A stretch of DNA of 64,000 bases from Ascidiella aspersa (GCA_963924565.1 OZ004607.1:26350001-26414000); one strand, 5' to 3'. Shown: positions 1 through 64,000, counted from the stretch's first letter. Notes: generated by a model not told the origin, from the sequence alone. Program-made: numbers and translations.

Positions 1-737
1 TGAAAGCTTTATGTTACCGTATCGCTCTGATGTTTGTTGCAATATCTGCCACGATGAAAACCTGTGAAGGAACAAGCCGTTCTCCACAGGACATCATAAC
101 CAACACGACACTAAATGAAGAAGAAAAGGCCTTTTCGGTGCTGCGTCATAACCAGGCGAGAAAAAACACAAGTCCAAGCGCTAGCAACATGCAGAAGGTC
201 TTTTGGGACGAGGAGTTGGGCGTGACGGCGCAGGAATACTCACGCAAGTGCATTTACGCTCACAGCACGGGCAGAAAGACGAGCAAGTTCGACTGGGTGG
301 GCGAGAACCTGTACGTTGGCTCGCCAGAGGTGGAGCCGATCAAGATCCTGAACACAGCGATCACGCACTGGGACGACGAGAAGTACAACTACACGTACGC
401 GACTACCGCCTGCACAGTGACGTATTGCAGCCACTATACGCAAGTGGTGTGGGATGACACTTGGGCCGTTGGCTGCGCCATGACCACCTGTCGCGACCTT
501 GACGTAGGCGACGGCGAAACATGGGAGGTCGGCCAGCTTGTTGTGTGCCATTACGGACCTGGCGGAAATCTAAACAACCGACAGCCTTTCGACCTGGGCG
601 CCCATTGCTCCGTTTGTCCAAAAGACTTTGTGTGTGAAGATAACCTTTGCACCAACTCCGCTTACCGCGTTTCGGTGCCTTTTGCTTTTCTTGTTTGGTG
701 CGCTATTTTTTTGTTTGCTTTTGCTTTTTACTTTTAA
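1..737 (+). CDS. CAP-1: CAP/SCP (GLIPR1-like) protein with signal peptide and GPI-type C-terminus; start codon probably clipped by the window edge
   Basis: CAP motifs HNQAR, NMQKVFWD, CIYAHS, GENLY, CSHYTQVVW, VGCA, VCHYGPGGN; Cys hinge CSVCPKDFVCEDNLC; hydrophobic tail ending at the stop. The frame runs upstream to positions 1-2 'tg', giving (A)TG AAA GCT TTA = MKALCYRIALMFVAISA..., a plausible signal peptide if the base before the window is A. Confidence 0.92.
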   Translation, partial: KALCYRIALMFVAISATMKTCEGTSRSPQDIITNTTLNEEEKAFSVLRHNQARKNTSPSASNMQKVFWDEELGVTAQEYSRKCIYAHSTGRKTSKFDWVGENLYVGSPEVEPIKILNTAITHWDDEKYNYTYATTACTVTYCSHYTQVVWDDTWAVGCAMTTCRDLDVGDGETWEVGQLVVCHYGPGGNLNNRQPFDLGAHCSVCPKDFVCEDNLCTNSAYRVSVPFAFLVWCAIFLFAFAFYF

Positions 738-1319
738 AGTCGCGTCGGCTTGCTAGCTTTTAGAAAATGACGAGATATTTATTGAAGAGATGGAATCTAG
801 GTTAAACGTTGTAATAAACACCTATTTCTGCTAGTGCTACAACGACAAGCAAAGCAAGGCCATTGAAAATGCTTAAAAATAGCGTTCGTCTGAAAAACTT
901 TGATTTAAAATGTTTAACTGTAAAACGTAAAATCGCTGCTTTAGTACAAAACTGTCACACATTGATCTGTAGGTGTTCCAAGCGTATCTTATATACCCGA
1001 AAAAGCGCCTAAATGTCCAAACCTTTTAGTTTTCCGTTTTAGAGAAAGGACGAAAAAGTGCAAAATTATTTGAAAAATTGTACTGCTTAATACATTTTTT
1101 TTTTGGTTTTTACAGTGTTAAATTTATTTTTAAGCTTTAAGTTCATAATATATAAACCATAAAATTAGTATTACTTAAAACATTTTTAAAACTGTTAAGC
1201 ATTAAATATATTTGTTGCGTAACACTTTTGAATTAGGGTATTTAATTACATTAATGCAAAATTATTTTGCGCGAAAATATACATTCACATATAGGCTAAT
1301 GGTCAGTTAAAGTTTATTA

Positions 1320-1383
1320 CGGTCTGCAGAGATCTTTCTGAGTTTGTTGTTTGCCGTCACTAAAAAAAGGTTGCCGATTCTTG
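1320..1383 (-). mobile_element. hAT-type MITE terminus (degenerate), inverted relative of the 1927 copy
   Basis: Reverse complement caagaatcggcaacctttttttagtg...ctcagaaagatctctgc matches the end starting at 1927. Confidence 0.5.
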
Positions 1384-1926
1384 TTTGGTCTTTGCACATT
1401 TCGCATCAAGTTTACAAAAAAACACTATTTTGTGATAAAAAACTACCCTTACGAAATGACCGCCTTATAGATAAATTGTGCTGGCATAAACACAAACAGT
1501 TTCTTATGAAGGCCTACTTCCGTGCTTTATTTGTTACCATGCTGAAACTTATTCAAATATATTCTTGCTAGTTTAATAAACTTTATTATGCTTGGATGCA
1601 AGTCGGTAGTCGTTTTAAAGATTGAGGTAACTTCTAATTAAAAAGGCTACGGTTACACTACCGCATACCCTCATAAAGATTACCCAATTTATATATTTAT
1701 GTATAGCCTAAGTGCGAGACGCGTGACCTTCCTGAAACAATCCAGGCTAAAAAATTGTGCAATACTCGTCTAATTACATGAGCAAACTAAGGTTTTACAA
1801 ACGTTATTCTTGGTATACGAATCATAGAGCTAATTTATACAATGTATATTTATTTAACATTGGCAAATAAACAAAACAGTAAACAGGACAACCGTTAACC
1901 TACGTGATTATCTCTAGACTCTAGAG

Positions 1927-1995
1927 CAGGGGTCGGCAACCTTTTTCTAGTCGCGGGCCAAAACCAACCTCAGAAAGGTCTCTGCGGGCCGCACA
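1927..1995 (+). mobile_element. hAT (Charlie/Buster-type) MITE terminus; other end not found
   Basis: caggggtcggcaacctttttctagtcgcgggcc, preceded by ctctagag (nnnTAnnn target typical of Buster-type hATs). Confidence 0.55.
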
Positions 1996-2371
1996 AAATG
2001 TTAACTAAGAATTGTGTTATTTCAATGTTGGAGAACAACTGTGAATCAATCGTGTCTCGAATCTTTTTTTGCACGTAAAAACGTGTTTAATTACATTCAG
2101 GAAGGCAGTAAACTATTAGCGCGAAAAAAGCGTTTGTTTGATTTAAAATCCGAGTACACGTCGTACTACTAATTTATACTACTAATGGAAAATGTAATAA
2201 AACTACTTTGAGGGAAAGCGTTAAACTAGTTCAGTCTTATTTATCGTTTTAAGTGAAAAGTATAGAAGGGTAATCGTTACCCAACTTCTAAAAGTTCGTC
2301 TATACATAGTATCGTGGATGTATTTCCAACCTGTCTATTACGTAGAGCGTAGTACATAAATATCGTGTGAT

Positions 2372-3325
2372 TCAGCCAAACAACGATAGTATACTGTGCA
2401 GAAAAGCAGCAAACAAAATCACTATAACGCAGTTAAACGACGTTGTTTGGGGCGAAGAGCTGCACACGTTTTCTTGGCAAGTATAGGGTGGCTCACAATC
2501 TACAGTGCACCGCGCTCCTTTCCTTGGTAAAACGTCCCTCTCGCTGTAGCAGTGGTTGATAATGCATCGGCTCGGTGATCGGCAACCGAGACAACCATTG
2601 CCTGTGTCAGGTTCTGCAATCGTGGTGACCCCGGACAGCTTTTGATCCCAGAAACAAATTCCCTCTGAGCACACGCGACCGGAGCACAGCGCGTGAGAGC
2701 AAGACGATCCGTACATATACGGGATTTTTCGGTTGAAGTTTCCGCCGTGTCCGTATTGACAAACTATAAACAGGTTCTCGGCCTGCAGCTGTCCGCGCAC
2801 AAAAACGTTGTTGCAAGTTGTCACGCCACAACCCAGCACATATGTTGTGTTCCACACAACTTGACGGTAATGCCCGCACACGCCGCCGACGCATTCCCCG
2901 GTGCGACTGTCGAAATACTGTTTTTCGTTTCCCCACGACCGTATAGATTCCCTCAGAAAAACCGGAGTCGCGCTAATCGTACCGGTCACGTACATATTCT
3001 CCCCAATGTGGTAAAACTGTTCCGATGTTCTTTCGCTTCCGCTACTGTGCTGCATTATACACCTGCCCGCGTGGCGTCTCGCTCTCTGTTCCAAATCGTT
3101 GCCCCACTGTAAGCTTGGCATGAAGGCAGCTGGTGGGTCGACTTTCTTTCTGAATTCAGTGTGCACGTCTAAAATAAGCTGCTTTTCGGATTCCGTTAGG
3201 GTTTTAAGCTGGTTACTGTTGCGTTTCAACCTGCTCTTTTCTTCGGCACAGCTTACCGCCATTGGGAAACATAGTTCGATAGAAAAGAAAGCGATTAAGG
3301 TCAATTGACAAACGGTTATCCACAT
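2372..3325 (-). CDS. CAP-2: CAP/GLIPR1-like protein with three Cys4 hinge-like modules and GPI-type tail
   Basis: First ATG at 3325 (the ORF track uses GTG at 3364) opens signal peptide MWITVCQLTLIAFF; RLKR; CIMQHS, GENMY, CGHYRQVVW, VCQYGHGGN; three Cys4 blocks; tail SSSPQTTSFNCVIVILFAAFLHSILSLFG*. Confidence 0.92.
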   Translation of the reverse strand: MWITVCQLTLIAFFSIELCFPMAVSCAEEKSRLKRNSNQLKTLTESEKQLILDVHTEFRKKVDPPAAFMPSLQWGNDLEQRARRHAGRCIMQHSSGSERTSEQFYHIGENMYVTGTISATPVFLRESIRSWGNEKQYFDSRTGECVGGVCGHYRQVVWNTTYVLGCGVTTCNNVFVRGQLQAENLFIVCQYGHGGNFNRKIPYMYGSSCSHALCSGRVCSEGICFWDQKLSGVTTIAEPDTGNGCLGCRSPSRCIINHCYSERDVLPRKGARCTVDCEPPYTCQENVCSSSPQTTSFNCVIVILFAAFLHSILSLFG

Positions 3326-3883
3326 TTCTGCCAATAACAATTTCCTGTTGTTGCAAAAAGTCACAAACTGTTGGAATTACGGCTATGCTCTCGCTGAATT
3401 ATACTAATTGTGTTTCCTTTCTGTTAAAAACACACATCCATAATGTGCTATCGGTGTTCACAGTGCTGTTAACTTTGTGTTCACTCAATTTTATGTAGGC
3501 AAACTGGTTCTGCATGTTAAAGTGCGTGTATCAGACCAGGTAGCTGTTTTACATAAACTACCACATAGGTATCACCCTAGTGTCGTTGTTATACCTAGAC
3601 GACTCATCACTTTCCGCCTAACAGATCACTTCCGGAATTACATATAACGTTTAGCACGTCATGGAAATAGGCTATTCGTCAATCTAAAATGCACTGTGCA
3701 ATACGGTTTTCAAAATGCAACAGCACATATATGTTTGGTAGTTTTATCTATAAAGCCACCATTAGTAGTACTTTAATCAAAATTTAACATGTGTACAAAA
3801 CAAAACTTGTGAATTCAAGCATTTGCAACAATGTTTATTTCGTTCGTTCAATTTAATTTGAATACAACATTCAACTGTTTTCG

Positions 3884-4663
3884 CTAATTAAAGTGCAACT
3901 GGCAGACGAAGAACAGCGTTGCGAGAATAAGGTGCAAAGAATACCTTTGTATGGTAGGTGCTCCACTAGTTTTCGAACACATGTTGTCGACGCAGTAAGG
4001 GTAATCTTTCGCGCAATCACTACATGAAGAGCCTTGCTTGTAAGGCTGCTTTCCGTAAAAGTTGCCTGCCGGGCCATAATTACAAACCACTATGGAGGAC
4101 TGAGCAAACGTGCGACCTGCAACCTGAACGTCGGCGCAATAACCAACTCCACATCCGATAGCATAAGAAGAGGCCCAGGCTACCTGTGTGTAGTGACCGC
4201 AAACTCCAGTGCAAGCTTGTGTCGCAAAATTGTACACGTTCTTTTCGTCATCCCAAGATCCCACCGCTTTTTCAAACAGATCACTGGGTTCAGTTTGAAA
4301 AAGAGTAAAGTACATGTTCTCTCCAATGGAGGACGAAAACTTGGAAGTTTTTCTAGGCGATTGAGGGCTATGTGCAAAGATGCACTTTGAAGCGTAATCT
4401 TGCGCCAATGTTTCTAATTCGTAGTCCCATTCCATCTTGAGCATGTTGCTGGCAGTAGGAGACACGATTTTCCTAGCGGCATTGTGACTCTTAACTGCTG
4501 CTTGTCTGTCTGCCTCGGTTAGTGACGTCGATTTCATTAGTGAAGCCCGTTTTACCCTTGAAAGTTCACTTTTCTGGCCAAAAGTGACAATATCAGCAGC
4601 AATCCAGAAGAACATTAGGTAGGCCAACTTCATTTTGCTAAATGCAATTCGAGTCACATTCAT
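3884..4663 (-). CDS. CAP-3: CAP/GLIPR1-like protein, GPI-type tail
   Basis: Signal peptide (start at 4663 or 4633 MKLAYLMFFWI), RVKR, HNAAR, NMLKMEWD, CIFAHS, GENMY, CGHYTQVAW, VCNYGPAGN, one hinge module, tail SGAPTIQRYSLHLILATLFFVCQLHFN*. Confidence 0.95.
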   Translation of the reverse strand: MNVTRIAFSKMKLAYLMFFWIAADIVTFGQKSELSRVKRASLMKSTSLTEADRQAAVKSHNAARKIVSPTASNMLKMEWDYELETLAQDYASKCIFAHSPQSPRKTSKFSSSIGENMYFTLFQTEPSDLFEKAVGSWDDEKNVYNFATQACTGVCGHYTQVAWASSYAIGCGVGYCADVQVAGRTFAQSSIVVCNYGPAGNFYGKQPYKQGSSCSDCAKDYPYCVDNMCSKTSGAPTIQRYSLHLILATLFFVCQLHFN

Positions 4664-5383
4664 AAATGCAAACTTTTATTTGCTAGAAAATGTCTAAAAT
4701 GACTGTGTTTTTATTTGCATTGTTACGTTTTTATAGTGACCAAATAACTAATTATTCTTTAACAAAGTCAATCATTTTGGTCCAAGTGAAAACTTGTTAT
4801 TAGTGTAGCCCAGTGGTTCTCAAACTTTTTTTGTTGCGACGCCTCTGGAAAAGTTTTCTGGACTTGGGACGCACCCGAAAATAAAAGTTAATGAGAAAAC
4901 TTATTATTTAAGTTCTTCTATTGATACAACAACAAAAAGCAATGTATATTATTGAATGTGGCGTGTGGGCTTGTTTGATTTTAAAAAGTTCATTGAATCT
5001 TGGGAGAATTTTGGAAATTACCACACGCATTTCCCTTTCTGTGTTAATTCGTGATTGATATTTGCTTTTATCACCGCCAAGGCAGAAAATCCTGCTTCAC
5101 ATAAATATAGGGCTACCATATTTTCAGCACCCAAAAAGAGGACATTTTTTTGCCTGTAAGTAAAACGAAAGTAGAATTGTTACGTTTGAGAAAAACGTGC
5201 CATATCCACAAGTAATGCATTCAGCTTTGAAATCCATACGTCCTTTTCTGAAACAAGGATACTTCTGGCTTAGCTCATCAGTAAACAGAGTTTCGGCGTA
5301 TTAATTTATTTTGCTTTATGGTTGTCTATATCTAAAGAATAATAAAGAAAAATCAAAGCATCTGCTCAAAACCACCTGTATGC

Positions 5384-5896
5384 CAGTGGTTCTTAACCTG
5401 ACCTTTTTCCAGCCGCGCCCACCTTTGGTAATTTTCCTATGTCTTTCGCTTCCCCTCCCCCCACCTACAAAAAGCAATTCGGTATTTTCAATTAAACATT
5501 ACTGAGAAAACGTGAAAATAGTGATTTTCTTGTCGGTCGCGTAATTGGTCGAGTTGGCGCTAAACGGTAAATTCGGGAGGTAAAAATAGTTCGAACGGTG
5601 AATGAGTTTTGTCGTTTATCTATAAGTTAGCAAAATTGTATTTAAATATGGCCGGTATACCTTTGATGATATGAAAACATGCAATGGCACTCAACGAGAC
5701 TTTGTGCTAAAAAAGTTGACAAACGTAGAAAAACAAGATTCGCGCGGAACGCGAAAATTTTTGGCAGTTTCAATATTCAAGTGGACAAAAAAGAGTTTCT
5801 ACAGCGCTGTAGGAGTGGTGGACAACCCAACGAAACCATTATAATCATTGCATAAAATTTAACTTAGAGCTCGCCTCCCCCGGTTAAGAACCGCTG
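5384..5896. mobile_element. hAT MITE nested inside the 5108-6607 element
   Basis: TIRs cagtggttcttaacc / ggttaagaaccgctg; flanking 8-mers degenerate (ctgtatgc / ttatacac, central TA kept). Confidence 0.72.
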
Positions 5897-5905
5897 TTAT
5901 ACACT

Positions 5906-6211
5906 TGTAGCAGTACTTCGTCACATTGTTGTTTTTACCACAGAGAATTTTTGTTTATCGCTGTATCACTATAGCCTAAATTCCTTGCAATCGCCTTTCA
6001 GTGTTTGCGTTATCTTTGCAGCAAATGTGCAAACTGTACATTTTGACATTTACTGCAAAGATAACGCAAACACTGAAAGGCGATTGCAAGGAATTTAGGC
6101 TATGGTGATACAGCGATAAACAAAAATTCTCTGTGGTAAAAACAACACGGTGATACAGCGATAAACAAAAATTATCTGTGGTAAAAACAAATGTGACGAA
6201 GTACTGCTACA
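5906..6211. repeat. Long near-perfect palindrome (about 120-bp arms, about 17-nt loop) with a 45-bp tandem duplication in the right arm
   Basis: 5906 tgtagcagtacttcgtcacatt...gcaaatgt is the reverse complement of 6046 acatttactgc...tgtgacgaagtactgctaca; ggtgatacagcgataaacaaaaatt is repeated at 6104 and 6149. Confidence 0.9.
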
Positions 6212-6884
6212 CACTAACTAGACAAGCTTCTGTAAGAAATAAGAACATAGCCACTAGGCCTGCAAAACTTTAATACCTTTGCTTTATTAATGGGCCTTTT
6301 TAGATGTGAGGTTCTGTTGCCATTTTTCTGGCGCAATGTTGGTAAAAACAATCAAGAAGGTAGGGCTGGTAGGGCAATTTGTTGGAAAACCTGTTTTAAA
6401 CCAGCAATTAAGCATGTTTCATGGATACAGTATATTTTTAGGAATAAATACAACGTCTCGCCTAAAATTCTTGTTAAAAGTATAAGCAAGTAACTCCAAA
6501 TGCGAAAAAAGAGGACATTTGAACATTTTTGAGCGTCCTCGGAGGACAATTCAGTTTTCTTGAGAAAAGAGGACAAATCCTCCTAAAAAGGAAATATAGT
6601 AGCCCTACATAAATACGACATGGCAAATGGGATAATAATTCGTAGTGCTTTCTGCACCAAAGCTGGATAATCGGCATTCATTGAAATCCAAAAGTTTGCC
6701 GATTTCCTGAATTAAACATCCTTTTCAGGGAATTGTCACAGGAATCGTCAATGTAGGCTTCTTTTTCTTCTGCAGTAAAAAATATATAGTAGGTTGGACA
6801 AAAGGGTCACGAATCCATTCGTAGTTTGATAAAAATTTAAATTGTTTTAATTAAGCAATTAATTATAAAATTGCGTTATTTAGC

Positions 6885-7195
6885 CCAATCTTTGCACATA
6901 AAAGAATTTGCTTGTTATATGCTGCTTTTATTTTATTTTTGACTTGAGTTGCTCATAATAATCGGAGGAGTTAGCCGGTTTTCATAATTTAAAGTTTTAT
7001 TTTTTTGACAAGGGCTGGACTTGAAGTTCACTTGCTCTAATTATGACTTGACTGGGACTTGACTTGGGCAACCGATGACTTGGACTGGGACTTGACTTGT
7101 TATTTATTGAAAAAGAATTGACTTGTACTTAAGTTATTTTACGAATGACTTAACTGGGACTTGAGTCATTTCAAAATGACTTGTTTTCAACACTG
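6885..7195. mobile_element. Right half of the GACTT-rich hAT-like MITE family (full copy at 62164-62677)
   Basis: gacttgact arrays ending in tcatttcaaaatgacttgttttcaacactg; aligns by eye with about 62385-62677. Confidence 0.75.
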
Positions 7196-8620
7196 AGCCT
7201 ATCTGATATAAGAAAGCATATCACAGTAGATTGTCAATAAGGTTTATCGGTTACCATTTGGGCACTTGCACTCTTATACTTAACTTTACAAGCAATAGGT
7301 TGCCTGCTTTAACAGGAATTTTGGTCAAGTAAGTATAGTTACAGTGGTATTATGCAAATTTCACAAAAAATGTTTTTATTTGACTGCTATTGTGTAAATT
7401 AGACCGCAGCCTGCTACGCTTAACAATGCGTGAGAAACCTGAGATGAAATACAAAAATTTAGTACACGAACAAGGCAGAACAGTGGGTGTTCTGTTGGTA
7501 TCGCCTCGTATCGGCATATTTAATGTAAGCTCAGGCTTGGCTAGCAGACAGGGCCGTTTCTTTTAGCAATTTGGCTAGTTGTAAACAAATGAGACTAAGG
7601 CATTAAAATATAAGCAAAAAATGTATATTAATCTTTCGGGGTCAGAAATAGCGTACGCAGATGGAACATTCTACAGATTTGAAGTAAGAATATTTTTCTG
7701 TCCACTAGAACCACAGATATGAATTAAAAAAATTAAAATAAGTCCACAATTAATACCTTGGATAATGTTTAATGTTGACAAAGCAAAGCTTTTAGATTGG
7801 CATTTTTAGCGAATTACATAGTTTTAACTAAACAATTTGTTGAGTTCAGCCGTAGATCCCCTAAATATTCTTTTTTGCTATATTCCGTTTGGTAATAGAC
7901 AATCCACACACATTATATTTTAGATTTACTCTAGAGTAGCCTACTTAAATCGATCTACACTTATTTCATAACAGGAATCTCAAGAGAAACCATGTTTCAC
8001 AGGTGATTGCATGTCGATTCAAGCAACAATGCTCACTACCCTAAATTTTATCGAATTAAGGCTTATTGTAACAAGAAAGTGTCTATGTAGTCGTACCACG
8101 TGACTCACACACTGCAACAGTTAATGTGACGCACTGTTACGCACATATGACGAATTTAGGAAGTTACGTTACAAGAAAGTCGAGTGGATGCTGATAAAGT
8201 TTCATCACAATAAAACGGCCCGTCTTTTTTTCTCTTAAAGGTTAATTGTTTATTAACAGTTCACATCCGTCAATAGATTAACCCGCAGTAATTAGGAAAA
8301 TTGCATTGTTCTAAGTGTTGAAGCAAATGTTTTATCTATCCTAGCCTATAAACCAGTAAATGGGTTCAAGCTGTTAGAAGGCAACAAGTGGGAGATTGGC
8401 TGATATTCTCTTGGCTATTTAATAATTTTTTTCGGGAAATATATCTTTAAATATTTTGGTGTTTTGAGCCCGGGCCCAAACTATTAGTGAGCGTGGGTCA
8501 CCAAACTGTTAAGGTTTTTACACCATACAATCAACCAAACCATTAGGCAGTCATTGTAAGAATAACAATATTGGATAAAAGCTGCGATAAACGATGTCGG
8601 GGTTTTCTACAATATAGATC
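7196..8620 (+). repeat. 1.4-kb non-coding direct repeat, copy A
   Basis: Colinear and highly similar to 11093-12970, from agcctatctgatataagaa to ggttttctacaatatagat. Confidence 0.93.
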
Positions 8621-9076
8621 GACTTCAACGAAACGATACATGTATTTTATTTAAAACATCTTTTGCTCTTTTCTTTTCTTTGTTTTTTCTAGGCTAAATC
8701 TGATTACAATTAACACAATAATACTACAATACATTGCTATAAATCGATTTCCCCTAGTTTTGGCCCACCCCAAGCCAAATTTTGTTTATAATAATCATTT
8801 TTGTAACAGACATGTGCTCATGGAAAGACAAACTTTAACAAGAATGCTTTCAGAACCAAGTTCTCCACGATGGTATACTGCAATTCGTAATAAACCAAAG
8901 AAAATATATTCCAGGATGCTGGGGTGAAAATATATAAATTTTTGGCATTTATTGTGTGCATTTGTAATCAGTTTCAACGTTTCACGTAAAGCTAATGAAG
9001 TAATACTCAAATTAATAAAAAGCAACTACTATTAGCAAACAGCAATGTTACAAAGCTCAGAAGAAAGAAGACTTAG

Positions 9077-10252
9077 TTAACCAGAAGCAACAAGGGCGCA
9101 GAAAATTCCCAGGGATGTTGCAAGCAAATGTGGAGCTTTAGGTTTGAGCGACGTTGGCGCAGAAGATGTGGTGCTGGTGAATTCAGTGGTCGAATAAATC
9201 GTCACAGAAGTCACCTCGGTTGTGCTTAATGTTGATGCAGGTCGTACTGCAGATACAGTTGAACTAAAATCAGCATCTGTAGATACTGGTAACCTACCTG
9301 TAACTGAAGGTTTGACGGCTGTGCTAAGTAATGTCGGTTTTGGAGAGCTCGAATGCGTAGTCGACGACTGCTGAACGGTTGTATATGGCCGAGGAAGGAT
9401 TTCTTCTGTATGAGGCAGCCGTGCCGAAGGGACACTCTCATCTGTATCTGTAGGTGTTGGCGAATGATCGGGAAAGGTATCAGCGTCAGTCAAAACTCTG
9501 GTATCCAGAGAAGTAGGTGCTTTCGTCGAGAATGCTTTTTCCTCTTCTGGCGGACCAGCTGGTTGCTCGCTTGTCTGGACGACGCACAATTTGTTTTCAC
9601 ACGCCGAGTGCGCTTCGGTGCAAGCAGAGCACCAGTCGCCTGCCTCGTAAGGCTGGCCGAGTTCCTCCGCAGTCGGTGCGTAATCGCACACAACCAGGAC
9701 GGCCGAGCTGGAACTACTCGAACCCAAAACCATGCTGGAACAAACGGTCGCACCGCATCCCACTTTATTTGTGTTGGCCCACGTCAGCTGCTTGTACTGA
9801 CCACACTGCGAATCGCACTTGTCCGACTCGTAGCGGTAGTTGGTGCGTTGGTCGTGCCACCAGAGCACTGCTTTCTCCAGGTTTTCGGTAACATTAGCGA
9901 TTGCTGTGATGCTAAAATAAAGGTTCTCGCCGACCTGAGCAACACTTCCTGGATTCCTGTTCGGGTTCATCTTGTAGACGCACTTTCGGCTGTGGGATTC
10001 GGCGATTTCTGCCAGCTCGTCGCTCCATGCAAGTTTAAGCATGTCGCTGGCGGCAGGTTCGACCGAGCGACGAAACTCGTTGTGCTTATTAACAATCGCT
10101 CGCTGCTCGGCCTGAGTCAGTTTAACAGCGTCACGCACAGACGACCCTCCTCGTTTGCTTCGAGAAATTATTTTGCTGTTTTCCGCCTCGACTACGGAGC
10201 GACAACTAACGCTGACCAGCAAATATACGACTGAAATCTTGCGCAAACACAT
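9077..10252 (-). CDS. CAP-4: divergent CAP protein with Ser/Thr/Pro mucin-like stalk and GPI-type tail (PI16-like architecture)
   Basis: ATG at 10252 opens signal peptide MCLRKISVVYLLVSVSC (the ORF track starts at a non-ATG codon, 10354); RSKR; HNEFRR, DMLKLAWS, GENLY, VGCG; hinge CSACTEAHSACENKLC; about 140-aa S/T/P stalk; tail SSAPTSLKPKAPHLLATSLGIFCALVASG*. Confidence 0.92.
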   Translation of the reverse strand: MCLRKISVVYLLVSVSCRSVVEAENSKIISRSKRGGSSVRDAVKLTQAEQRAIVNKHNEFRRSVEPAASDMLKLAWSDELAEIAESHSRKCVYKMNPNRNPGSVAQVGENLYFSITAIANVTENLEKAVLWWHDQRTNYRYESDKCDSQCGQYKQLTWANTNKVGCGATVCSSMVLGSSSSSSAVLVVCDYAPTAEELGQPYEAGDWCSACTEAHSACENKLCVVQTSEQPAGPPEEEKAFSTKAPTSLDTRVLTDADTFPDHSPTPTDTDESVPSARLPHTEEILPRPYTTVQQSSTTHSSSPKPTLLSTAVKPSVTGRLPVSTDADFSSTVSAVRPASTLSTTEVTSVTIYSTTEFTSTTSSAPTSLKPKAPHLLATSLGIFCALVASG

Positions 10253-10354
10253 TTTTAGCTTGATGTGCCACAGCAACTTAGTACGCAACCATAACTTAGA
10301 CACACAGCCATAGTTCTGGCCCGCGAGCGCAGGCGAAACTACAAAAAATGCCAC

Positions 10355-10378
10355 GTTTATACCCCGAGGGGTATAAAC
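10355..10378. promoter_or_regulatory. Perfect palindrome carrying a TATAAA on each strand, about 105 nt upstream of the CAP-4 ATG
   Basis: gtttatacccc-ga-ggggtataaac; the palindrome is exact, promoter function is inferred from position. Confidence 0.45.
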
Positions 10379-11092
10379 TTGCTGCGTTGTGCTCTATCGT
10401 GCTCCTTATTGCCAGTGTTTGTTGATAATGCCACAGATTTGTTCTTGTATTCGACTTACTTAAAAAAATGCTGTGACTCTTCACCAGCTCTTGTACACAT
10501 CTAACTGAACCTATAAAGCTAAGTTTACTATATTCATCCGGGCTTAATGCGTGCTTGCCTGCTATTGCGTTGCTTGCACGAACGAAATTCATTTTGCGTT
10601 TTGCTGCCTGTTTAGAACGAAATTCTAATTGCCCATCAAAGCTTATGCGTACCGAAACTCTGGAAATTCCTGTTACAGCAGGTATTTTGTTGCAACACCT
10701 AAAATACCTGCCTCGTACGATGTTAAATAGGTCTGTTAAAAAGTACGACAATTCAAAAAGTAAGTGCCGATAGTATTTTAGAACTATTTTTTGGAGGTCC
10801 GGTCATATTATTCGCTGCAAAAGCGGACATAATTTTAGGTTGCATTATTTTTTTGAGAATGAATTCGCTGCCAATGTTCATTGCAAGTCTCAACAGCCCT
10901 TATTTACAGGCATAAGTCTTAAGATTGTTTATTACGATTTCTTTTACGCGCCATTATCTTAAGTGATTGCATAATGCGGACGTTTCACGCAATTAAGATA
11001 TGGGAGTCGTTAAAGCATTAGCTAATTGATTGTGGGCTAAGACCATTTACTATATGATGAACTTACATCGGTTTTTATACTTTATAGTATGT

Positions 11093-12970
11093 AGCCTATC
11101 TGATATAAGAAGGCATATCAGAGTAGATTTTTAATAAGGTTTATCGGTTACCATTTGGACACTTGCACTCTTATACTTAACTTTACAGGCAATAGGTTGG
11201 CAAAAAGTTTGGTCAAGTGAGTATAGTTACAGTGTTATTATGCAAATTTCACAAAAAATGTCCAGGTTGTATTTATTTGACAGCCATTGTGTAAATTAGT
11301 CCGCAGCCTGCTACGCTTAGCGATGCGTGAGAAACCTGAGATGAAATACAAAAAATTTAGTACACGAACAAGGCAAAACAGCGGGTGTTATGTTGGTATC
11401 GCCTCATATCGGCATATTTAATGTAAGCTCAGGCTTGGCTAGCAGACAGTGCCGTTTCTTTTAGCAATTTGGCTAGTTGTAAACAAATGAGTCTAAGGCA
11501 ATAAAATATAAGCAAAAAATGTATATTAATCTTTCGGGGACAGAAATGGCGTACGCAGATGGAACATTCTACAAATTTGAAGTAAGAATACTTTTTTGTC
11601 CACTAGAACCACAGATATGAATTCAAAAATTAAGATAAGTCCCCAATGAATACCTTGGATAATGTTTAACGTTGACAAAGCAAAGCTTTAGATTGGTATT
11701 TTAAGCGAATTATATAATTATAACAAATTGTTGAGTTCAGCCGTAGATCCTTTAAATATTCTTTTTTGCTATGTTCCTTTCGTAATAGACAACCTACATA
11801 CGTTATTTTTTAGATTTACTCTAGGGTAACCTACTTAAATCGATCTAAACTTATTACTTAAAACGAATCGTAAAAGAAAACATATTTCACAGGTGATTGC
11901 ATGTCCATCCAAACAACATACAATACTCACTACCCAAAATTTTATCGAATTTAAGGTTATCCTTACACCAGGGGTTCTTAAACTGGGGTCCATGGATCCC
12001 TTGGGGGTCCGTGAACTAGTTTAAGGGGGTCCATGAAGTTATAATTGAAATATTAGTGTATATTTAAGAAGTAATCAGATTATTAAAGAAAACAATTTAA
12101 TCAAAAATAAAACGGTTTTGCACTAAATGTATTTAGACTCCATTTCACTTTCACATTTTTGGACCAAAATCAGCTAATTTATGAAGTCTATTTGTATTGT
12201 GACGTCAATTTATGACGTCATTTTTTTGCCTATTGTGACGTCAATTTATGACGTCATTTTTTTTGCCTATTGTGACGTCAATTTATGACGTCATTTTTTT
12301 TTTGTCCGCGCGAGATGAAAGAGAATTTTAGGGGTCTGCGCTAGAAAAAAGTTTAAGAACCCCTGCCTTATACTAACAGGAAAGAGCCAATGTAGTCGTG
12401 CCACGTGACTCACACACTGCAACAGATAATGTGACGCACACATGACGAATTTAGGAAGTTACGTTACAAGAAAGTCGAGTGGATGCTGATAAAGTTTCAT
12501 CGCAATAAAACAGCCCGTCTTTTTTGTCTTAAAGGTTAATTGTTTATTAACTGTTCACATCCGTTAATAGATTAACCCGCAGTAATTAGGCAAACTGCAT
12601 TGTTCTAAGTGTTGAAGCAAATGTTTTATCTATCCTAGCCTGTAAACCAGTAAATGGGTTTAAGCTGTTAGAAGGCAACAAGTGAAGGACGTGATGATTA
12701 GTTAAACCAGGTTACAAAACCAAATTATTGACGAAGTTCTTAGGTAGATTGGCTGATATTCTCTTGGCTCTTTAATAATTTTTCGGGAAATAAATCTTTA
12801 AATATATTGGTGTTTTGAGCCCGGGCCCAAATTATTAGTGAGCGTGGGTCACCAAACTGTTAAGGTTTTTATACCATACTATCAACCAAACCATTAGGCA
12901 GTCATTGAAAGAATAACAGTATTTGATAAAAGCTGCGATAAACGATGTCCGGGTTTTCTACAATATAGAT
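11093..12970 (+). repeat. 1.4-kb direct repeat, copy B (interrupted by a MITE; carries about 55 bp absent from copy A)
   Basis: Colinear with 7196-8620; extra segments at 11969-12373 and about 12685-12742. Confidence 0.93.
11969..12365. mobile_element. hAT MITE containing a triplicated unit with six TGACGTCA palindromes
   Basis: Perfect 16-bp TIRs caggggttcttaaact / agtttaagaacccctg; TSD ccttacac / ccttatac; absent from the paralogous site in copy A (about 8060). Confidence 0.9.
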
Positions 12971-13358
12971 GACTCGCTTACCGAAAAGCGATAACGAACC
13001 TTTGTAGTAGCAACATTGTATTGTCATATTCTGCGGGGTCACGCTCACCTGGGTTCTATCTACCCGTAAAACCTGAAACATTTTCAGTTGCGTTGCTTCT
13101 GTATCTGTTCATGCGTTTATATCGATATGTGCGGAAGTGATTTTCATGTTCGTTAGCATTGGTGTTCCTGTTTTAGAAGAACTTTTGTCTGCAGAGCGCA
13201 TGGGTTTACCACGTATCTGACCGTATGTCACTCCGCACTTGAAAAATGCAACTAAGAATAAGTACGAAATATTAGAACTACAATAAAATTTTTGTTTTCA
13301 GAAAGGTAGGAATAACTTGCTTTATTGGTGATGAGCTTTGAGTTAAAAATATTTTGAA

Positions 13359-14099
13359 ATGAAGTTTCTCGGCTTTGTACTTATTTGGGTGACTGTCACC
13401 AGTTGCGCAGACAATGAGAACGTACTGAAAAGGTCAAAACGCGGGACTTTAGATAATGCAGCCTCGATAACTCAACAAGTCAAGGAAAAAGCCGTTGCAA
13501 GTCACAACAAGGCTAGAAGCACTGTTTCGCCCACCGCTTCTGATATGCTTTTAATGAAGTGGGATGAAGGTTTAGGCAATCTGGCACAAGAGTATTCGAA
13601 AAAATGCTTGTTCGAACATAGCTCAAATCGTCAGACCGCCAATTTCACATCATGGATTGGCGAGAATCTCTACATTACCACTGGGACATTCGCACCGGCA
13701 GACTTGTTGGTGAAAGCCACCGAAAGCTGGGATGCCGAGAGAAAGGATTATATATATTCGACGTCGGCGTGCACCAAAGTTTGCGGTCACTACACTCAGG
13801 TCGCCTGGTCGTCTTCATATGCCCTTGGATGTGGTGCCAGCTCTTGCAGCAACGTGTATATCGACAAGACTACAACGTACAAGAAAGCAATGATAGTGGT
13901 GTGTAACTATGGCCCAGGCGGAAATCTTCGCGGCTCAAAGCCGTACAAAACAGGAACTCCCTGCAGTGCCTGTCCCAGCGAATACAAACATTGTGTCGAA
14001 AATATGTGCTCTAAGACCGGTGGTGCCCCTGCAATCAACGCTAATATGTTGCATGTTTGTGTTGCTGTTCTTTGTGCTGCTTTATTTTCTTTACAGTGA
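13359..14099 (+). CDS. CAP-5: CAP/GLIPR1-like protein, GPI-type tail
   Basis: MKFLGFVLIWVTVTSCA signal, RSKR, HNKAR, CLFEHS, GENLY, CGHYTQVAW, VCNYGPGGN, hinge, tail GGAPAINANMLHVCVAVLCAALFSLQ*. Confidence 0.95.
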   Translation: MKFLGFVLIWVTVTSCADNENVLKRSKRGTLDNAASITQQVKEKAVASHNKARSTVSPTASDMLLMKWDEGLGNLAQEYSKKCLFEHSSNRQTANFTSWIGENLYITTGTFAPADLLVKATESWDAERKDYIYSTSACTKVCGHYTQVAWSSSYALGCGASSCSNVYIDKTTTYKKAMIVVCNYGPGGNLRGSKPYKTGTPCSACPSEYKHCVENMCSKTGGAPAINANMLHVCVAVLCAALFSLQ

Positions 14100-17000
14100 C
14101 TAAGCTAGCAATTGGCCAGTTTAAAACTGTTAAAATAGAGAGCCTTTATAAAGGAGCATTATAGTTATACCCTGCGATATAATCGTTTTAAATGCCCGTA
14201 CTTTAATGTAGGCCTATACACATAATTTTGCACACAGTGATCTGTATAGCAGTTCCATGCTATTGCACGTTTATTTGGCTACCGTTCAACAGTGTTAATG
14301 GTTTATGACCGCGAAAAAACAGATTCACAAATAGTGGTCCGTGGTCAAACAAAGTTTGGGAAACCCTGACTTATAATAATGTCATTGTTAAATTAGATAT
14401 AAAGTGATTTTTCTGTTTTTGTTGTTAAAACCGATGTCATTGGTATTTCTAGTGTTATAAAGTCAATTGTGAAAAATAACAAGCCAAATCTAGCAAGTCA
14501 TGTGATTTGCATCAATGTAAAATGTTAAACCCGTGCGATCCTCTGCAATATTTTATAGAGAAAGAAAAAAAAGAATAGAAAATAAATACATCGTAGAATA
14601 TGTTTACAAGATAATTGGTAAAAAAAACGTTTTTGCAACACTGGTTATTTCCGGCATATGTGTTACTCCACGTCATATGTGTTATCAATTTTCGTTGTTG
14701 TTATATTCACCTGTTATAATATATGGACACACAATAGCAATTGAAACTTCTGGCAATAAATTTTATATGTTCTAACGTGGGACGTGAAAAATAGCAGAGG
14801 TACATTAAACGAATTAATTATTGTTACGCAAAATTTATTTTACAAAATGTATGTTATATTTGCAGTAGGAAACAGAACAGACACCACTACAACGTTACAA
14901 ATGTAACAACAACCGATAAAAGCGGAGTATATTTTAGGCGACATGGCAGATGTGAAAGTGTAAGTGCTTTGCATTGGAAAGGTTCCAATAATATGTCCTT
15001 GTTAACAGGAAGAGATATTTCCATACTCTACAAATAGAAGCACAATTTTATTCGTAGTACATCATACAGCAATATCATGTAGAAGGGATAGGCAGTTAAT
15101 TGTTTTTGACAGGGGGTGGATAAGAAAATAAGCCACTTAGGTGGCAGGGTTAAAAATAGTGTCTCAATTACAAATAATATCATGTTTTTAAAGAAAGCTG
15201 TAATAATCATTGTTTTGACCAGCTGGTAAAAGTAGGGACGTAAGGTATAATAACGCAAAGAGATATTTTTAATGGTTTTGTGCAAAATTGTCCTTTTGTG
15301 TTGTTTGGCAATACATTTTAGATTCTCAATCTGGGGTTCTCAAACGTTTTTTACCGCGGAACCCTATTTTTTTTGCTTTGCGTAGACCACGGTTGGCAAG
15401 AATTTTTCAAAAATAACGATTTAATAGACTTTAGATTTAATAGACTTTTAGAATATGCTTATTTTTTCATAATTTTACTTCAAAATAAAAATAGACTTTC
15501 AGAAATATGCTGATGATTTAAGCCGGTGATTTTTCAATAATTATTTGACCTAAGCATCGTTCTCGGTCGTTCCGGCTATCATCACTGCTCCACAAATTAA
15601 CAATTAGTCGGTCTACGTCATACTAATGTGCTTGCGTTTTTGGTTTACTTTCCGACAATGTGGCGAGAAGCACTAACTTTAGGCCAGTTTGACAATGTAA
15701 TAAATTTTACCCCAGCTATAAAATTAATTTATTATTCTTTGAATTTGCAAGTTCGCAAAACCTGATTTACAGACAGTAGATCGACGGACCGCTTTAACCG
15801 AGCCAATGAAACAACCACAGTTAAAAGTGAAAGTTCTTAGATGACAGATGTCAAAGTGATGGTGGTTGGTCATTTCGCACTGGTTTCGTTATTTTACGTG
15901 TCAACAAGAAGTTGCGGCTGGAGCTACTCATGTCTTTGTTTCTTGTTTAAGCACATCTCAAATGAAGAGTGTCGTACATTCGTGAAATCACAGGTCATGG
16001 GTACATTCTTGGACGTAAAAGATTTTACGCAAAAATGGTCTTAGAGAAAAACACCACCTGTATGTCGTTTCTTCAGCGCACTTACTTCCAGATCCAGGGG
16101 AACGAGGTCACAGACACCAAACATACCCTGTGAACATATCTGTAAAAAAAATCTGCATAAATTAGCATCCTAACTCATCGTTATATCATATAGTAATTCT
16201 ATGTTAAAATTTATTGAATTCAAGACCTATTATGCTGTTGCTTCTTAATATCGGGCAGTTTCACCAATAAATTAAACAACATTTTAAAGGTATAGTCAAT
16301 AAATTTCTTAAGTTAAGATTTATGGTTCACGTAATTCTTTCACAATTATGTGTAAAAAAGTGTCCAAACTGATTTTAAGATATTTAAAATTCGAAAACTT
16401 GCAAATACTGACAACAATTTTAACGCATTTTTTTCATTGAATACGTAAATATGAAAAGCATAAACTTTTTTATCATCTACTCATTCCAGTGGCTATCTGA
16501 CGCGTATTGACGCTGCAATATGTCTGTAATACTGACATTCCACGTTAAATATTAAAAGTCGTTTAACGTTTTCAAAAGAACATTGCGCTCCGCTAGTGGG
16601 CAGGAGCGGCTTGCTTAATCTTTGCCGGCAATACAACTTGGTAGCCAAGGGCGCTTTAGAAGTTCTTTAAACAGAATAAAGATTAAAACTAATAAAACAC
16701 TGAATAGCATTGATAAACCGCCTGCCATCATCAGCGACAAAAACTACAGATGCAAACTGGTCACAACTAACCTACTTCACACGGCATTTTTCGAGATCAA
16801 TTTACAAAAATAAAGGGTATTTTTTGTGCAAAAATAACATCTAAGGTATTGTTGAACATAAACGGACTACAACAATTATAGGCAATGTTCTACTCTAAAC
16901 AAATACAGTAGGATTAACAGTAGAAACTTTACATTGTTAAGGAAAAAAGAAATAAAATATTATAGTTTTTTCCGCCATGTTTTAGTAAAATTTGTAACCA

Positions 17001-17929
17001 CGGCACTTATTTGGTTGGGCATCAACTTGTTGTCCTGGAAGCAAAGTTTATATTGATCCATTTAGAGCAGAGTTTTTTAAATGCTCCTAAAATGAGTACT
17101 TCAATTCTTAACGCCATAATGTTAATGTATATTTTGTTTGATTTCCCAATTATTTTTCGCAAAAGTGTAATAATATATTCCTACAAAGAAATGTACCACT
17201 CAACTCAGGATGGGCATTGGGCAACTAAACAAAGGCAGAGACTTAATTTTCTCAACACTACATTACCGACTTCATTTTATTTTTGAACCTAATAGATATC
17301 ATGCATTGCCGTTTTGATAGATTCAATATTTAAATTTGGCGTAAGTCTGAAACTTTCATCCGAAACAGGGCAATATTCTAATGTGGTTTTGTTCCCTGCA
17401 TTATTTTATTTTGCGATTGATAAATCTCAACCTTGATGATTGTGGGTATAAATCCCCTTGGCATATTTTCTATTTGACAAATCTTGTACCCTTTGATGTA
17501 TTGCAACAACAGTGCTCCACTTGGCTATTCAAAAAGTAAACCAAAGTAAGTTAATATCAGGTCTTGGTAAATATTAGATTTCATAAAACAAAAAGTTATC
17601 GGTCTTCTTGTATGATGATTATGACTCGCGAACACAATACTGTTTCCCCGCTGTTCTTAACACCCTTTTTATTTATATTTTATTGCTAAAACTATAAAAA
17701 GCACAATACCATCAATGTATACTGTCAATGTTAGTCATATATATTAGTAAACGTACTTTTAAACCATTCATATACTCCGTCGGACGTATACGGATATTAT
17801 TTCATTCTTACCGTTCGTAAAAGCACCATAAATGCAGTGTATGTTTAAAAAGCTAATCAGAACGCAAACATGAGACGAAAGATGGTTTAAATCAGTCTAT
17901 TTTGATATAATATATAAAAGGTTGATATT

Positions 17930-19189
17930 ATGAGGCACAATTTTATTTTTTACATATTGAGCTTGATAACGGGAGTTCTTTAAAGTAAAACTATTACATA
18001 GGAACCCAAAGATGTCATGATGGCAGGGCTGCGGAGTCGGTTGAAAACAATCCGAGTCCGACTCCGGCCAAAAAAATACACCCGAGTCCGACTCCCGAGT
18101 CCCGAGTCCGACTCCGGCCAAATGTAAGATTTTGTCGAGTCCCGAGTCCAGCTCTGACTCTACAGCCTGTATTTTACCCATTTACGCAACTAAATCAAGG
18201 TGGATTTTCTGCAATCCACTTATATTGGTGCCATAATTGATCCACCCGTATTACATGGTTTAAAAATATTTCACCATTTGCTATAACACTTTTACAACTT
18301 ACATTTTTCCGCTTTAACAGTTTCAAAATTTGATACTGCGCATGCGCACGTCGGACTCGGGACTCGGGTAGTTTTACGCGGTCTTACTCGAGTCCCGAGT
18401 CCGACTCCGGCAAAACAAACCGACTCCGTCGAGTGCCGAGTGCCGAGTGCCGAGTGCCGAGTGCCGAGTGCCGAGTGCCGAGTGCCGAGTGCCGAGTGCC
18501 GAGTGCCGAGTCCGACTCCGACTCCGCAGCCCTGCGTGAGGGTTAAGCGAGGAACTTTGACAATGGCTGTGCGCTGTGCAGTCAAGCAAGGCAAACATGC
18601 AACCAATTCTCGCTGGTCACAAGATATTAAGAACCAACGTGCGACCGACGGCCCAATATGGTCGAAATGCAGTGGGACGAAAACCTCGCAAAATCGCTCA
18701 AGCTGACTCGGAACGATGTAGATTCATGCACAACCATAACCGATCGTCAAACTTCTCAACTTCAGTTGGCGAGAATTTGTACCTTACGAGCCGAACTGGC
18801 GCAGTCGCCAATGTGCTATTTACCGCGACCAATTCCTGGGGATTAGAAGCGCTAGATTATACGTACAACAACAGATCTTGCCAAGGTTTTTGCGAACAAT
18901 ACACAGATGGTTTGGGCGAAATCACTTGCAGTTGGATGTGGGGTCAGCTTTTGCGCCAACATTAGCGGTTTACCTCAGGCTACTTTTTTTGTTTGCAACT
19001 ACAGCCCTGCTGGCAATGAACGGAGAATGGATTCATATTTACAAGGGGGCTCCCTGTACCAGGTGTCCTCACAGCCACCCTTTCTGTAACGGAAGATTGT
19101 GTACAGCATCAGGATCACCTTCTGTCATCGTCCGCAACTGGCTCGTTTCCGCGTTCGTAATCTACGCCGTATTCTTCATTTTGATTTAA
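17930..19189 (+). pseudogene. CAP-6 pseudogene (two early stops, at least four frameshifts, MITE insertion in the propeptide)
   Basis: TATATAAAAG at 17911; ATG 17930 MRHNFIFYILSLITGVL*SKTIT*EPKDV, then after the MITE VRVKRGTLT. Fragments in shifting frames: HKILRTNVRPTA, NMVEMQWDENLA, CRFMHN..GENLY..CEQYT, QMVWAKSLAVGCG..VCNYSPAGN, CTRCPHSHPFCNGRLC..FVIYAVFFILI*. Confidence 0.88.
18024..18534. mobile_element. hAT-like MITE with CCGAGT/CCGACT subterminal repeats and a (CGAGTGC)11 tract
   Basis: 17-bp TIRs cagggctgcggagtcgg / ccgactccgcagccctg; TSD catgatgg / cgtgaggg (6/8); heptamer array 18430-18506. Confidence 0.88.
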
Positions 19190-19821
19190 TACAAAACCTT
19201 CGGTATAATATTGGATAAAAGAACCTGGCAAGCATAACGCTGTCCTTACATGCGCGAGTCCAATATTTGTTCGTTGTGTACTCCATTAAACACATTTATT
19301 CACAAATATTCATAATAAAAGACAAATAACACACACAAAAACATTTCTGGGGCGTATAAAGAGTTGGTAAGTAAAATATATATTTTCAATTAAAAGATGT
19401 TCTTTTAAAATGTAGAAGACCTCATAAACAAAAGCGTCCAGACGACGGAACAGAAGTTAGGCATGAACGCTGCACAAACTTTACTTTAATCAGGAACAAA
19501 TGGATTGATTCAGTAAATTATATAAAAATGTCAACAAATATTATCAGTGCCGTTTGAATAGGAACCTGCACACTTAACTGGGTTGGACGAAAAACACCAA
19601 AAACTTCGCAGTCAATATTGCATCAAAGCGTACCGTAATAGCAAGGATAAAAATATGATACAGGGCTTCGAGAATACCATTGTGAAATTGAAAACAAACT
19701 TCCTAGACGCCACCGTGATCTTTACCATATTTTGGGGGTTTTACAAATTCTGGATATGTTTTCATCATAGTTTTTAAAGTATAGTCATAGTAGTTATGTG
19801 TCCCTCGTCTTATTGTATGCC

Positions 19822-20655
19822 TTATAGAACCAGGCCTACCGCTAAAAAAACCTGAAATACAAGCGAAATCCACAAGTGAAATAATGGTATTGATAGTATT
19901 GTTGCTGCTGAGCATAAGTGGTTTATACATGTTGTGTAGTTTGCGGGACAAGCATCACATAGTATTGTTGCTGCTGAGCATAAGTGGTTTATACATGTTG
20001 TGTAGTTTGCGGGACAAGCATCACACGGACGTCCTTGGATGTAAGGCTTCCCACCAACGTTACCGCCTGGCCCATAGTTGCAAACCACAAATGTGGCGGT
20101 CTTATAAAAGTTGCCATTTCCAATGTCGACATTGCTGCAATGGCTTACACCACAACCAACAGCATAAGTGTTGGCCCAAACCATTTGAGTGTAGTGGCCA
20201 CAGGGTTTTCCTCGCGTACACGATAAAGTTGTGTAGGTGTAATCCTTCCGTTCAGCATCCCATCTTTCAGCTGCTCTCTTCAATATTGCTGAAGCTGTTT
20301 GGCTAGTTCCAGTAGCTAAGTATAGGTTTTCACCATTATATTTAGAAAAATTTTCCGTCTTTCGAGTATTACTTTCGCTGTGCTTGTACAGGCACTTTCT
20401 TGAGTAATCTTCTGCCAGTTTTCCTAGACCCTCATCCCATTTCATCTGAAGCATGTTGGATGCTGTTGGTGACACGGTTCTTCTGGCTTTATTGTGACTG
20501 TCGACTACTTCTTGTTTATTGGCTGCTGTCAGTGAAAGCGCATTCGTCAATGTCCCTCGTTTGATTCGAAGACCTTGGGTGTCTTGGTTTGCAGATGTTA
20601 ACAAACATAGGCCCACCACAGTAAGAGCCGAAACTGTTTCTTTTAAACTCATCAT
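19822..20655 (-). CDS. CAP-7: CAP/GLIPR1-like protein with exactly duplicated hinge module, GPI-type tail
   Basis: Signal peptide, RIKR, HNKARR, CLYKHS, GENLY, CGHYTQMVW, VCNYGPGGN, (CDACPANYTTCINHLCSAATIL)x2, hydrophobic tail. Confidence 0.94.
   Translation of the reverse strand: MMSLKETVSALTVVGLCLLTSANQDTQGLRIKRGTLTNALSLTAANKQEVVDSHNKARRTVSPTASNMLQMKWDEGLGKLAEDYSRKCLYKHSESNTRKTENFSKYNGENLYLATGTSQTASAILKRAAERWDAERKDYTYTTLSCTRGKPCGHYTQMVWANTYAVGCGVSHCSNVDIGNGNFYKTATFVVCNYGPGGNVGGKPYIQGRPCDACPANYTTCINHLCSAATILCDACPANYTTCINHLCSAATILSIPLFHLWISLVFQVFLAVGLVL
19893..20024. repeat. Exact in-frame 66-bp tandem duplication inside CAP-7
   Basis: atagtattgttgctgc...acaagcatcac begins at 19893 and again at 19959. 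Confidence 0.95.
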
Positions 20656-23202
20656 GTCGTATATTATTTAAAAATGACGCTACAGTTCGATGACTCTGAT
20701 GGTTTTATTTATAACCTAGACATTATGTTCAAATTTTTAGATTATGCTTATTGTTGTATTTTTACAAATTGAGCAGAAGTTGTAAACCTTGTAAACGATT
20801 TTTCCTGTCATTAGGATTCTATCTCCTGGTGGAAGGCCTACGCCTATACTTAAATTTAGATAGCCTACCAAAGACTTGGCGGCATAGGCGAAAATTAGTG
20901 CAAAAAAGTTTTTAGTTTAATCCCTTTAGGAGTGTTGACCATCTATTTTCTTCCTATGTTGAATGTTCACAGATGCCATAAAACTCGACGATATTGCTTT
21001 ATCCAGTGAATAAAATGTTTTTTATTTATCCCTCTGTTTCATTTACCATACGTTTTGTTTCTAGCAAGTCTAAGTGTGTGATATTTGTGTGGCAAATCTG
21101 AATTAGACGTGAAATAAATTAAAGCATGAGAAAAATGGTTGGCCTCCCCCAGCCAGCTGTGTAATGTGCAATGTAGTAAAGATTTAAATTAAGTCAAAAC
21201 AGTTTTCTGGCAGCACAAATACCTATTTTCACGAGGCATACAACCAAAAACTACTCGAAGCCATAATAGTAGGTCTAACCAAAATCCATAATTACTATTA
21301 ATAATTTTATACTTTGGTAGCTTCTATGTAATAATCAGACCACTTTCAAGTAAAAAACCTCCACATAAAATTACATTATTTATTACTCTACTAAGGTTTT
21401 AACGTAAATAAATGCAGAACCGCTATTATATGGTATAAAATATTAAATTTTATTTTACTGGAACACTTGTGTTCCTTTATCTGTCTTGCTCAATATGCTT
21501 GCTGCAAATAAATAGACTTTTATGCAACATCCTACTGACGTTTGTTCAAAACTTAAATTGCCAAAATGGTCTTCAACGCTCTACTTGATCTGACTGTGAT
21601 GTCTCCTTTATAGTGAACAACGGAGGATGGACCTGCAACACCTACGTTTCTGGGGTTAAAAGGTGATGCGGAAGGATTTTACCTTTATATGATCTCCTGT
21701 CCTCGAAACCATAACTATGTGTATTGTGTGTGATGTTGACCAACCAATTTTTGTGTGGCGCGAGCTCTACTCTAATATTTACCTTTTTGTATTGATTTTA
21801 TGGGTTCCATGTTGCGTTTGTGAGTTGTTAAATCAGCTATGCTTTACATCACAATTACACATTTGTAGAAAAACAACTAGCAAAAAGGTTAAGAACCACT
21901 GCTATACAATGTAATTTATATAGCATACATATATAGGCCTATATATAATGCCACCTGGTTACCCAGATTAATATAGTTTAAATAGTAACTTGCATAAAAC
22001 GTGAACCTTATATAAAATAAGCCGCATTATTAGTGGAAAACATATCAACACCTTCTGGTTAAAATAGGTAGTTCGATGACGAGGCCATCATCAAAGAAGG
22101 AAACTATTAACCAGTAATTGAAATTTACTGGTCACATGGCGCAGTCGAGTAATTCGTGTTTTCACTGTCGTTAAAATACAGTGAATGATATTTGTATCAA
22201 GCGAAAATGAATTGAATTAAAAATAAAAGTTTAGTCTACAATAGCAGAGATTTATTAAAAATCCAATTTTGAAGATCTCTATAATTAGTTATGTTCAGTT
22301 TTACATTATAACATAGTTGAGTCTAGCCAAGCGTGGTTCAACTAAAGGCCCGGCGAGTGCGGGGACCCTTTTAATTGTCCCGCGATGTTCTTTTATTAGC
22401 CAGTGATGGAATCGCCAAGCAAACTTCATTGTTTGCCAAATTAACCTATCTAAACGCATTTTTTGCGCTTTGTGCAATTTTTCTTTGGTTTTTGTAGAAT
22501 TTTTTTTTTCTTAAGCATGGCGTTTTTTTTAACTTTTTTGTTATGAAGGCATCGTGTAAAAGTTTCGCATTTTCTATCTGTCCACCGCTGTGTGGCCTCA
22601 GACTCTCTATAAATGAATTTTCTGCTAGATCATATAGTTTATCAAGAGTGTGCAATATTTCTATTGTATCATCAGTGCGACTTATTCAAAGTTTAAAACA
22701 AGATAAACGCAATTTCTACTTTTTGCGTTTATTTCCGAGCCACACAGGTGTGTAGATCTAGTGCTCTCTTTATGGGCCCGATGCGTCCAGTATACTTCTA
22801 ACGTACACTGATACCAAACATATCATATATTTGCAAAACGACACATTTCGTAAGATCCTTGCAACATAGGCCCACTATATAAAACGAGTTGCTTCAGATA
22901 GATCGTGACTTATACGCTGATAGCCCATAACTTATATTACAAGTTATTTTCTCCACTAATAAACGTCGAAGATCCATAATACACAAGAACAGGCAATGGA
23001 CTTATGTGAAAACTTTCATTATTGTGTACATAATACAGTATGATTTTATTGATTGACTACGTTACTTACTTGAATTTTTCGACGATGCTTTGTTGGACAT
23101 TATAATTTGATATTTGTTGTCAGACGACAATTATAGGCGGAAACAAACAATAAGGCTTACAAAGCAACAATTTCTAAATCGGAATAATCTATAATACGAT
23201 AA

Positions 23203-23727
23203 CATTAAGACCAACGACATAGTAATGCCAAATACATAGTAATATACCGAACAAAACAATATATAAAGTCTAAATAAGGCCTGATACTCCGAAAATTTTA
23301 TTGGAATAAGGCCTAAAGCCTAAATGGTCAAAACAACGCCGAAAACTGTAGGCAGCGTGTATGAAGCGATTGGATACCTGTCTGGCATCAGTCGTTTCGG
23401 TTTTGACGTTTGGGCCCCCTAAATTGTAATGTGCCGTTGGGGCGCCGCTGTTTTAGCACCGGATTGATTGCTCGTTTAGGGGGTTAGGGGGCGGGTAAAT
23501 GGTGGAGTTAAAATTGGGTTAGGGTTGAAACTATTAGGTTGATTAAGTTAGGGGTGGAGTTTTCAGTTAGTAAAAGTTTGCATAGGCCTTATTCTGGCCA
23601 TTTAGGTCCTATTCCGAACGGTTTAGGCCTTGTTCCGTTTTAAACGTTTTATTTATTAGTACTATTTTGGTCATATTCCGTGCTACTTTTATTCCGACGT
23701 TAAGGTTTTTATTGTTAGGTCTCATGG
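23203..23727. repeat. Degenerate foldback-like repeat with aataaggcct / aggccttatt arms and a GGTTAGGG-containing core
   Basis: Left arm has ggaataaggcct-like motifs, right arm has aggccttattc-like motifs; scattered ttaggg at 23476-23552. Boundaries approximate. Confidence 0.4.
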
Positions 23728-26700
23728 CTGTAGTCAAATTAGGCCTAAAATATAACAAAATATCCACAGAATAGTAGTGGCCCGCACAAATAGGCAGTTT
23801 CCGAAATTATTTCTCCAAATATAAGATTGGTTTATACCTTTAAAAGGTATGGGTATTCAAAATGAATACAACATTAAAAATATATCATTCCAGTTGTTCC
23901 CGGTGTGTGGTGCTGCGCTTTAAAGTTTTCGAGTCGCAACTTAGATTGCTAGTGAATTGGTTTGAGGCAGTTGGGCATGTCTGGCCGACAAACGCAGTGT
24001 TGCGACCCCGAACAGCATCAAGCTTGTTGGATGCAGCGTGCTGCTCGGCGTTAGCGCTCTGAAACGAACAGCGGGCGGCGAGAACGCTTCCTGTAATAGG
24101 CCCGCGAGCCGAAATAATTAGGAAGCCGTTTATTCTGACTAGCGCGGGCTTTCGCCTTAACCACAGCATCAAACGTGTAAATCGAGTCGCTTTCTCCCCC
24201 ACGCCCGTCATGTCATGGGCTTCTGCTGTGTGCGTTTTTTGACTACTTAGCGGTGACGTTGAGTGGCCAGTCTACACGCGCCATAATTGTGTGCTTCAAA
24301 AAATGCGCGTCACTTCCTTTTAAATCAGCAAAAAGTTGAATAGCGCTGGGGAGGGAAGCCGCTGATATCGAATTGCGGCTTGGCGGGGCCTAATTTATTA
24401 AGCGACTGTCACCCGGTTTAGGCAACCCTTGCTGAAGTGCGAGCTGTTGTAAAGTAGGCAGGTAGGCAGCGTGGAGTGTTTCAGTATAACATTGCCCTTG
24501 GTTGTGCACTTGAATATTTTACTGCAGGAGCGAGTGCTTTGTATCACAGGTATTAGCGAGTGTAGCCTACGCATTATAAGCGAGTCGTCTATGTATTGGC
24601 AAACGTGCTTTATATAACTTGCTGCCCATTAGCTGCCGATTAGGATAAGTATTATAGTGATCTTAAGTGGTTGTTTCACAACTGAAACATAGTTTGGATA
24701 AAATATAATTAAAACATGATTTAATTTGCTGTTTAAGATATTTGATATGAGACCGTGCGTATAATTGCTGCTAGTAACTCCTCTGTCTGTACCCGGCTCG
24801 TTCTAGCAGAATTTCCCAAGGCAGAAGGTTACCGTTATTCATTCGACCTAAATAACGTTTGAAATTGAAATATAGAACACCAATTCAATAAGGGTAGTAA
24901 CGTCGCCGTCCGCTTCATTGCTGTTTTACCCCGGTGTGCGCCCTCCGCCTTACAGAGTCTGGTCACGCTCCTCCACGGTGACGTACTTACTCTTCGAGAT
25001 GGCGAGTGCACACACGGCTGATGACGTAATCGCTCCGAGATGCGGAACCACTCGCCTGTGACGCAACTTTGGTGAGAGAAGTCGACCGGTAGAGAAGCGA
25101 CTACGTGAGTGTGCCATTTCACTGGTTGACGTCAGCTTGAATGGCAGTCTTGCTTACAAATTCTTCAAAACATCCGGCTCTTGGGGGTGAATTATCTGCA
25201 TCGCGGCGTGTGGCGCAATTTCCTAATCACGCGTGTCACGAAATTGCCGAGACCGATTGCTTGTTGTTATTGTTTTGTTGTTTGACTTGTCAACCGCCAG
25301 GTGTAAACACGGCGGTTCAATTAAATGTGCTGTTGGGTTTGTGTGTTTAAATTAAAAATATTGCCGCGTGCGGCTTCTAGTCGCAAAAAAGAACGCAGCA
25401 AATTTGTACAGCTTTTATTGGATTAAATATCTTTTTACATTTGACAACTGGAACAACTTGGCAATAGTAAAGAAGAAGTAAGGGGTATACAACTATTACC
25501 GACCAGATTAGGAAATTCGGAAGACTATTTTAAAGCAGTATTTGTTTATGTTGTGGTACGAATTAATCTGGCGTTCTTTTCAGAAAATTTAATGTAAACC
25601 GTATCACGAACGTTCCTCCCAATTTGTGTCGTGATCTCGTGACTGTTTGATATATTTTCCGTAATTCGCCACACGTGGTGTGTTTACCAACGGCAAAAAG
25701 CTGGTCTAAAAGTTCGACGTAAAAAAGGTTAAATAAATGCAGGAACATTCCATTTAAATTCGCACACGTTCAACCTCGCATCCTATTATTTAAGTTCGCC
25801 AATAATTATCGCAAAATCTAGGTTCAACTTTTTTTTGCAATTTGTTAGTATTTACAATCAAACAATGTCACTGAAAAGTATTAATATCATCAATCGATTT
25901 GCCAGCTGTGACTTACTTAAAACGCGTTAATTTTCCTGACATTATATGGTCATTAAGAAGATATTATGTGATGAGGTTTTTAAAAAAAGTACAGCTTTAG
26001 GTAATGCGTCTACACTATCTGTATTTATTCGTTACGTTGGCCCAAGGGTACGCAATCTGCGGCACTTAACAGTAACTTAAAGAGCGATGTGTAATATTGT
26101 CACCTTTTCCATGAATCCATGACCTAGCGCTGACACTGTGTGGATTCAGACTTCCTACAAAACGCAGCTTCTGCTCAATCATCTGGTTAACGCATTTTTT
26201 TTGCTGTTGGCACAATTCTATAACGGAAACGCACAGTATGATTTTTTTGCCAGTAGTTCGAACCTTCTACGTGATTACGGTAAGCCGTTGTGGAGTGAAT
26301 AGTGCTATTATTTTTTTTGGCCCAATTCGCCAAGTCTCCTTTTAAGAAACGCTTGGCCACCTAAAACTAAATAAAAGCAGTTTTTAACGTCATTTTGCAG
26401 CATATAGCATATGACAATACCAGTTTAATCTAGAACAAAACAATTCTTAAAATTACCCGATTTACTATGTACCTTGACGTCGTATCTCGACAAAAATATT
26501 CATAAAAGCAAAATTAAACCCTTAAAGATAGTTTTCCTGGCTACAAAAATCGCTCTAGGTTTGACAAGTTTAGTATTAATATATTTTATTTTGCCGTTTA
26601 AAGTAGACATCGCTGCATTGAAACGTTAATCATGGCTTAAAACACTTTTATTGGTATCGGATCGGCGCTAATACTTCCTTTTAGTATCGGACGAATACCG

Positions 26701-27586
26701 ATATTATCACTTGACATCGGGTTTCGCCTTAGATCCTATATTCGGACATTCCTACTTGCGGCTGTAGGAAAAGTACAGACTGTTTATGTGGCTGTGAGTT
26801 AGTTCGCTTAATTAAGCCTTGATTTAACAGAAAGGCGAATAGCCTTTTGTCTATTGCAATATGATTGGTATGCATGGCTATTTACCGAAGAAACTATATG
26901 TGTTATGTCGAAAGCTATCGGCTGTGGTTCCCAAAAGTGTGTTGTAAAACCCTTCCCCCTGATTAATAACAGTGGAAAGATCCAGGCAGGTTAAGAATAA
27001 AATTTGAAAGGCAGTAAGATGACAGTGCTAAAATGTAGTTTACACTTTTGTTGTTTTCTGTTAAAAAACATTTACTGATGATTGTAACTTTACGTTTGTG
27101 AAAGATTTTACTTCTTTAGTATCTTGCTTTAACGTTGTGACGACAATATTTAATAGCCGGTACAGGTTCGCAATAGAAACACTTAAACAAAAGTTTGTCA
27201 CTTTCCATTTTGATAAATCGCTTTAGTCGAATAGCGCCGTGCGTCACATCTAACCCCGGCAAATTAAAATTGTGGTATTGTCAGCGATATAAGGGCATAT
27301 TTTCAGTTTTGCTATAATCGATAACGATGAAATAGGAATTTAACTTTTATTTTGGTAGTAACCCCTCTCCAACGTAAAACTTTAATAAAGTAAAGGAACT
27401 TAAGGGGTTATTTTGGTTACCTCTTTATCATATTAAGGTTATACGTTATTTATGACGTCACGTTTTAACATAGCTTTGTTCCGAATAAAAGTTTTATGAC
27501 AATTTTACTCCATTCAATAAATCTAATTAAATTTAATTAAACAATCTCATTTTATAAATTTTGTTTTAGATGTGTTATGGCTGAAC

Positions 27587-30500
27587 ATGGCCAACAGCAA
27601 TGCAACGACGTACTGGATTTATATTTTCTGCTTTGTTTTGCTACAAACCTGCCTGTTACGCATCAGTAATGGTATTTCGATAACCGTTAGCGATACTTTA
27701 ACTGACGGTAAAGATGGAGTGTGCACACCGCCAAGAACAACTGCGACGAACTATCAGAGTTGCCCCACCGGTTGGAGTAAAAGAGTTACTCCATCTTTAT
27801 CACGCTGGATAACGGTATCGTCTCAGCCGTCATGCTTATTCCGGATCACCTTTGAAAACCAAACTTGTTACTCGGGTAAATATATGTAGACCTGTGTTGC
27901 TCAATATGAGGTTTTATAACTGAACTGACAGCAAGTGTGAGTTAATCGTCGCTAGTTTACATATTATTAAGGCCATAAACCAAAGCTTTCTTAACGAAAT
28001 TTAATAATGTTTGAAAGTGCAACTACTGCATTTGGTCTAAGACCATTATACTTAATTCTTAGTTTATAAGAAATAGTCTACAGCCAGCCGTCGCGAGTAA
28101 AACGCATTACTTTGGCCATAACTGGGTCACTTTTCATTATTAGTGGCTCGTTTAGGAGGACTATGAACTTCTTTGAAATGGCGTTACTATGGTTTCGAAC
28201 CCAATTGGCACGTTACGTTAAATTTAAGTGTACGTTCCCGCAAAGGTATCGCACATGTATTTTTATTTTTATGTAGTTGGCAAAATGTCGGTATATTTCG
28301 ATTTAAGGCCAACCACGCAAAGAAACTTGCAAACGAACAAAGAAGAACTATGTGTTTTCTGTAAGATGCTACAACAGATGGCTGAATTGGGAAAAGTGCG
28401 ACAAGTCTTGCGGTGGTGGAAGAAAAACGCGATACAAGTAGGTTACTTCTATATGCTAAATGTTATCCCACTAATAACTGCCATTTTGGCAGATTTAAAA
28501 AGGAAGATTACGATCGAAATTATTTATCACTATCTTTGATATTCCCAAAAATGCATGGAATTTTTAGGAAACGTCACATCTTAGAGCAGGGTTTCTCAAC
28601 CGTGGCCCTCGGCACCCCTGGGGGGCCACGGAGCTGTCATTGGGGGGCCACGAGCATAAGTTTGTAGCAATGTCGTGGTGTTGCAAAACCTGTGTAATTG
28701 TTTTTAATTTTTTTTAGCTTGTAGTGTTAAACCTTCTTTGACTAATTGCAACGCATTTTTCTTACCCGTTACTACTTGCTATTCGTGAAAAGTTTTGCAA
28801 CAGTCGACGTCAACCTTACTATTCTTTATCTGCTCGCCTAATTGCCAATCATTGTTACGTCACACACAAGCAACATTTGTGTTTTTCTAGTTTACTCATT
28901 TTTTTTCTTTGGAACGTTTAACCAGCATTTTATGAGTTTGTAAACCACAAGTTGGAATGATAGCAAAATTAATACAAGCAAGTTGAACATTTTTTTCACA
29001 AAACGATTGTTGTTGTTCCATTGATTAAATTTGTAGAAAACAAGGTTTTGTGTTATTAAATGTCGAAAATACGTCTCTTTTGGCTTAACAAAAGTTAGAC
29101 GAGACGGTCATGATTGTGTGCAGTGTCTGCAGTGCAGTGCTCGGTAGTGATGTCAAATGAGTCATTACGACCCTTAAAACCTAAAAATCATTGTGATCAA
29201 AAGCCAAAGCAAAATACGGTACCCAAACAAAACATGATGCCGCCGATGTTATTTCTGCCAAAAGAATACGATTCGACCAGGAAGCGACGTTACCTAATTT
29301 TGGATTTTAAGTGTATTTATTCATTGGCTTTCGTTCAATCGAAGTGTTTTTTATTGACGTGGTGAAATAAAATAGGTGAAAACACGTTTAACACAATTCT
29401 AGCTATATTTATAATCGAGGGGGCCACAAGGATTGAAAGCCTTTCGAAGGGGGCCACGAGGCATGAAAGGTTGAGAACCACTGTCTTAGAGTATATTTGT
29501 AAGAGTATAATTTGCTCACATGTTTGTCAACAACCCGTAAAATCTGAATTTTGGCTTTTAAATTAAAGGTCAATCATACTACCATAAAGAAAAATATTTG
29601 TACATGCCAACCTGGTACACCAGAAATGTATCCCATCAGACTGGCCATTTGGGGGGCAGGCAGACGTTTAAAAGCATATTTATTTATTGCGACGTGTAAA
29701 ACTAAAAAAATTAAGGCAGGAAGTACAAAATTATAACATTGTTTGTAATGCACAATTAAAGTTTTATATCGCTTAAGGGTCAATATTTGTTTTTTGACCG
29801 TACAAGATGTCTATAGTCCCATTTTACACACTTTCAATTATTAAATATTTGTACGAACCTTGAGGTTTGACAGTAAATTTATGTTGTCTTCTGCACACAT
29901 TTTTTAATTAAAGTACAAATAACAATTTATATAAATGTAACATTTTGTGTGAAAGTAATGTAACCTTAACTCTCGACCCCTACAACTCACTGCTAGACCC
30001 CTCGCAGGGTCGCGATCTCCAGTTAGAAAAGCACTCAGGTTGTGCTTATGGCTCATGTTATTTGAGTAATTCTCAACATTGTTGCAGGTTTTTCCAACCA
30101 CAGCGCATGTATACAAGGGAGATACGAACCTGCAACAAACAACTTTGTCCATACTGGACAGCGTGGGCGCCAGAAAATGATCTTTGTGACGCCGGTTGTA
30201 CGCGACAATGGAAGAGAGAATGCCGCAACGACAGTGGGATTCAAAATCCTACGTTATGTGGAGGAACCCGTAACGATGTCGTCCAAAGGCGCCCATGTCC
30301 TGTCGTAATGTGTAGCAACTACATCCTACGGGCCACAACAAAGGCAACTACCACAGCCAAAACTACGACAGAATATACAACAGTAGCTGCTGCATTTGAC
30401 CGTGCAGGAGGGCAAACGAACGAAACGGGTATGTCGGTGACTGGACGGGATATCGTGCCACGTATTGTGATCGGGAAAGTTGCCGACGATAACAATGGCG

Positions 30501-31948
30501 ACGCAGCTCCAATGGAGTCTCAGCCTTTGCTGTGGGTCGGAGTGCTAGTGGGGATTTTGGCGCTGTGCATCATTTTGCTCGCGTCCTATATCGGAGTGCA
30601 GAAGCACCGCAAGAGGAAGAGACACACCGTGGTGACCTTCGGAACTGGTGCATCTGCAATGAGTCAGCGCACTCCTTCGAGCGGTGCAAACCTTAATCAC
30701 GCAAATGGCCAGCAAGCCTATCAGGCTTCCTCCATCGATCGACTCATAGCAAGGCTTCGGGACATGCATCAGGCTGCAACAATACGCAGAACGCCACCAA
30801 GCAACAACGTTTATCTGCAGCCAAGTGCAACGGACGGCACACCGGACCCTTTGCTGGCCGAACACAACGGTGTAAACCAACAAATTTCGAACCTAATTAA
30901 GGAATATGACAACAACAATGGGACGGCACCGCCAACTAGCTCGAATTATGCAGTGGTTACCGGCGATGCATCAACATCGAACGACACAAGTGCCGAACAT
31001 GACGATCCGATTTACGCGGACATTCCGGCATATCACGGCCGAGGCAACGTCCACGACGACAGCTTTACTTCCGATAGCGAGGATTTCGATGCGATCGATC
31101 ACAGAACTCTGCCAGCGCCGCCGGTCGGCAATCAAGCCGCCTTGCGCAGAACTGCTGGTTCGTTCGTCGCTCACTCCCACGCGCAGAGACCTAATTTACG
31201 CAGGCACGAAACCGAGCGTCGGGCACCGATAGATGTCAACCAGCGGCCGGTGGTTGATTACAAAACAAAGCCAAGCCAGACGACCAAGGGCAAAAGCCTT
31301 CCGAATCACGCCCGACTGGACGATCCTGCTGATGCCGTACCACAATACCGTAAGGTTCTGCGAACCAGCAACTCCTTTAACGGCGGCTCGCCGCGAACGA
31401 GGCCGCCGCGCCCGATTCCGGTTATGCACAGCGTACCCGAAAGCAGTCAGGAGGATTTGTCGGCGTCCCGGCGTCCCCTCGGCCCGTCCATATCGCTGCC
31501 GAGCGACGACAAGACGCTATACTTGAAACCGAAAAAGAGTTCAACGCCGAACGGTCCGGAGAGCGCACAGCGTTCGCTATCAGAGTCCTCGCAGCCGAAG
31601 TCGCGAAGTGTGAGCGAGAGCAGTGGCAGCCAGAACACGCCGCCCATCAATCTTAGGCGAGCGAAGTGCGCTGGCGGCGCTGTGTCAGCAGCACACGAGT
31701 TCGGCTTCCAGCGCAATGCCTCCAGCGGGAATTTTAGCGAAGCAAGCTCACCGCGAAGCAGCACGGCTTCCAACCAACTGCAGCAAGCTAACCCCGACAG
31801 CTATCGCGAGCCCATGGACGCCAGTCGCAGCCAAATTGAGGAGGCTTATTCGACTTATAACACGCCCTTTGAGTCAGATCATAACATTCAGCATCAGCCG
31901 TTGCAGCCGCCGCATCAGCAGTTCATCCGTCCATCAAACCGCGTATAA
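27587..31948 (+). CDS. Type I membrane protein with two thrombospondin type-1 repeats and a long disordered cytoplasmic tail (about 817 aa, 3 coding exons)
   Basis: Exons 27587-27875, 28308-28437, 29914-31948 (GT-AG, phases 1 and 2; 2454 nt in frame). Signal YWIYIFCFVLLQTCLL; TSR WLNWEKCDKSCGGGRKTR...RTCNKQLCP; TSR WTAW..CDAGCTRQWKREC..CPVVMC; Thr-rich stalk; TM LLWVGVLVGILALCIILLASYIGV; KHRKRKR stop-transfer. Confidence 0.85.
28587..29483 (+). mobile_element. Internally deleted Buster-type hAT element in an intron of the TSR gene
   Basis: TIRs cagggtttctcaacc / ggttgagaaccactg; perfect TSD tcttagag; ggggccacg subterminal repeats; relic QCSVVMSNESLRPLK resembles the N-terminal BED-finger region of Buster transposases. 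Confidence 0.9.
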
Positions 31949-32622
31949 ATAATTGTTTGCTCCTCAATCGTGAAGTGATCGTTGGGAGCCGTTAAATGAA
32001 CAACATGCGACAACGAATTACTGCGACTCAACAAGCATTGATATGACCTACTAATGAAGAAGCTACAGAGGAGACTGGGTTTGCCTTGTAACAAAAATCG
32101 TGAAGTGAAGAATCGCAACAAAAATATGTGGTATTTTTTTTGCAGGGCGGAGATAAGTGATAAATGTGTTTATTATGTCACTCAAGGACAAAGTTGCCAA
32201 CCGCAAAAACGGATAACGTAAATAATAATTTGTGTGTTCGTTTTCAAAAACCCGAATATTGTGGTTCCTTTTATTCTACAAAGTATCATATTCATCATTG
32301 CATCAATTTTAACAAATAACATTAACGTGTATTTATTTTACGCGTTTTGTATGAGGTCTTCCCAGCACTGCCCGCAATAAACGTCGATATTTAAATTGGA
32401 AACACTTGAACAATTAATAAATTTATTTAAATTTCAAACTTAGAACCATTTATTCATCACGAATGTGAGTCGTTTGTGTTGGTCGTAAAAAAAACTCGTA
32501 AAAATAACCCTATACTGCTGGTAAAGTGTATCAGCTGGCAAATAAGCCCTATTTCTTAACCACACCGGTTGGTTAACATTGGTCAATCATCCAATACTGC
32601 CCACATCATCACCACACTATAG

Positions 32623-33483
32623 CACTATGGTGGCCCATGACTGCCATCCTGTTTTTTTTTTCAATTTAACAAAAAAAAAAAACTCGACGTGGCCCAGGAC
32701 TGCCATTCCCATATAAAACGCATTACGGTCGGACCATCACTGCCATCATAGAATACTTGAGTATGTGCAATTTTCTATTGTGTGAAAAAAATGTGCCCTA
32801 CTTGTCATTGCTATATTCGCGGTGATGTCAGCTATAGGGCGGACTTTTTTGCCCGATTTAAAATTATTGTCGTTTATGAATTTTTGAAGGAATATTAATA
32901 ACTTATCCCCGAATAATTGGCGGTCGAGTCGTATCTCATTTTAAAGAGTAGACTCGTAGCTATCACCCTATGTAAGTCACTTAGGGCACATTTTAATTTA
33001 AGGGCCGAATATTACTGAATATGAATATTCATAAATATGAATATTAATATTTTTATAGTTTTTTTTTTAAGTCTGATTGCTGGCTAAGTTAGGTTGCTTT
33101 GAGTAATGTGTAAAAATTTCCAATCGATATCTTGTTTACTTTCGGAGATATTACGCAAAGAATTTCGAGCGAGCTTCCATCTTCCCTTTGGTGAATCCCA
33201 CCAGAAGGCCTAAAAGACTAAGTGGCAAACCTCCATGCGCTGACTTGGAACTTAAACAGCACACAATAGAAAATTGCATATACTCAAGTATTCTATGATG
33301 GCAGTGATGGTCCGACCGTAATGCGTTTTATATGGGAATGGCAGTCCTGGGCCACGTCGAATTTTTTATTTTTATTTTTTTTTTTTAGTAAATTTTTTTT
33401 TTAGTAAATTTTTTTTTTTAATTCTTATTTTTTTTTTTTGTTAGATTGAAAAAAAAACAGGATGGCAGTCATGGGCCACCATA
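32623..33483. mobile_element. Non-autonomous DNA transposon with about 160-bp TIRs starting CACTATGG (Transib- or CACTA-like)
   Basis: 32623-32784 is the reverse complement of 33260-33483 apart from an expanded poly-T tract; the last 3 nt of the right terminus do not match and no TSD is evident. Confidence 0.8.
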
Positions 33484-34255
33484 CAGCACACACCTGAGCG
33501 CTCACAAACACACACACAAAGATTGGCAACGGGCGTATGACGATCCTGTATGAATCTTGTACATGTTCTAGTTTTGTTGCATCTTTCCCTTTACGCCGCT
33601 TTGGACTGTGCGCGCGTAATTTACTGTAATTTAACTCTTTCGTAATAAATGATAAATCAATTGAGGCTCTGCATTTGCCAACAGTGTTGTGCGTTCAGCA
33701 GAAATGGTGGATTGCGGTTTGCTTGCACACACACACAAGCACAGCGGACGTAGGATGTTCAAAATGCGATTGTCGGTAAACACATGCGGCGTCACTTCTT
33801 GCGTGTGGCGGGTAAGTCCGCTTAATCAGCCTGTTTGTGCGCTGATCAGAAAGAAAATGCAGATTTGCGTTTTTGTAAGCTTACATAACGTTCAGAACAC
33901 ATGCTTACTTTTCAGTAATTTAGTGTTATATTGTCGGCAAATTGTGACGTAGACCGATAAGTTAGAATTATTTTTTGATATAAAAAATACAATCAAACAA
34001 GCTGTTTTAATAATAAGAAAAAGTTGGGACGACGATAAAACAAAATGATTATCTATTTTAGCCAAAATTGGTTTATTTTAGGGAAAACCACCTGTCATAA
34101 CTAATCAAGTCATATCACGGTCTCGCTATAAAGGGTACGTATATGTGAGTAAAGGCAACAAAACAAGAGCCCGGGCAGAGGGGCAGTATGATCATTTGTA
34201 TCAGTATCATCACTTCCTTCCGTCGATGTGACTTATTAACTTGACGCAGACAGAC

Positions 34256-37200
34256 TCACACCGCTTCCTGGTTTCGTTCACCGAGGGCACTTTTTGCTGC
34301 CTGTGCCAAGGCAGCAACTGATAGGTGCTGGTTGTCTTCTGCTGAACAAACCTTCGACCCTTTGTTGCGATTTTCGCGGGCCTGGGACCGTCGCCATTTA
34401 GCCCTGCGGTTGGAAAACCAAACCTGAATAGTCAAAACAATAACACCAATCAATTCGCGCAAGTTAAATTAATACACAGCGCTGTTTTGAAAAAGTAACA
34501 TGAAGAAATGCCGATTACACAGAACAGTCCGAGTTTAACTTCCCAAAAAATAATTTGCTTTTGAGAAGATTACTGCCGTTAGTTTGTACCGCACCGCATT
34601 GACCTCCCAGAGAAGTTTGGTATTCAAATAAGACGTATATAATGAACCCAAAGGCTTCGCCAGCAAACGCAACCCAGCCAACCCACACATCTAAAAACAG
34701 CCTGATTGTTCAACGTTTCCGGTAATTCTATTTGGTTGAACCTAGTGCCTCCAAGACAGTTATGGAAGATATAATAATAATTTTTTGCAGCGTGAAGAAT
34801 TGCAAAGCTAGCCGTTTAAATAACAATTAGAGTGTCATTTATTTAAGCTTTCTGAAGCTGTTTAAAAATGAAGCAGATAAAATATTAGAATAAAATTTAA
34901 AACGTTTGATTTTTTCAAGTTTACATTGTTCATATAAAAGTAATTCGTTATTACATGTTTAATTGGATATGGTTTATTGGTGATTCTTTGTTCATATTGG
35001 TGGTGACAAGATCCTTTCATAAATCTATAAATAATTATAATTTATAGGTGTTTTCTATAAATACGTTTCCCTGTAACACGTTAGGCCTACCATACTTTGA
35101 AAATGTTGCCAGAAAGTAAAATGCAAACGTGTTACGTTTAAACAAACACACTGTTACGTTTAAAAAAATAGAGCATAACGTATATCCGCAAACATAACAG
35201 CAAACAAATGCAACTGTTTTGCGAGACCATAAAAATATCGTCATTCCCTTAATTTTGCATCAAGAAGAAATGATCAAAAATTTATCTACCTTATGCTGTC
35301 GCCAACAGCATTTGTCTTGACTTAGGCGTTGCTGAAATGGCGCATGGAGATAGAATTCATTTAAAAAATGAAGAAATCACATAATGTAAAAATGGGGCAT
35401 TTGGGCAATTTATGGGCCCTCAAAAATGTTCATTGCTTGCTACAGATTACAAACCCTTCTTAAAGATGACAAATGGTAGCATTGGAATACTGACTTGTAC
35501 TCTGGCTTCTGTGAGCCCTGTTCGATTAGCCAATTTCTCTCTAACCCCCACTGGCGGATAATGACCAAGGCTGAATGCTGCTTCCAAAACCGTTAGTTGA
35601 TCTAAGAAAAAACAAATGGTTAAACCTCCACTGGACATCCTGATAAAAAACTTGATGTTACAATAGTTCATTTTACAAATCTTCTTATGTTTTAGAGTAG
35701 TGCACAATAATTTTTTATAACTATTTAAATAAAATGTCCAAAAACAACCCATTAGTGATATTTAGCCTGTTCTATCTTCTCAATTTTCGAAATGGATTTG
35801 TTTTTAACCGTTAATGAAGCAAGAAAATCGTTATCTATAGTCTCATTCGATAGATACTCACCTGGCGAAAATCGAGTTCGACTCCTGCGTTGTTGATGAC
35901 AAGCGATAGAATCGCATGGTTTTAGGTTGTATCCCGCGGGATCGTACCCGAATGATATGACGTGCGAAAGATTTTCTTGCGTCCGAAACGCAGTGTTTGA
36001 GTTGGCTGCGTTGAAAGGATCATGTTTCGACGCAGCTTTAACTGTTAGAAAGCATATAAAAGGTGTTTTCAAAAGCTGGAATAATAATTAATTAATCGGA
36101 CAAACATAGATACTAAGAGCAAAAAATGTTGAAAGTTGTCTTTAGTAGAGAAAATAAGCCAACAAAGAGTCAAGAAGTTTAAACTAGTTTACCTTTATTT
36201 TAACAAATAACTTACAAGCTGTTTTTACAAACTAATGGTACGCTGCGTTGCTGTGCCGCCTCCTTATTTACTACTTGATAAATATTTTGTAATTAACCTA
36301 ATGGATTTTGTAATAATAATTATACATACAATGTTTTGTTGAAAGATGTCACATACTTAGTATTAAGCTTATTTATGCCCCAAAATACAACCAAATGTAG
36401 GATTTTTTAACAGCAGAGATTTATCGAGTGAGCCCGATCGACCTAAATTGGTAAACGATACGATGTATAAATATGACCTACGCTGTTTCCGTTCATCTCG
36501 TTTGGATTTCTCGCTGACATTTATCTGATTCGCATGCATCGAACTCGAACATGCAGGCGACTGAACGAAGTCAAACTCATTTGTTGTTTGTGCTGTCGTT
36601 CTATTGATAACGAATGTCGGGTGGTGATTCGAGTTTCGATTAGACAGGGTTGGAACTTTATATTCATTGTTCAGATGAGACAGTGATTTTCTGGCAGTCG
36701 TACATCCGGAGACACATCCATTCTAAAGAATATGTTTTTTGTGTTTGAATTATAAAAAAATGTAGAAACAAGTTTGGCGAATTACCTTGTTTTCATCTAA
36801 CTGATCTTTTCCATCTAAACAGTTGCGTATTTTGGAATCTAAACAGAGAAATCTGGTAAATGACAGAGCAACGAACAAACAACAACTGTCATAAAACGAT
36901 GTAACGTATAGTGTAATCAGAGAAAAATAATACGTCACAATGTCTGAAAGTTGTTAAGCAATCTTTGCTCACTATAAGTATAATATATCCGTGAAAATGT
37001 CAATACTGTCAGATCTCTCGTACTTGATTATATGAGTAGGGCCTATGTACAAACTTGTATCCTCAATGTGAATAGAACATCCTACAATGAAGCGATATTT
37101 ATTTATATTTGGTTTGCTGAGTATGGGAATTTTAAAACGTAATTCTATAATTTTAATGCAAAAATGCTACTTGCCTCTTATATTTGCGTACATTATTCTT

Positions 37201-38314
37201 TCTTGTAGTGTCAATTGATTTTGTACACATGCTGCAGCCTGTTGAAATATATGGGGCAAAAAGGAAATCGGAAGTGTTGAAAGCCAATCTAGGCTTACTG
37301 GAACAACTCTGTTAAAACACAACTTTATTAGAAAAAGAGTGGCCCAAATAAATGATAAAAGATTCATTCTTTTATTTGCATACGTTTCGGCAGTGTGCTT
37401 ATTCCATATGCAAATAAAAGAATAAGTGTTTTATCATTTATTTAAGCCACTCTTTTTCTACTGAAGATGATGAACAGATCCGTGTTTAGTGTTCACAGCT
37501 TTATTACTTCACAAAAAACACGTTATAAAATATCTATAATCCTTCTACGACATTTACAAATTACGCAAAATGTATCATTGTTCTATCAAAAATTTTCGCA
37601 TATTTGTCAGGGTGTTATGATTATAATTTACCAACAGGTATACACAAAACACTCAACAAAGATAAATATTATTTTTTTTCTCTTATCGGAAGCAAAACAT
37701 TTTCTCTGCTTGATAACAGAGGTTGGCTCTGTTTAGAGATCGAGACCGTTTCGGTCAGTTAAAGTTTAACTGTTGAACAATATTTAAAAAAATGTAAGTT
37801 TCTAATAGTTAGCAAAACAAAATTAATACACAAATACGTTTAAGCGAGCAAAAATATTTGCCTTTTTAGTTCGGACGATCCTAGGATAAAACAACTATAG
37901 CATAAAAATAAACCGAACTGGAACCTAAAAAGTTATCCATTCGGCTGTAAGCTTCGTTTGCCTTTGACCAGCAACCAAATTGGACTGTCATTTGCTTTAG
38001 GGCTCATGGTTGCTACTTTACCAGACATACGTGTACGTCGCGTTTATATTTAAAAAGAATAAAACAAATAATCTTTATTTACACTATTTAAAATAGTGAA
38101 ATACTATTTTAATAATTTTTCAAACGATAAGGTTATCGTATTTTATACGGATATACCTGCTGGACAATGTGTTTTCGGGAGAAACTGTACTGCTATTGAT
38201 CGAATTTAGACTTTCCTGCCATGAAGACATATCGATATGCTGGAAGTTTAGCGCATCCACATCAACAGTTGACATTAAACCTTTTCCGAAAGTGGCTTTT
38301 CCCAAATAATTCAT
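34256..38314 (-). CDS. PRD-class homeobox gene, Ser50 (Pax3/7- and Pax6-like homeodomain), no paired domain; about 346 aa, 7 exons
   Basis: Exons 38314-38157, 37308-37175, 36838-36786, 36722-36482, 36041-35862, 35601-35495, 34423-34256 join in phase (1041 nt). Homeodomain [58 protein letters not shown] has the PRD-class intron between codons 46 and 47. Homeodomain exons are secure; the four 5' exons rest on phase logic only, and a gtgagt overlapping the stop may allow one more 3' exon. Confidence 0.8.
37329..37460. repeat. Inverted repeat (about 54-bp arms, 24-nt loop, TA at both ends) in homeobox intron 1
   Basis: tagaaaaagagtggc...tttatttgcata versus tatgcaaataaaag...gccactctttttcta. Confidence 0.85.
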
Positions 38315-38769
38315 GTCTGCTGCATCTAGTGTTTTTATCAAAATGAACTAATTTAGTCAAAATCTGCCTTTTAAATCAAACGCATAAAAATGTAGGCTAT
38401 TGGCTGGCAATTGTTATCGATTTAAGCCAAAGCGCAAGGTTTGGTCTTTAATTAGATTTATGCAAGGTGACGAGCGAGGAAACAAGCTTTAGAGATAGTT
38501 TGTGTAAACGTAAATTAATAAACACTCGAAATCAATAGCGCTGTAATAAAATCATGTGTAACAATTAAATTATACTTTCTCCTAAGTGTTTCTTTTACCT
38601 AGGAACATCAATATTTGTCTCAAACGTACTTATTAATCATACTCAATTCTCAGTCGGTTAGATCATATATGGATTTGATTTAATAGACCGTCACAAGAAG
38701 ATGTTTAAAATCTTTATGTAAAATTTGACAGCATTACTATAAATCTAAAAAAGCGTCCATTGACTTGAG

Positions 38770-38777
38770 TGACGTGG
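38770..38777 (+). promoter_or_regulatory. Candidate UPRE / XBP1-CREB3-type site in the divergent promoter
   Basis: TGACGTGG, 470 nt upstream of the TMED7 ATG; single 8-mer match only. Confidence 0.3.
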
Positions 38778-39239
38778 CCCCTAAACACGGAAACTTCTAT
38801 GTGTTAAAGTGCTTTTTATGCAACAAATACGCTGAGCGCCAGAAAAGTTTGCGTAATCATTCGTACATGACCGATGCTAGATTGCATACCAAAACTTTTC
38901 GCCACGTTATACCTTCGAATTTACACAAATTCATTAAAAGTTATTCTTTACAATATAACTTTGATTGTATGATTAGAAGAGTAAATTAGTGTAAGTTTTA
39001 AACTTGCGATAGTATGCCTAAATATTTTAAGAAAACAATAATAGGCTCCAGTTTCCTCGGTTCAAAAATGTTTGATTTTTTATACACATGCATTTTTCAG
39101 CCCTAATTTTTTTTGTGCTATTTGAAGTTTCCAAATAATCAGATACATAGCTAAATCTTGTTTTTTTGTGATAAAAGTGTTATACTGGTAACTTTCTTAC
39201 ATTTGCAGCTATACAACTGTTATAAACATCTTTTAAACA

Positions 39240-41131
39240 ATGAGTGTGTTTAATGTGTTGCCTGTATACCTCCTTTTTGCCGCACTCCTATCATGGCTGG
39301 GTAAAATAGAATGTGTTGAACTTACTTTCGAACTAGAAGATAACTCAAGGCAGTGTTTTTATGAAGACATCAAACAGGGAACGAAGGCAACTTTGGAGTA
39401 CCAGGTATGAAGGAGTCATTTTTGCGTTATTTAGGTCACTACTGGGCCACTACATTATGCATTTTGTTATATTATGCATTTTGATATAGAAGGCACTTGG
39501 ATATAGTGTGATGCATTTGACTCTTTAAATTGACAATAATGATCTATTTGGCAAATATGGTACTTTACCTAAACATTTGCAATTTCATTTTCTGCAAAGG
39601 AAAAGGATCAATATAATATTATGAATAATTTGAGAAATTTAATAGCATATATCTATGATTGATGATCTATTATCTCCCCTATTTTTTTTTAATTAGGCGT
39701 TTATTTGATCATTATATTACACTGTAATTTTTTTGGAAATTAAGTTTGTAAAAATAACAACCATTGTAAAATTGATTTAGGTAATTAGTGGCGGAAAATA
39801 TGACATTGATTGTACGGTTGAAGATGCTGATGGCCTTAAGCTTTATGGAGAAAAGCGCAAGCAGTACGATGCTTATGAATGGGATGCCCAAAAAGACAGT
39901 ACATACCAGGTTGGTTTTCTTAATTAATGGACTATGTATTTTTTCCACTAAAAATACATTAATGTTTATATATTTTATTTTGTTGACTAGTTATTTTTAA
40001 ACGTTATATCCACCATTCCTTCAAGAGTTTTGTTTAGGTATGTTTCAGCAATGAGTTTTCAACCATTACCCACAAGGTTGTTTACTTTGATCTAACTGTT
40101 GGTGGCGAAAAGCCTCTGCTGGACAACATGGACCGATCAACTGCTCTAACACAAGTAAGTAAAACTAAAAACATTAGCGTACTTTGAGATTTTAGCGTTT
40201 CTAAAAGGTTTATTTTAACGATAGTCAACAGAATATGTTTGTAGCACAACTGAAATGAAATAATTATATGTTGTTGAACTCTTTAGATGGAGAGTGCATG
40301 TGTGACCATTCATGAAAGTCTTAAGCGTATCATTTCTTTGCAAACACACTTCAAACTTAGAGAATCATTGGGAAGAACATTTGCTGAGCATCTTGGAAGT
40401 CGTGTTCAGGTATAGATGTTACCAGTTTTTTGTAAGGCATCAGATGTAAAATCAAATATGTTTAATTTATTTATTGTGATCAGTCTTTAATGTTGTTCAG
40501 ATATACAACTAACTTTTAGGCTATAGATTTGCAAGAAAACATGCAAATTTAAATAAAGTCTTAAATTTTAAATCCAGTTTTAACTATTTACAAGACCTGT
40601 GTGCTGCAACCCTATTGTAACTCTTGCTGCAGTTTTGACTTTTATGTTATGTCAATTAACATTATAAAGTCACTTGCTCCTTAATATTCATGCCATTTCA
40701 ATAGCCAAAACCAAAAAGTTTAGGAAACAAACAAATCCCTGTTTAAAAACTATGTTTAAACTTGTGTTTTGACTTACGACATTTTAACTTTTAACCACTG
40801 GCATTTTGATTACATTCTGAGTATTGTATGTTTATTCAAAACTGTCTGTAGTAACACCCTTCTGGGTTATATTTTGTATTAACCGCATTCAAAGTGTTGT
40901 TTAGAACTAAAAAGTGAAAAACATTAGGGTTTTATTTACCTTATACTAGTATAATATTCCCTTGTTTCCATTAAACAATCAATATTCTAACAGTTCACAT
41001 ATTTAACTCGTTTTTAGCTTTGGTCTATAATTCAACTAATCATTATGACGTTTGTGATAATTGGACAAGTTTATGTGCTACGAAGTTTCTTTGCAAACAA
41101 GCACGGAGTTCCACGAAGGACAACCACATAA
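39240..41131 (+). CDS. TMED7: p24-gamma cargo receptor (TMED7/TMED3 family), 215 aa, 5 exons
   Basis: Exons 39240-39404, 39781-39909, 40038-40154, 40287-40409, 41018-41131, all phase 0. [81 protein letters not shown] match TMED7. Missed by the ORF track. Confidence 0.95.
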
Positions 41132-44024
41132 CTGAGTACCTAAGTTAAAGCTGTAAAGTTCTTCTTTACAGAGTGTTATGTTTCTAAATGCGATTCATGT
41201 CCTAACATTTTTACTTGAAGCATGTGGGCTGTGGGGGTAATAGAGGCTAAAATCTTGATTTGTCTAGGCAATGTTTTCACCAGTTTAATGTATTATCGTT
41301 GTAATAGTGGTGTTTTTGAAAATCATAATTAGAAAAGCGCCCTGGCTAAGTAGTAACATCGTAGTTGGCTAAGCTTACACACTTAATAATTGTATTAGTA
41401 AAGATTTTGAAAAAGAGTATATTGCATCTATATTTTATTAACAAAAGTTCAAATATATATATATGGTTTGAATCGTGTGTCAGCAAGCTTTAGCATTGAA
41501 TTGCCTGGTTTTAATCTGGTTTAACTGTAGTCTTCATATTAAAACAAAGTCTACTTAACAAAATGTATTAAAGCAAAACGTAATGTTGTGTTGGTTTATT
41601 GAACGTCTAGAATGCAATACTAATCTTTAAATTATCCCATATAAGCACTTTATTTCACAGATATAAAAGAGCTGCACACAGCTCCAGAGCCACAATTTGT
41701 CGATTTATCTTTTAAATTGAACCTTTTTGTTGTTGTTATATATAACGTACTTGCATTTACCCTTATTCTACATTAAGACAGTTTAAAGTCTATCTATAAA
41801 ACGTATATGAATAACTAATTAAATGATTTCTTAGATTTTATTTTTAGTGACAAACATAAACATGTTACTAGATTTTCAACAACAAAATATATGTTTGTAG
41901 CTATTTATTTAGTTTTTTTTATTATAAAAAGTCCTTAAAGTAGTTTTTTGGGATTTGATGTTTAACAGTTTTATATTGCCTTGTTGTCGCTGACCAACCA
42001 TGTATTTTACTCAAACTTATCTATAAAATATCGGAAATTGCTGCGCATTTTTCGCATTAAAATGCAATTTCGTGTATTGATTTTGCATAACTACCGACTG
42101 ATATCTGAACGTTGGGAGTGTTATTAACGCATTGGAACATTCATTAATGGCCCTTTGTTTTTTGTATGCAGAAAACCCACGTTCTTCGTTATATTTAAAA
42201 ATAAATGTTTTTCCGAGGAATTTTTACTTTAGCGTAGTTTATATACGTTGAAGCCGATATACTCGTGGAAATATATTCTACTGTTTGTCTCATCGTCGCA
42301 TTTTATTTAAGTTTAAAAATGTTATCATTATGAGTTCACTTTGAAGCCCAACACGTTTTTGCTTATTTGTTGGTGGTTTAATGTTCGCGATATTACAGTA
42401 CTGTAGTTACGTGTAGTCACAAAGCGTTGGTGGCCTGCTGTTAAAATATAAAGTCTTAGTTGTTTTGTATAAATATCTCCGATTTATTATTCTTTGCGTT
42501 TAACACTCTGCGACATACGGGATCTCTGTGATCGCCAGGGTCTCTTCGTAAGATGGGTCACGTGTGATTCTCCGAGGACGTTTGAATTCGAATGGTATCC
42601 GGTTAAATATTTTGTAGATACTCTAAAAATGAGTTTATGAATTTATTCTATTCGAATGATTTTACTAATCCCTCGCCATATACTACCGTTACTAGGATTT
42701 CGGTTTACTTTGCCTGAATTTATTAAAGGGCTTGGCATATGACTAACAGACCGTATCTCCATCCCAACGAACTGAACTTGATGATCCGAGCGTTCCCGAG
42801 TGTTTTAGATTCGCATTATTGTTGTTACTCCTCGTGCTACGTCAGTGAGTTCATTGTGTCTGAGGGTTTTACTGTGCCTCCTGCTATGTTGGGAGATCTT
42901 CGCCCTTCACCCATGAAGCGTTGTGACCGGGGAAATCTTTCCCAGGTTACGTATTTATACTAAAGTGTTTTATTGCGCTTTTCACGACTGAAGGTACGCA
43001 CACTGCCCGAATTTGAATAAACGTTCAATGTAACAAAAAGTTACTAAACAAATTACGTGTCGTACAAAGCAGATCACGGTCATGTATGGAAATGCCAGTC
43101 GTTTAAATAGAATGTCCTCTGGTTTTTAGGCTAAGATTTTATGTAATTACAGTACAACATTCTGTCCATTATTGCTAATTCCCAAAGCAAATGGTTTTAT
43201 GTCAATAGAATTAAAATTCGAAGATAGGCTTTAAACAGCCGTACTTCAATGAAATAGTTTACCACCAGTCTAAAAAGATTTATTAAAAACGTTTTAAAGT
43301 TTATAAAAAAAATTGTTTAATCCATTATTAGCTTGCACAGAACGGGTTATTGCAGCTATAGTGTTGTGAAAAGTTTTTTTCCGGTATAAGGCGATATTAA
43401 TATATGGTACATTTTTAAGAAAGCTTTTAAACGAGCTTAGCAGAATCATAAATTGTGAATGTGTCAAAGCGCAACCTCCAAAGGCAACATCGGTAATATT
43501 AGATCTGCAGCACCAATTGTAGCCTAATTTACCAACACAAAATAAAGAAACAGGATTGGAGGCCTTTGTCCGCTGAGACCACCAGTTAGAACTGCAGCTG
43601 CCCTCAGCATTCTTTAGATTTTAGAACCACTATCTCGGTATTATGACGTAACGCTAAGGATGAGATATTTTTCTTCCATACGATATGCGATGCCGCCCTG
43701 TTGTTCAAACACTAACGTGCAAATAAAGCTACCTCGTTACATGTGCTCCGTGTATACAGTACACAACGGTAAACTCAGCAAAAGGAAAGAAACGTAGGCC
43801 AGTTAATGTGTAGTCTTTCTTCGCCATAGGAGACGACGGGAAGATAACTTTTATATTGGCTGGATCATAGGAATCAAAATGGAAAAAAGCACAGACGTCT
43901 GCTTTTCTATTGTTGAAATAGGATTGTGAAAAATATAGTTTTTTTGATAAACAGTTATTTATCTTTTAAAGGCATCTTACAAACTTAGTAATACAGTTAA
44001 AGTTTAACTATCTGTCTCAGTGCA

Positions 44025-47000
44025 ATGGAATCTGGACCGAAGTATGCTATTTCCAAAGAGGGTTTACTGAAGCTAGTGGTGTTGGTGTTCGCTTGTACAG
44101 CATTTTCATTACTAGCAGCAAGCGGTGCCTACACAGGTTCCGCCGAAAAGACTTGGGCTTTCGCAGCGTTCATCATATCGTTTGCCATTTCATTTCTCTT
44201 CTATTTCTTCCACGTTATTGGTAAGTTATCGCTATTAGCCATATTACGTTTAAAAAATATACCCATCCATATTCCGTAGACCAGGGGTGGGCAAACTGCG
44301 GCTCGCCGGCATGTTTTTTGTGGTTCTTCTAGTCGAATCGTAAAATTCCAAAAAAAATTTAAAGGCTACCAAAAATACCGTTTATAAACGTTTCGTTTAT
44401 GCATGTTACTCTGTCATTACCGTTATTATTATTGTGTTAAATATTGCTGAACCGCATTATTTACCGTTTTGTATTAAAATAATTTTTGGCTCTCTGGTAG
44501 CCTACTTGTATTTCCCACAAATGGCTCTTCCATTGAATACATTTGCCCACCCCTGCCATAGACTTTCACTTTACTATGATAGGTAGCCTACTGGTAGACC
44601 CAGTGTTGTAATGAAGTCACAATTTTCAAATGGCTTGACTAGAGTCATTTTGTAAAATATCTTGAGATTAAATAAGTGTTTTTCAATAAAATTAATCTCA
44701 AGTTTTGCACCTTAAACAATTTGTTTGCTGTATATTGCGTTTGGAATATTTTTTGGTTGAATTGTTCCTTAAATCGGAGTTTACCATTTTTAATAGTTCA
44801 GCCGTTAACTTTTATGTTAATGAAAGAACTTTAAATTGAATTGCCCTCATAATACCTTGACTTTGAAAGTCGATGACAGGGACTTTACTTGTTATTTTTG
44901 CAAAAGACTTGGCTTGGTCTTTGCAAAAGACTTGGCTTCGACTCGGACTGAACTCATGTTAAACGGCTTGTTTATAATACTGGGTACAGGGACGCCGGAG
45001 CGATTGCAGGGCAAGGGGGGCGACTTTTTTGGTAAGGGCAACATAGACCGCAAGCGAGCGTAGCGAGCCGAAATATTGGGGGTGCGGGGGTATTCCCCCG
45101 GAATAATTTTTGCGGCCACGCCCTCTAGATTGGCTTAAAATGGAACCAAAATTGTTTTAACAAATGTCAAGCATGTCATTTTACGAAATTTTTTGCATTT
45201 TAAAAAAACGTGCCATGATCTGGAAACGACAAACTAAAAATAGTTAGGTCCACGAGGAAGAAGGATTTTCACACACAACTTTCTGCTCAAGGTTTGGCAG
45301 GTCGTATGAACTGCAGCGAGTCCTGCAGTTACATGGGGTTTGAGTTTCTTTGGTCTTGGATCAGCACAATACATTTTTTCGCCGCCTCAATTGCTTTGGC
45401 TATAAACATCACTTGCACAGCTGGAGAGTAAGTTGGCTAATATAAGAAGATATTTAGACAGCCTTACTGCATATCTGAATGCTATTTTGAACTGTATGTT
45501 GTTCGATTTGTGCTACATCTCAATGTATTGGTATACATTTGACTTTTAGGCTACCCAAAATCTAAGTGTAGTAGCATAAATTCTTAGCAATTCAAAGCGA
45601 ATCTTAATGGTATTGCAAACCAACAAAATATAACAACAATGAAATGTTTTATTTTACCGTTAATTGCAGAGTGATAGGTAGCCTAAAAAAAACCAAACAC
45701 TTAACATGTCAACCTTTATCTCTTACCATCATATGCTAGAAATATTATTTTTAGTTCTAACAACTTTCACTTTGTAGGCTTGTTGTATCGTTTGCGCCCA
45801 CTGTGTTTACATTGTGTATTATATGACTTATATATTATAAGGACTTAAAACCTTTTCCTTTTAAATAAAAAGGTACCGGTCTTTAACAGAATTTTTACCA
45901 TAGCCAAAATAACCCAAATCCGCCCGGCTTACCTTTAAAGTTTTTATTTTTTATTTATTTTTTTTTAGACAAACAAGTACATGTTCGATTTAATTACTAC
46001 CAATTTACTAGCCTTCGCCATTATACCGCTAAATTGGTGTCTAATTATACTGCTTTGCACTTTTACTTTTATAAGATTCCATTGTTAATTTATAAGTATT
46101 TGTACTACCTCGACCCTTTGATAAACGTAAGTAGAAGTAAACAACTTTTTTTTCAAACAATGTTAAATTTTTCAAAGGACTGTTTTAACAAAAAGTGTTC
46201 GCGACAAAAATGTCTTTTTAAAGCACTGTTGTAGGCTGCGTTTAACACGCTTGTGATACAGCTGTCAAGGTAAAACTATTTTTCTAGATTAAAAACAAAA
46301 GTTAAACATAACAAATTATTAAAACTTTGTTTACTGCAGCAAATATTGTGACCTACAAATCGCAAGTGTTTGTATTGCTTTCGCCACAGTAGTTCTTTAC
46401 GCCGTGGAGTCATACTTTTTGAGGAATTATGCACCAGCAAACGTCGGTAAGGAAATGGCCCTGTTTTTATTCAAGAAGCAAATAACTAATATTAGCCTCT
46501 TTTCTTTACTTAAACCTTTTCATTTTAAGTTACACACTCTTAATTTACCATTAGGCTGTGATTTGTACAACAACAATTTAAAAAAGTTAAAATTTTATCT
46601 CAATTGTCATTTTTTAGCGTTTCTAAAATTAGAAACATAAAACGCCTCGCTTTTTCACGATATTGTTAAAATCTTAGTACTCATAAGAAAAAAGCTGCGT
46701 TATATGTTGGCCCAAACAATAGCTTACTGTTTTGCTTATAGCAATTGTTTTTTACGAATACTGTACATCTTATTATTAAGGTTACATAGCCACACCTAGT
46801 GGATGGCTAAAAACCCTTATTCTGGTGTTTGGTGGCGCATCTTTCAGCCTGCTGGTCGATTCTGGATATTTATGGTGTATTTACAATAGCAATGGGTAAC
46901 AAATAATGACATTTACTTATGTTATAGTTTAAAGGTTCGACTAACATTTGTTTTTTTAAACAAATACTTTATTTTTAAAACTTAATGCGGTTTTATATTT

Positions 47001-47933
47001 TCCTAGCTAATATTGTTAGTTACATACAATTTTTTAATCTAGATGCAACGAAGGTATCACTTATGCCCTGGTAGTTTACTGCATTGCTTGGAGCGTAACA
47101 CTGCTGCTATTTTTTGCAATGATGTTCGTGCCGAACAAGTGAGTGCTCTGATAACTATCTGTCAGCATTACAATTTCATTTAGCAAGATAAATTATTTTA
47201 ATTACTGCAAAATTAAATAATCGTCAAACTATTACATTCATTGTAAGATTTTCGTATCCAGGTTTAAAAGGTTGCAGTTTTCTGTAGTTGTAAGGGTTAT
47301 TTTTCATGGCTTGTAGTGGGTAAAAGTAGAATAATGTTCTCACCGGACGCGGGGAAATTTTCAGAGACGACGTTACAAAATGACAGTAGATCATAACTGG
47401 GCGATAACAAGTAAACTTAAGAAACCTAGGTTGTCGTTCGATGTCGTGCACGAATGTGTAACTAAAATCCTAGTGGATATTAAACAAATTGAAGGAGATA
47501 ATGGGATGGCCTGGAAAAAATAAAAAACTTTTTTCTCGGCCGGCGTACCCGCAAAATTATTTTACCGAAACGTCGTTCTTGACCGATACAGCTTGCTTTC
47601 ATCGCTGATTTGTAGGCTAGGTAGCCTAGGGTGTTCGATCGAATACGCGACAAACCCATTAAGCCTCCATTCCATGGAAGACCAATTGAAAAACCACCGC
47701 ATTTCTCTTCTTGTTTCAGGTTGAGTTCAAAACCGTTTAAAACGTTCCAGTTCGCTTGGTCGGCCTTATGTGTGCTCCTCTGTATTACTGCTTCTGCCTG
47801 CTTTGCCGCCTATATGGAATGCTCCAACTTCGACCGGTCAAAGTGCAAGAAGCGGTTGGCTGGGGTAATCTCCGGTTTTATCACAGCCGTCCTTTACGCG
47901 ATCGACGCGGTGATGAACAGACCCAAACACTAA
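44025..47933 (+). CDS. MYADM: MYADM-like double-MARVEL multi-pass membrane protein (about 306 aa)
   Basis: Exons 44025-44220, [45969-46126 and 46235-46269 uncertain], 46340-46446, 46781-46895, 47043-47138, 47720-47933 join in phase (921 nt). Two MARVEL starts (YAISKEGLLKLVVLVF; GYIATPSGWLKTLILVF) and two MARVEL ends (IAFATVVLYAVE; GFITAVLYAID). Confidence 0.75.
44282..44555. mobile_element. hAT MITE in MYADM-like intron 1
   Basis: TIRs caggggtgggcaaa / tttgcccacccctg; TSD ccgtagac / ccatagac. Confidence 0.88.
44601..44982. mobile_element. Degenerate GACTT-family MITE
   Basis: Starts cagtgttgtaatga as at 62164; gactt motifs; degenerate end tataatactg. Confidence 0.6.
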
Positions 47934-49299
47934 ACGGCTTTGATACCCTTTACGACATTAGCTTTAAAACAAACAGTAGAATTGTAGGTACCTTCCAATG
48001 TAGCAGTAATTCATCTTATCACTGTTTTAATACATTTTTTATATTTTTATACACGTATCTTCGGCGGTTAGTAAAGTAATTAAAGTTGTAATAATACCTT
48101 AATAAACATTTAAATCAATGCATAATTTCAACTTACTCGATAATTATATTCATCGTTTCGAAAATGTTTTATTACTGTATTTGGAGGCCCAGGATCACCA
48201 AAATGGAAAAACTGAGAGAAGTGCTTCGAACCCAGATTGTTTATCTATGACAGGGGCCAAAAAAAAAACAGGAAGTGTTGAACTAGGATTATTACCCGAA
48301 GGTCATGTTGTATCTCTGACGCATCTACCGTCATGTTAAGGTACCTTAAGGCCGAGCCCGAGACTTAAAATTTCAAGGCAGGCTATTTTTCTCTAGCATG
48401 AAAATCCTTATTTGGCGACTGATTTGGTTAGGAGATTTTAAAGCTGTTCATCAAAATCTTAAACATTGTTTTGACGACATATAGGTGCAAACAGTTGTCA
48501 ACTAACACGATTATACTCTAATATTCGTAAAGTTTTGTTTTTCCTTTTTGACCTGTATTTCCTGCCGCCATGACTCACCATGCCACTTTTATCGGCGCTC
48601 GGTAATTTTAGCGGGACTATAAAATGCAAATTACTCTATTAGTCAATTAATAAAATAAAAGTTGCAAAAGGCCTACATATTTGTTAACTAACTGTATATT
48701 TGTTTGTTAATCTTATTTCCTTAAATTTCAAAGAGGTAAGGGGTCTTTACTGCCGCATTTTATCGGTTAGTGATTGTTTTAGAATACTGCTGTTAGCCAA
48801 CATCACGCCAAGTGAGTGTCATATCTATAAAAAAATGTTTTCGATATTTATAAATCTATTCATTATATTTAGTTGCGGCGACGCCGGGCGATTTTGTGAA
48901 TGACTCCCCGTTGCGCTTTCCACAGTAACCGCTTTAACCTGTTTTCATTCAACCATACAAAAATCAAATTATCACTCTCGTAAATAAAGCAATTATCAAA
49001 CGTGTCGCTTGGTTACCACAACTATATCCTAGTTAAATTAGTTTTCTCCACAGATGTTGAAGTCATAAGTTTAGTTTGTTATAAGTGAAAGCGCACAACA
49101 CGCTATCGCTGATCTACTTGGCAGTGTTTTTGATATTAGCTACGTTTTAAGAGCACAGTGTTTTTGTTACTGTAAGGCATGTCTTTACGTTTTAAAAGAT
49201 AGCCCTAACCTAAAAAAATTAAATCTAAAACTTGGTTAGTTACTTAAAAGCCACAGGTAACTAAACTAGCGCAATTAGTTACTCTTCGTCAGTCTTGTA

Positions 49300-49475
49300 C
49301 TGACTTAAATGACTTGACTTGAGGTCAATGACCCTAAGTCAACAACAATGACTTAAATGACTTGTTACTTAGCTTAAGTGGACTTAAGACACTGCTTTTG
49401 AACGACTTGGTTTGAATCAAGTCTTTTGGGTAAAATGACTAGGCTTGACTTAACTACTTTGGACAAATAACTTGG
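49300..49475. mobile_element. GACTT-family MITE fragment
   Basis: tgacttaaatgacttgacttgagg...aagtcttttggg...ttggacaaataacttg resembles 62170-62310. Confidence 0.55.
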
Positions 49476-49752
49476 GTTGAAATAAAATGTTTTTACAATT
49501 TTTATTTTTTAATAATTAATTAATTACTTAATTTTTTTTTTCAAGTATTTAAAATTTTAACAATTTAATGTTTTACTTTTATGACAAAGACTTAATAAAT
49601 AAAACTTATCACTGGAATGGTCTTCGTATTTTGTTACCACTGAAGATTTTTTCGCAAAAAGCTACCACAGTCAAAAAAAATATACAAATAGTCAGAGTAT
49701 TTTACCAAGGAAACCTGATAAGCATGGCAGGTTAACAACAAACGCAGACTAA

Positions 49753-52700
49753 ATGATGCAAGGAACAACCAGCGCGGCGGCCACTAGACTAGCTCGGGTC
49801 CTTACTGGTAGTGCTGACCCCAGTGGCAATTCGGGCGGAAGCAGAAATGACAGCACTGTCAGGAGCCACAATGCAACCGACGACAGGAGGCCTTATACGA
49901 CTACGTCGGGCTTGGAAAAGACTCAAGAAAGTGGGTTTCCAGAAAATTATCTGTTATCAAGAATCACATATTATTATAAGTAATTTACAAAACTGCAATA
50001 CCGCATGCATTATGTTAAATAAATGTATAGATAAGATAATTAAACCTCGTCCAATATTTTTCGTTAGGTGGCAGTAGCAGTCTACAGTTTAGCATGGACA
50101 CTATCGTACGACAAATTCGCGATGACATCATCTCCAGGTGCACGAAGATTCGAGAAAGAGTAAGCCTGATGCGCCCAGAGGAAAGACAAGGTCGGCTTAA
50201 AACATCAAAGAATATGCTTAGTTTACATGCATGACTTTTAAGCCTTTCCATTGCAAGCAATTACACTGATAAGGCGTTTAAACCCATAACACGAAACAGA
50301 ATAATATTGACTAATTTTTTTCGTCCGTCAGGTGATGTACATTTTGAGGATAACGAATCAGTACTTTAAATTGCATTTCTTTAATTAAATTTATCAATTT
50401 TAAAATATATTAAAACACTAAAGCGAACAGCGCTGGCGAGTTTCAACGTTACAAGGTTTTTATCGCTTTAATTTTTCTTTTTATTAATTGCGTAAGAAAA
50501 CTACTTAGCGTAATCGACTGTTTCCTATTAACCATGTCCATTTTCATGGTCATTGCGTCAAATGGAATATAGTATAGCATAGCTTACGGCAGGCACCCTA
50601 GTTTTCGTAACCCTGCGATGTTTTCGACTGTATTGTGTGTAGTACATGTTAGAACTGGCTGACGCGCTTAATTTAGTTTAGTGTAAAGCAACAAAACCAT
50701 ATTGTCATGACAACATGCATTAGAGACTTTCCTACAGCCAGTCGAGTTTATTCATATTTTATAACCAGTAACATACTTTGGTTCTAAGCCACCGGCATCG
50801 TGCCCGACGAGTACAGAGCGGATCTGGAGAAACGACTTGCTGATCTCATGATCGTTGGCGAGCGAAGTGGCCTCAGCAGACACAAGTTGTGCGTGTTTGA
50901 GCTGGAATGCCACTTTAACATCAAGATCGCCATGATGCATTTAGAAGGACCAACCGACTCTCTTGGTAAAACATATAGCCTAAACAGCGGTTGATTTTTT
51001 TGGTAGAAACGAAAGTTTTTGTTTTAAAACAATAAATTGCGTAGTTGTCTATTTCATGACAATCCAAAGTAAAGGGCAACCCGGGAAATAGCCTGAGGGC
51101 CTGATCCAACGAGGTAGGCCTTTTTAACCATCCTGAATTAACTGAAAATAGTGCCTTGCATTTAAGATGGCTTAAAAGTGTTTTGGTGGGCCCAATGTTT
51201 TACGTATAAAGCTTTCTTAATGTCTTACGAAAAGCGGGTATTTTGATCGCTCAATTTAGTAGTTTAAAAACTGTTATATGTACTACATTATGTTAAGTAA
51301 GCATGTCACTACCGCTAAACTTATCATATTGCATTTACAATAAACACAGAATCGTTTCAAAATGCGGATTGACAATTTTGTTTTGTAATTTAAATCGTTT
51401 CAGACAAGGCTGTGCAATTATATCGAATGGGCCAGTACTCAGACGCACTCCCCATGCTTGAGCAGCAACTGGAGAAGACCAACTGCTACATGCACGAGCT
51501 GATAGCCGGCTCCATGTTCAACCTGGGCAGAATAGACGGCGCCGGTTTTCATTTTCAGCAGGCCATTAAAAACATGCAGTCGCGCCCGGTACAAGACCGC
51601 ACAATAAAAACCGATAAACAGGTTACTGGTTTCACAAATTGCATTGAATACCTACCTAGCTTTGTAAATTCTTAGTGCGCTGCACAGCTTAAACAATTCC
51701 GCCAGGCGTTCATCAGCAAAGTCACACTTGACTTTGATATGTGCAACATACAGTTTCAATAAAAAATTTGAATTTTGTAATACATATTGACAACATATTT
51801 TTTTGTCAGTAAAGTTTATCGTTGGCGATTATAACCAGCATAAAGTTTAATCCGGCGTTTTAATTAGCATAATCCGAATTTTAATATAGAAGTAGTTTTT
51901 TCCTATTTTAGAAGGTCATTTTCGCAACAAAAAAAACAGAAAAATATAAATGCACACTAGGCATTCCCTTTCCCACTCGCACTCTCTATCGGCGATATTT
52001 TCACCATTTGAGGATTTAACCATTCCTCCAAGTTGCACTTCGTTGTAACAGAATTTAAAAACGCAATCGTTTATGTTTATGTTTCGTACAATGTTGTGCA
52101 GCAAACAAATCTGCTTGCAACCGCGCGCAACTCTAAAGCCAAGGCTGGAGAGAGCCTAAAAAACAAGCAATACCAGGACGCGCTGAGATTTTACAACATG
52201 TCAAACGATCTCTACTCGGCCGTGGAGGCGCGGCGCGAAGGTGTTGAGGTGAATACGTTTTTGCTTGTGAACGCTAAATTATTTTTGGCACTATAAGAAG
52301 TTTATAATATTTCCCAATGAACAAATTTATTTCTGAATGAAGTTTGAGACAAGAGCACTTCGAGCATTTCAGTTTGATATCGGCCATCTACTGTTTCTAT
52401 TTGGCTGCACGATAACCTAATCGCTCGTCGATAGAAACAATTAGCTACATACAATCTGATACAATTTTGTACACTTGAATGTTGTCCAGGGTATGATTTT
52501 GTGCATCGGTGGAACCGGTGACGTCATACAGGCTATGTCGAAGCTACGCGCGGCCGACGGAAATTCAGAGGTCAAACAAACGCTTCAGACGATGTTGCAG
52601 ATGTACGACAAGTTCTCGGACATTCTCATTCACACCGGACTCGAGCCCGGGTTTCAGAATCAATGCCACGGAATCTGCCTCAACATAATTGCAATCGCTT

Positions 52701-55700
52701 TCGAAACTTGTGGCAGGTGGGTTTGCATGATCTCGCCAGCTGTATGATTAAGCTGTTCTTTTTTTTAGTTTTTTTTCCTTTACGATTTACAAATCTCGGT
52801 AATACAGGTGTTTCACTAAACTGATTTTTATTTGAACGAACGTTGTGTGGTTGTCATTTGTAAAGTGTATTATTTCCATTTCGTTTGTTTTGTTTATAAA
52901 GTTCTACTTACACCTGTTATCTAGAAAGCTAGCTTGCCTTAAGGATTTATATAACGTAACATCTTCATCTGTGCCAAGGTACACGGCTGCCGTTGGCCGC
53001 TACAGCGAGTCGCAAGAAGCATACAGCAAACTCCCTGACGACAAACAGCGCGTTTTGCGCATGCGTGAGTGCGTCATCAAGGCGCGTCACGTGCTTCGCC
53101 ACCTGGTCAAAATGCTGGGCGGGGCAAACTCGGAAGGGGAGCTTCCAACACCGGTACCTCAAATTTTGAATACTCGTTTTCCTAACGCGATGTTCGTTTT
53201 AATTAAGTAATTTTGTTTCTTTATTTAAAAATTAAAAGGCCTAAAAGCATGTTTTCGAACGTTTATATATTATTTATTTTGGATCGAAACTTTTTACTAA
53301 AATTGAATAATAATACAAAATATAACGAAGCAATATAAAATACTCTTTACTGTGATTGGAAAACTGAATCTTAACCTTTTTTTCATTTAAAAAAAGTTTA
53401 ACATGTCGCCGATTAGCATATTAAAAGCGAGGCCGATAAATATTTCAGTTTTAACATTGTTTAGCAAAAAAACGACAATTTTACTTCAAGGCAAAATTAA
53501 TTTCTATGAAATATTTTGTACAAATGCTATAGCAATTTAATTCGACATGAAACTCAGGCCACCTAATTTGATTTAATGTGAGATGGAAAACACTGCGGTT
53601 AGAAATATCTTATCCAATTACTTGATAAAAAAACCTCGCACGACTAGGGTGTGGTTGTCAACAACGTTTGTCACGCAATTGAACCTGAATAACGACTCAA
53701 GTTGTGAGCAATGTTTGGAAAATGTTGCTTTAAAGAAGATTTAAAACCAAATTTTCGAAATACCACTTCTCAGCGCCGTGCCGTCTGCTGATGGTAGCAA
53801 GATTCGGAACCAAAAGAGTCGGCTTCGAGGAAACAATCGCTTGTCTCGCATCTCTTTCACTGTCTGAAATTGGCGACATTTAAAAATACTCATTTGGGAG
53901 AAAAATATTTTTGTCACAACTAGTGCGAAGCATCGTGTGTCCGGCCTCATGAAATAAGCTAGACCCTTTGTCCTCTTGCCGGATAATCGTATGCACTTTT
54001 TTTTAATATTATGATAGTAAAGCTGTATTTAATTTAAACAAGTGCCGAAATTAAGATGTAATACAAAAACGACAGGGGATGATCAAAGAAAAATTATTAA
54101 AAATCAACATCAGGTAGAGTTTCTATCATCTCTTGAAACCACATTAGTGCCCATGTCCGTCATAATACTTTGACCGAACAAGACTGTTACCTGTTTCGCG
54201 TTTTAAAATAATATGCAACAGGTGCAGAAAAACTGCTTCCGCTGTTCGACAAGACACGTTTGCAACACATTTCCTGCTTGTCAAAGGTGCGCCAGGCGAT
54301 GGGGGTGATCCTTCAAATGCACGACAGCTTCATGGCGGAGAGCGATCGGGCCAAGGTGGACGCGACCTTCCGCGCTGAGAACCAGGCCGAGTGTTTTAAC
54401 AGCATCGGGATCGGCCATTACGAGCTGCGTCAGTTCGACCAGGCGGAGGCCATGCTGAAGCGGGGAGTCGAAGTCATGAAAGAAAAGTTTGGGGCTTCAT
54501 GCCGGTGCGTTGGTAGACTTGAATTGCATTTTTTAAGCTGAGTTCGGATGACTGCACTCATGTTGTGGTTGTGACTTCCCAAACTTTGCAGTCTGCGATC
54601 GACTTTGAGCAAACTTTCCGAGACCCAACGCGTTTGGCATGAATTAACAGGACATACTTTGTTGTTCGCTTCGTTATAAGTACTACGCAACTCAGTTAGG
54701 GCACTCCCTACGTAAACGTCAGATAATGTGTAAGTGTAACATTGAGTGTATGAGAAAAATTTGTTTGCGAAAATGGACTCGAATCCCCTATAGTCGTTGC
54801 ACGTTCCTTTCCAGGAAAATTACTACCAATTGTGAATACTTTTTGTAGAGCATTCGATACTACATGTAGGCCATAACGTGTGAAATTTCGGTTGTTCGCA
54901 AGAGTGATTTACGGTACCTCCATTACTATACAGATATCCTATATTTCAGACTAACATTACGACCTTCCGATCCGATAACAAATCTCCTCCTAATGATTAA
55001 TCGAACAATAAGATGTAGAAATAAAACGTGTGAAGACGGATCGCAAATCAAGACTGAAATGCCTACTTAATTTTGTTTTAGATCAGTACCAATACTACCT
55101 TTGTATCGGATGATTACCGATACAATAACCTGGTACCGCATTTCGGCATTAATACCATAATTTTCAACATAACTATAGGAGGAACTTTACGTGTACAGCA
55201 CACGTTTTAATATACAGCATATAACCTAGACGGTTTAAGCTGTTGGCAAGCTATACCCTATTATTGGAAACGATGAAACACTTATGTAAATATTTCTGAT
55301 TTGTCTGCAGTTTTCTTGTCGTGACTGATTACGCCAACGAGCCCCGCGCTTATAGTTGCAAGGGTGCTTGTCGACTATAGCGTCACTCCTAAAGGCACTT
55401 ACGTCTTTTCGCGTTAATATGTAAACAGATATATCGAATAGTCTTACTTTTAGAAAGAACAATGAAAGGCGAGGTTATAACATTTGCGCTACTGTAATCT
55501 TAAAGCCCGAAGTACACGGCTTCTCGTAACATTTTTGTCAAACAGATTTAAACGTAATTTAAAAATAAATCGATTTGTCGCATACTACATTTAGACGAAT
55601 ATCTTATTTAAATAATAATAATACAGTTAGGAGTCACAGTTTGGTTGGGCATCGTTGTAAAATGTTGCATAGGCAAGTTAATATTCTAGTATGACTCGAT

Positions 55701-56651
55701 AAAGCGTTTTCGGTCAATTTTTCCAATCGTGTGCTATTTTAAATGAACATGGCCTAATCGCGGCCGACCTAAAATAACACACGCAACTTTTTCTGATTTT
55801 CACACAACCTACTGCAGCATGTAACTGCGTATGTAAGTATTTTAGTTTAACGGACTAGTCGCGCAAATAAAATTGGACATATTGTCGATTGGCTGAACAT
55901 CGAGACAAATGTACACATATGATAGCAATGCGATTCGACATAACTGCTGTTTTTTTTTCAAATATGTAAAAACAATTGCTTTACTTTTTTTAAATGTAAT
56001 TAATACCTTAACCTATAAGGATTAAGATAGTTTATGCATTTAATATAACTTCATTTTGTTCGATGAATTATTTGAACGAGTTGTTTCGTTTTTCCGCATG
56101 TATAAAAGTAATTTTTATACGTTAGGCATGTCTGCTGGTCAAGAAAACGTTTTCTGAGTGGCGCCAAAATTGCAGCCGAGGTACTGTCACGAATTTCTGA
56201 AAATAGCTTCGGCACAGACGCATGTCGCTGGCAGTAAAACTGTGCGTCAATGGGCGATTTACCCTAACGCCTTTTGTTTTTGTGTAACGCTTCTTGGCAT
56301 ACACAATGCAAATACTCCGTATTTCGACAGCTTATATTGTGTACCTATACTATCGATCGCCGTCTTCTTAATGGTGCGCCGCTCTTTACTTAGGCACAAA
56401 ATGACCACAAAGCTAAGTAACAAGTCAGTGAGCAATCATTGCCTTTTAAGGTACGATTTTATTTTCCTAGGCATATAACGTTGGCGCAGCTCCTGTACAA
56501 CTTGGGTCTACTCTACCAGGACGTGGGCCAGCTGGTGAAAGCCCGGGGCTGCTTCGAGGATGCCCGGGCGCTATACAACCGCCTGGAAGACATGGAAACC
56601 AGAGAAGAAGGAATCAGGAAGACGCAAAGCGCGCTAGAAGATATCGATTAA
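49753..56651 (+). CDS. Tetratricopeptide-repeat protein (about 547 aa, 9 coding exons)
   Basis: Exons 49753-49930, 50068-50190, 50789-50965, 51404-51621, 52102-52248, 52490-52716, 52979-53153, 54287-54504, 56471-56651 join in phase (1644 nt). TPR helices AVQLYRMGQYSDALPMLEQ, AECFNSIGIGHYELRQFDQAEAMLKRG, AQLLYNLGLLYQDVGQLVKARGCFEDA. Confidence 0.82.
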
Positions 56652-59476
56652 ACTTTGCTTAATGCCAATTTCTAAGAGTTTTTTTAAATGTTGTTTTGGG
56701 TTGATAATTCGCGACAGTTTTTATCTTTTCGTAAAAGCATACCTACTAATGTTAAGATGCTAAATATCGAGCACGCTTCTTTCGAAAAGTTTAACAGAAA
56801 TTTAGAGTTTCCTCTTTTCTTGTTTAGGATTTTTGTTGTTGTTAAAATACAGTAGATTCACACAAAATTCCTAAGTCGCGTAGAGGTGGCTTGACCACAA
56901 GTTGTAAAAATACATTCTGCATATTATTCTCGACACGATTTTTTTTTCAGAACATCACAACACCATGTCATGACATGTTTCTTTTAGATCAGATTTTTTT
57001 CTAAAAGGCCATGTGGCGTAGCATAAAATGACGGCCTAGTAATACCAAGAAAAGTCAACCGCACATGGACCATAAAGCACCTAGGTTTGGTGCATATAGC
57101 TAAAAGCTTGCTTCACTAAAATATTACATTTACCTGTAATTCTCTAATTAAGTAAGCTTTTATTGAGGTTATACCCGAGCGAAAAAAATAAAAAAAGTTG
57201 CGTGGAATGTGAGCTTCTTCTACTTACAGATTGCGCGTATCATGACCATACAAGTTATTTAAGACAGTTGCATCAAACTAATAGCAGAGTGGTTGCGCTC
57301 GTCCTAAGGTGATTGCGCTCACGATTGATTAATTGATCCTGGCAAGGCATGTGGCCCTGGTTGACCATCAAGGGGCGTCGTCGCTGCGTTGTTGCCATTT
57401 AAAATTCCAGCTACCACAGCCGAGAACAGAAGCAATATCGATTTGTTTTGTAAGCATCTTGATTGCACGGTGGAACGGCTTCGTTTGATTCCGCAGTAAG
57501 TCCGCGATTCGATCGCAATTTATCTCCAACCTTTGTTAAGGATTGTCTTTGCCATGCCAAGTGACAAGGGTTTACACGTGCCCTTCTAAACTTAATGATC
57601 ATTTTTTTTCTCCTAAATACCAGCACCACTTCGATTGAAACATAGACTTTCTCCTTGTCTCTCATAAATAGTAAAATTTTAAGTTTTATATGCGTTCTGT
57701 AGCGCTAACGAAACGCAGTTTTGCAAAAAATGAAGCGAAAAAATGCACTTAGGTATTACTTTTAACACAAATTACCTCATGCCTAAAATTTAAGACAAAC
57801 TGTCATGTCTTTAAGTCATTTGGACAAAATATTTCACTTAGATTTATTCATTTAGGATTTAATTAAACTTATTTTTACAAAGTGTCTGATTCGTTTATAC
57901 TTCGTTGTTGTAGGTTGTGCGTCTGGACTTAAAACAAGATCATTTTAACTTACACATCCGCCCAGACTTTTTGATGCACGTAAAACCAGCAAGGGACAGA
58001 GGCGGGGCAGAACGTTGAGCTATTTACGTAATTTGTATTGCAACCGCGCACTCCGACTAATTTGGAGCGCGTCGCGACGCTCGTGTTTGTAACCCGGCCA
58101 ATTCCTAAAAACTTCAAAGCGTCTTGACATTTCTCCGGCAGGTTCAGCTCTTTTTAGTCTCGGCTGGCCGATTGCGCGTGTTGATTGTACGCGTCGCCAC
58201 GTAGGCTCCGCCCGACCTTAACTGTTTGACAGGCGAAAATGCCAATTATTTGTTTGGCCGGAGCAAGGTCTACGATCGAAACATTTTTTCTCTCGGCCTA
58301 ATATACAAATTCTGCCAAGTTTTACCTTAATTGCTTGCGGACACATTATTAACAGCGATGTTACCTGAAATGTCATGTAATATGCGCTACAAATGAAGGA
58401 GTAGTTTCACTTGGGTATCTTATATATAAGAAATGACATTGAACAAAACCGTATTACCTTATGTAATTTATTGGCTAAATTACGTACATTGGGCCGAACT
58501 CGACGCAATTCACCAAACTATTAGGAACGAACAACGTTGCCTTGCGCAAGTCAGGACCTATATTTGGGAAGTTTTCAGGGCACGACCTATAGTGCATGTA
58601 GCCTAAATATGGCAAAGGGCCTTAAGAAATGTCCAGTGTTGCATGAGAGGTCAATTGTACTTTGAGATATTCGACACTCTCTGGGTTGCTTTCGAACAAT
58701 CGCTTCATCCCCTTTTAGAGGTACATATTGTGCTCGTATTCAATTGACTCTAACGCTAAGAAGGTTAAACTTGAGATGCATCAAATTTCGGAGCATAATT
58801 CCTGTAGGTTGTATTGTTAGACGTAGAACAAAAATTAAAGCTGAAGTAGCTAGCAAAAATGTTTTCCAAACAAAAAAGTTCTCCCAAACCCCTAAATTAA
58901 TTATGTTTTTTATTGCTTACAATAACTTGTTTTTATAAACAACGTATATCGCTAGTTATATTGGTTTAGCCCAACAACCAGTACTACAACAATACAAAAG
59001 CCCACATAAGCTGCATATGGCATTCGACAATCCTCGTGAGGGACATTTATTCCCTGACGCACAACGCAACTCGTTTAAAACAAACAAGAAAAACAAATTC
59101 TAAGAACTTAAAGTGCCAGCGGTGGGCTGTAGCGACGTGTCCCAAGGGTCATCTGCAGTACCTTTGCCATATGCTCATTTTGTTTGGTCTGCTGAGCAAG
59201 GCGACGTATTTCACGTATGTTGCAGGATAATGAACGTCGAACTGTCGGTAACCGTTGGGAATTGAAATGCGTTCAACTGCATTATGCGAGCGCAGGAGAG
59301 ACGTTTCGTATAAACATTCACAGTCTTGTTTACCATAAGATTTTATTCTGCTTTTTAACTACTGTACTTTGGGTTGTAAAATTGGGTATTCTGTAGTACA
59401 GTTACAGTCATTCGTAAGTTGTACGGATCAATGATAATGGCACACATATTAATAGTTCACCGAGTGTATTCTGGGC

Positions 59477-59516
59477 ATACAGTTTCACTAAACCAGATAC
59501 AGTTTCACTAAACCAG
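59477..59516. repeat. 20-bp tandem duplication
   Basis: atacagtttcactaaaccag x2. Confidence 0.9.
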
Positions 59517-62163
59517 AGCCTAATCAGAATTATATTGCAAGGAAAGCAAATTGCGACGGTCCTAAATTGGCCGAGGTGGTGAGTTCGGACCTCACTTCCT
59601 CATACTAGATAAGTTTATCCTTGCCATGTTTGCAACACAGTCCTAATTAGGCCTACTGGTTTCGTAATATCCTTTCCAATGGGGTAACGGTGTAATGCTT
59701 GTGAACGTTTGCATTCCTCGCAAAACAGGTAAAAAAACTGTAAAGAACACAAAAAATTACAAAACATCATGTGAACAAATACATTCTCAGCTACCCTAAA
59801 ATAACTTGACCTTGCAGTTCGTCTCTTTAGCAAATATTTTGCAACAAAGGCACGATAAGCAGAAGCCAAAAACGACCCATTTTTAAAGGTGAGAGCAGAA
59901 GGTTTGAATCGACGTCAAGCAGATGGCAGCATTTAGCACGAAGCGCATTGAACGAGGGTCGACTGAAGGTTGCGGCCGGTTGACGTCACAAGATTAAAAA
60001 ATAGTGGCTCTGCAATTGCGCTGCTGGCGAACAATCCTCCCTCTGCAAAACAGCAGGTTTTGCCGAGCGTATGAAAAACCCGTATAACATTTCTAATACA
60101 TGTATTGTACGCATTGCAATGATTTTGGTATGTAAAAGCAAATTTAAAATAGCACCAAACAAACAAAAAGATGTATAAAACCGATACTTAAAACAGCTGG
60201 CCGTATCAGTAGTAGGTCTATTTATTCGATATCTATATACTTCAGTGACACTGGTTCCGACCAGATACTGTTCTCCTGCGTTAATATCTATCTAATGTTC
60301 AACGATGACAATTGGTTTATATGTTGACGATAAAAAAGACGAAACAAGGCCAGCTTCCATCACAAGGATATGTATGGAGCAATATCTGGAAGAACATAAT
60401 ATTTGCAAATATAAAATGATAGACATTTTGTTTCGTGCACCCGTCAGGTAGGAATCTACTCGAGGCTGCGATACGTTTAAAATTAACTGTCGGGCGGTGG
60501 TTTCGGATTGAAACCCAACGGGAGTAAAGGCAGTTGTCTTTGCAAATCAATCTAAATGAACAGAGTGCGATCTACACTTGACAGAATTACGTATCGTGCA
60601 CTATTTTTTACATAAAGCATACTGTTATGACAAGAAGGACAAAATTGCGTTGCAGGACATGTGACTAATCATGAGAACTGCGCCGCAGATGCCTTGCTCT
60701 TCCTTTCAATTCTATATTCCACGAAAAAATCCGATCCCGTGTACTCCAACCCCAACCTGGAACCCTGCCCATATTGTGACAGCGATTGGTTGAACGTGGC
60801 AGATATCATGACGCCTTCACACGATTGACAAGGTCCGCTTGGCGAAGGCTGTCGGTCCAAGGGTCGGACACTTGATCAATTACTTGCGGTCGATTCGCAC
60901 TTGCGCGGCCTGAGAACACACGTTGTGAGAAATGTTTTAATTCGGCGAGTATGGACGAAACGTTTCATTTCGGATCATTCAAATTATTTTCTTCGGCTTT
61001 GTTTCAATTGAACATAGGGTAGGCTAGGCCGGCTAAAAGTTTTAGGTCGTTTGTCACCGTGAGTTTACGAGCATAGACCCTATAAGCTACATGGTAAAAC
61101 AGAACCTCCTAGTGTTTTCAATTATTGGCTATCCGCGTGTCATTTAACGAAAACTCCCATCATCCTCATTCCAGAAGTTGACGTGTTTCGATGGGCGTCC
61201 GTCGAACGGTCGGCATAGGGTTTAAAGGCACCTCTCACCAGACGAGTGAAAGCGACTTTTGTCAACAAGCCAAGTTTGAGCAACAGTCAGTCATCGGAGT
61301 GCTGCTTTCCCTTACCCGCGTTCTTGGATCGTCCTGGGAGCAGCCAGCACGCGAAAGGCGGAAACAATTAACCGTTCGATGCGTGCTTCGCATTGGAACG
61401 AATTGAACAAGCAAGTACCCGCGTAGTGCCTTATAAGTTTTCGGGCCCACACCAACGAGCATCTACGACTAGTAGCTTGCCTTGTTTCGGTTGAGGTTCT
61501 CACGGGTAGTCACGTTGTCGTTCCGACGAACGATTGGCGCAATGGCCTCTCGCAGTTGCTGCCCGACTAATGGAGCAGAAGTACTGCCCTAGGTCGGCGC
61601 CTTTCTGGCGAACAACGACCCCAGAAATTCCGTGCGGTGAAGTCAAAAACTACTTACGCGCAAGATTTCACAACTCCTCTTTTTGTTAAACGCGCTCTAT
61701 TTCTTCACGCTTTCCGTGCTTCAAATTAATTTCAGGTAAGGACGCACTCTTATAACCCGTTGGGAAAGTGTCGACTTTTTCTTAGTGTACCTTGAATTAG
61801 TTTATCGCTCTGGTAGTGAGCAGGCGTGAATCAAAAAAATAATTTTAAATATAAATTTCTCTTTTATTAAAAATACCTAAAATAACTAATCATGCCAATG
61901 TGCACTTTACATGTAAATCAATAATTCAATATATCCATGATTAAACTGTCAAAATCAGAGTTAAATTACCAATTCTTTACATCGATATCATAAATTATGA
62001 TGAATTATGTAAGTCGCTCATAAAACAGTTTTGTCAGAAGTTGTTTGTAGCTGTGAACATTGTTCAAAAACATGATCGATATTGTGTAATTCCTAATCAA
62101 TGTGATGAACCTTCTCATTCTCTCTCTCTCTCTTCCATGATATTAGGTTTGAAATGAAACCAA

Positions 62164-62677
62164 CAGTGTTGTAATGACTTATTAAGTCAATGATTTGACT
62201 TAAGTGCACTTCATTCACTATTTTAAATGACTTAACTTGATTCAAGTATTTTGAGAAAAATCACTTGTCTTGACTCAAGTCTTTTGGACAAATGACTTGA
62301 CTTGACTTAAATCTGTTTAACAAATAATATATTTGGGAAATATTAAGTGTTTTATTAGGCATTTAAAAATGAGTTATTTATCCAAAGTTATGCACATAAA
62401 AAAATTTGCTTGCTATATGTTGCGTTTTGTATTTTTTAGTTGAGTTATTGCTTTAGGAATTTTAATAGTTTTACTTTTAGTTTTAAAAAAACTAAAGGAC
62501 TAGACTTAGAATTGACTTGCTATAATTATGACTTGACTGGGACTTGACTTGCTCTTAGTCAAAAAGACTTGACTTGAACTTAAGTTTTTTATACATGACT
62601 TGACTTAGACTTAATTCATTTGGCAAATGACTTGACTGGGATTTTAGTCATTTCAAAATGACTTGTTCACAACACTG
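62164..62677. mobile_element. Full-length GACTT-rich hAT-like MITE
   Basis: TIRs cagtgttgt / acaacactg; TSD gaaaccaa / gaaaacaa (7/8); gacttgact arrays at both ends. Confidence 0.85.
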
Positions 62678-64000
62678 GAAAACAAAAAATAATTGTATTT
62701 TGGATTGGACAACATAAGAAGTGTGTCTATTTGCACGCCCAAATGCCATTCTCCAGAAGTAAACATTTTTCTAAAGATGTATTAACGAAACGTGTGAGCC
62801 ATATCAAAACAAAGCAGAAGCTATTTTGATGTTTTTTTCTTTCACTATCAAACGTTAAAACAGACGCACGAGTTGCATAACGTGACGTGCAGGGCCAGGA
62901 AGTGCTTAGTGCTAACCGGGCTGCGAGCGCCCAGCAGAATAGCTCGTGTTGCCTTTTTCATCTTTTGGCAGCCGCTCTCTATGCGCCTCTGCGAGGAAAA
63001 ATTGCAAGCCGACGGGATCGTGTGTCATTGTGTGTTAGTGTGCTGTACAGCACGCTACATATTGTTTTTGGAAGGTTTCAGTTTCAAGTCTTTAGCTAGA
63101 TAAAAATAGCAGAATCGCAACATTAAAGCAGCATGATATTAATAGATGTGGTATACTGGTTTGATACTGACAGACCAAAATAAAATCAGGATAGACGCCT
63201 ACGGTAGAAGATAAAAGACTGGAAACTAATTAAAGCTTGTTTTACGCCGAAATCTTTTTATAAGTTAAAACTTGATTTTAAAAGATTGCCGCAATTCGAT
63301 ATACAGCTCACCACAACGTTTCAAAAACAGAGTGCGTTAGAAGCAGATTGTCTGTGTGTGTATTGTTCTTCTTTCGTTGAGTGGGCCTACGCACGCATCT
63401 GTCGATCAGAAAATAGCGACCAGCAGTCTCTGTAGGCGTTACCTATTTTAAAGACTGTCTGGGGTCGCTTTGGGTAGCATCTATACAAGCAAGTCAGTGA
63501 ACAATCCGTGACCTATGACAACATTATTTTCGTGTCAATTATTATGAGCTAACTACAAAATACACTTAACATGGTGAAAAGACGTATAACTACTTGGGAT
63601 TTTTGGCAATTAAGTACAACCGTCGACTAAGCTACCCCGCCACGTACGATCAGACAGCTAATAATAAACGTTTATTTTAAAGCTAAACATTCGCGTATAA
63701 ATGTTTTACTACCTCATGGCGAATTAAACTTTACGACACACCACGAAGAACGATTGTTGAGTGTGATTCAAGGCGGAGGTCGCAAAACCAAGAATTGTCA
63801 TCTACTGTTCTTAACGTTTATTTTGGTTTGCAGAACAGTAACTAACGGCCTTTGCCTGTAACTTAATGAGATTACTGCCAAATCTTAGCAGAGCGTCGGC
63901 GTAAGGACGCCTTTGCGCTGGGACGAAGGACATCCATTTGCATCGAAGGTATCATCAATAATTCAAACTTCATTACTGGAGCCGACGGCTTATTGGAAAA

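What the first reader, a model, noticed from the sequence alone, without database searches (positions are those of the whole stretch)
1..20655. Diversifying array of seven GPI-type CAP genes: candidate cell-surface (gamete or self/non-self) recognition repertoire
Seen: seven paralogues in 21 kb (orientations + - - - + + -), none with a coding intron although every neighbouring gene is spliced, each with signal peptide, CAP domain, Cys hinge and GPI-like tail. They are strongly diverged, one is dead, one has a fresh internal duplication and one has lost most of the CAP tetrad. Established: ascidian Urabin (Halocynthia, Ciona) is a GPI-anchored GLIPR1/CRISP-like sperm raft protein that binds vitelline-coat proteins. 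Inference: a birth-and-death cluster of Urabin-like surface ligands from one intron-poor or retroposed founder. The cluster may extend left of the window.
Basis: partly seen in the sequence, partly recalled or inferred. Interest (0 to 1): 0.75.

Follow-up and report, generated by a model that had tools for sequence, protein, structure and literature searches.

The report
Sea-squirt cluster of Urabin-like CAP genes
A sea-squirt chromosome carries an old tandem cluster of single-exon genes for small cell-surface proteins related to the sperm protein Urabin; the cluster is real and tidy, but nothing tested here shows it to be a fast-diversifying recognition repertoire.

Summary
Window 1-20655 has seven CAP (PF00188) paralogues in the stated orientations. 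Six are intact single ORFs with a hydrophobic N-terminus, a CAP domain, a 4-Cys hinge and a hydrophobic C-terminal tail with no cytoplasmic residues. One copy (C6) is dead, C7 has a perfect 66-bp internal duplication, and C4 keeps 1 of 4 tetrad residues.

Corrections: the array does not continue left. The next copy (C8, intact, 73% identical to C7) lies about 209 kb away. C2 carries three hinge modules.

The best named relative is CiUrabin at 41%.
- The family is old: dS is saturated in 20 of 21 pairs.
- The one usable pair has omega 0.41-0.46 overall and 0.24 in the CAP domain.
- A second individual differs by only 0.46% over copies 1-3.
- C1 has a 63-67% identical relative elsewhere.
- In one RNA run of unknown tissue, C3 is strongly transcribed and unspliced, and C1 is silent.

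The same scan already noted C4 in this window (s1-791217) and a multi-CAP gene elsewhere in this genome (s1-792923). Verdict: new members of a known kind. The GPI anchor, sperm role and recognition role remain untested.

The parts
1..737 (+). C1: intact single-ORF CAP gene of 245 aa. The A of its ATG is the base just left of the window. It keeps all four tetrad residues and has no RxKR site. Not transcribed in the one RNA run.
   Evidence: Starred sister P0187 at 63-67% identity.
2372..3325 (-). C2: intact 317-aa CAP gene on a very long branch, with three hinge-like 4-Cys modules (22 Cys) before the hydrophobic tail. RNA depth is about 0-1.2x, no higher than the read-through level downstream of C3.
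   Evidence: Best identity in 1.84 billion representatives is at most 42%. Of the 5 listed coding differences in a second individual, 4 change the protein.
3884..4663 (-). C3: intact 259-aa CAP gene. It is the expressed copy, at about 74x depth in RNA run X4 with the strand sense consistent, and none of the listed joints lies in it.
4729..4735 (-). TATAAAA box 72 nt upstream of the C3 ATG. It fits the upstream limit of RNA cover.
3834..3839 (-). AATAAA signal 45 nt after the C3 stop codon. It fits the downstream limit of RNA cover.
7196..8624 (+). Copy A of a local direct repeat that flanks C4. It has only two copies in the genome, 89-94% identical.
9077..10252 (-). C4: intact 391-aa CAP gene. 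The tetrad is reduced to the Glu of GEN (H>K/M, E>Q, H>Q). A stalk of about 135 aa, 50% Ser/Thr/Pro, lies between the hinge and the hydrophobic tail.
   Evidence: No hit at E<=1e-5 among 1339 candidates for residues 1-240.
11093..12974 (+). Copy B of the local direct repeat. It is interrupted at 11960-12367 by a high-copy mobile element that carries six TGACGTCA palindromes.
13359..14099 (+). C5: intact 246-aa CAP gene, a member of the starred clade C3/C5/C7/C8.
18024..18532 (.). MITE-like insert with 17-nt terminal inverted repeats and a (CGAGTGC)x12 microsatellite, sitting where the leader of C6 should be.
18536..19189 (+). C6: pseudogene. Its CAP, hinge and tail remnants are spread over three frames with stops, and there is no leader. 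The RVKR remnant is still visible.
19822..20655 (-). C7: intact 277-aa CAP gene with two identical hinge modules.
19894..20025 (-). Perfect 2 x 66-bp tandem duplication inside C7. It duplicates 22 codons covering the hinge and the residues just before the tail.

Best explanation
Window 1-20655 is an old, locally rearranging tandem family of compact single-exon genes in a sea-squirt genome. There are six live genes and one dead one, plus an eighth copy about 209 kb away.

Each live gene encodes a small secretory-pathway protein with the following parts in order:
- a signal peptide;
- usually a dibasic R-x-K-R site that probably marks a short propeptide cut by a furin-type convertase (inferred);
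- a GLIPR1/Urabin-type CAP domain;
- a 4-Cys hinge;
- a stalk of variable length;
- a C-terminal signal of the kind that is exchanged for a GPI anchor (inferred from sequence and from the PI-PLC result reported for HrUrabin).

The proteins would therefore sit on the outer face of the plasma membrane as lipid-anchored CAP heads. By analogy with Ciona and Halocynthia Urabin, at least one of them probably serves as a non-polymorphic binding partner for egg-coat proteins on sperm (inferred, not tested).

The copies differ mainly in three ways:
- what lies between head and anchor: one, two or three hinge modules, or a mucin-like stalk;
- whether the metal-binding tetrad is kept;
- expression.

C1 is a conserved lineage. 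C3, C5, C7 and C8 form a clade that no outside sequence in my sample joins. The evidence points to purifying or relaxed selection rather than diversifying selection.
For: Family and architecture:
- CAP domain in 6 of 7 ORFs.
- The best solved relative is GLIPR1 3q2r, E 1.2e-38, and the alignment runs through the hinge.
- The best named protein is CiUrabin (41% identity, 93% coverage).
- All 7 intact copies have a hydrophobic leader and an uncharged hydrophobic tail of about 17-22 residues that reaches the C-terminus, preceded by small-residue triplets. CiUrabin has the same. A vertebrate GLIPR1 instead ends in a charged tail after its hydrophobic stretch.
- Review passages confirm that Hr/CiUrabin are GPI-anchored sperm CAP proteins binding VC70/VC57 (PMC9265791).

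RxKR site:
- Strict R-x-K-R occurs in C2, C3, C4, C5 and C7 and in the C6 remnant. C8 has K-R only.
- CiUrabin (KQKR) and C. savignyi H2YDM6 (RPKR) match the looser [RK]-x-[KR]-R pattern used.
- By eye, further tunicate relatives carry it too.
- R-x-[KR]-R matches 11 of 145 fetched homologues. None of the 11 is a vertebrate protein. Nine are bivalve or unnamed with the same N-terminal motif as the named bivalves, one is C. savignyi and one is a crinoid.

Single exon.

Age and selection. There is no DNA-level similarity between copies apart from the R repeat and the C7 duplication.

Trees:
- {C3,C5,C7,C8} has support 97/94* and 97/95*.
- {C1,P0187} has 100/98*.
- The Styela clava proteins form their own starred clade.

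Expression:
- C3 about 74x, C2 about 1x or less, C1 zero, in RNA run X4.
- C3 has a TATA box and an AATAAA signal that fit the limits of cover.

Stalks: hinge modules number 1 (C1, C3, C4, C5, C8), 2 (C7) or 3 (C2). The C4 stalk is 50% S/T/P.
Against: - No GPI or signal-peptide predictor was available. The anchor rests on my heuristic and on analogy.
- The tissue of the only RNA run is unknown, so no sperm or testis link is shown. Only copies 1-3 were laid.
- C1, the copy closest to the conserved lineage and 49% identical to CiUrabin by BLAST, is silent in that run.
- The grouping with CiUrabin is weak (81/58) and the backbone is unresolved.
- C2 and C4 sit on long unplaced branches.
- No HrUrabin sequence could be obtained, so orthology to the founding member was not tested.
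- Furin processing is purely inferred.
- The polymorphism estimate rests on the contig consensus of one other individual, and 17 rows of that table were not shown.
Confidence: 0.7

Rival explanations
1. One reading: the array is a diversifying repertoire of surface ligands. Its variety is maintained by selection for gamete or self/non-self recognition.
For: - There are many diverged paralogues (23-50% identity).
- Turnover is visible: a pseudogene, a fresh duplication and a segmental repeat.
- Urabin binds an allorecognisable coat protein (PMC9265791).
- C2 shows 4 non-synonymous against 1 synonymous among its listed differences between two individuals.
- Stalk variants recall HrUrabin-L, whose C-terminal repeats abolish VC70 binding.
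Against: - Omega is 0.24 in the CAP domain of the only unsaturated pair.
- All other pairs are saturated at synonymous sites, so the divergence is old rather than rapid.
- Overall difference from a second individual is 0.46%, and the listed coding differences (8 in 2471 bp) are fewer than the non-coding ones.
- C1 has a relative of 63-67% identity in another source.
- HrUrabin is described as not highly polymorphic (PMC7344649).
- Expression is very unequal: one copy dominates among the three tested.
Confidence: 0.08
2. The proteins are surface or shed CAP proteins of somatic tissues, for example blood cells, epidermis/tunic or gut. They would work in defence, lipid/sterol binding or matrix interactions, and have nothing to do with gametes.
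For: - C3 is transcribed at a high level in a general RNA-Seq run, whereas C1, the copy nearest the CiUrabin-like conserved lineage, is silent there.
- CAP proteins have many non-reproductive roles. This is established background, mentioned in the passages of PMC6824042 read.
- The nearest non-tunicate relatives are bivalve PI15/PI16-like proteins of unknown role.
Against: - The tissue of the RNA run is unknown and may include gonad.
- The only functionally studied proteins with this architecture in tunicates are sperm proteins.
- CiUrabin is the best named hit for C3.
Confidence: 0.2
3. Only part of the array is functional. C2 and C4 are redundant copies drifting towards loss, and their odd features (extra hinge modules, lost tetrad, mucin stalk) are decay rather than new function.
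For: - Their end branches are the longest (2.4-2.6 and 1.6-1.9 changes per column).
- C2's RNA signal is no higher than read-through.
- C2 has 4 of 5 listed coding polymorphisms changing the protein.
- C4 has lost 3 of 4 tetrad residues and has no hit at E<=1e-5.
- One neighbour, C6, is already dead.
Against: - Both keep long open frames (317 and 391 codons) despite saturated synonymous divergence.
- Both keep all framework cysteines, the leader, the RxKR site and the tail. That is hard to explain without constraint.
- C4 expression was not measured.
Confidence: 0.15

Closest known systems
CiUrabin (Ciona intestinalis) and HrUrabin / HrUrabin-L (Halocynthia roretzi): GPI-anchored sperm-surface CAP proteins
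   Same: - The architecture is the same: leader, CAP/PR domain, 4-Cys hinge, short linker and hydrophobic GPI-type tail.
- CiUrabin is the best named hit for C3 (41%) and is 40-44% identical to C1, C3, C5, C7 and C8 in the alignment (33% to C4, 31% to C2; up to 53% over shorter BLAST stretches).
- CiUrabin has a dibasic site (KQKR) at the position of the RxKR site.
- C-terminal stalk variation has a precedent in HrUrabin-L.
   Different: - There are eight copies here, against one or two described.
- Orthology is unresolved.
- No expression, localisation, PI-PLC or binding data exist for these copies.
- The stalk variants are hinge-module repeats and a mucin-like stretch, not hexapeptide repeats.
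- One copy lacks the tetrad.
- The HrUrabin sequence could not be compared.
Vertebrate GLIPR1 / GLIPR1L1
   Same: - GLIPR1 (PDB 3q2r) is the best solved-structure match (E 1.2e-38), with the hinge aligned.
- GLIPR1L1 is a sperm raft protein that is GPI-linked in some species (PMC6824042, passages).
   Different: - Vertebrate GLIPR1/GLIPR1L1 form their own starred clade that excludes all window copies (100/99*, 100/98*).
- The GLIPR1 sequence used as a control ends in a charged tail after its hydrophobic stretch.
- None of the 11 fetched homologues that match R-x-[KR]-R is a vertebrate protein.
- That vertebrate genes are multi-exon is recalled, not tested here.
Bivalve 'PI15-like / PI16-like / R3HDML-like' CAP proteins
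   Same: - They are the nearest non-tunicate group in one tree (86/87).
- They are 39-47% identical to C3.
- They share an RxKR/RxRR site shortly before the first CAP helix.
   Different: - Many carry a Kringle domain (PF00051) and are longer.
- Their function is unknown.
- The backbone of the second tree does not resolve the relationship.

Membership tests
CAP superfamily (PF00188) | CAP domain profile match above the curated cut-off | tested here: met
   6 of 7 window ORFs score 55-73 bits against a 21.1-bit cut-off. The pseudogene C6 has no match. C8 also matches, in the genome scan.
CAP superfamily (PF00188) | Conserved His/Glu/Glu/His tetrad of the CAP cavity (the motif assignment is recalled; positions were read from the alignment) | tested here: met
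   All four residues are present in C1, C2, C3, C5, C7 and C8. C4 keeps only the Glu of GEN, so 1 of 4.
CAP superfamily (PF00188) | Alpha-beta-alpha sandwich fold | not tested
   No structure was predicted. The only evidence is sequence matches to 19 solved CAP chains, the best being GLIPR1 3q2r at E 1.2e-38.
GLIPR1 subfamily (vertebrate) | Groups with vertebrate GLIPR1/GLIPR1L1 in a tree | tested here: not met
   The vertebrate clade is starred (100/99*, 100/98*) and excludes every window copy.
GLIPR1 subfamily (vertebrate) | 4-Cys hinge after the CAP domain | tested here: met
   The pattern C-x2-4-C-x4-7-C-x4-C occurs once in C1, C3, C4, C5 and C8, twice in C7 and three times in C2. It aligns with the GLIPR1 hinge.
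Urabin (ascidian sperm GPI-anchored CAP protein) | C-terminal GPI-attachment signal | tested here: inconclusive
   My own heuristic only. All 7 intact copies have an uncharged hydrophobic tail reaching the C-terminus, preceded by a short spacer and small residues, as in CiUrabin. NetGPI and PredGPI were not available.
Urabin (ascidian sperm GPI-anchored CAP protein) | Release from sperm by PI-PLC, and location on the sperm head surface | not testable with these tools
   This is a bench assay. The property is reported for HrUrabin and CiUrabin in PMC9265791 (passages).
Urabin (ascidian sperm GPI-anchored CAP protein) | Testis-specific expression | tested here: inconclusive
   One RNA run of unknown tissue was laid on copies 1-3 only. 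C3 reaches about 74x, C2 about 1x or less, and C1 zero.
Urabin (ascidian sperm GPI-anchored CAP protein) | Binds the EGF/ZP vitelline-coat protein (VC70/VC57) | not testable with these tools
   This needs a far-western or pull-down experiment.
Urabin (ascidian sperm GPI-anchored CAP protein) | Orthology to CiUrabin/HrUrabin | tested here: inconclusive
   A tunicate group that includes CiUrabin, C1, C2 and the C3/5/7/8 clade has support of only 81/58. The backbone is open. The HrUrabin sequence was not obtainable.
Allorecognition / gamete-specificity determinants (e.g. Themis, fuhc type) | High allelic polymorphism | tested here: not met
   This is a weak test, using the contig consensus of one other individual. 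It differs at 21 of 4518 bp (0.46%) over C1-C3, and 8 listed differences fall in 2471 coding bp. 17 table rows were not shown. Copies 4-7 were not tested.
Allorecognition / gamete-specificity determinants (e.g. Themis, fuhc type) | Excess of non-synonymous change (omega > 1) in the binding domain | tested here: not met
   C7-C8 has omega 0.41 (NG86) and 0.46 (YN00), with 0.24 in the CAP domain. The other 20 pairs are saturated and uninformative.

The most novel reading that the evidence does not exclude
The cluster encodes a graded set of lipid-anchored CAP heads held at different heights above the membrane: one, two or three hinge modules, or a stalk of about 135 residues. One head has its metal site abolished. 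The copies would be used in different cells or stages. Hinge-module multiplication has happened twice independently here (an old event in C2 and a brand-new one in C7). No tandem hinge of this kind was seen among the 311 proteins fetched; the only two pattern matches are C-terminal Cys patterns in two giant proteins. Stalk length would then be the selected variable, tuning which coat or matrix partner the CAP head can reach. HrUrabin-L's C-terminal repeats, which switch off VC70 binding, would be the precedent.
Probability: 0.12. Interest if true: 0.55.

Novelty: new member of a known kind. Interest (0 to 1): 0.3.

Why it matters
Urabin is one of the few named sperm-side partners of the ascidian egg coat, and it has been studied as a single gene, or as a gene plus one isoform. 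This locus shows that in at least one sea squirt the Urabin-type architecture exists as eight single-exon copies. These include a conserved lineage (C1), a clade that no outside sequence in my sample joins (C3/C5/C7/C8), and natural variants in stalk length and in the metal site.

That gives a ready-made panel for asking which part of the protein matters for coat binding. It also cautions against treating any one 'GLIPR1-like' hit as the Urabin orthologue.

The conserved RxKR site, shared with bivalve relatives, suggests a propeptide step that I did not find described in the passages I read. Apart from this, it is an ordinary tandem gene family.

Tried and rejected
Full-length single ORFs called on large ENA contigs (P0175, P0302, P0005, P0001) hint that the intronless state is shared. 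I do not know how those genes were called.
- HrUrabin: it did not appear among the 120 listed hits. The 2008 JBC and 2011 MRD papers are not held. No comparison with HrUrabin or with a true vertebrate PI15 was therefore made.
- dN/dS: NG86 returned saturated dS for 17 of 21 pairs and dS above 2 for three more. YN00 failed for 20 of 21. Only C7-C8 is usable.
- Retroposition test on the youngest pair: C7-C8 similarity stops inside the coding region at both ends, and no poly(A) remnant is seen. At dS 0.43 neutral flanks would be unalignable anyway, so the test is uninformative.
- R repeat as LTRs: I considered that the direct repeat flanking C4 could be the LTRs of an element. It has only two copies in the genome plus an 80-bp match, and I found nothing else to support that, so I record it as a local segmental repeat.
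- TGACGTCA array as an enhancer: I considered the six palindromes at 12200-12293 as a possible cluster enhancer. They lie in a high-copy mobile element (3959 first-look candidates), so I rejected it as cluster-specific.
- Non-coding RNA: the Rfam scan of the window found nothing.
- C4 residues 1-240: no hit at E<=1e-5 among 1339 candidates. Only proteins of 215-684 aa were eligible, so this says little.
- Structure prediction, the ESM Atlas, SignalP and NetGPI were not used or not available.
- Supplementary files were not consulted. Sperm proteome tables of the Ciona papers could bear on which paralogues are on sperm.
- Searches for prior description of such clusters found only reviews of Urabin itself. 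No paper on a Urabin-type gene cluster was seen in those listings.

Full report
**What is there**

The window is G000:C1:26350001-26414000 of a 308.6-Mb assembly. Earlier notes of this scan take it for a sea squirt. The protein hits fit that: Ciona, Styela and Clavelina are among the closest named relatives.

Between 1 and 20655, the ORF listing finds seven CAP-type ORFs in the orientation + - - - + + -. Pfam's CAP model passes its cut-off in six of the seven.

Trimmed to the first ATG, the intact genes are:

| Copy | Window position | Strand | Length |
|---|---|---|---|
| C1 | 1-737 | + | 245 aa |
| C2 | 2372-3325 | - | 317 aa |
| C3 | 3884-4663 | - | 259 aa |
| C4 | 9077-10252 | - | 391 aa |
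| C5 | 13359-14099 | + | 246 aa |
| C7 | 19822-20655 | - | 277 aa |

The A of C1's ATG is the base just left of the window.

C6 (about 18536-19189, +) is a pseudogene:
- Its remnants of the RVKR site, CAP domain, hinge and tail are spread over three frames with stops.
- It has no leader.
- Where the leader should be sits a 509-bp element with 17-nt terminal inverted repeats. That element has thousands of first-look candidates in the genome: 4360, of which the 40 scored include copies of 90-96% identity.

**Extent of the family**

A search of the whole assembly with C3 gives 23 matches. A search with PF00188 gives 16.
- The array does not continue to the left.
- The only other full-length copy, C8 (251 aa, intact), lies about 209 kb to the left.
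- Only these seven intact genes hold the whole CAP domain in one open frame.
- The other nine PF00188 matches are partial or contain stops, as expected of spliced genes.

**Anatomy of the proteins**

Each intact copy has the following features:
- a hydrophobic N-terminal stretch;
- a CAP domain;
- a C-x2-4-C-x4-7-C-x4-C hinge;
- an uncharged hydrophobic tail that runs to, or within three residues of, the C-terminus. The tail is preceded by a short spacer and small residues (N-S-A, S-S-S, S-G-A, S-S-A, G-G-A, S-A-A).

CiUrabin has the same layout. A vertebrate GLIPR1 used as control ends in a charged tail after its hydrophobic stretch. This is the form of a GPI-attachment signal, but it rests on my heuristic only.

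Tetrad: the His/Glu/Glu/His tetrad is complete in all copies but C4, which keeps one of four residues.

Stalk: what varies most is the part between head and tail.
- C2 has three hinge-like modules and 22 cysteines.
- C7 has two identical modules.
- C4 has a stretch of about 135 residues that is 50% Ser/Thr/Pro.
- In the 311 proteins fetched, only two giant proteins matched the tandem-module pattern, and they have a different C-terminal Cys pattern.
- The C7 duplication is 2 x 66 bp with no mismatch. I could not check it against reads.

- An R-x-K-R site lies a few residues after the leader in C2, C3, C4, C5 and C7 and in the C6 remnant.
- C8 has K-R only. C1 has none.
- CiUrabin (KQKR), C. savignyi H2YDM6 (RPKR) and, by eye, most other tunicate relatives printed have a dibasic site at the same place.
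- R-x-[KR]-R also occurs before the first CAP helix in 11 of 145 fetched homologues. None of the 11 is a vertebrate protein. Nine are bivalve or unnamed with the same N-terminal motif as the named bivalves, one is C. savignyi and one is a crinoid.
- I infer a short propeptide removed by a furin-type convertase. This is not tested.

**Relatives**

- For C3 the best named hit is CiUrabin (41% identity, 93% coverage), ahead of bivalve PI15/PI16-like proteins and vertebrate GLIPR1.
- The best solved structure is GLIPR1 3q2r (E 1.2e-38).
- Review passages confirm that CiUrabin and HrUrabin are GPI-anchored sperm CAP proteins that bind VC57/VC70. They also say that HrUrabin-L, with C-terminal hexapeptide repeats, does not bind VC70 (PMC9265791).

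First tree (47 rows):
- {C3,C5,C7,C8} is starred (97/94*).
- A tunicate group with CiUrabin, C1 and C2 has only 81/58.
- C4 is a long branch without a stable place.
- Vertebrate GLIPR1/GLIPR1L1 are a separate starred clade.
- An AU test does not reject all seven own copies being one clade (p = 0.114).

An exhaustive search with C2 found no representative above 42% identity. It did bring in named Styela clava, Clavelina and further Ciona proteins.

Second tree (45 rows):
- C1 is starred sister (100/98*) to an unnamed Logan protein of 63-67% identity, with an ENA pair next to them.
- {C3,C5,C7,C8} is again starred (97/95*), with no outside member.
- The Styela proteins form their own starred clade.
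- C2 and C4 remain unplaced and the backbone is open.

So C1 belongs to a conserved lineage. In my sample, which is thin for ascidians, C3/5/7/8 are joined by no outside sequence, which fits an expansion in this species' lineage.

**Age and selection**

- Amino-acid identity inside the window is 23-50%. C7-C8 are 73% identical.
- No DNA-level similarity is left between copies.
- Synonymous sites are saturated in 20 of 21 pairs.
- For C7-C8, dN is 0.18 and dS 0.43, giving omega 0.41-0.46. By region, omega is 0.24 in the CAP domain and about 1 in the leader/propeptide and the tail.
- The last 105 bp of that pair are 94% identical against 82% upstream. dS is 0.21 in the second half of the CAP domain against 1.23 in the first, which suggests gene conversion.

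**Reads** (window 1-6000)

DNA contigs:
- Run X1 matches the window without differences.
- Run X2, another sample of the same study, differs at 9 of 1935 and 12 of 2583 bases (0.46%).
- Of the differences listed, 8 fall in the 2471 coding bases: C1 has 2 synonymous, C3 has 1 synonymous, and C2 has 1 synonymous and 4 non-synonymous, all in its C-terminal extension or tail. 17 table rows were not shown.

RNA run X4 (same species label, tissue unknown, about 6% of the run read):
- It covers C3 at about 74x. First mates lie on the + strand, as expected for an RNA from the - strand.
- None of the listed joints lies between 3800 and 4800 (4 further rows are not shown).
- A TATAAAA box 72 nt upstream of the ATG and an AATAAA signal 45 nt after the stop fit the limits of cover.
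- C1 has no reads.
- C2 has 0-1.2x, no more than the 1.2-1.5x seen in the spacer downstream of C3. It may be read-through.

**Reading**

Assigning the genes to the Urabin/GLIPR1-type CAP proteins is sound at the level of architecture and nearest relatives.

Strict membership of 'Urabin' cannot be decided. Its defining properties are experimental (PI-PLC release, sperm surface location, VC70/VC57 binding), and orthology is unresolved.

The 'diversifying recognition repertoire' reading finds no support in the tests I could run. The copies are old, the only measurable omega is well below 1, polymorphism over three copies is ordinary, and one copy is conserved across sources. A review also states that HrUrabin is not highly polymorphic (PMC7344649, passages). 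These tests are weak, resting on two individuals, one pair and one RNA run. The reading is therefore lowered, not excluded.

Gene death (C6), module duplication (C7, C2) and a 1.4-1.9-kb direct repeat flanking C4 do show continuing local turnover. That repeat has only two copies in the genome, 89-94% identical.

**Limits**

- The primary Urabin papers are not held.
- No HrUrabin or true PI15 sequence was compared.
- Supplements were closed and not consulted.

Noticed in passing
window 7196-8624 and 11093-12974: A direct repeat of 1.4-1.9 kb, 89-94% identical, flanks C4. It occurs nowhere else in the genome except for one 80-bp match. It is far younger than the genes around it and could mediate loss or gain of C4 by unequal recombination.
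   Followed up: partly
window 11960-12367 (palindromes at 12200-12293): A high-copy mobile element (3959 first-look candidates) sits inside repeat copy B. It carries six TGACGTCA palindromes in a 37-bp x 2.9 array. The window has 10 such palindromes against 0.72 expected.
   Followed up: partly
window 18024-18532: A MITE-like element with 17-nt terminal inverted repeats and a (CGAGTGC)x12 microsatellite. The genome holds many copies of 90-96% identity.
   Followed up: partly
window 1900-2200 and 4850-5800: Very high-copy repeats between the CAP genes. Summed contig depth is 10^4 to 10^5 against about 55-120 for single-copy DNA. They are transcribed on both strands at low level in the RNA run.
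   Followed up: no
window 5921-6153: An inverted repeat with 113-nt arms, 95% complementary, 7 nt apart. It lies in the repeat-rich spacer right of C3.
   Followed up: no
window 19855-19959 versus L003:2131-2235: The 3' end (hinge to tail) of C7 and of the distant copy C8 is 94% identical, against 82% for the rest of the coding region. Synonymous divergence drops from 1.23 to 0.21 along the CAP domain. A gene conversion tract between copies 209 kb apart is likely.
   Followed up: partly
N-termini of C2, C3, C4, C5, C6 and C7 (e.g. window 4546-4557 on the minus strand for C3): A conserved R-x-K-R site lies just after the leader. It is shared with Ciona and other tunicate relatives and with bivalve homologues, and none of the matching homologues is a vertebrate protein. 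C1 has lost it, although its closest relative P0187 has RSRR.
   Followed up: partly
window 29945-31948: This is the only ORF of 130 aa or more (667 aa) in the 43 kb right of the cluster. It lies within the stretch that another first-reader note (s1-791261) calls a TSR receptor. I did not examine it.
   Followed up: no
G000:C1:24.66-24.69 Mb: A second group of CAP-domain matches lies 1.66 Mb to the left, all in pieces or with stops, so probably spliced genes. It may relate to the multi-CAP gene of note s1-792923 and to the two-CAP-domain protein P0001.
   Followed up: no
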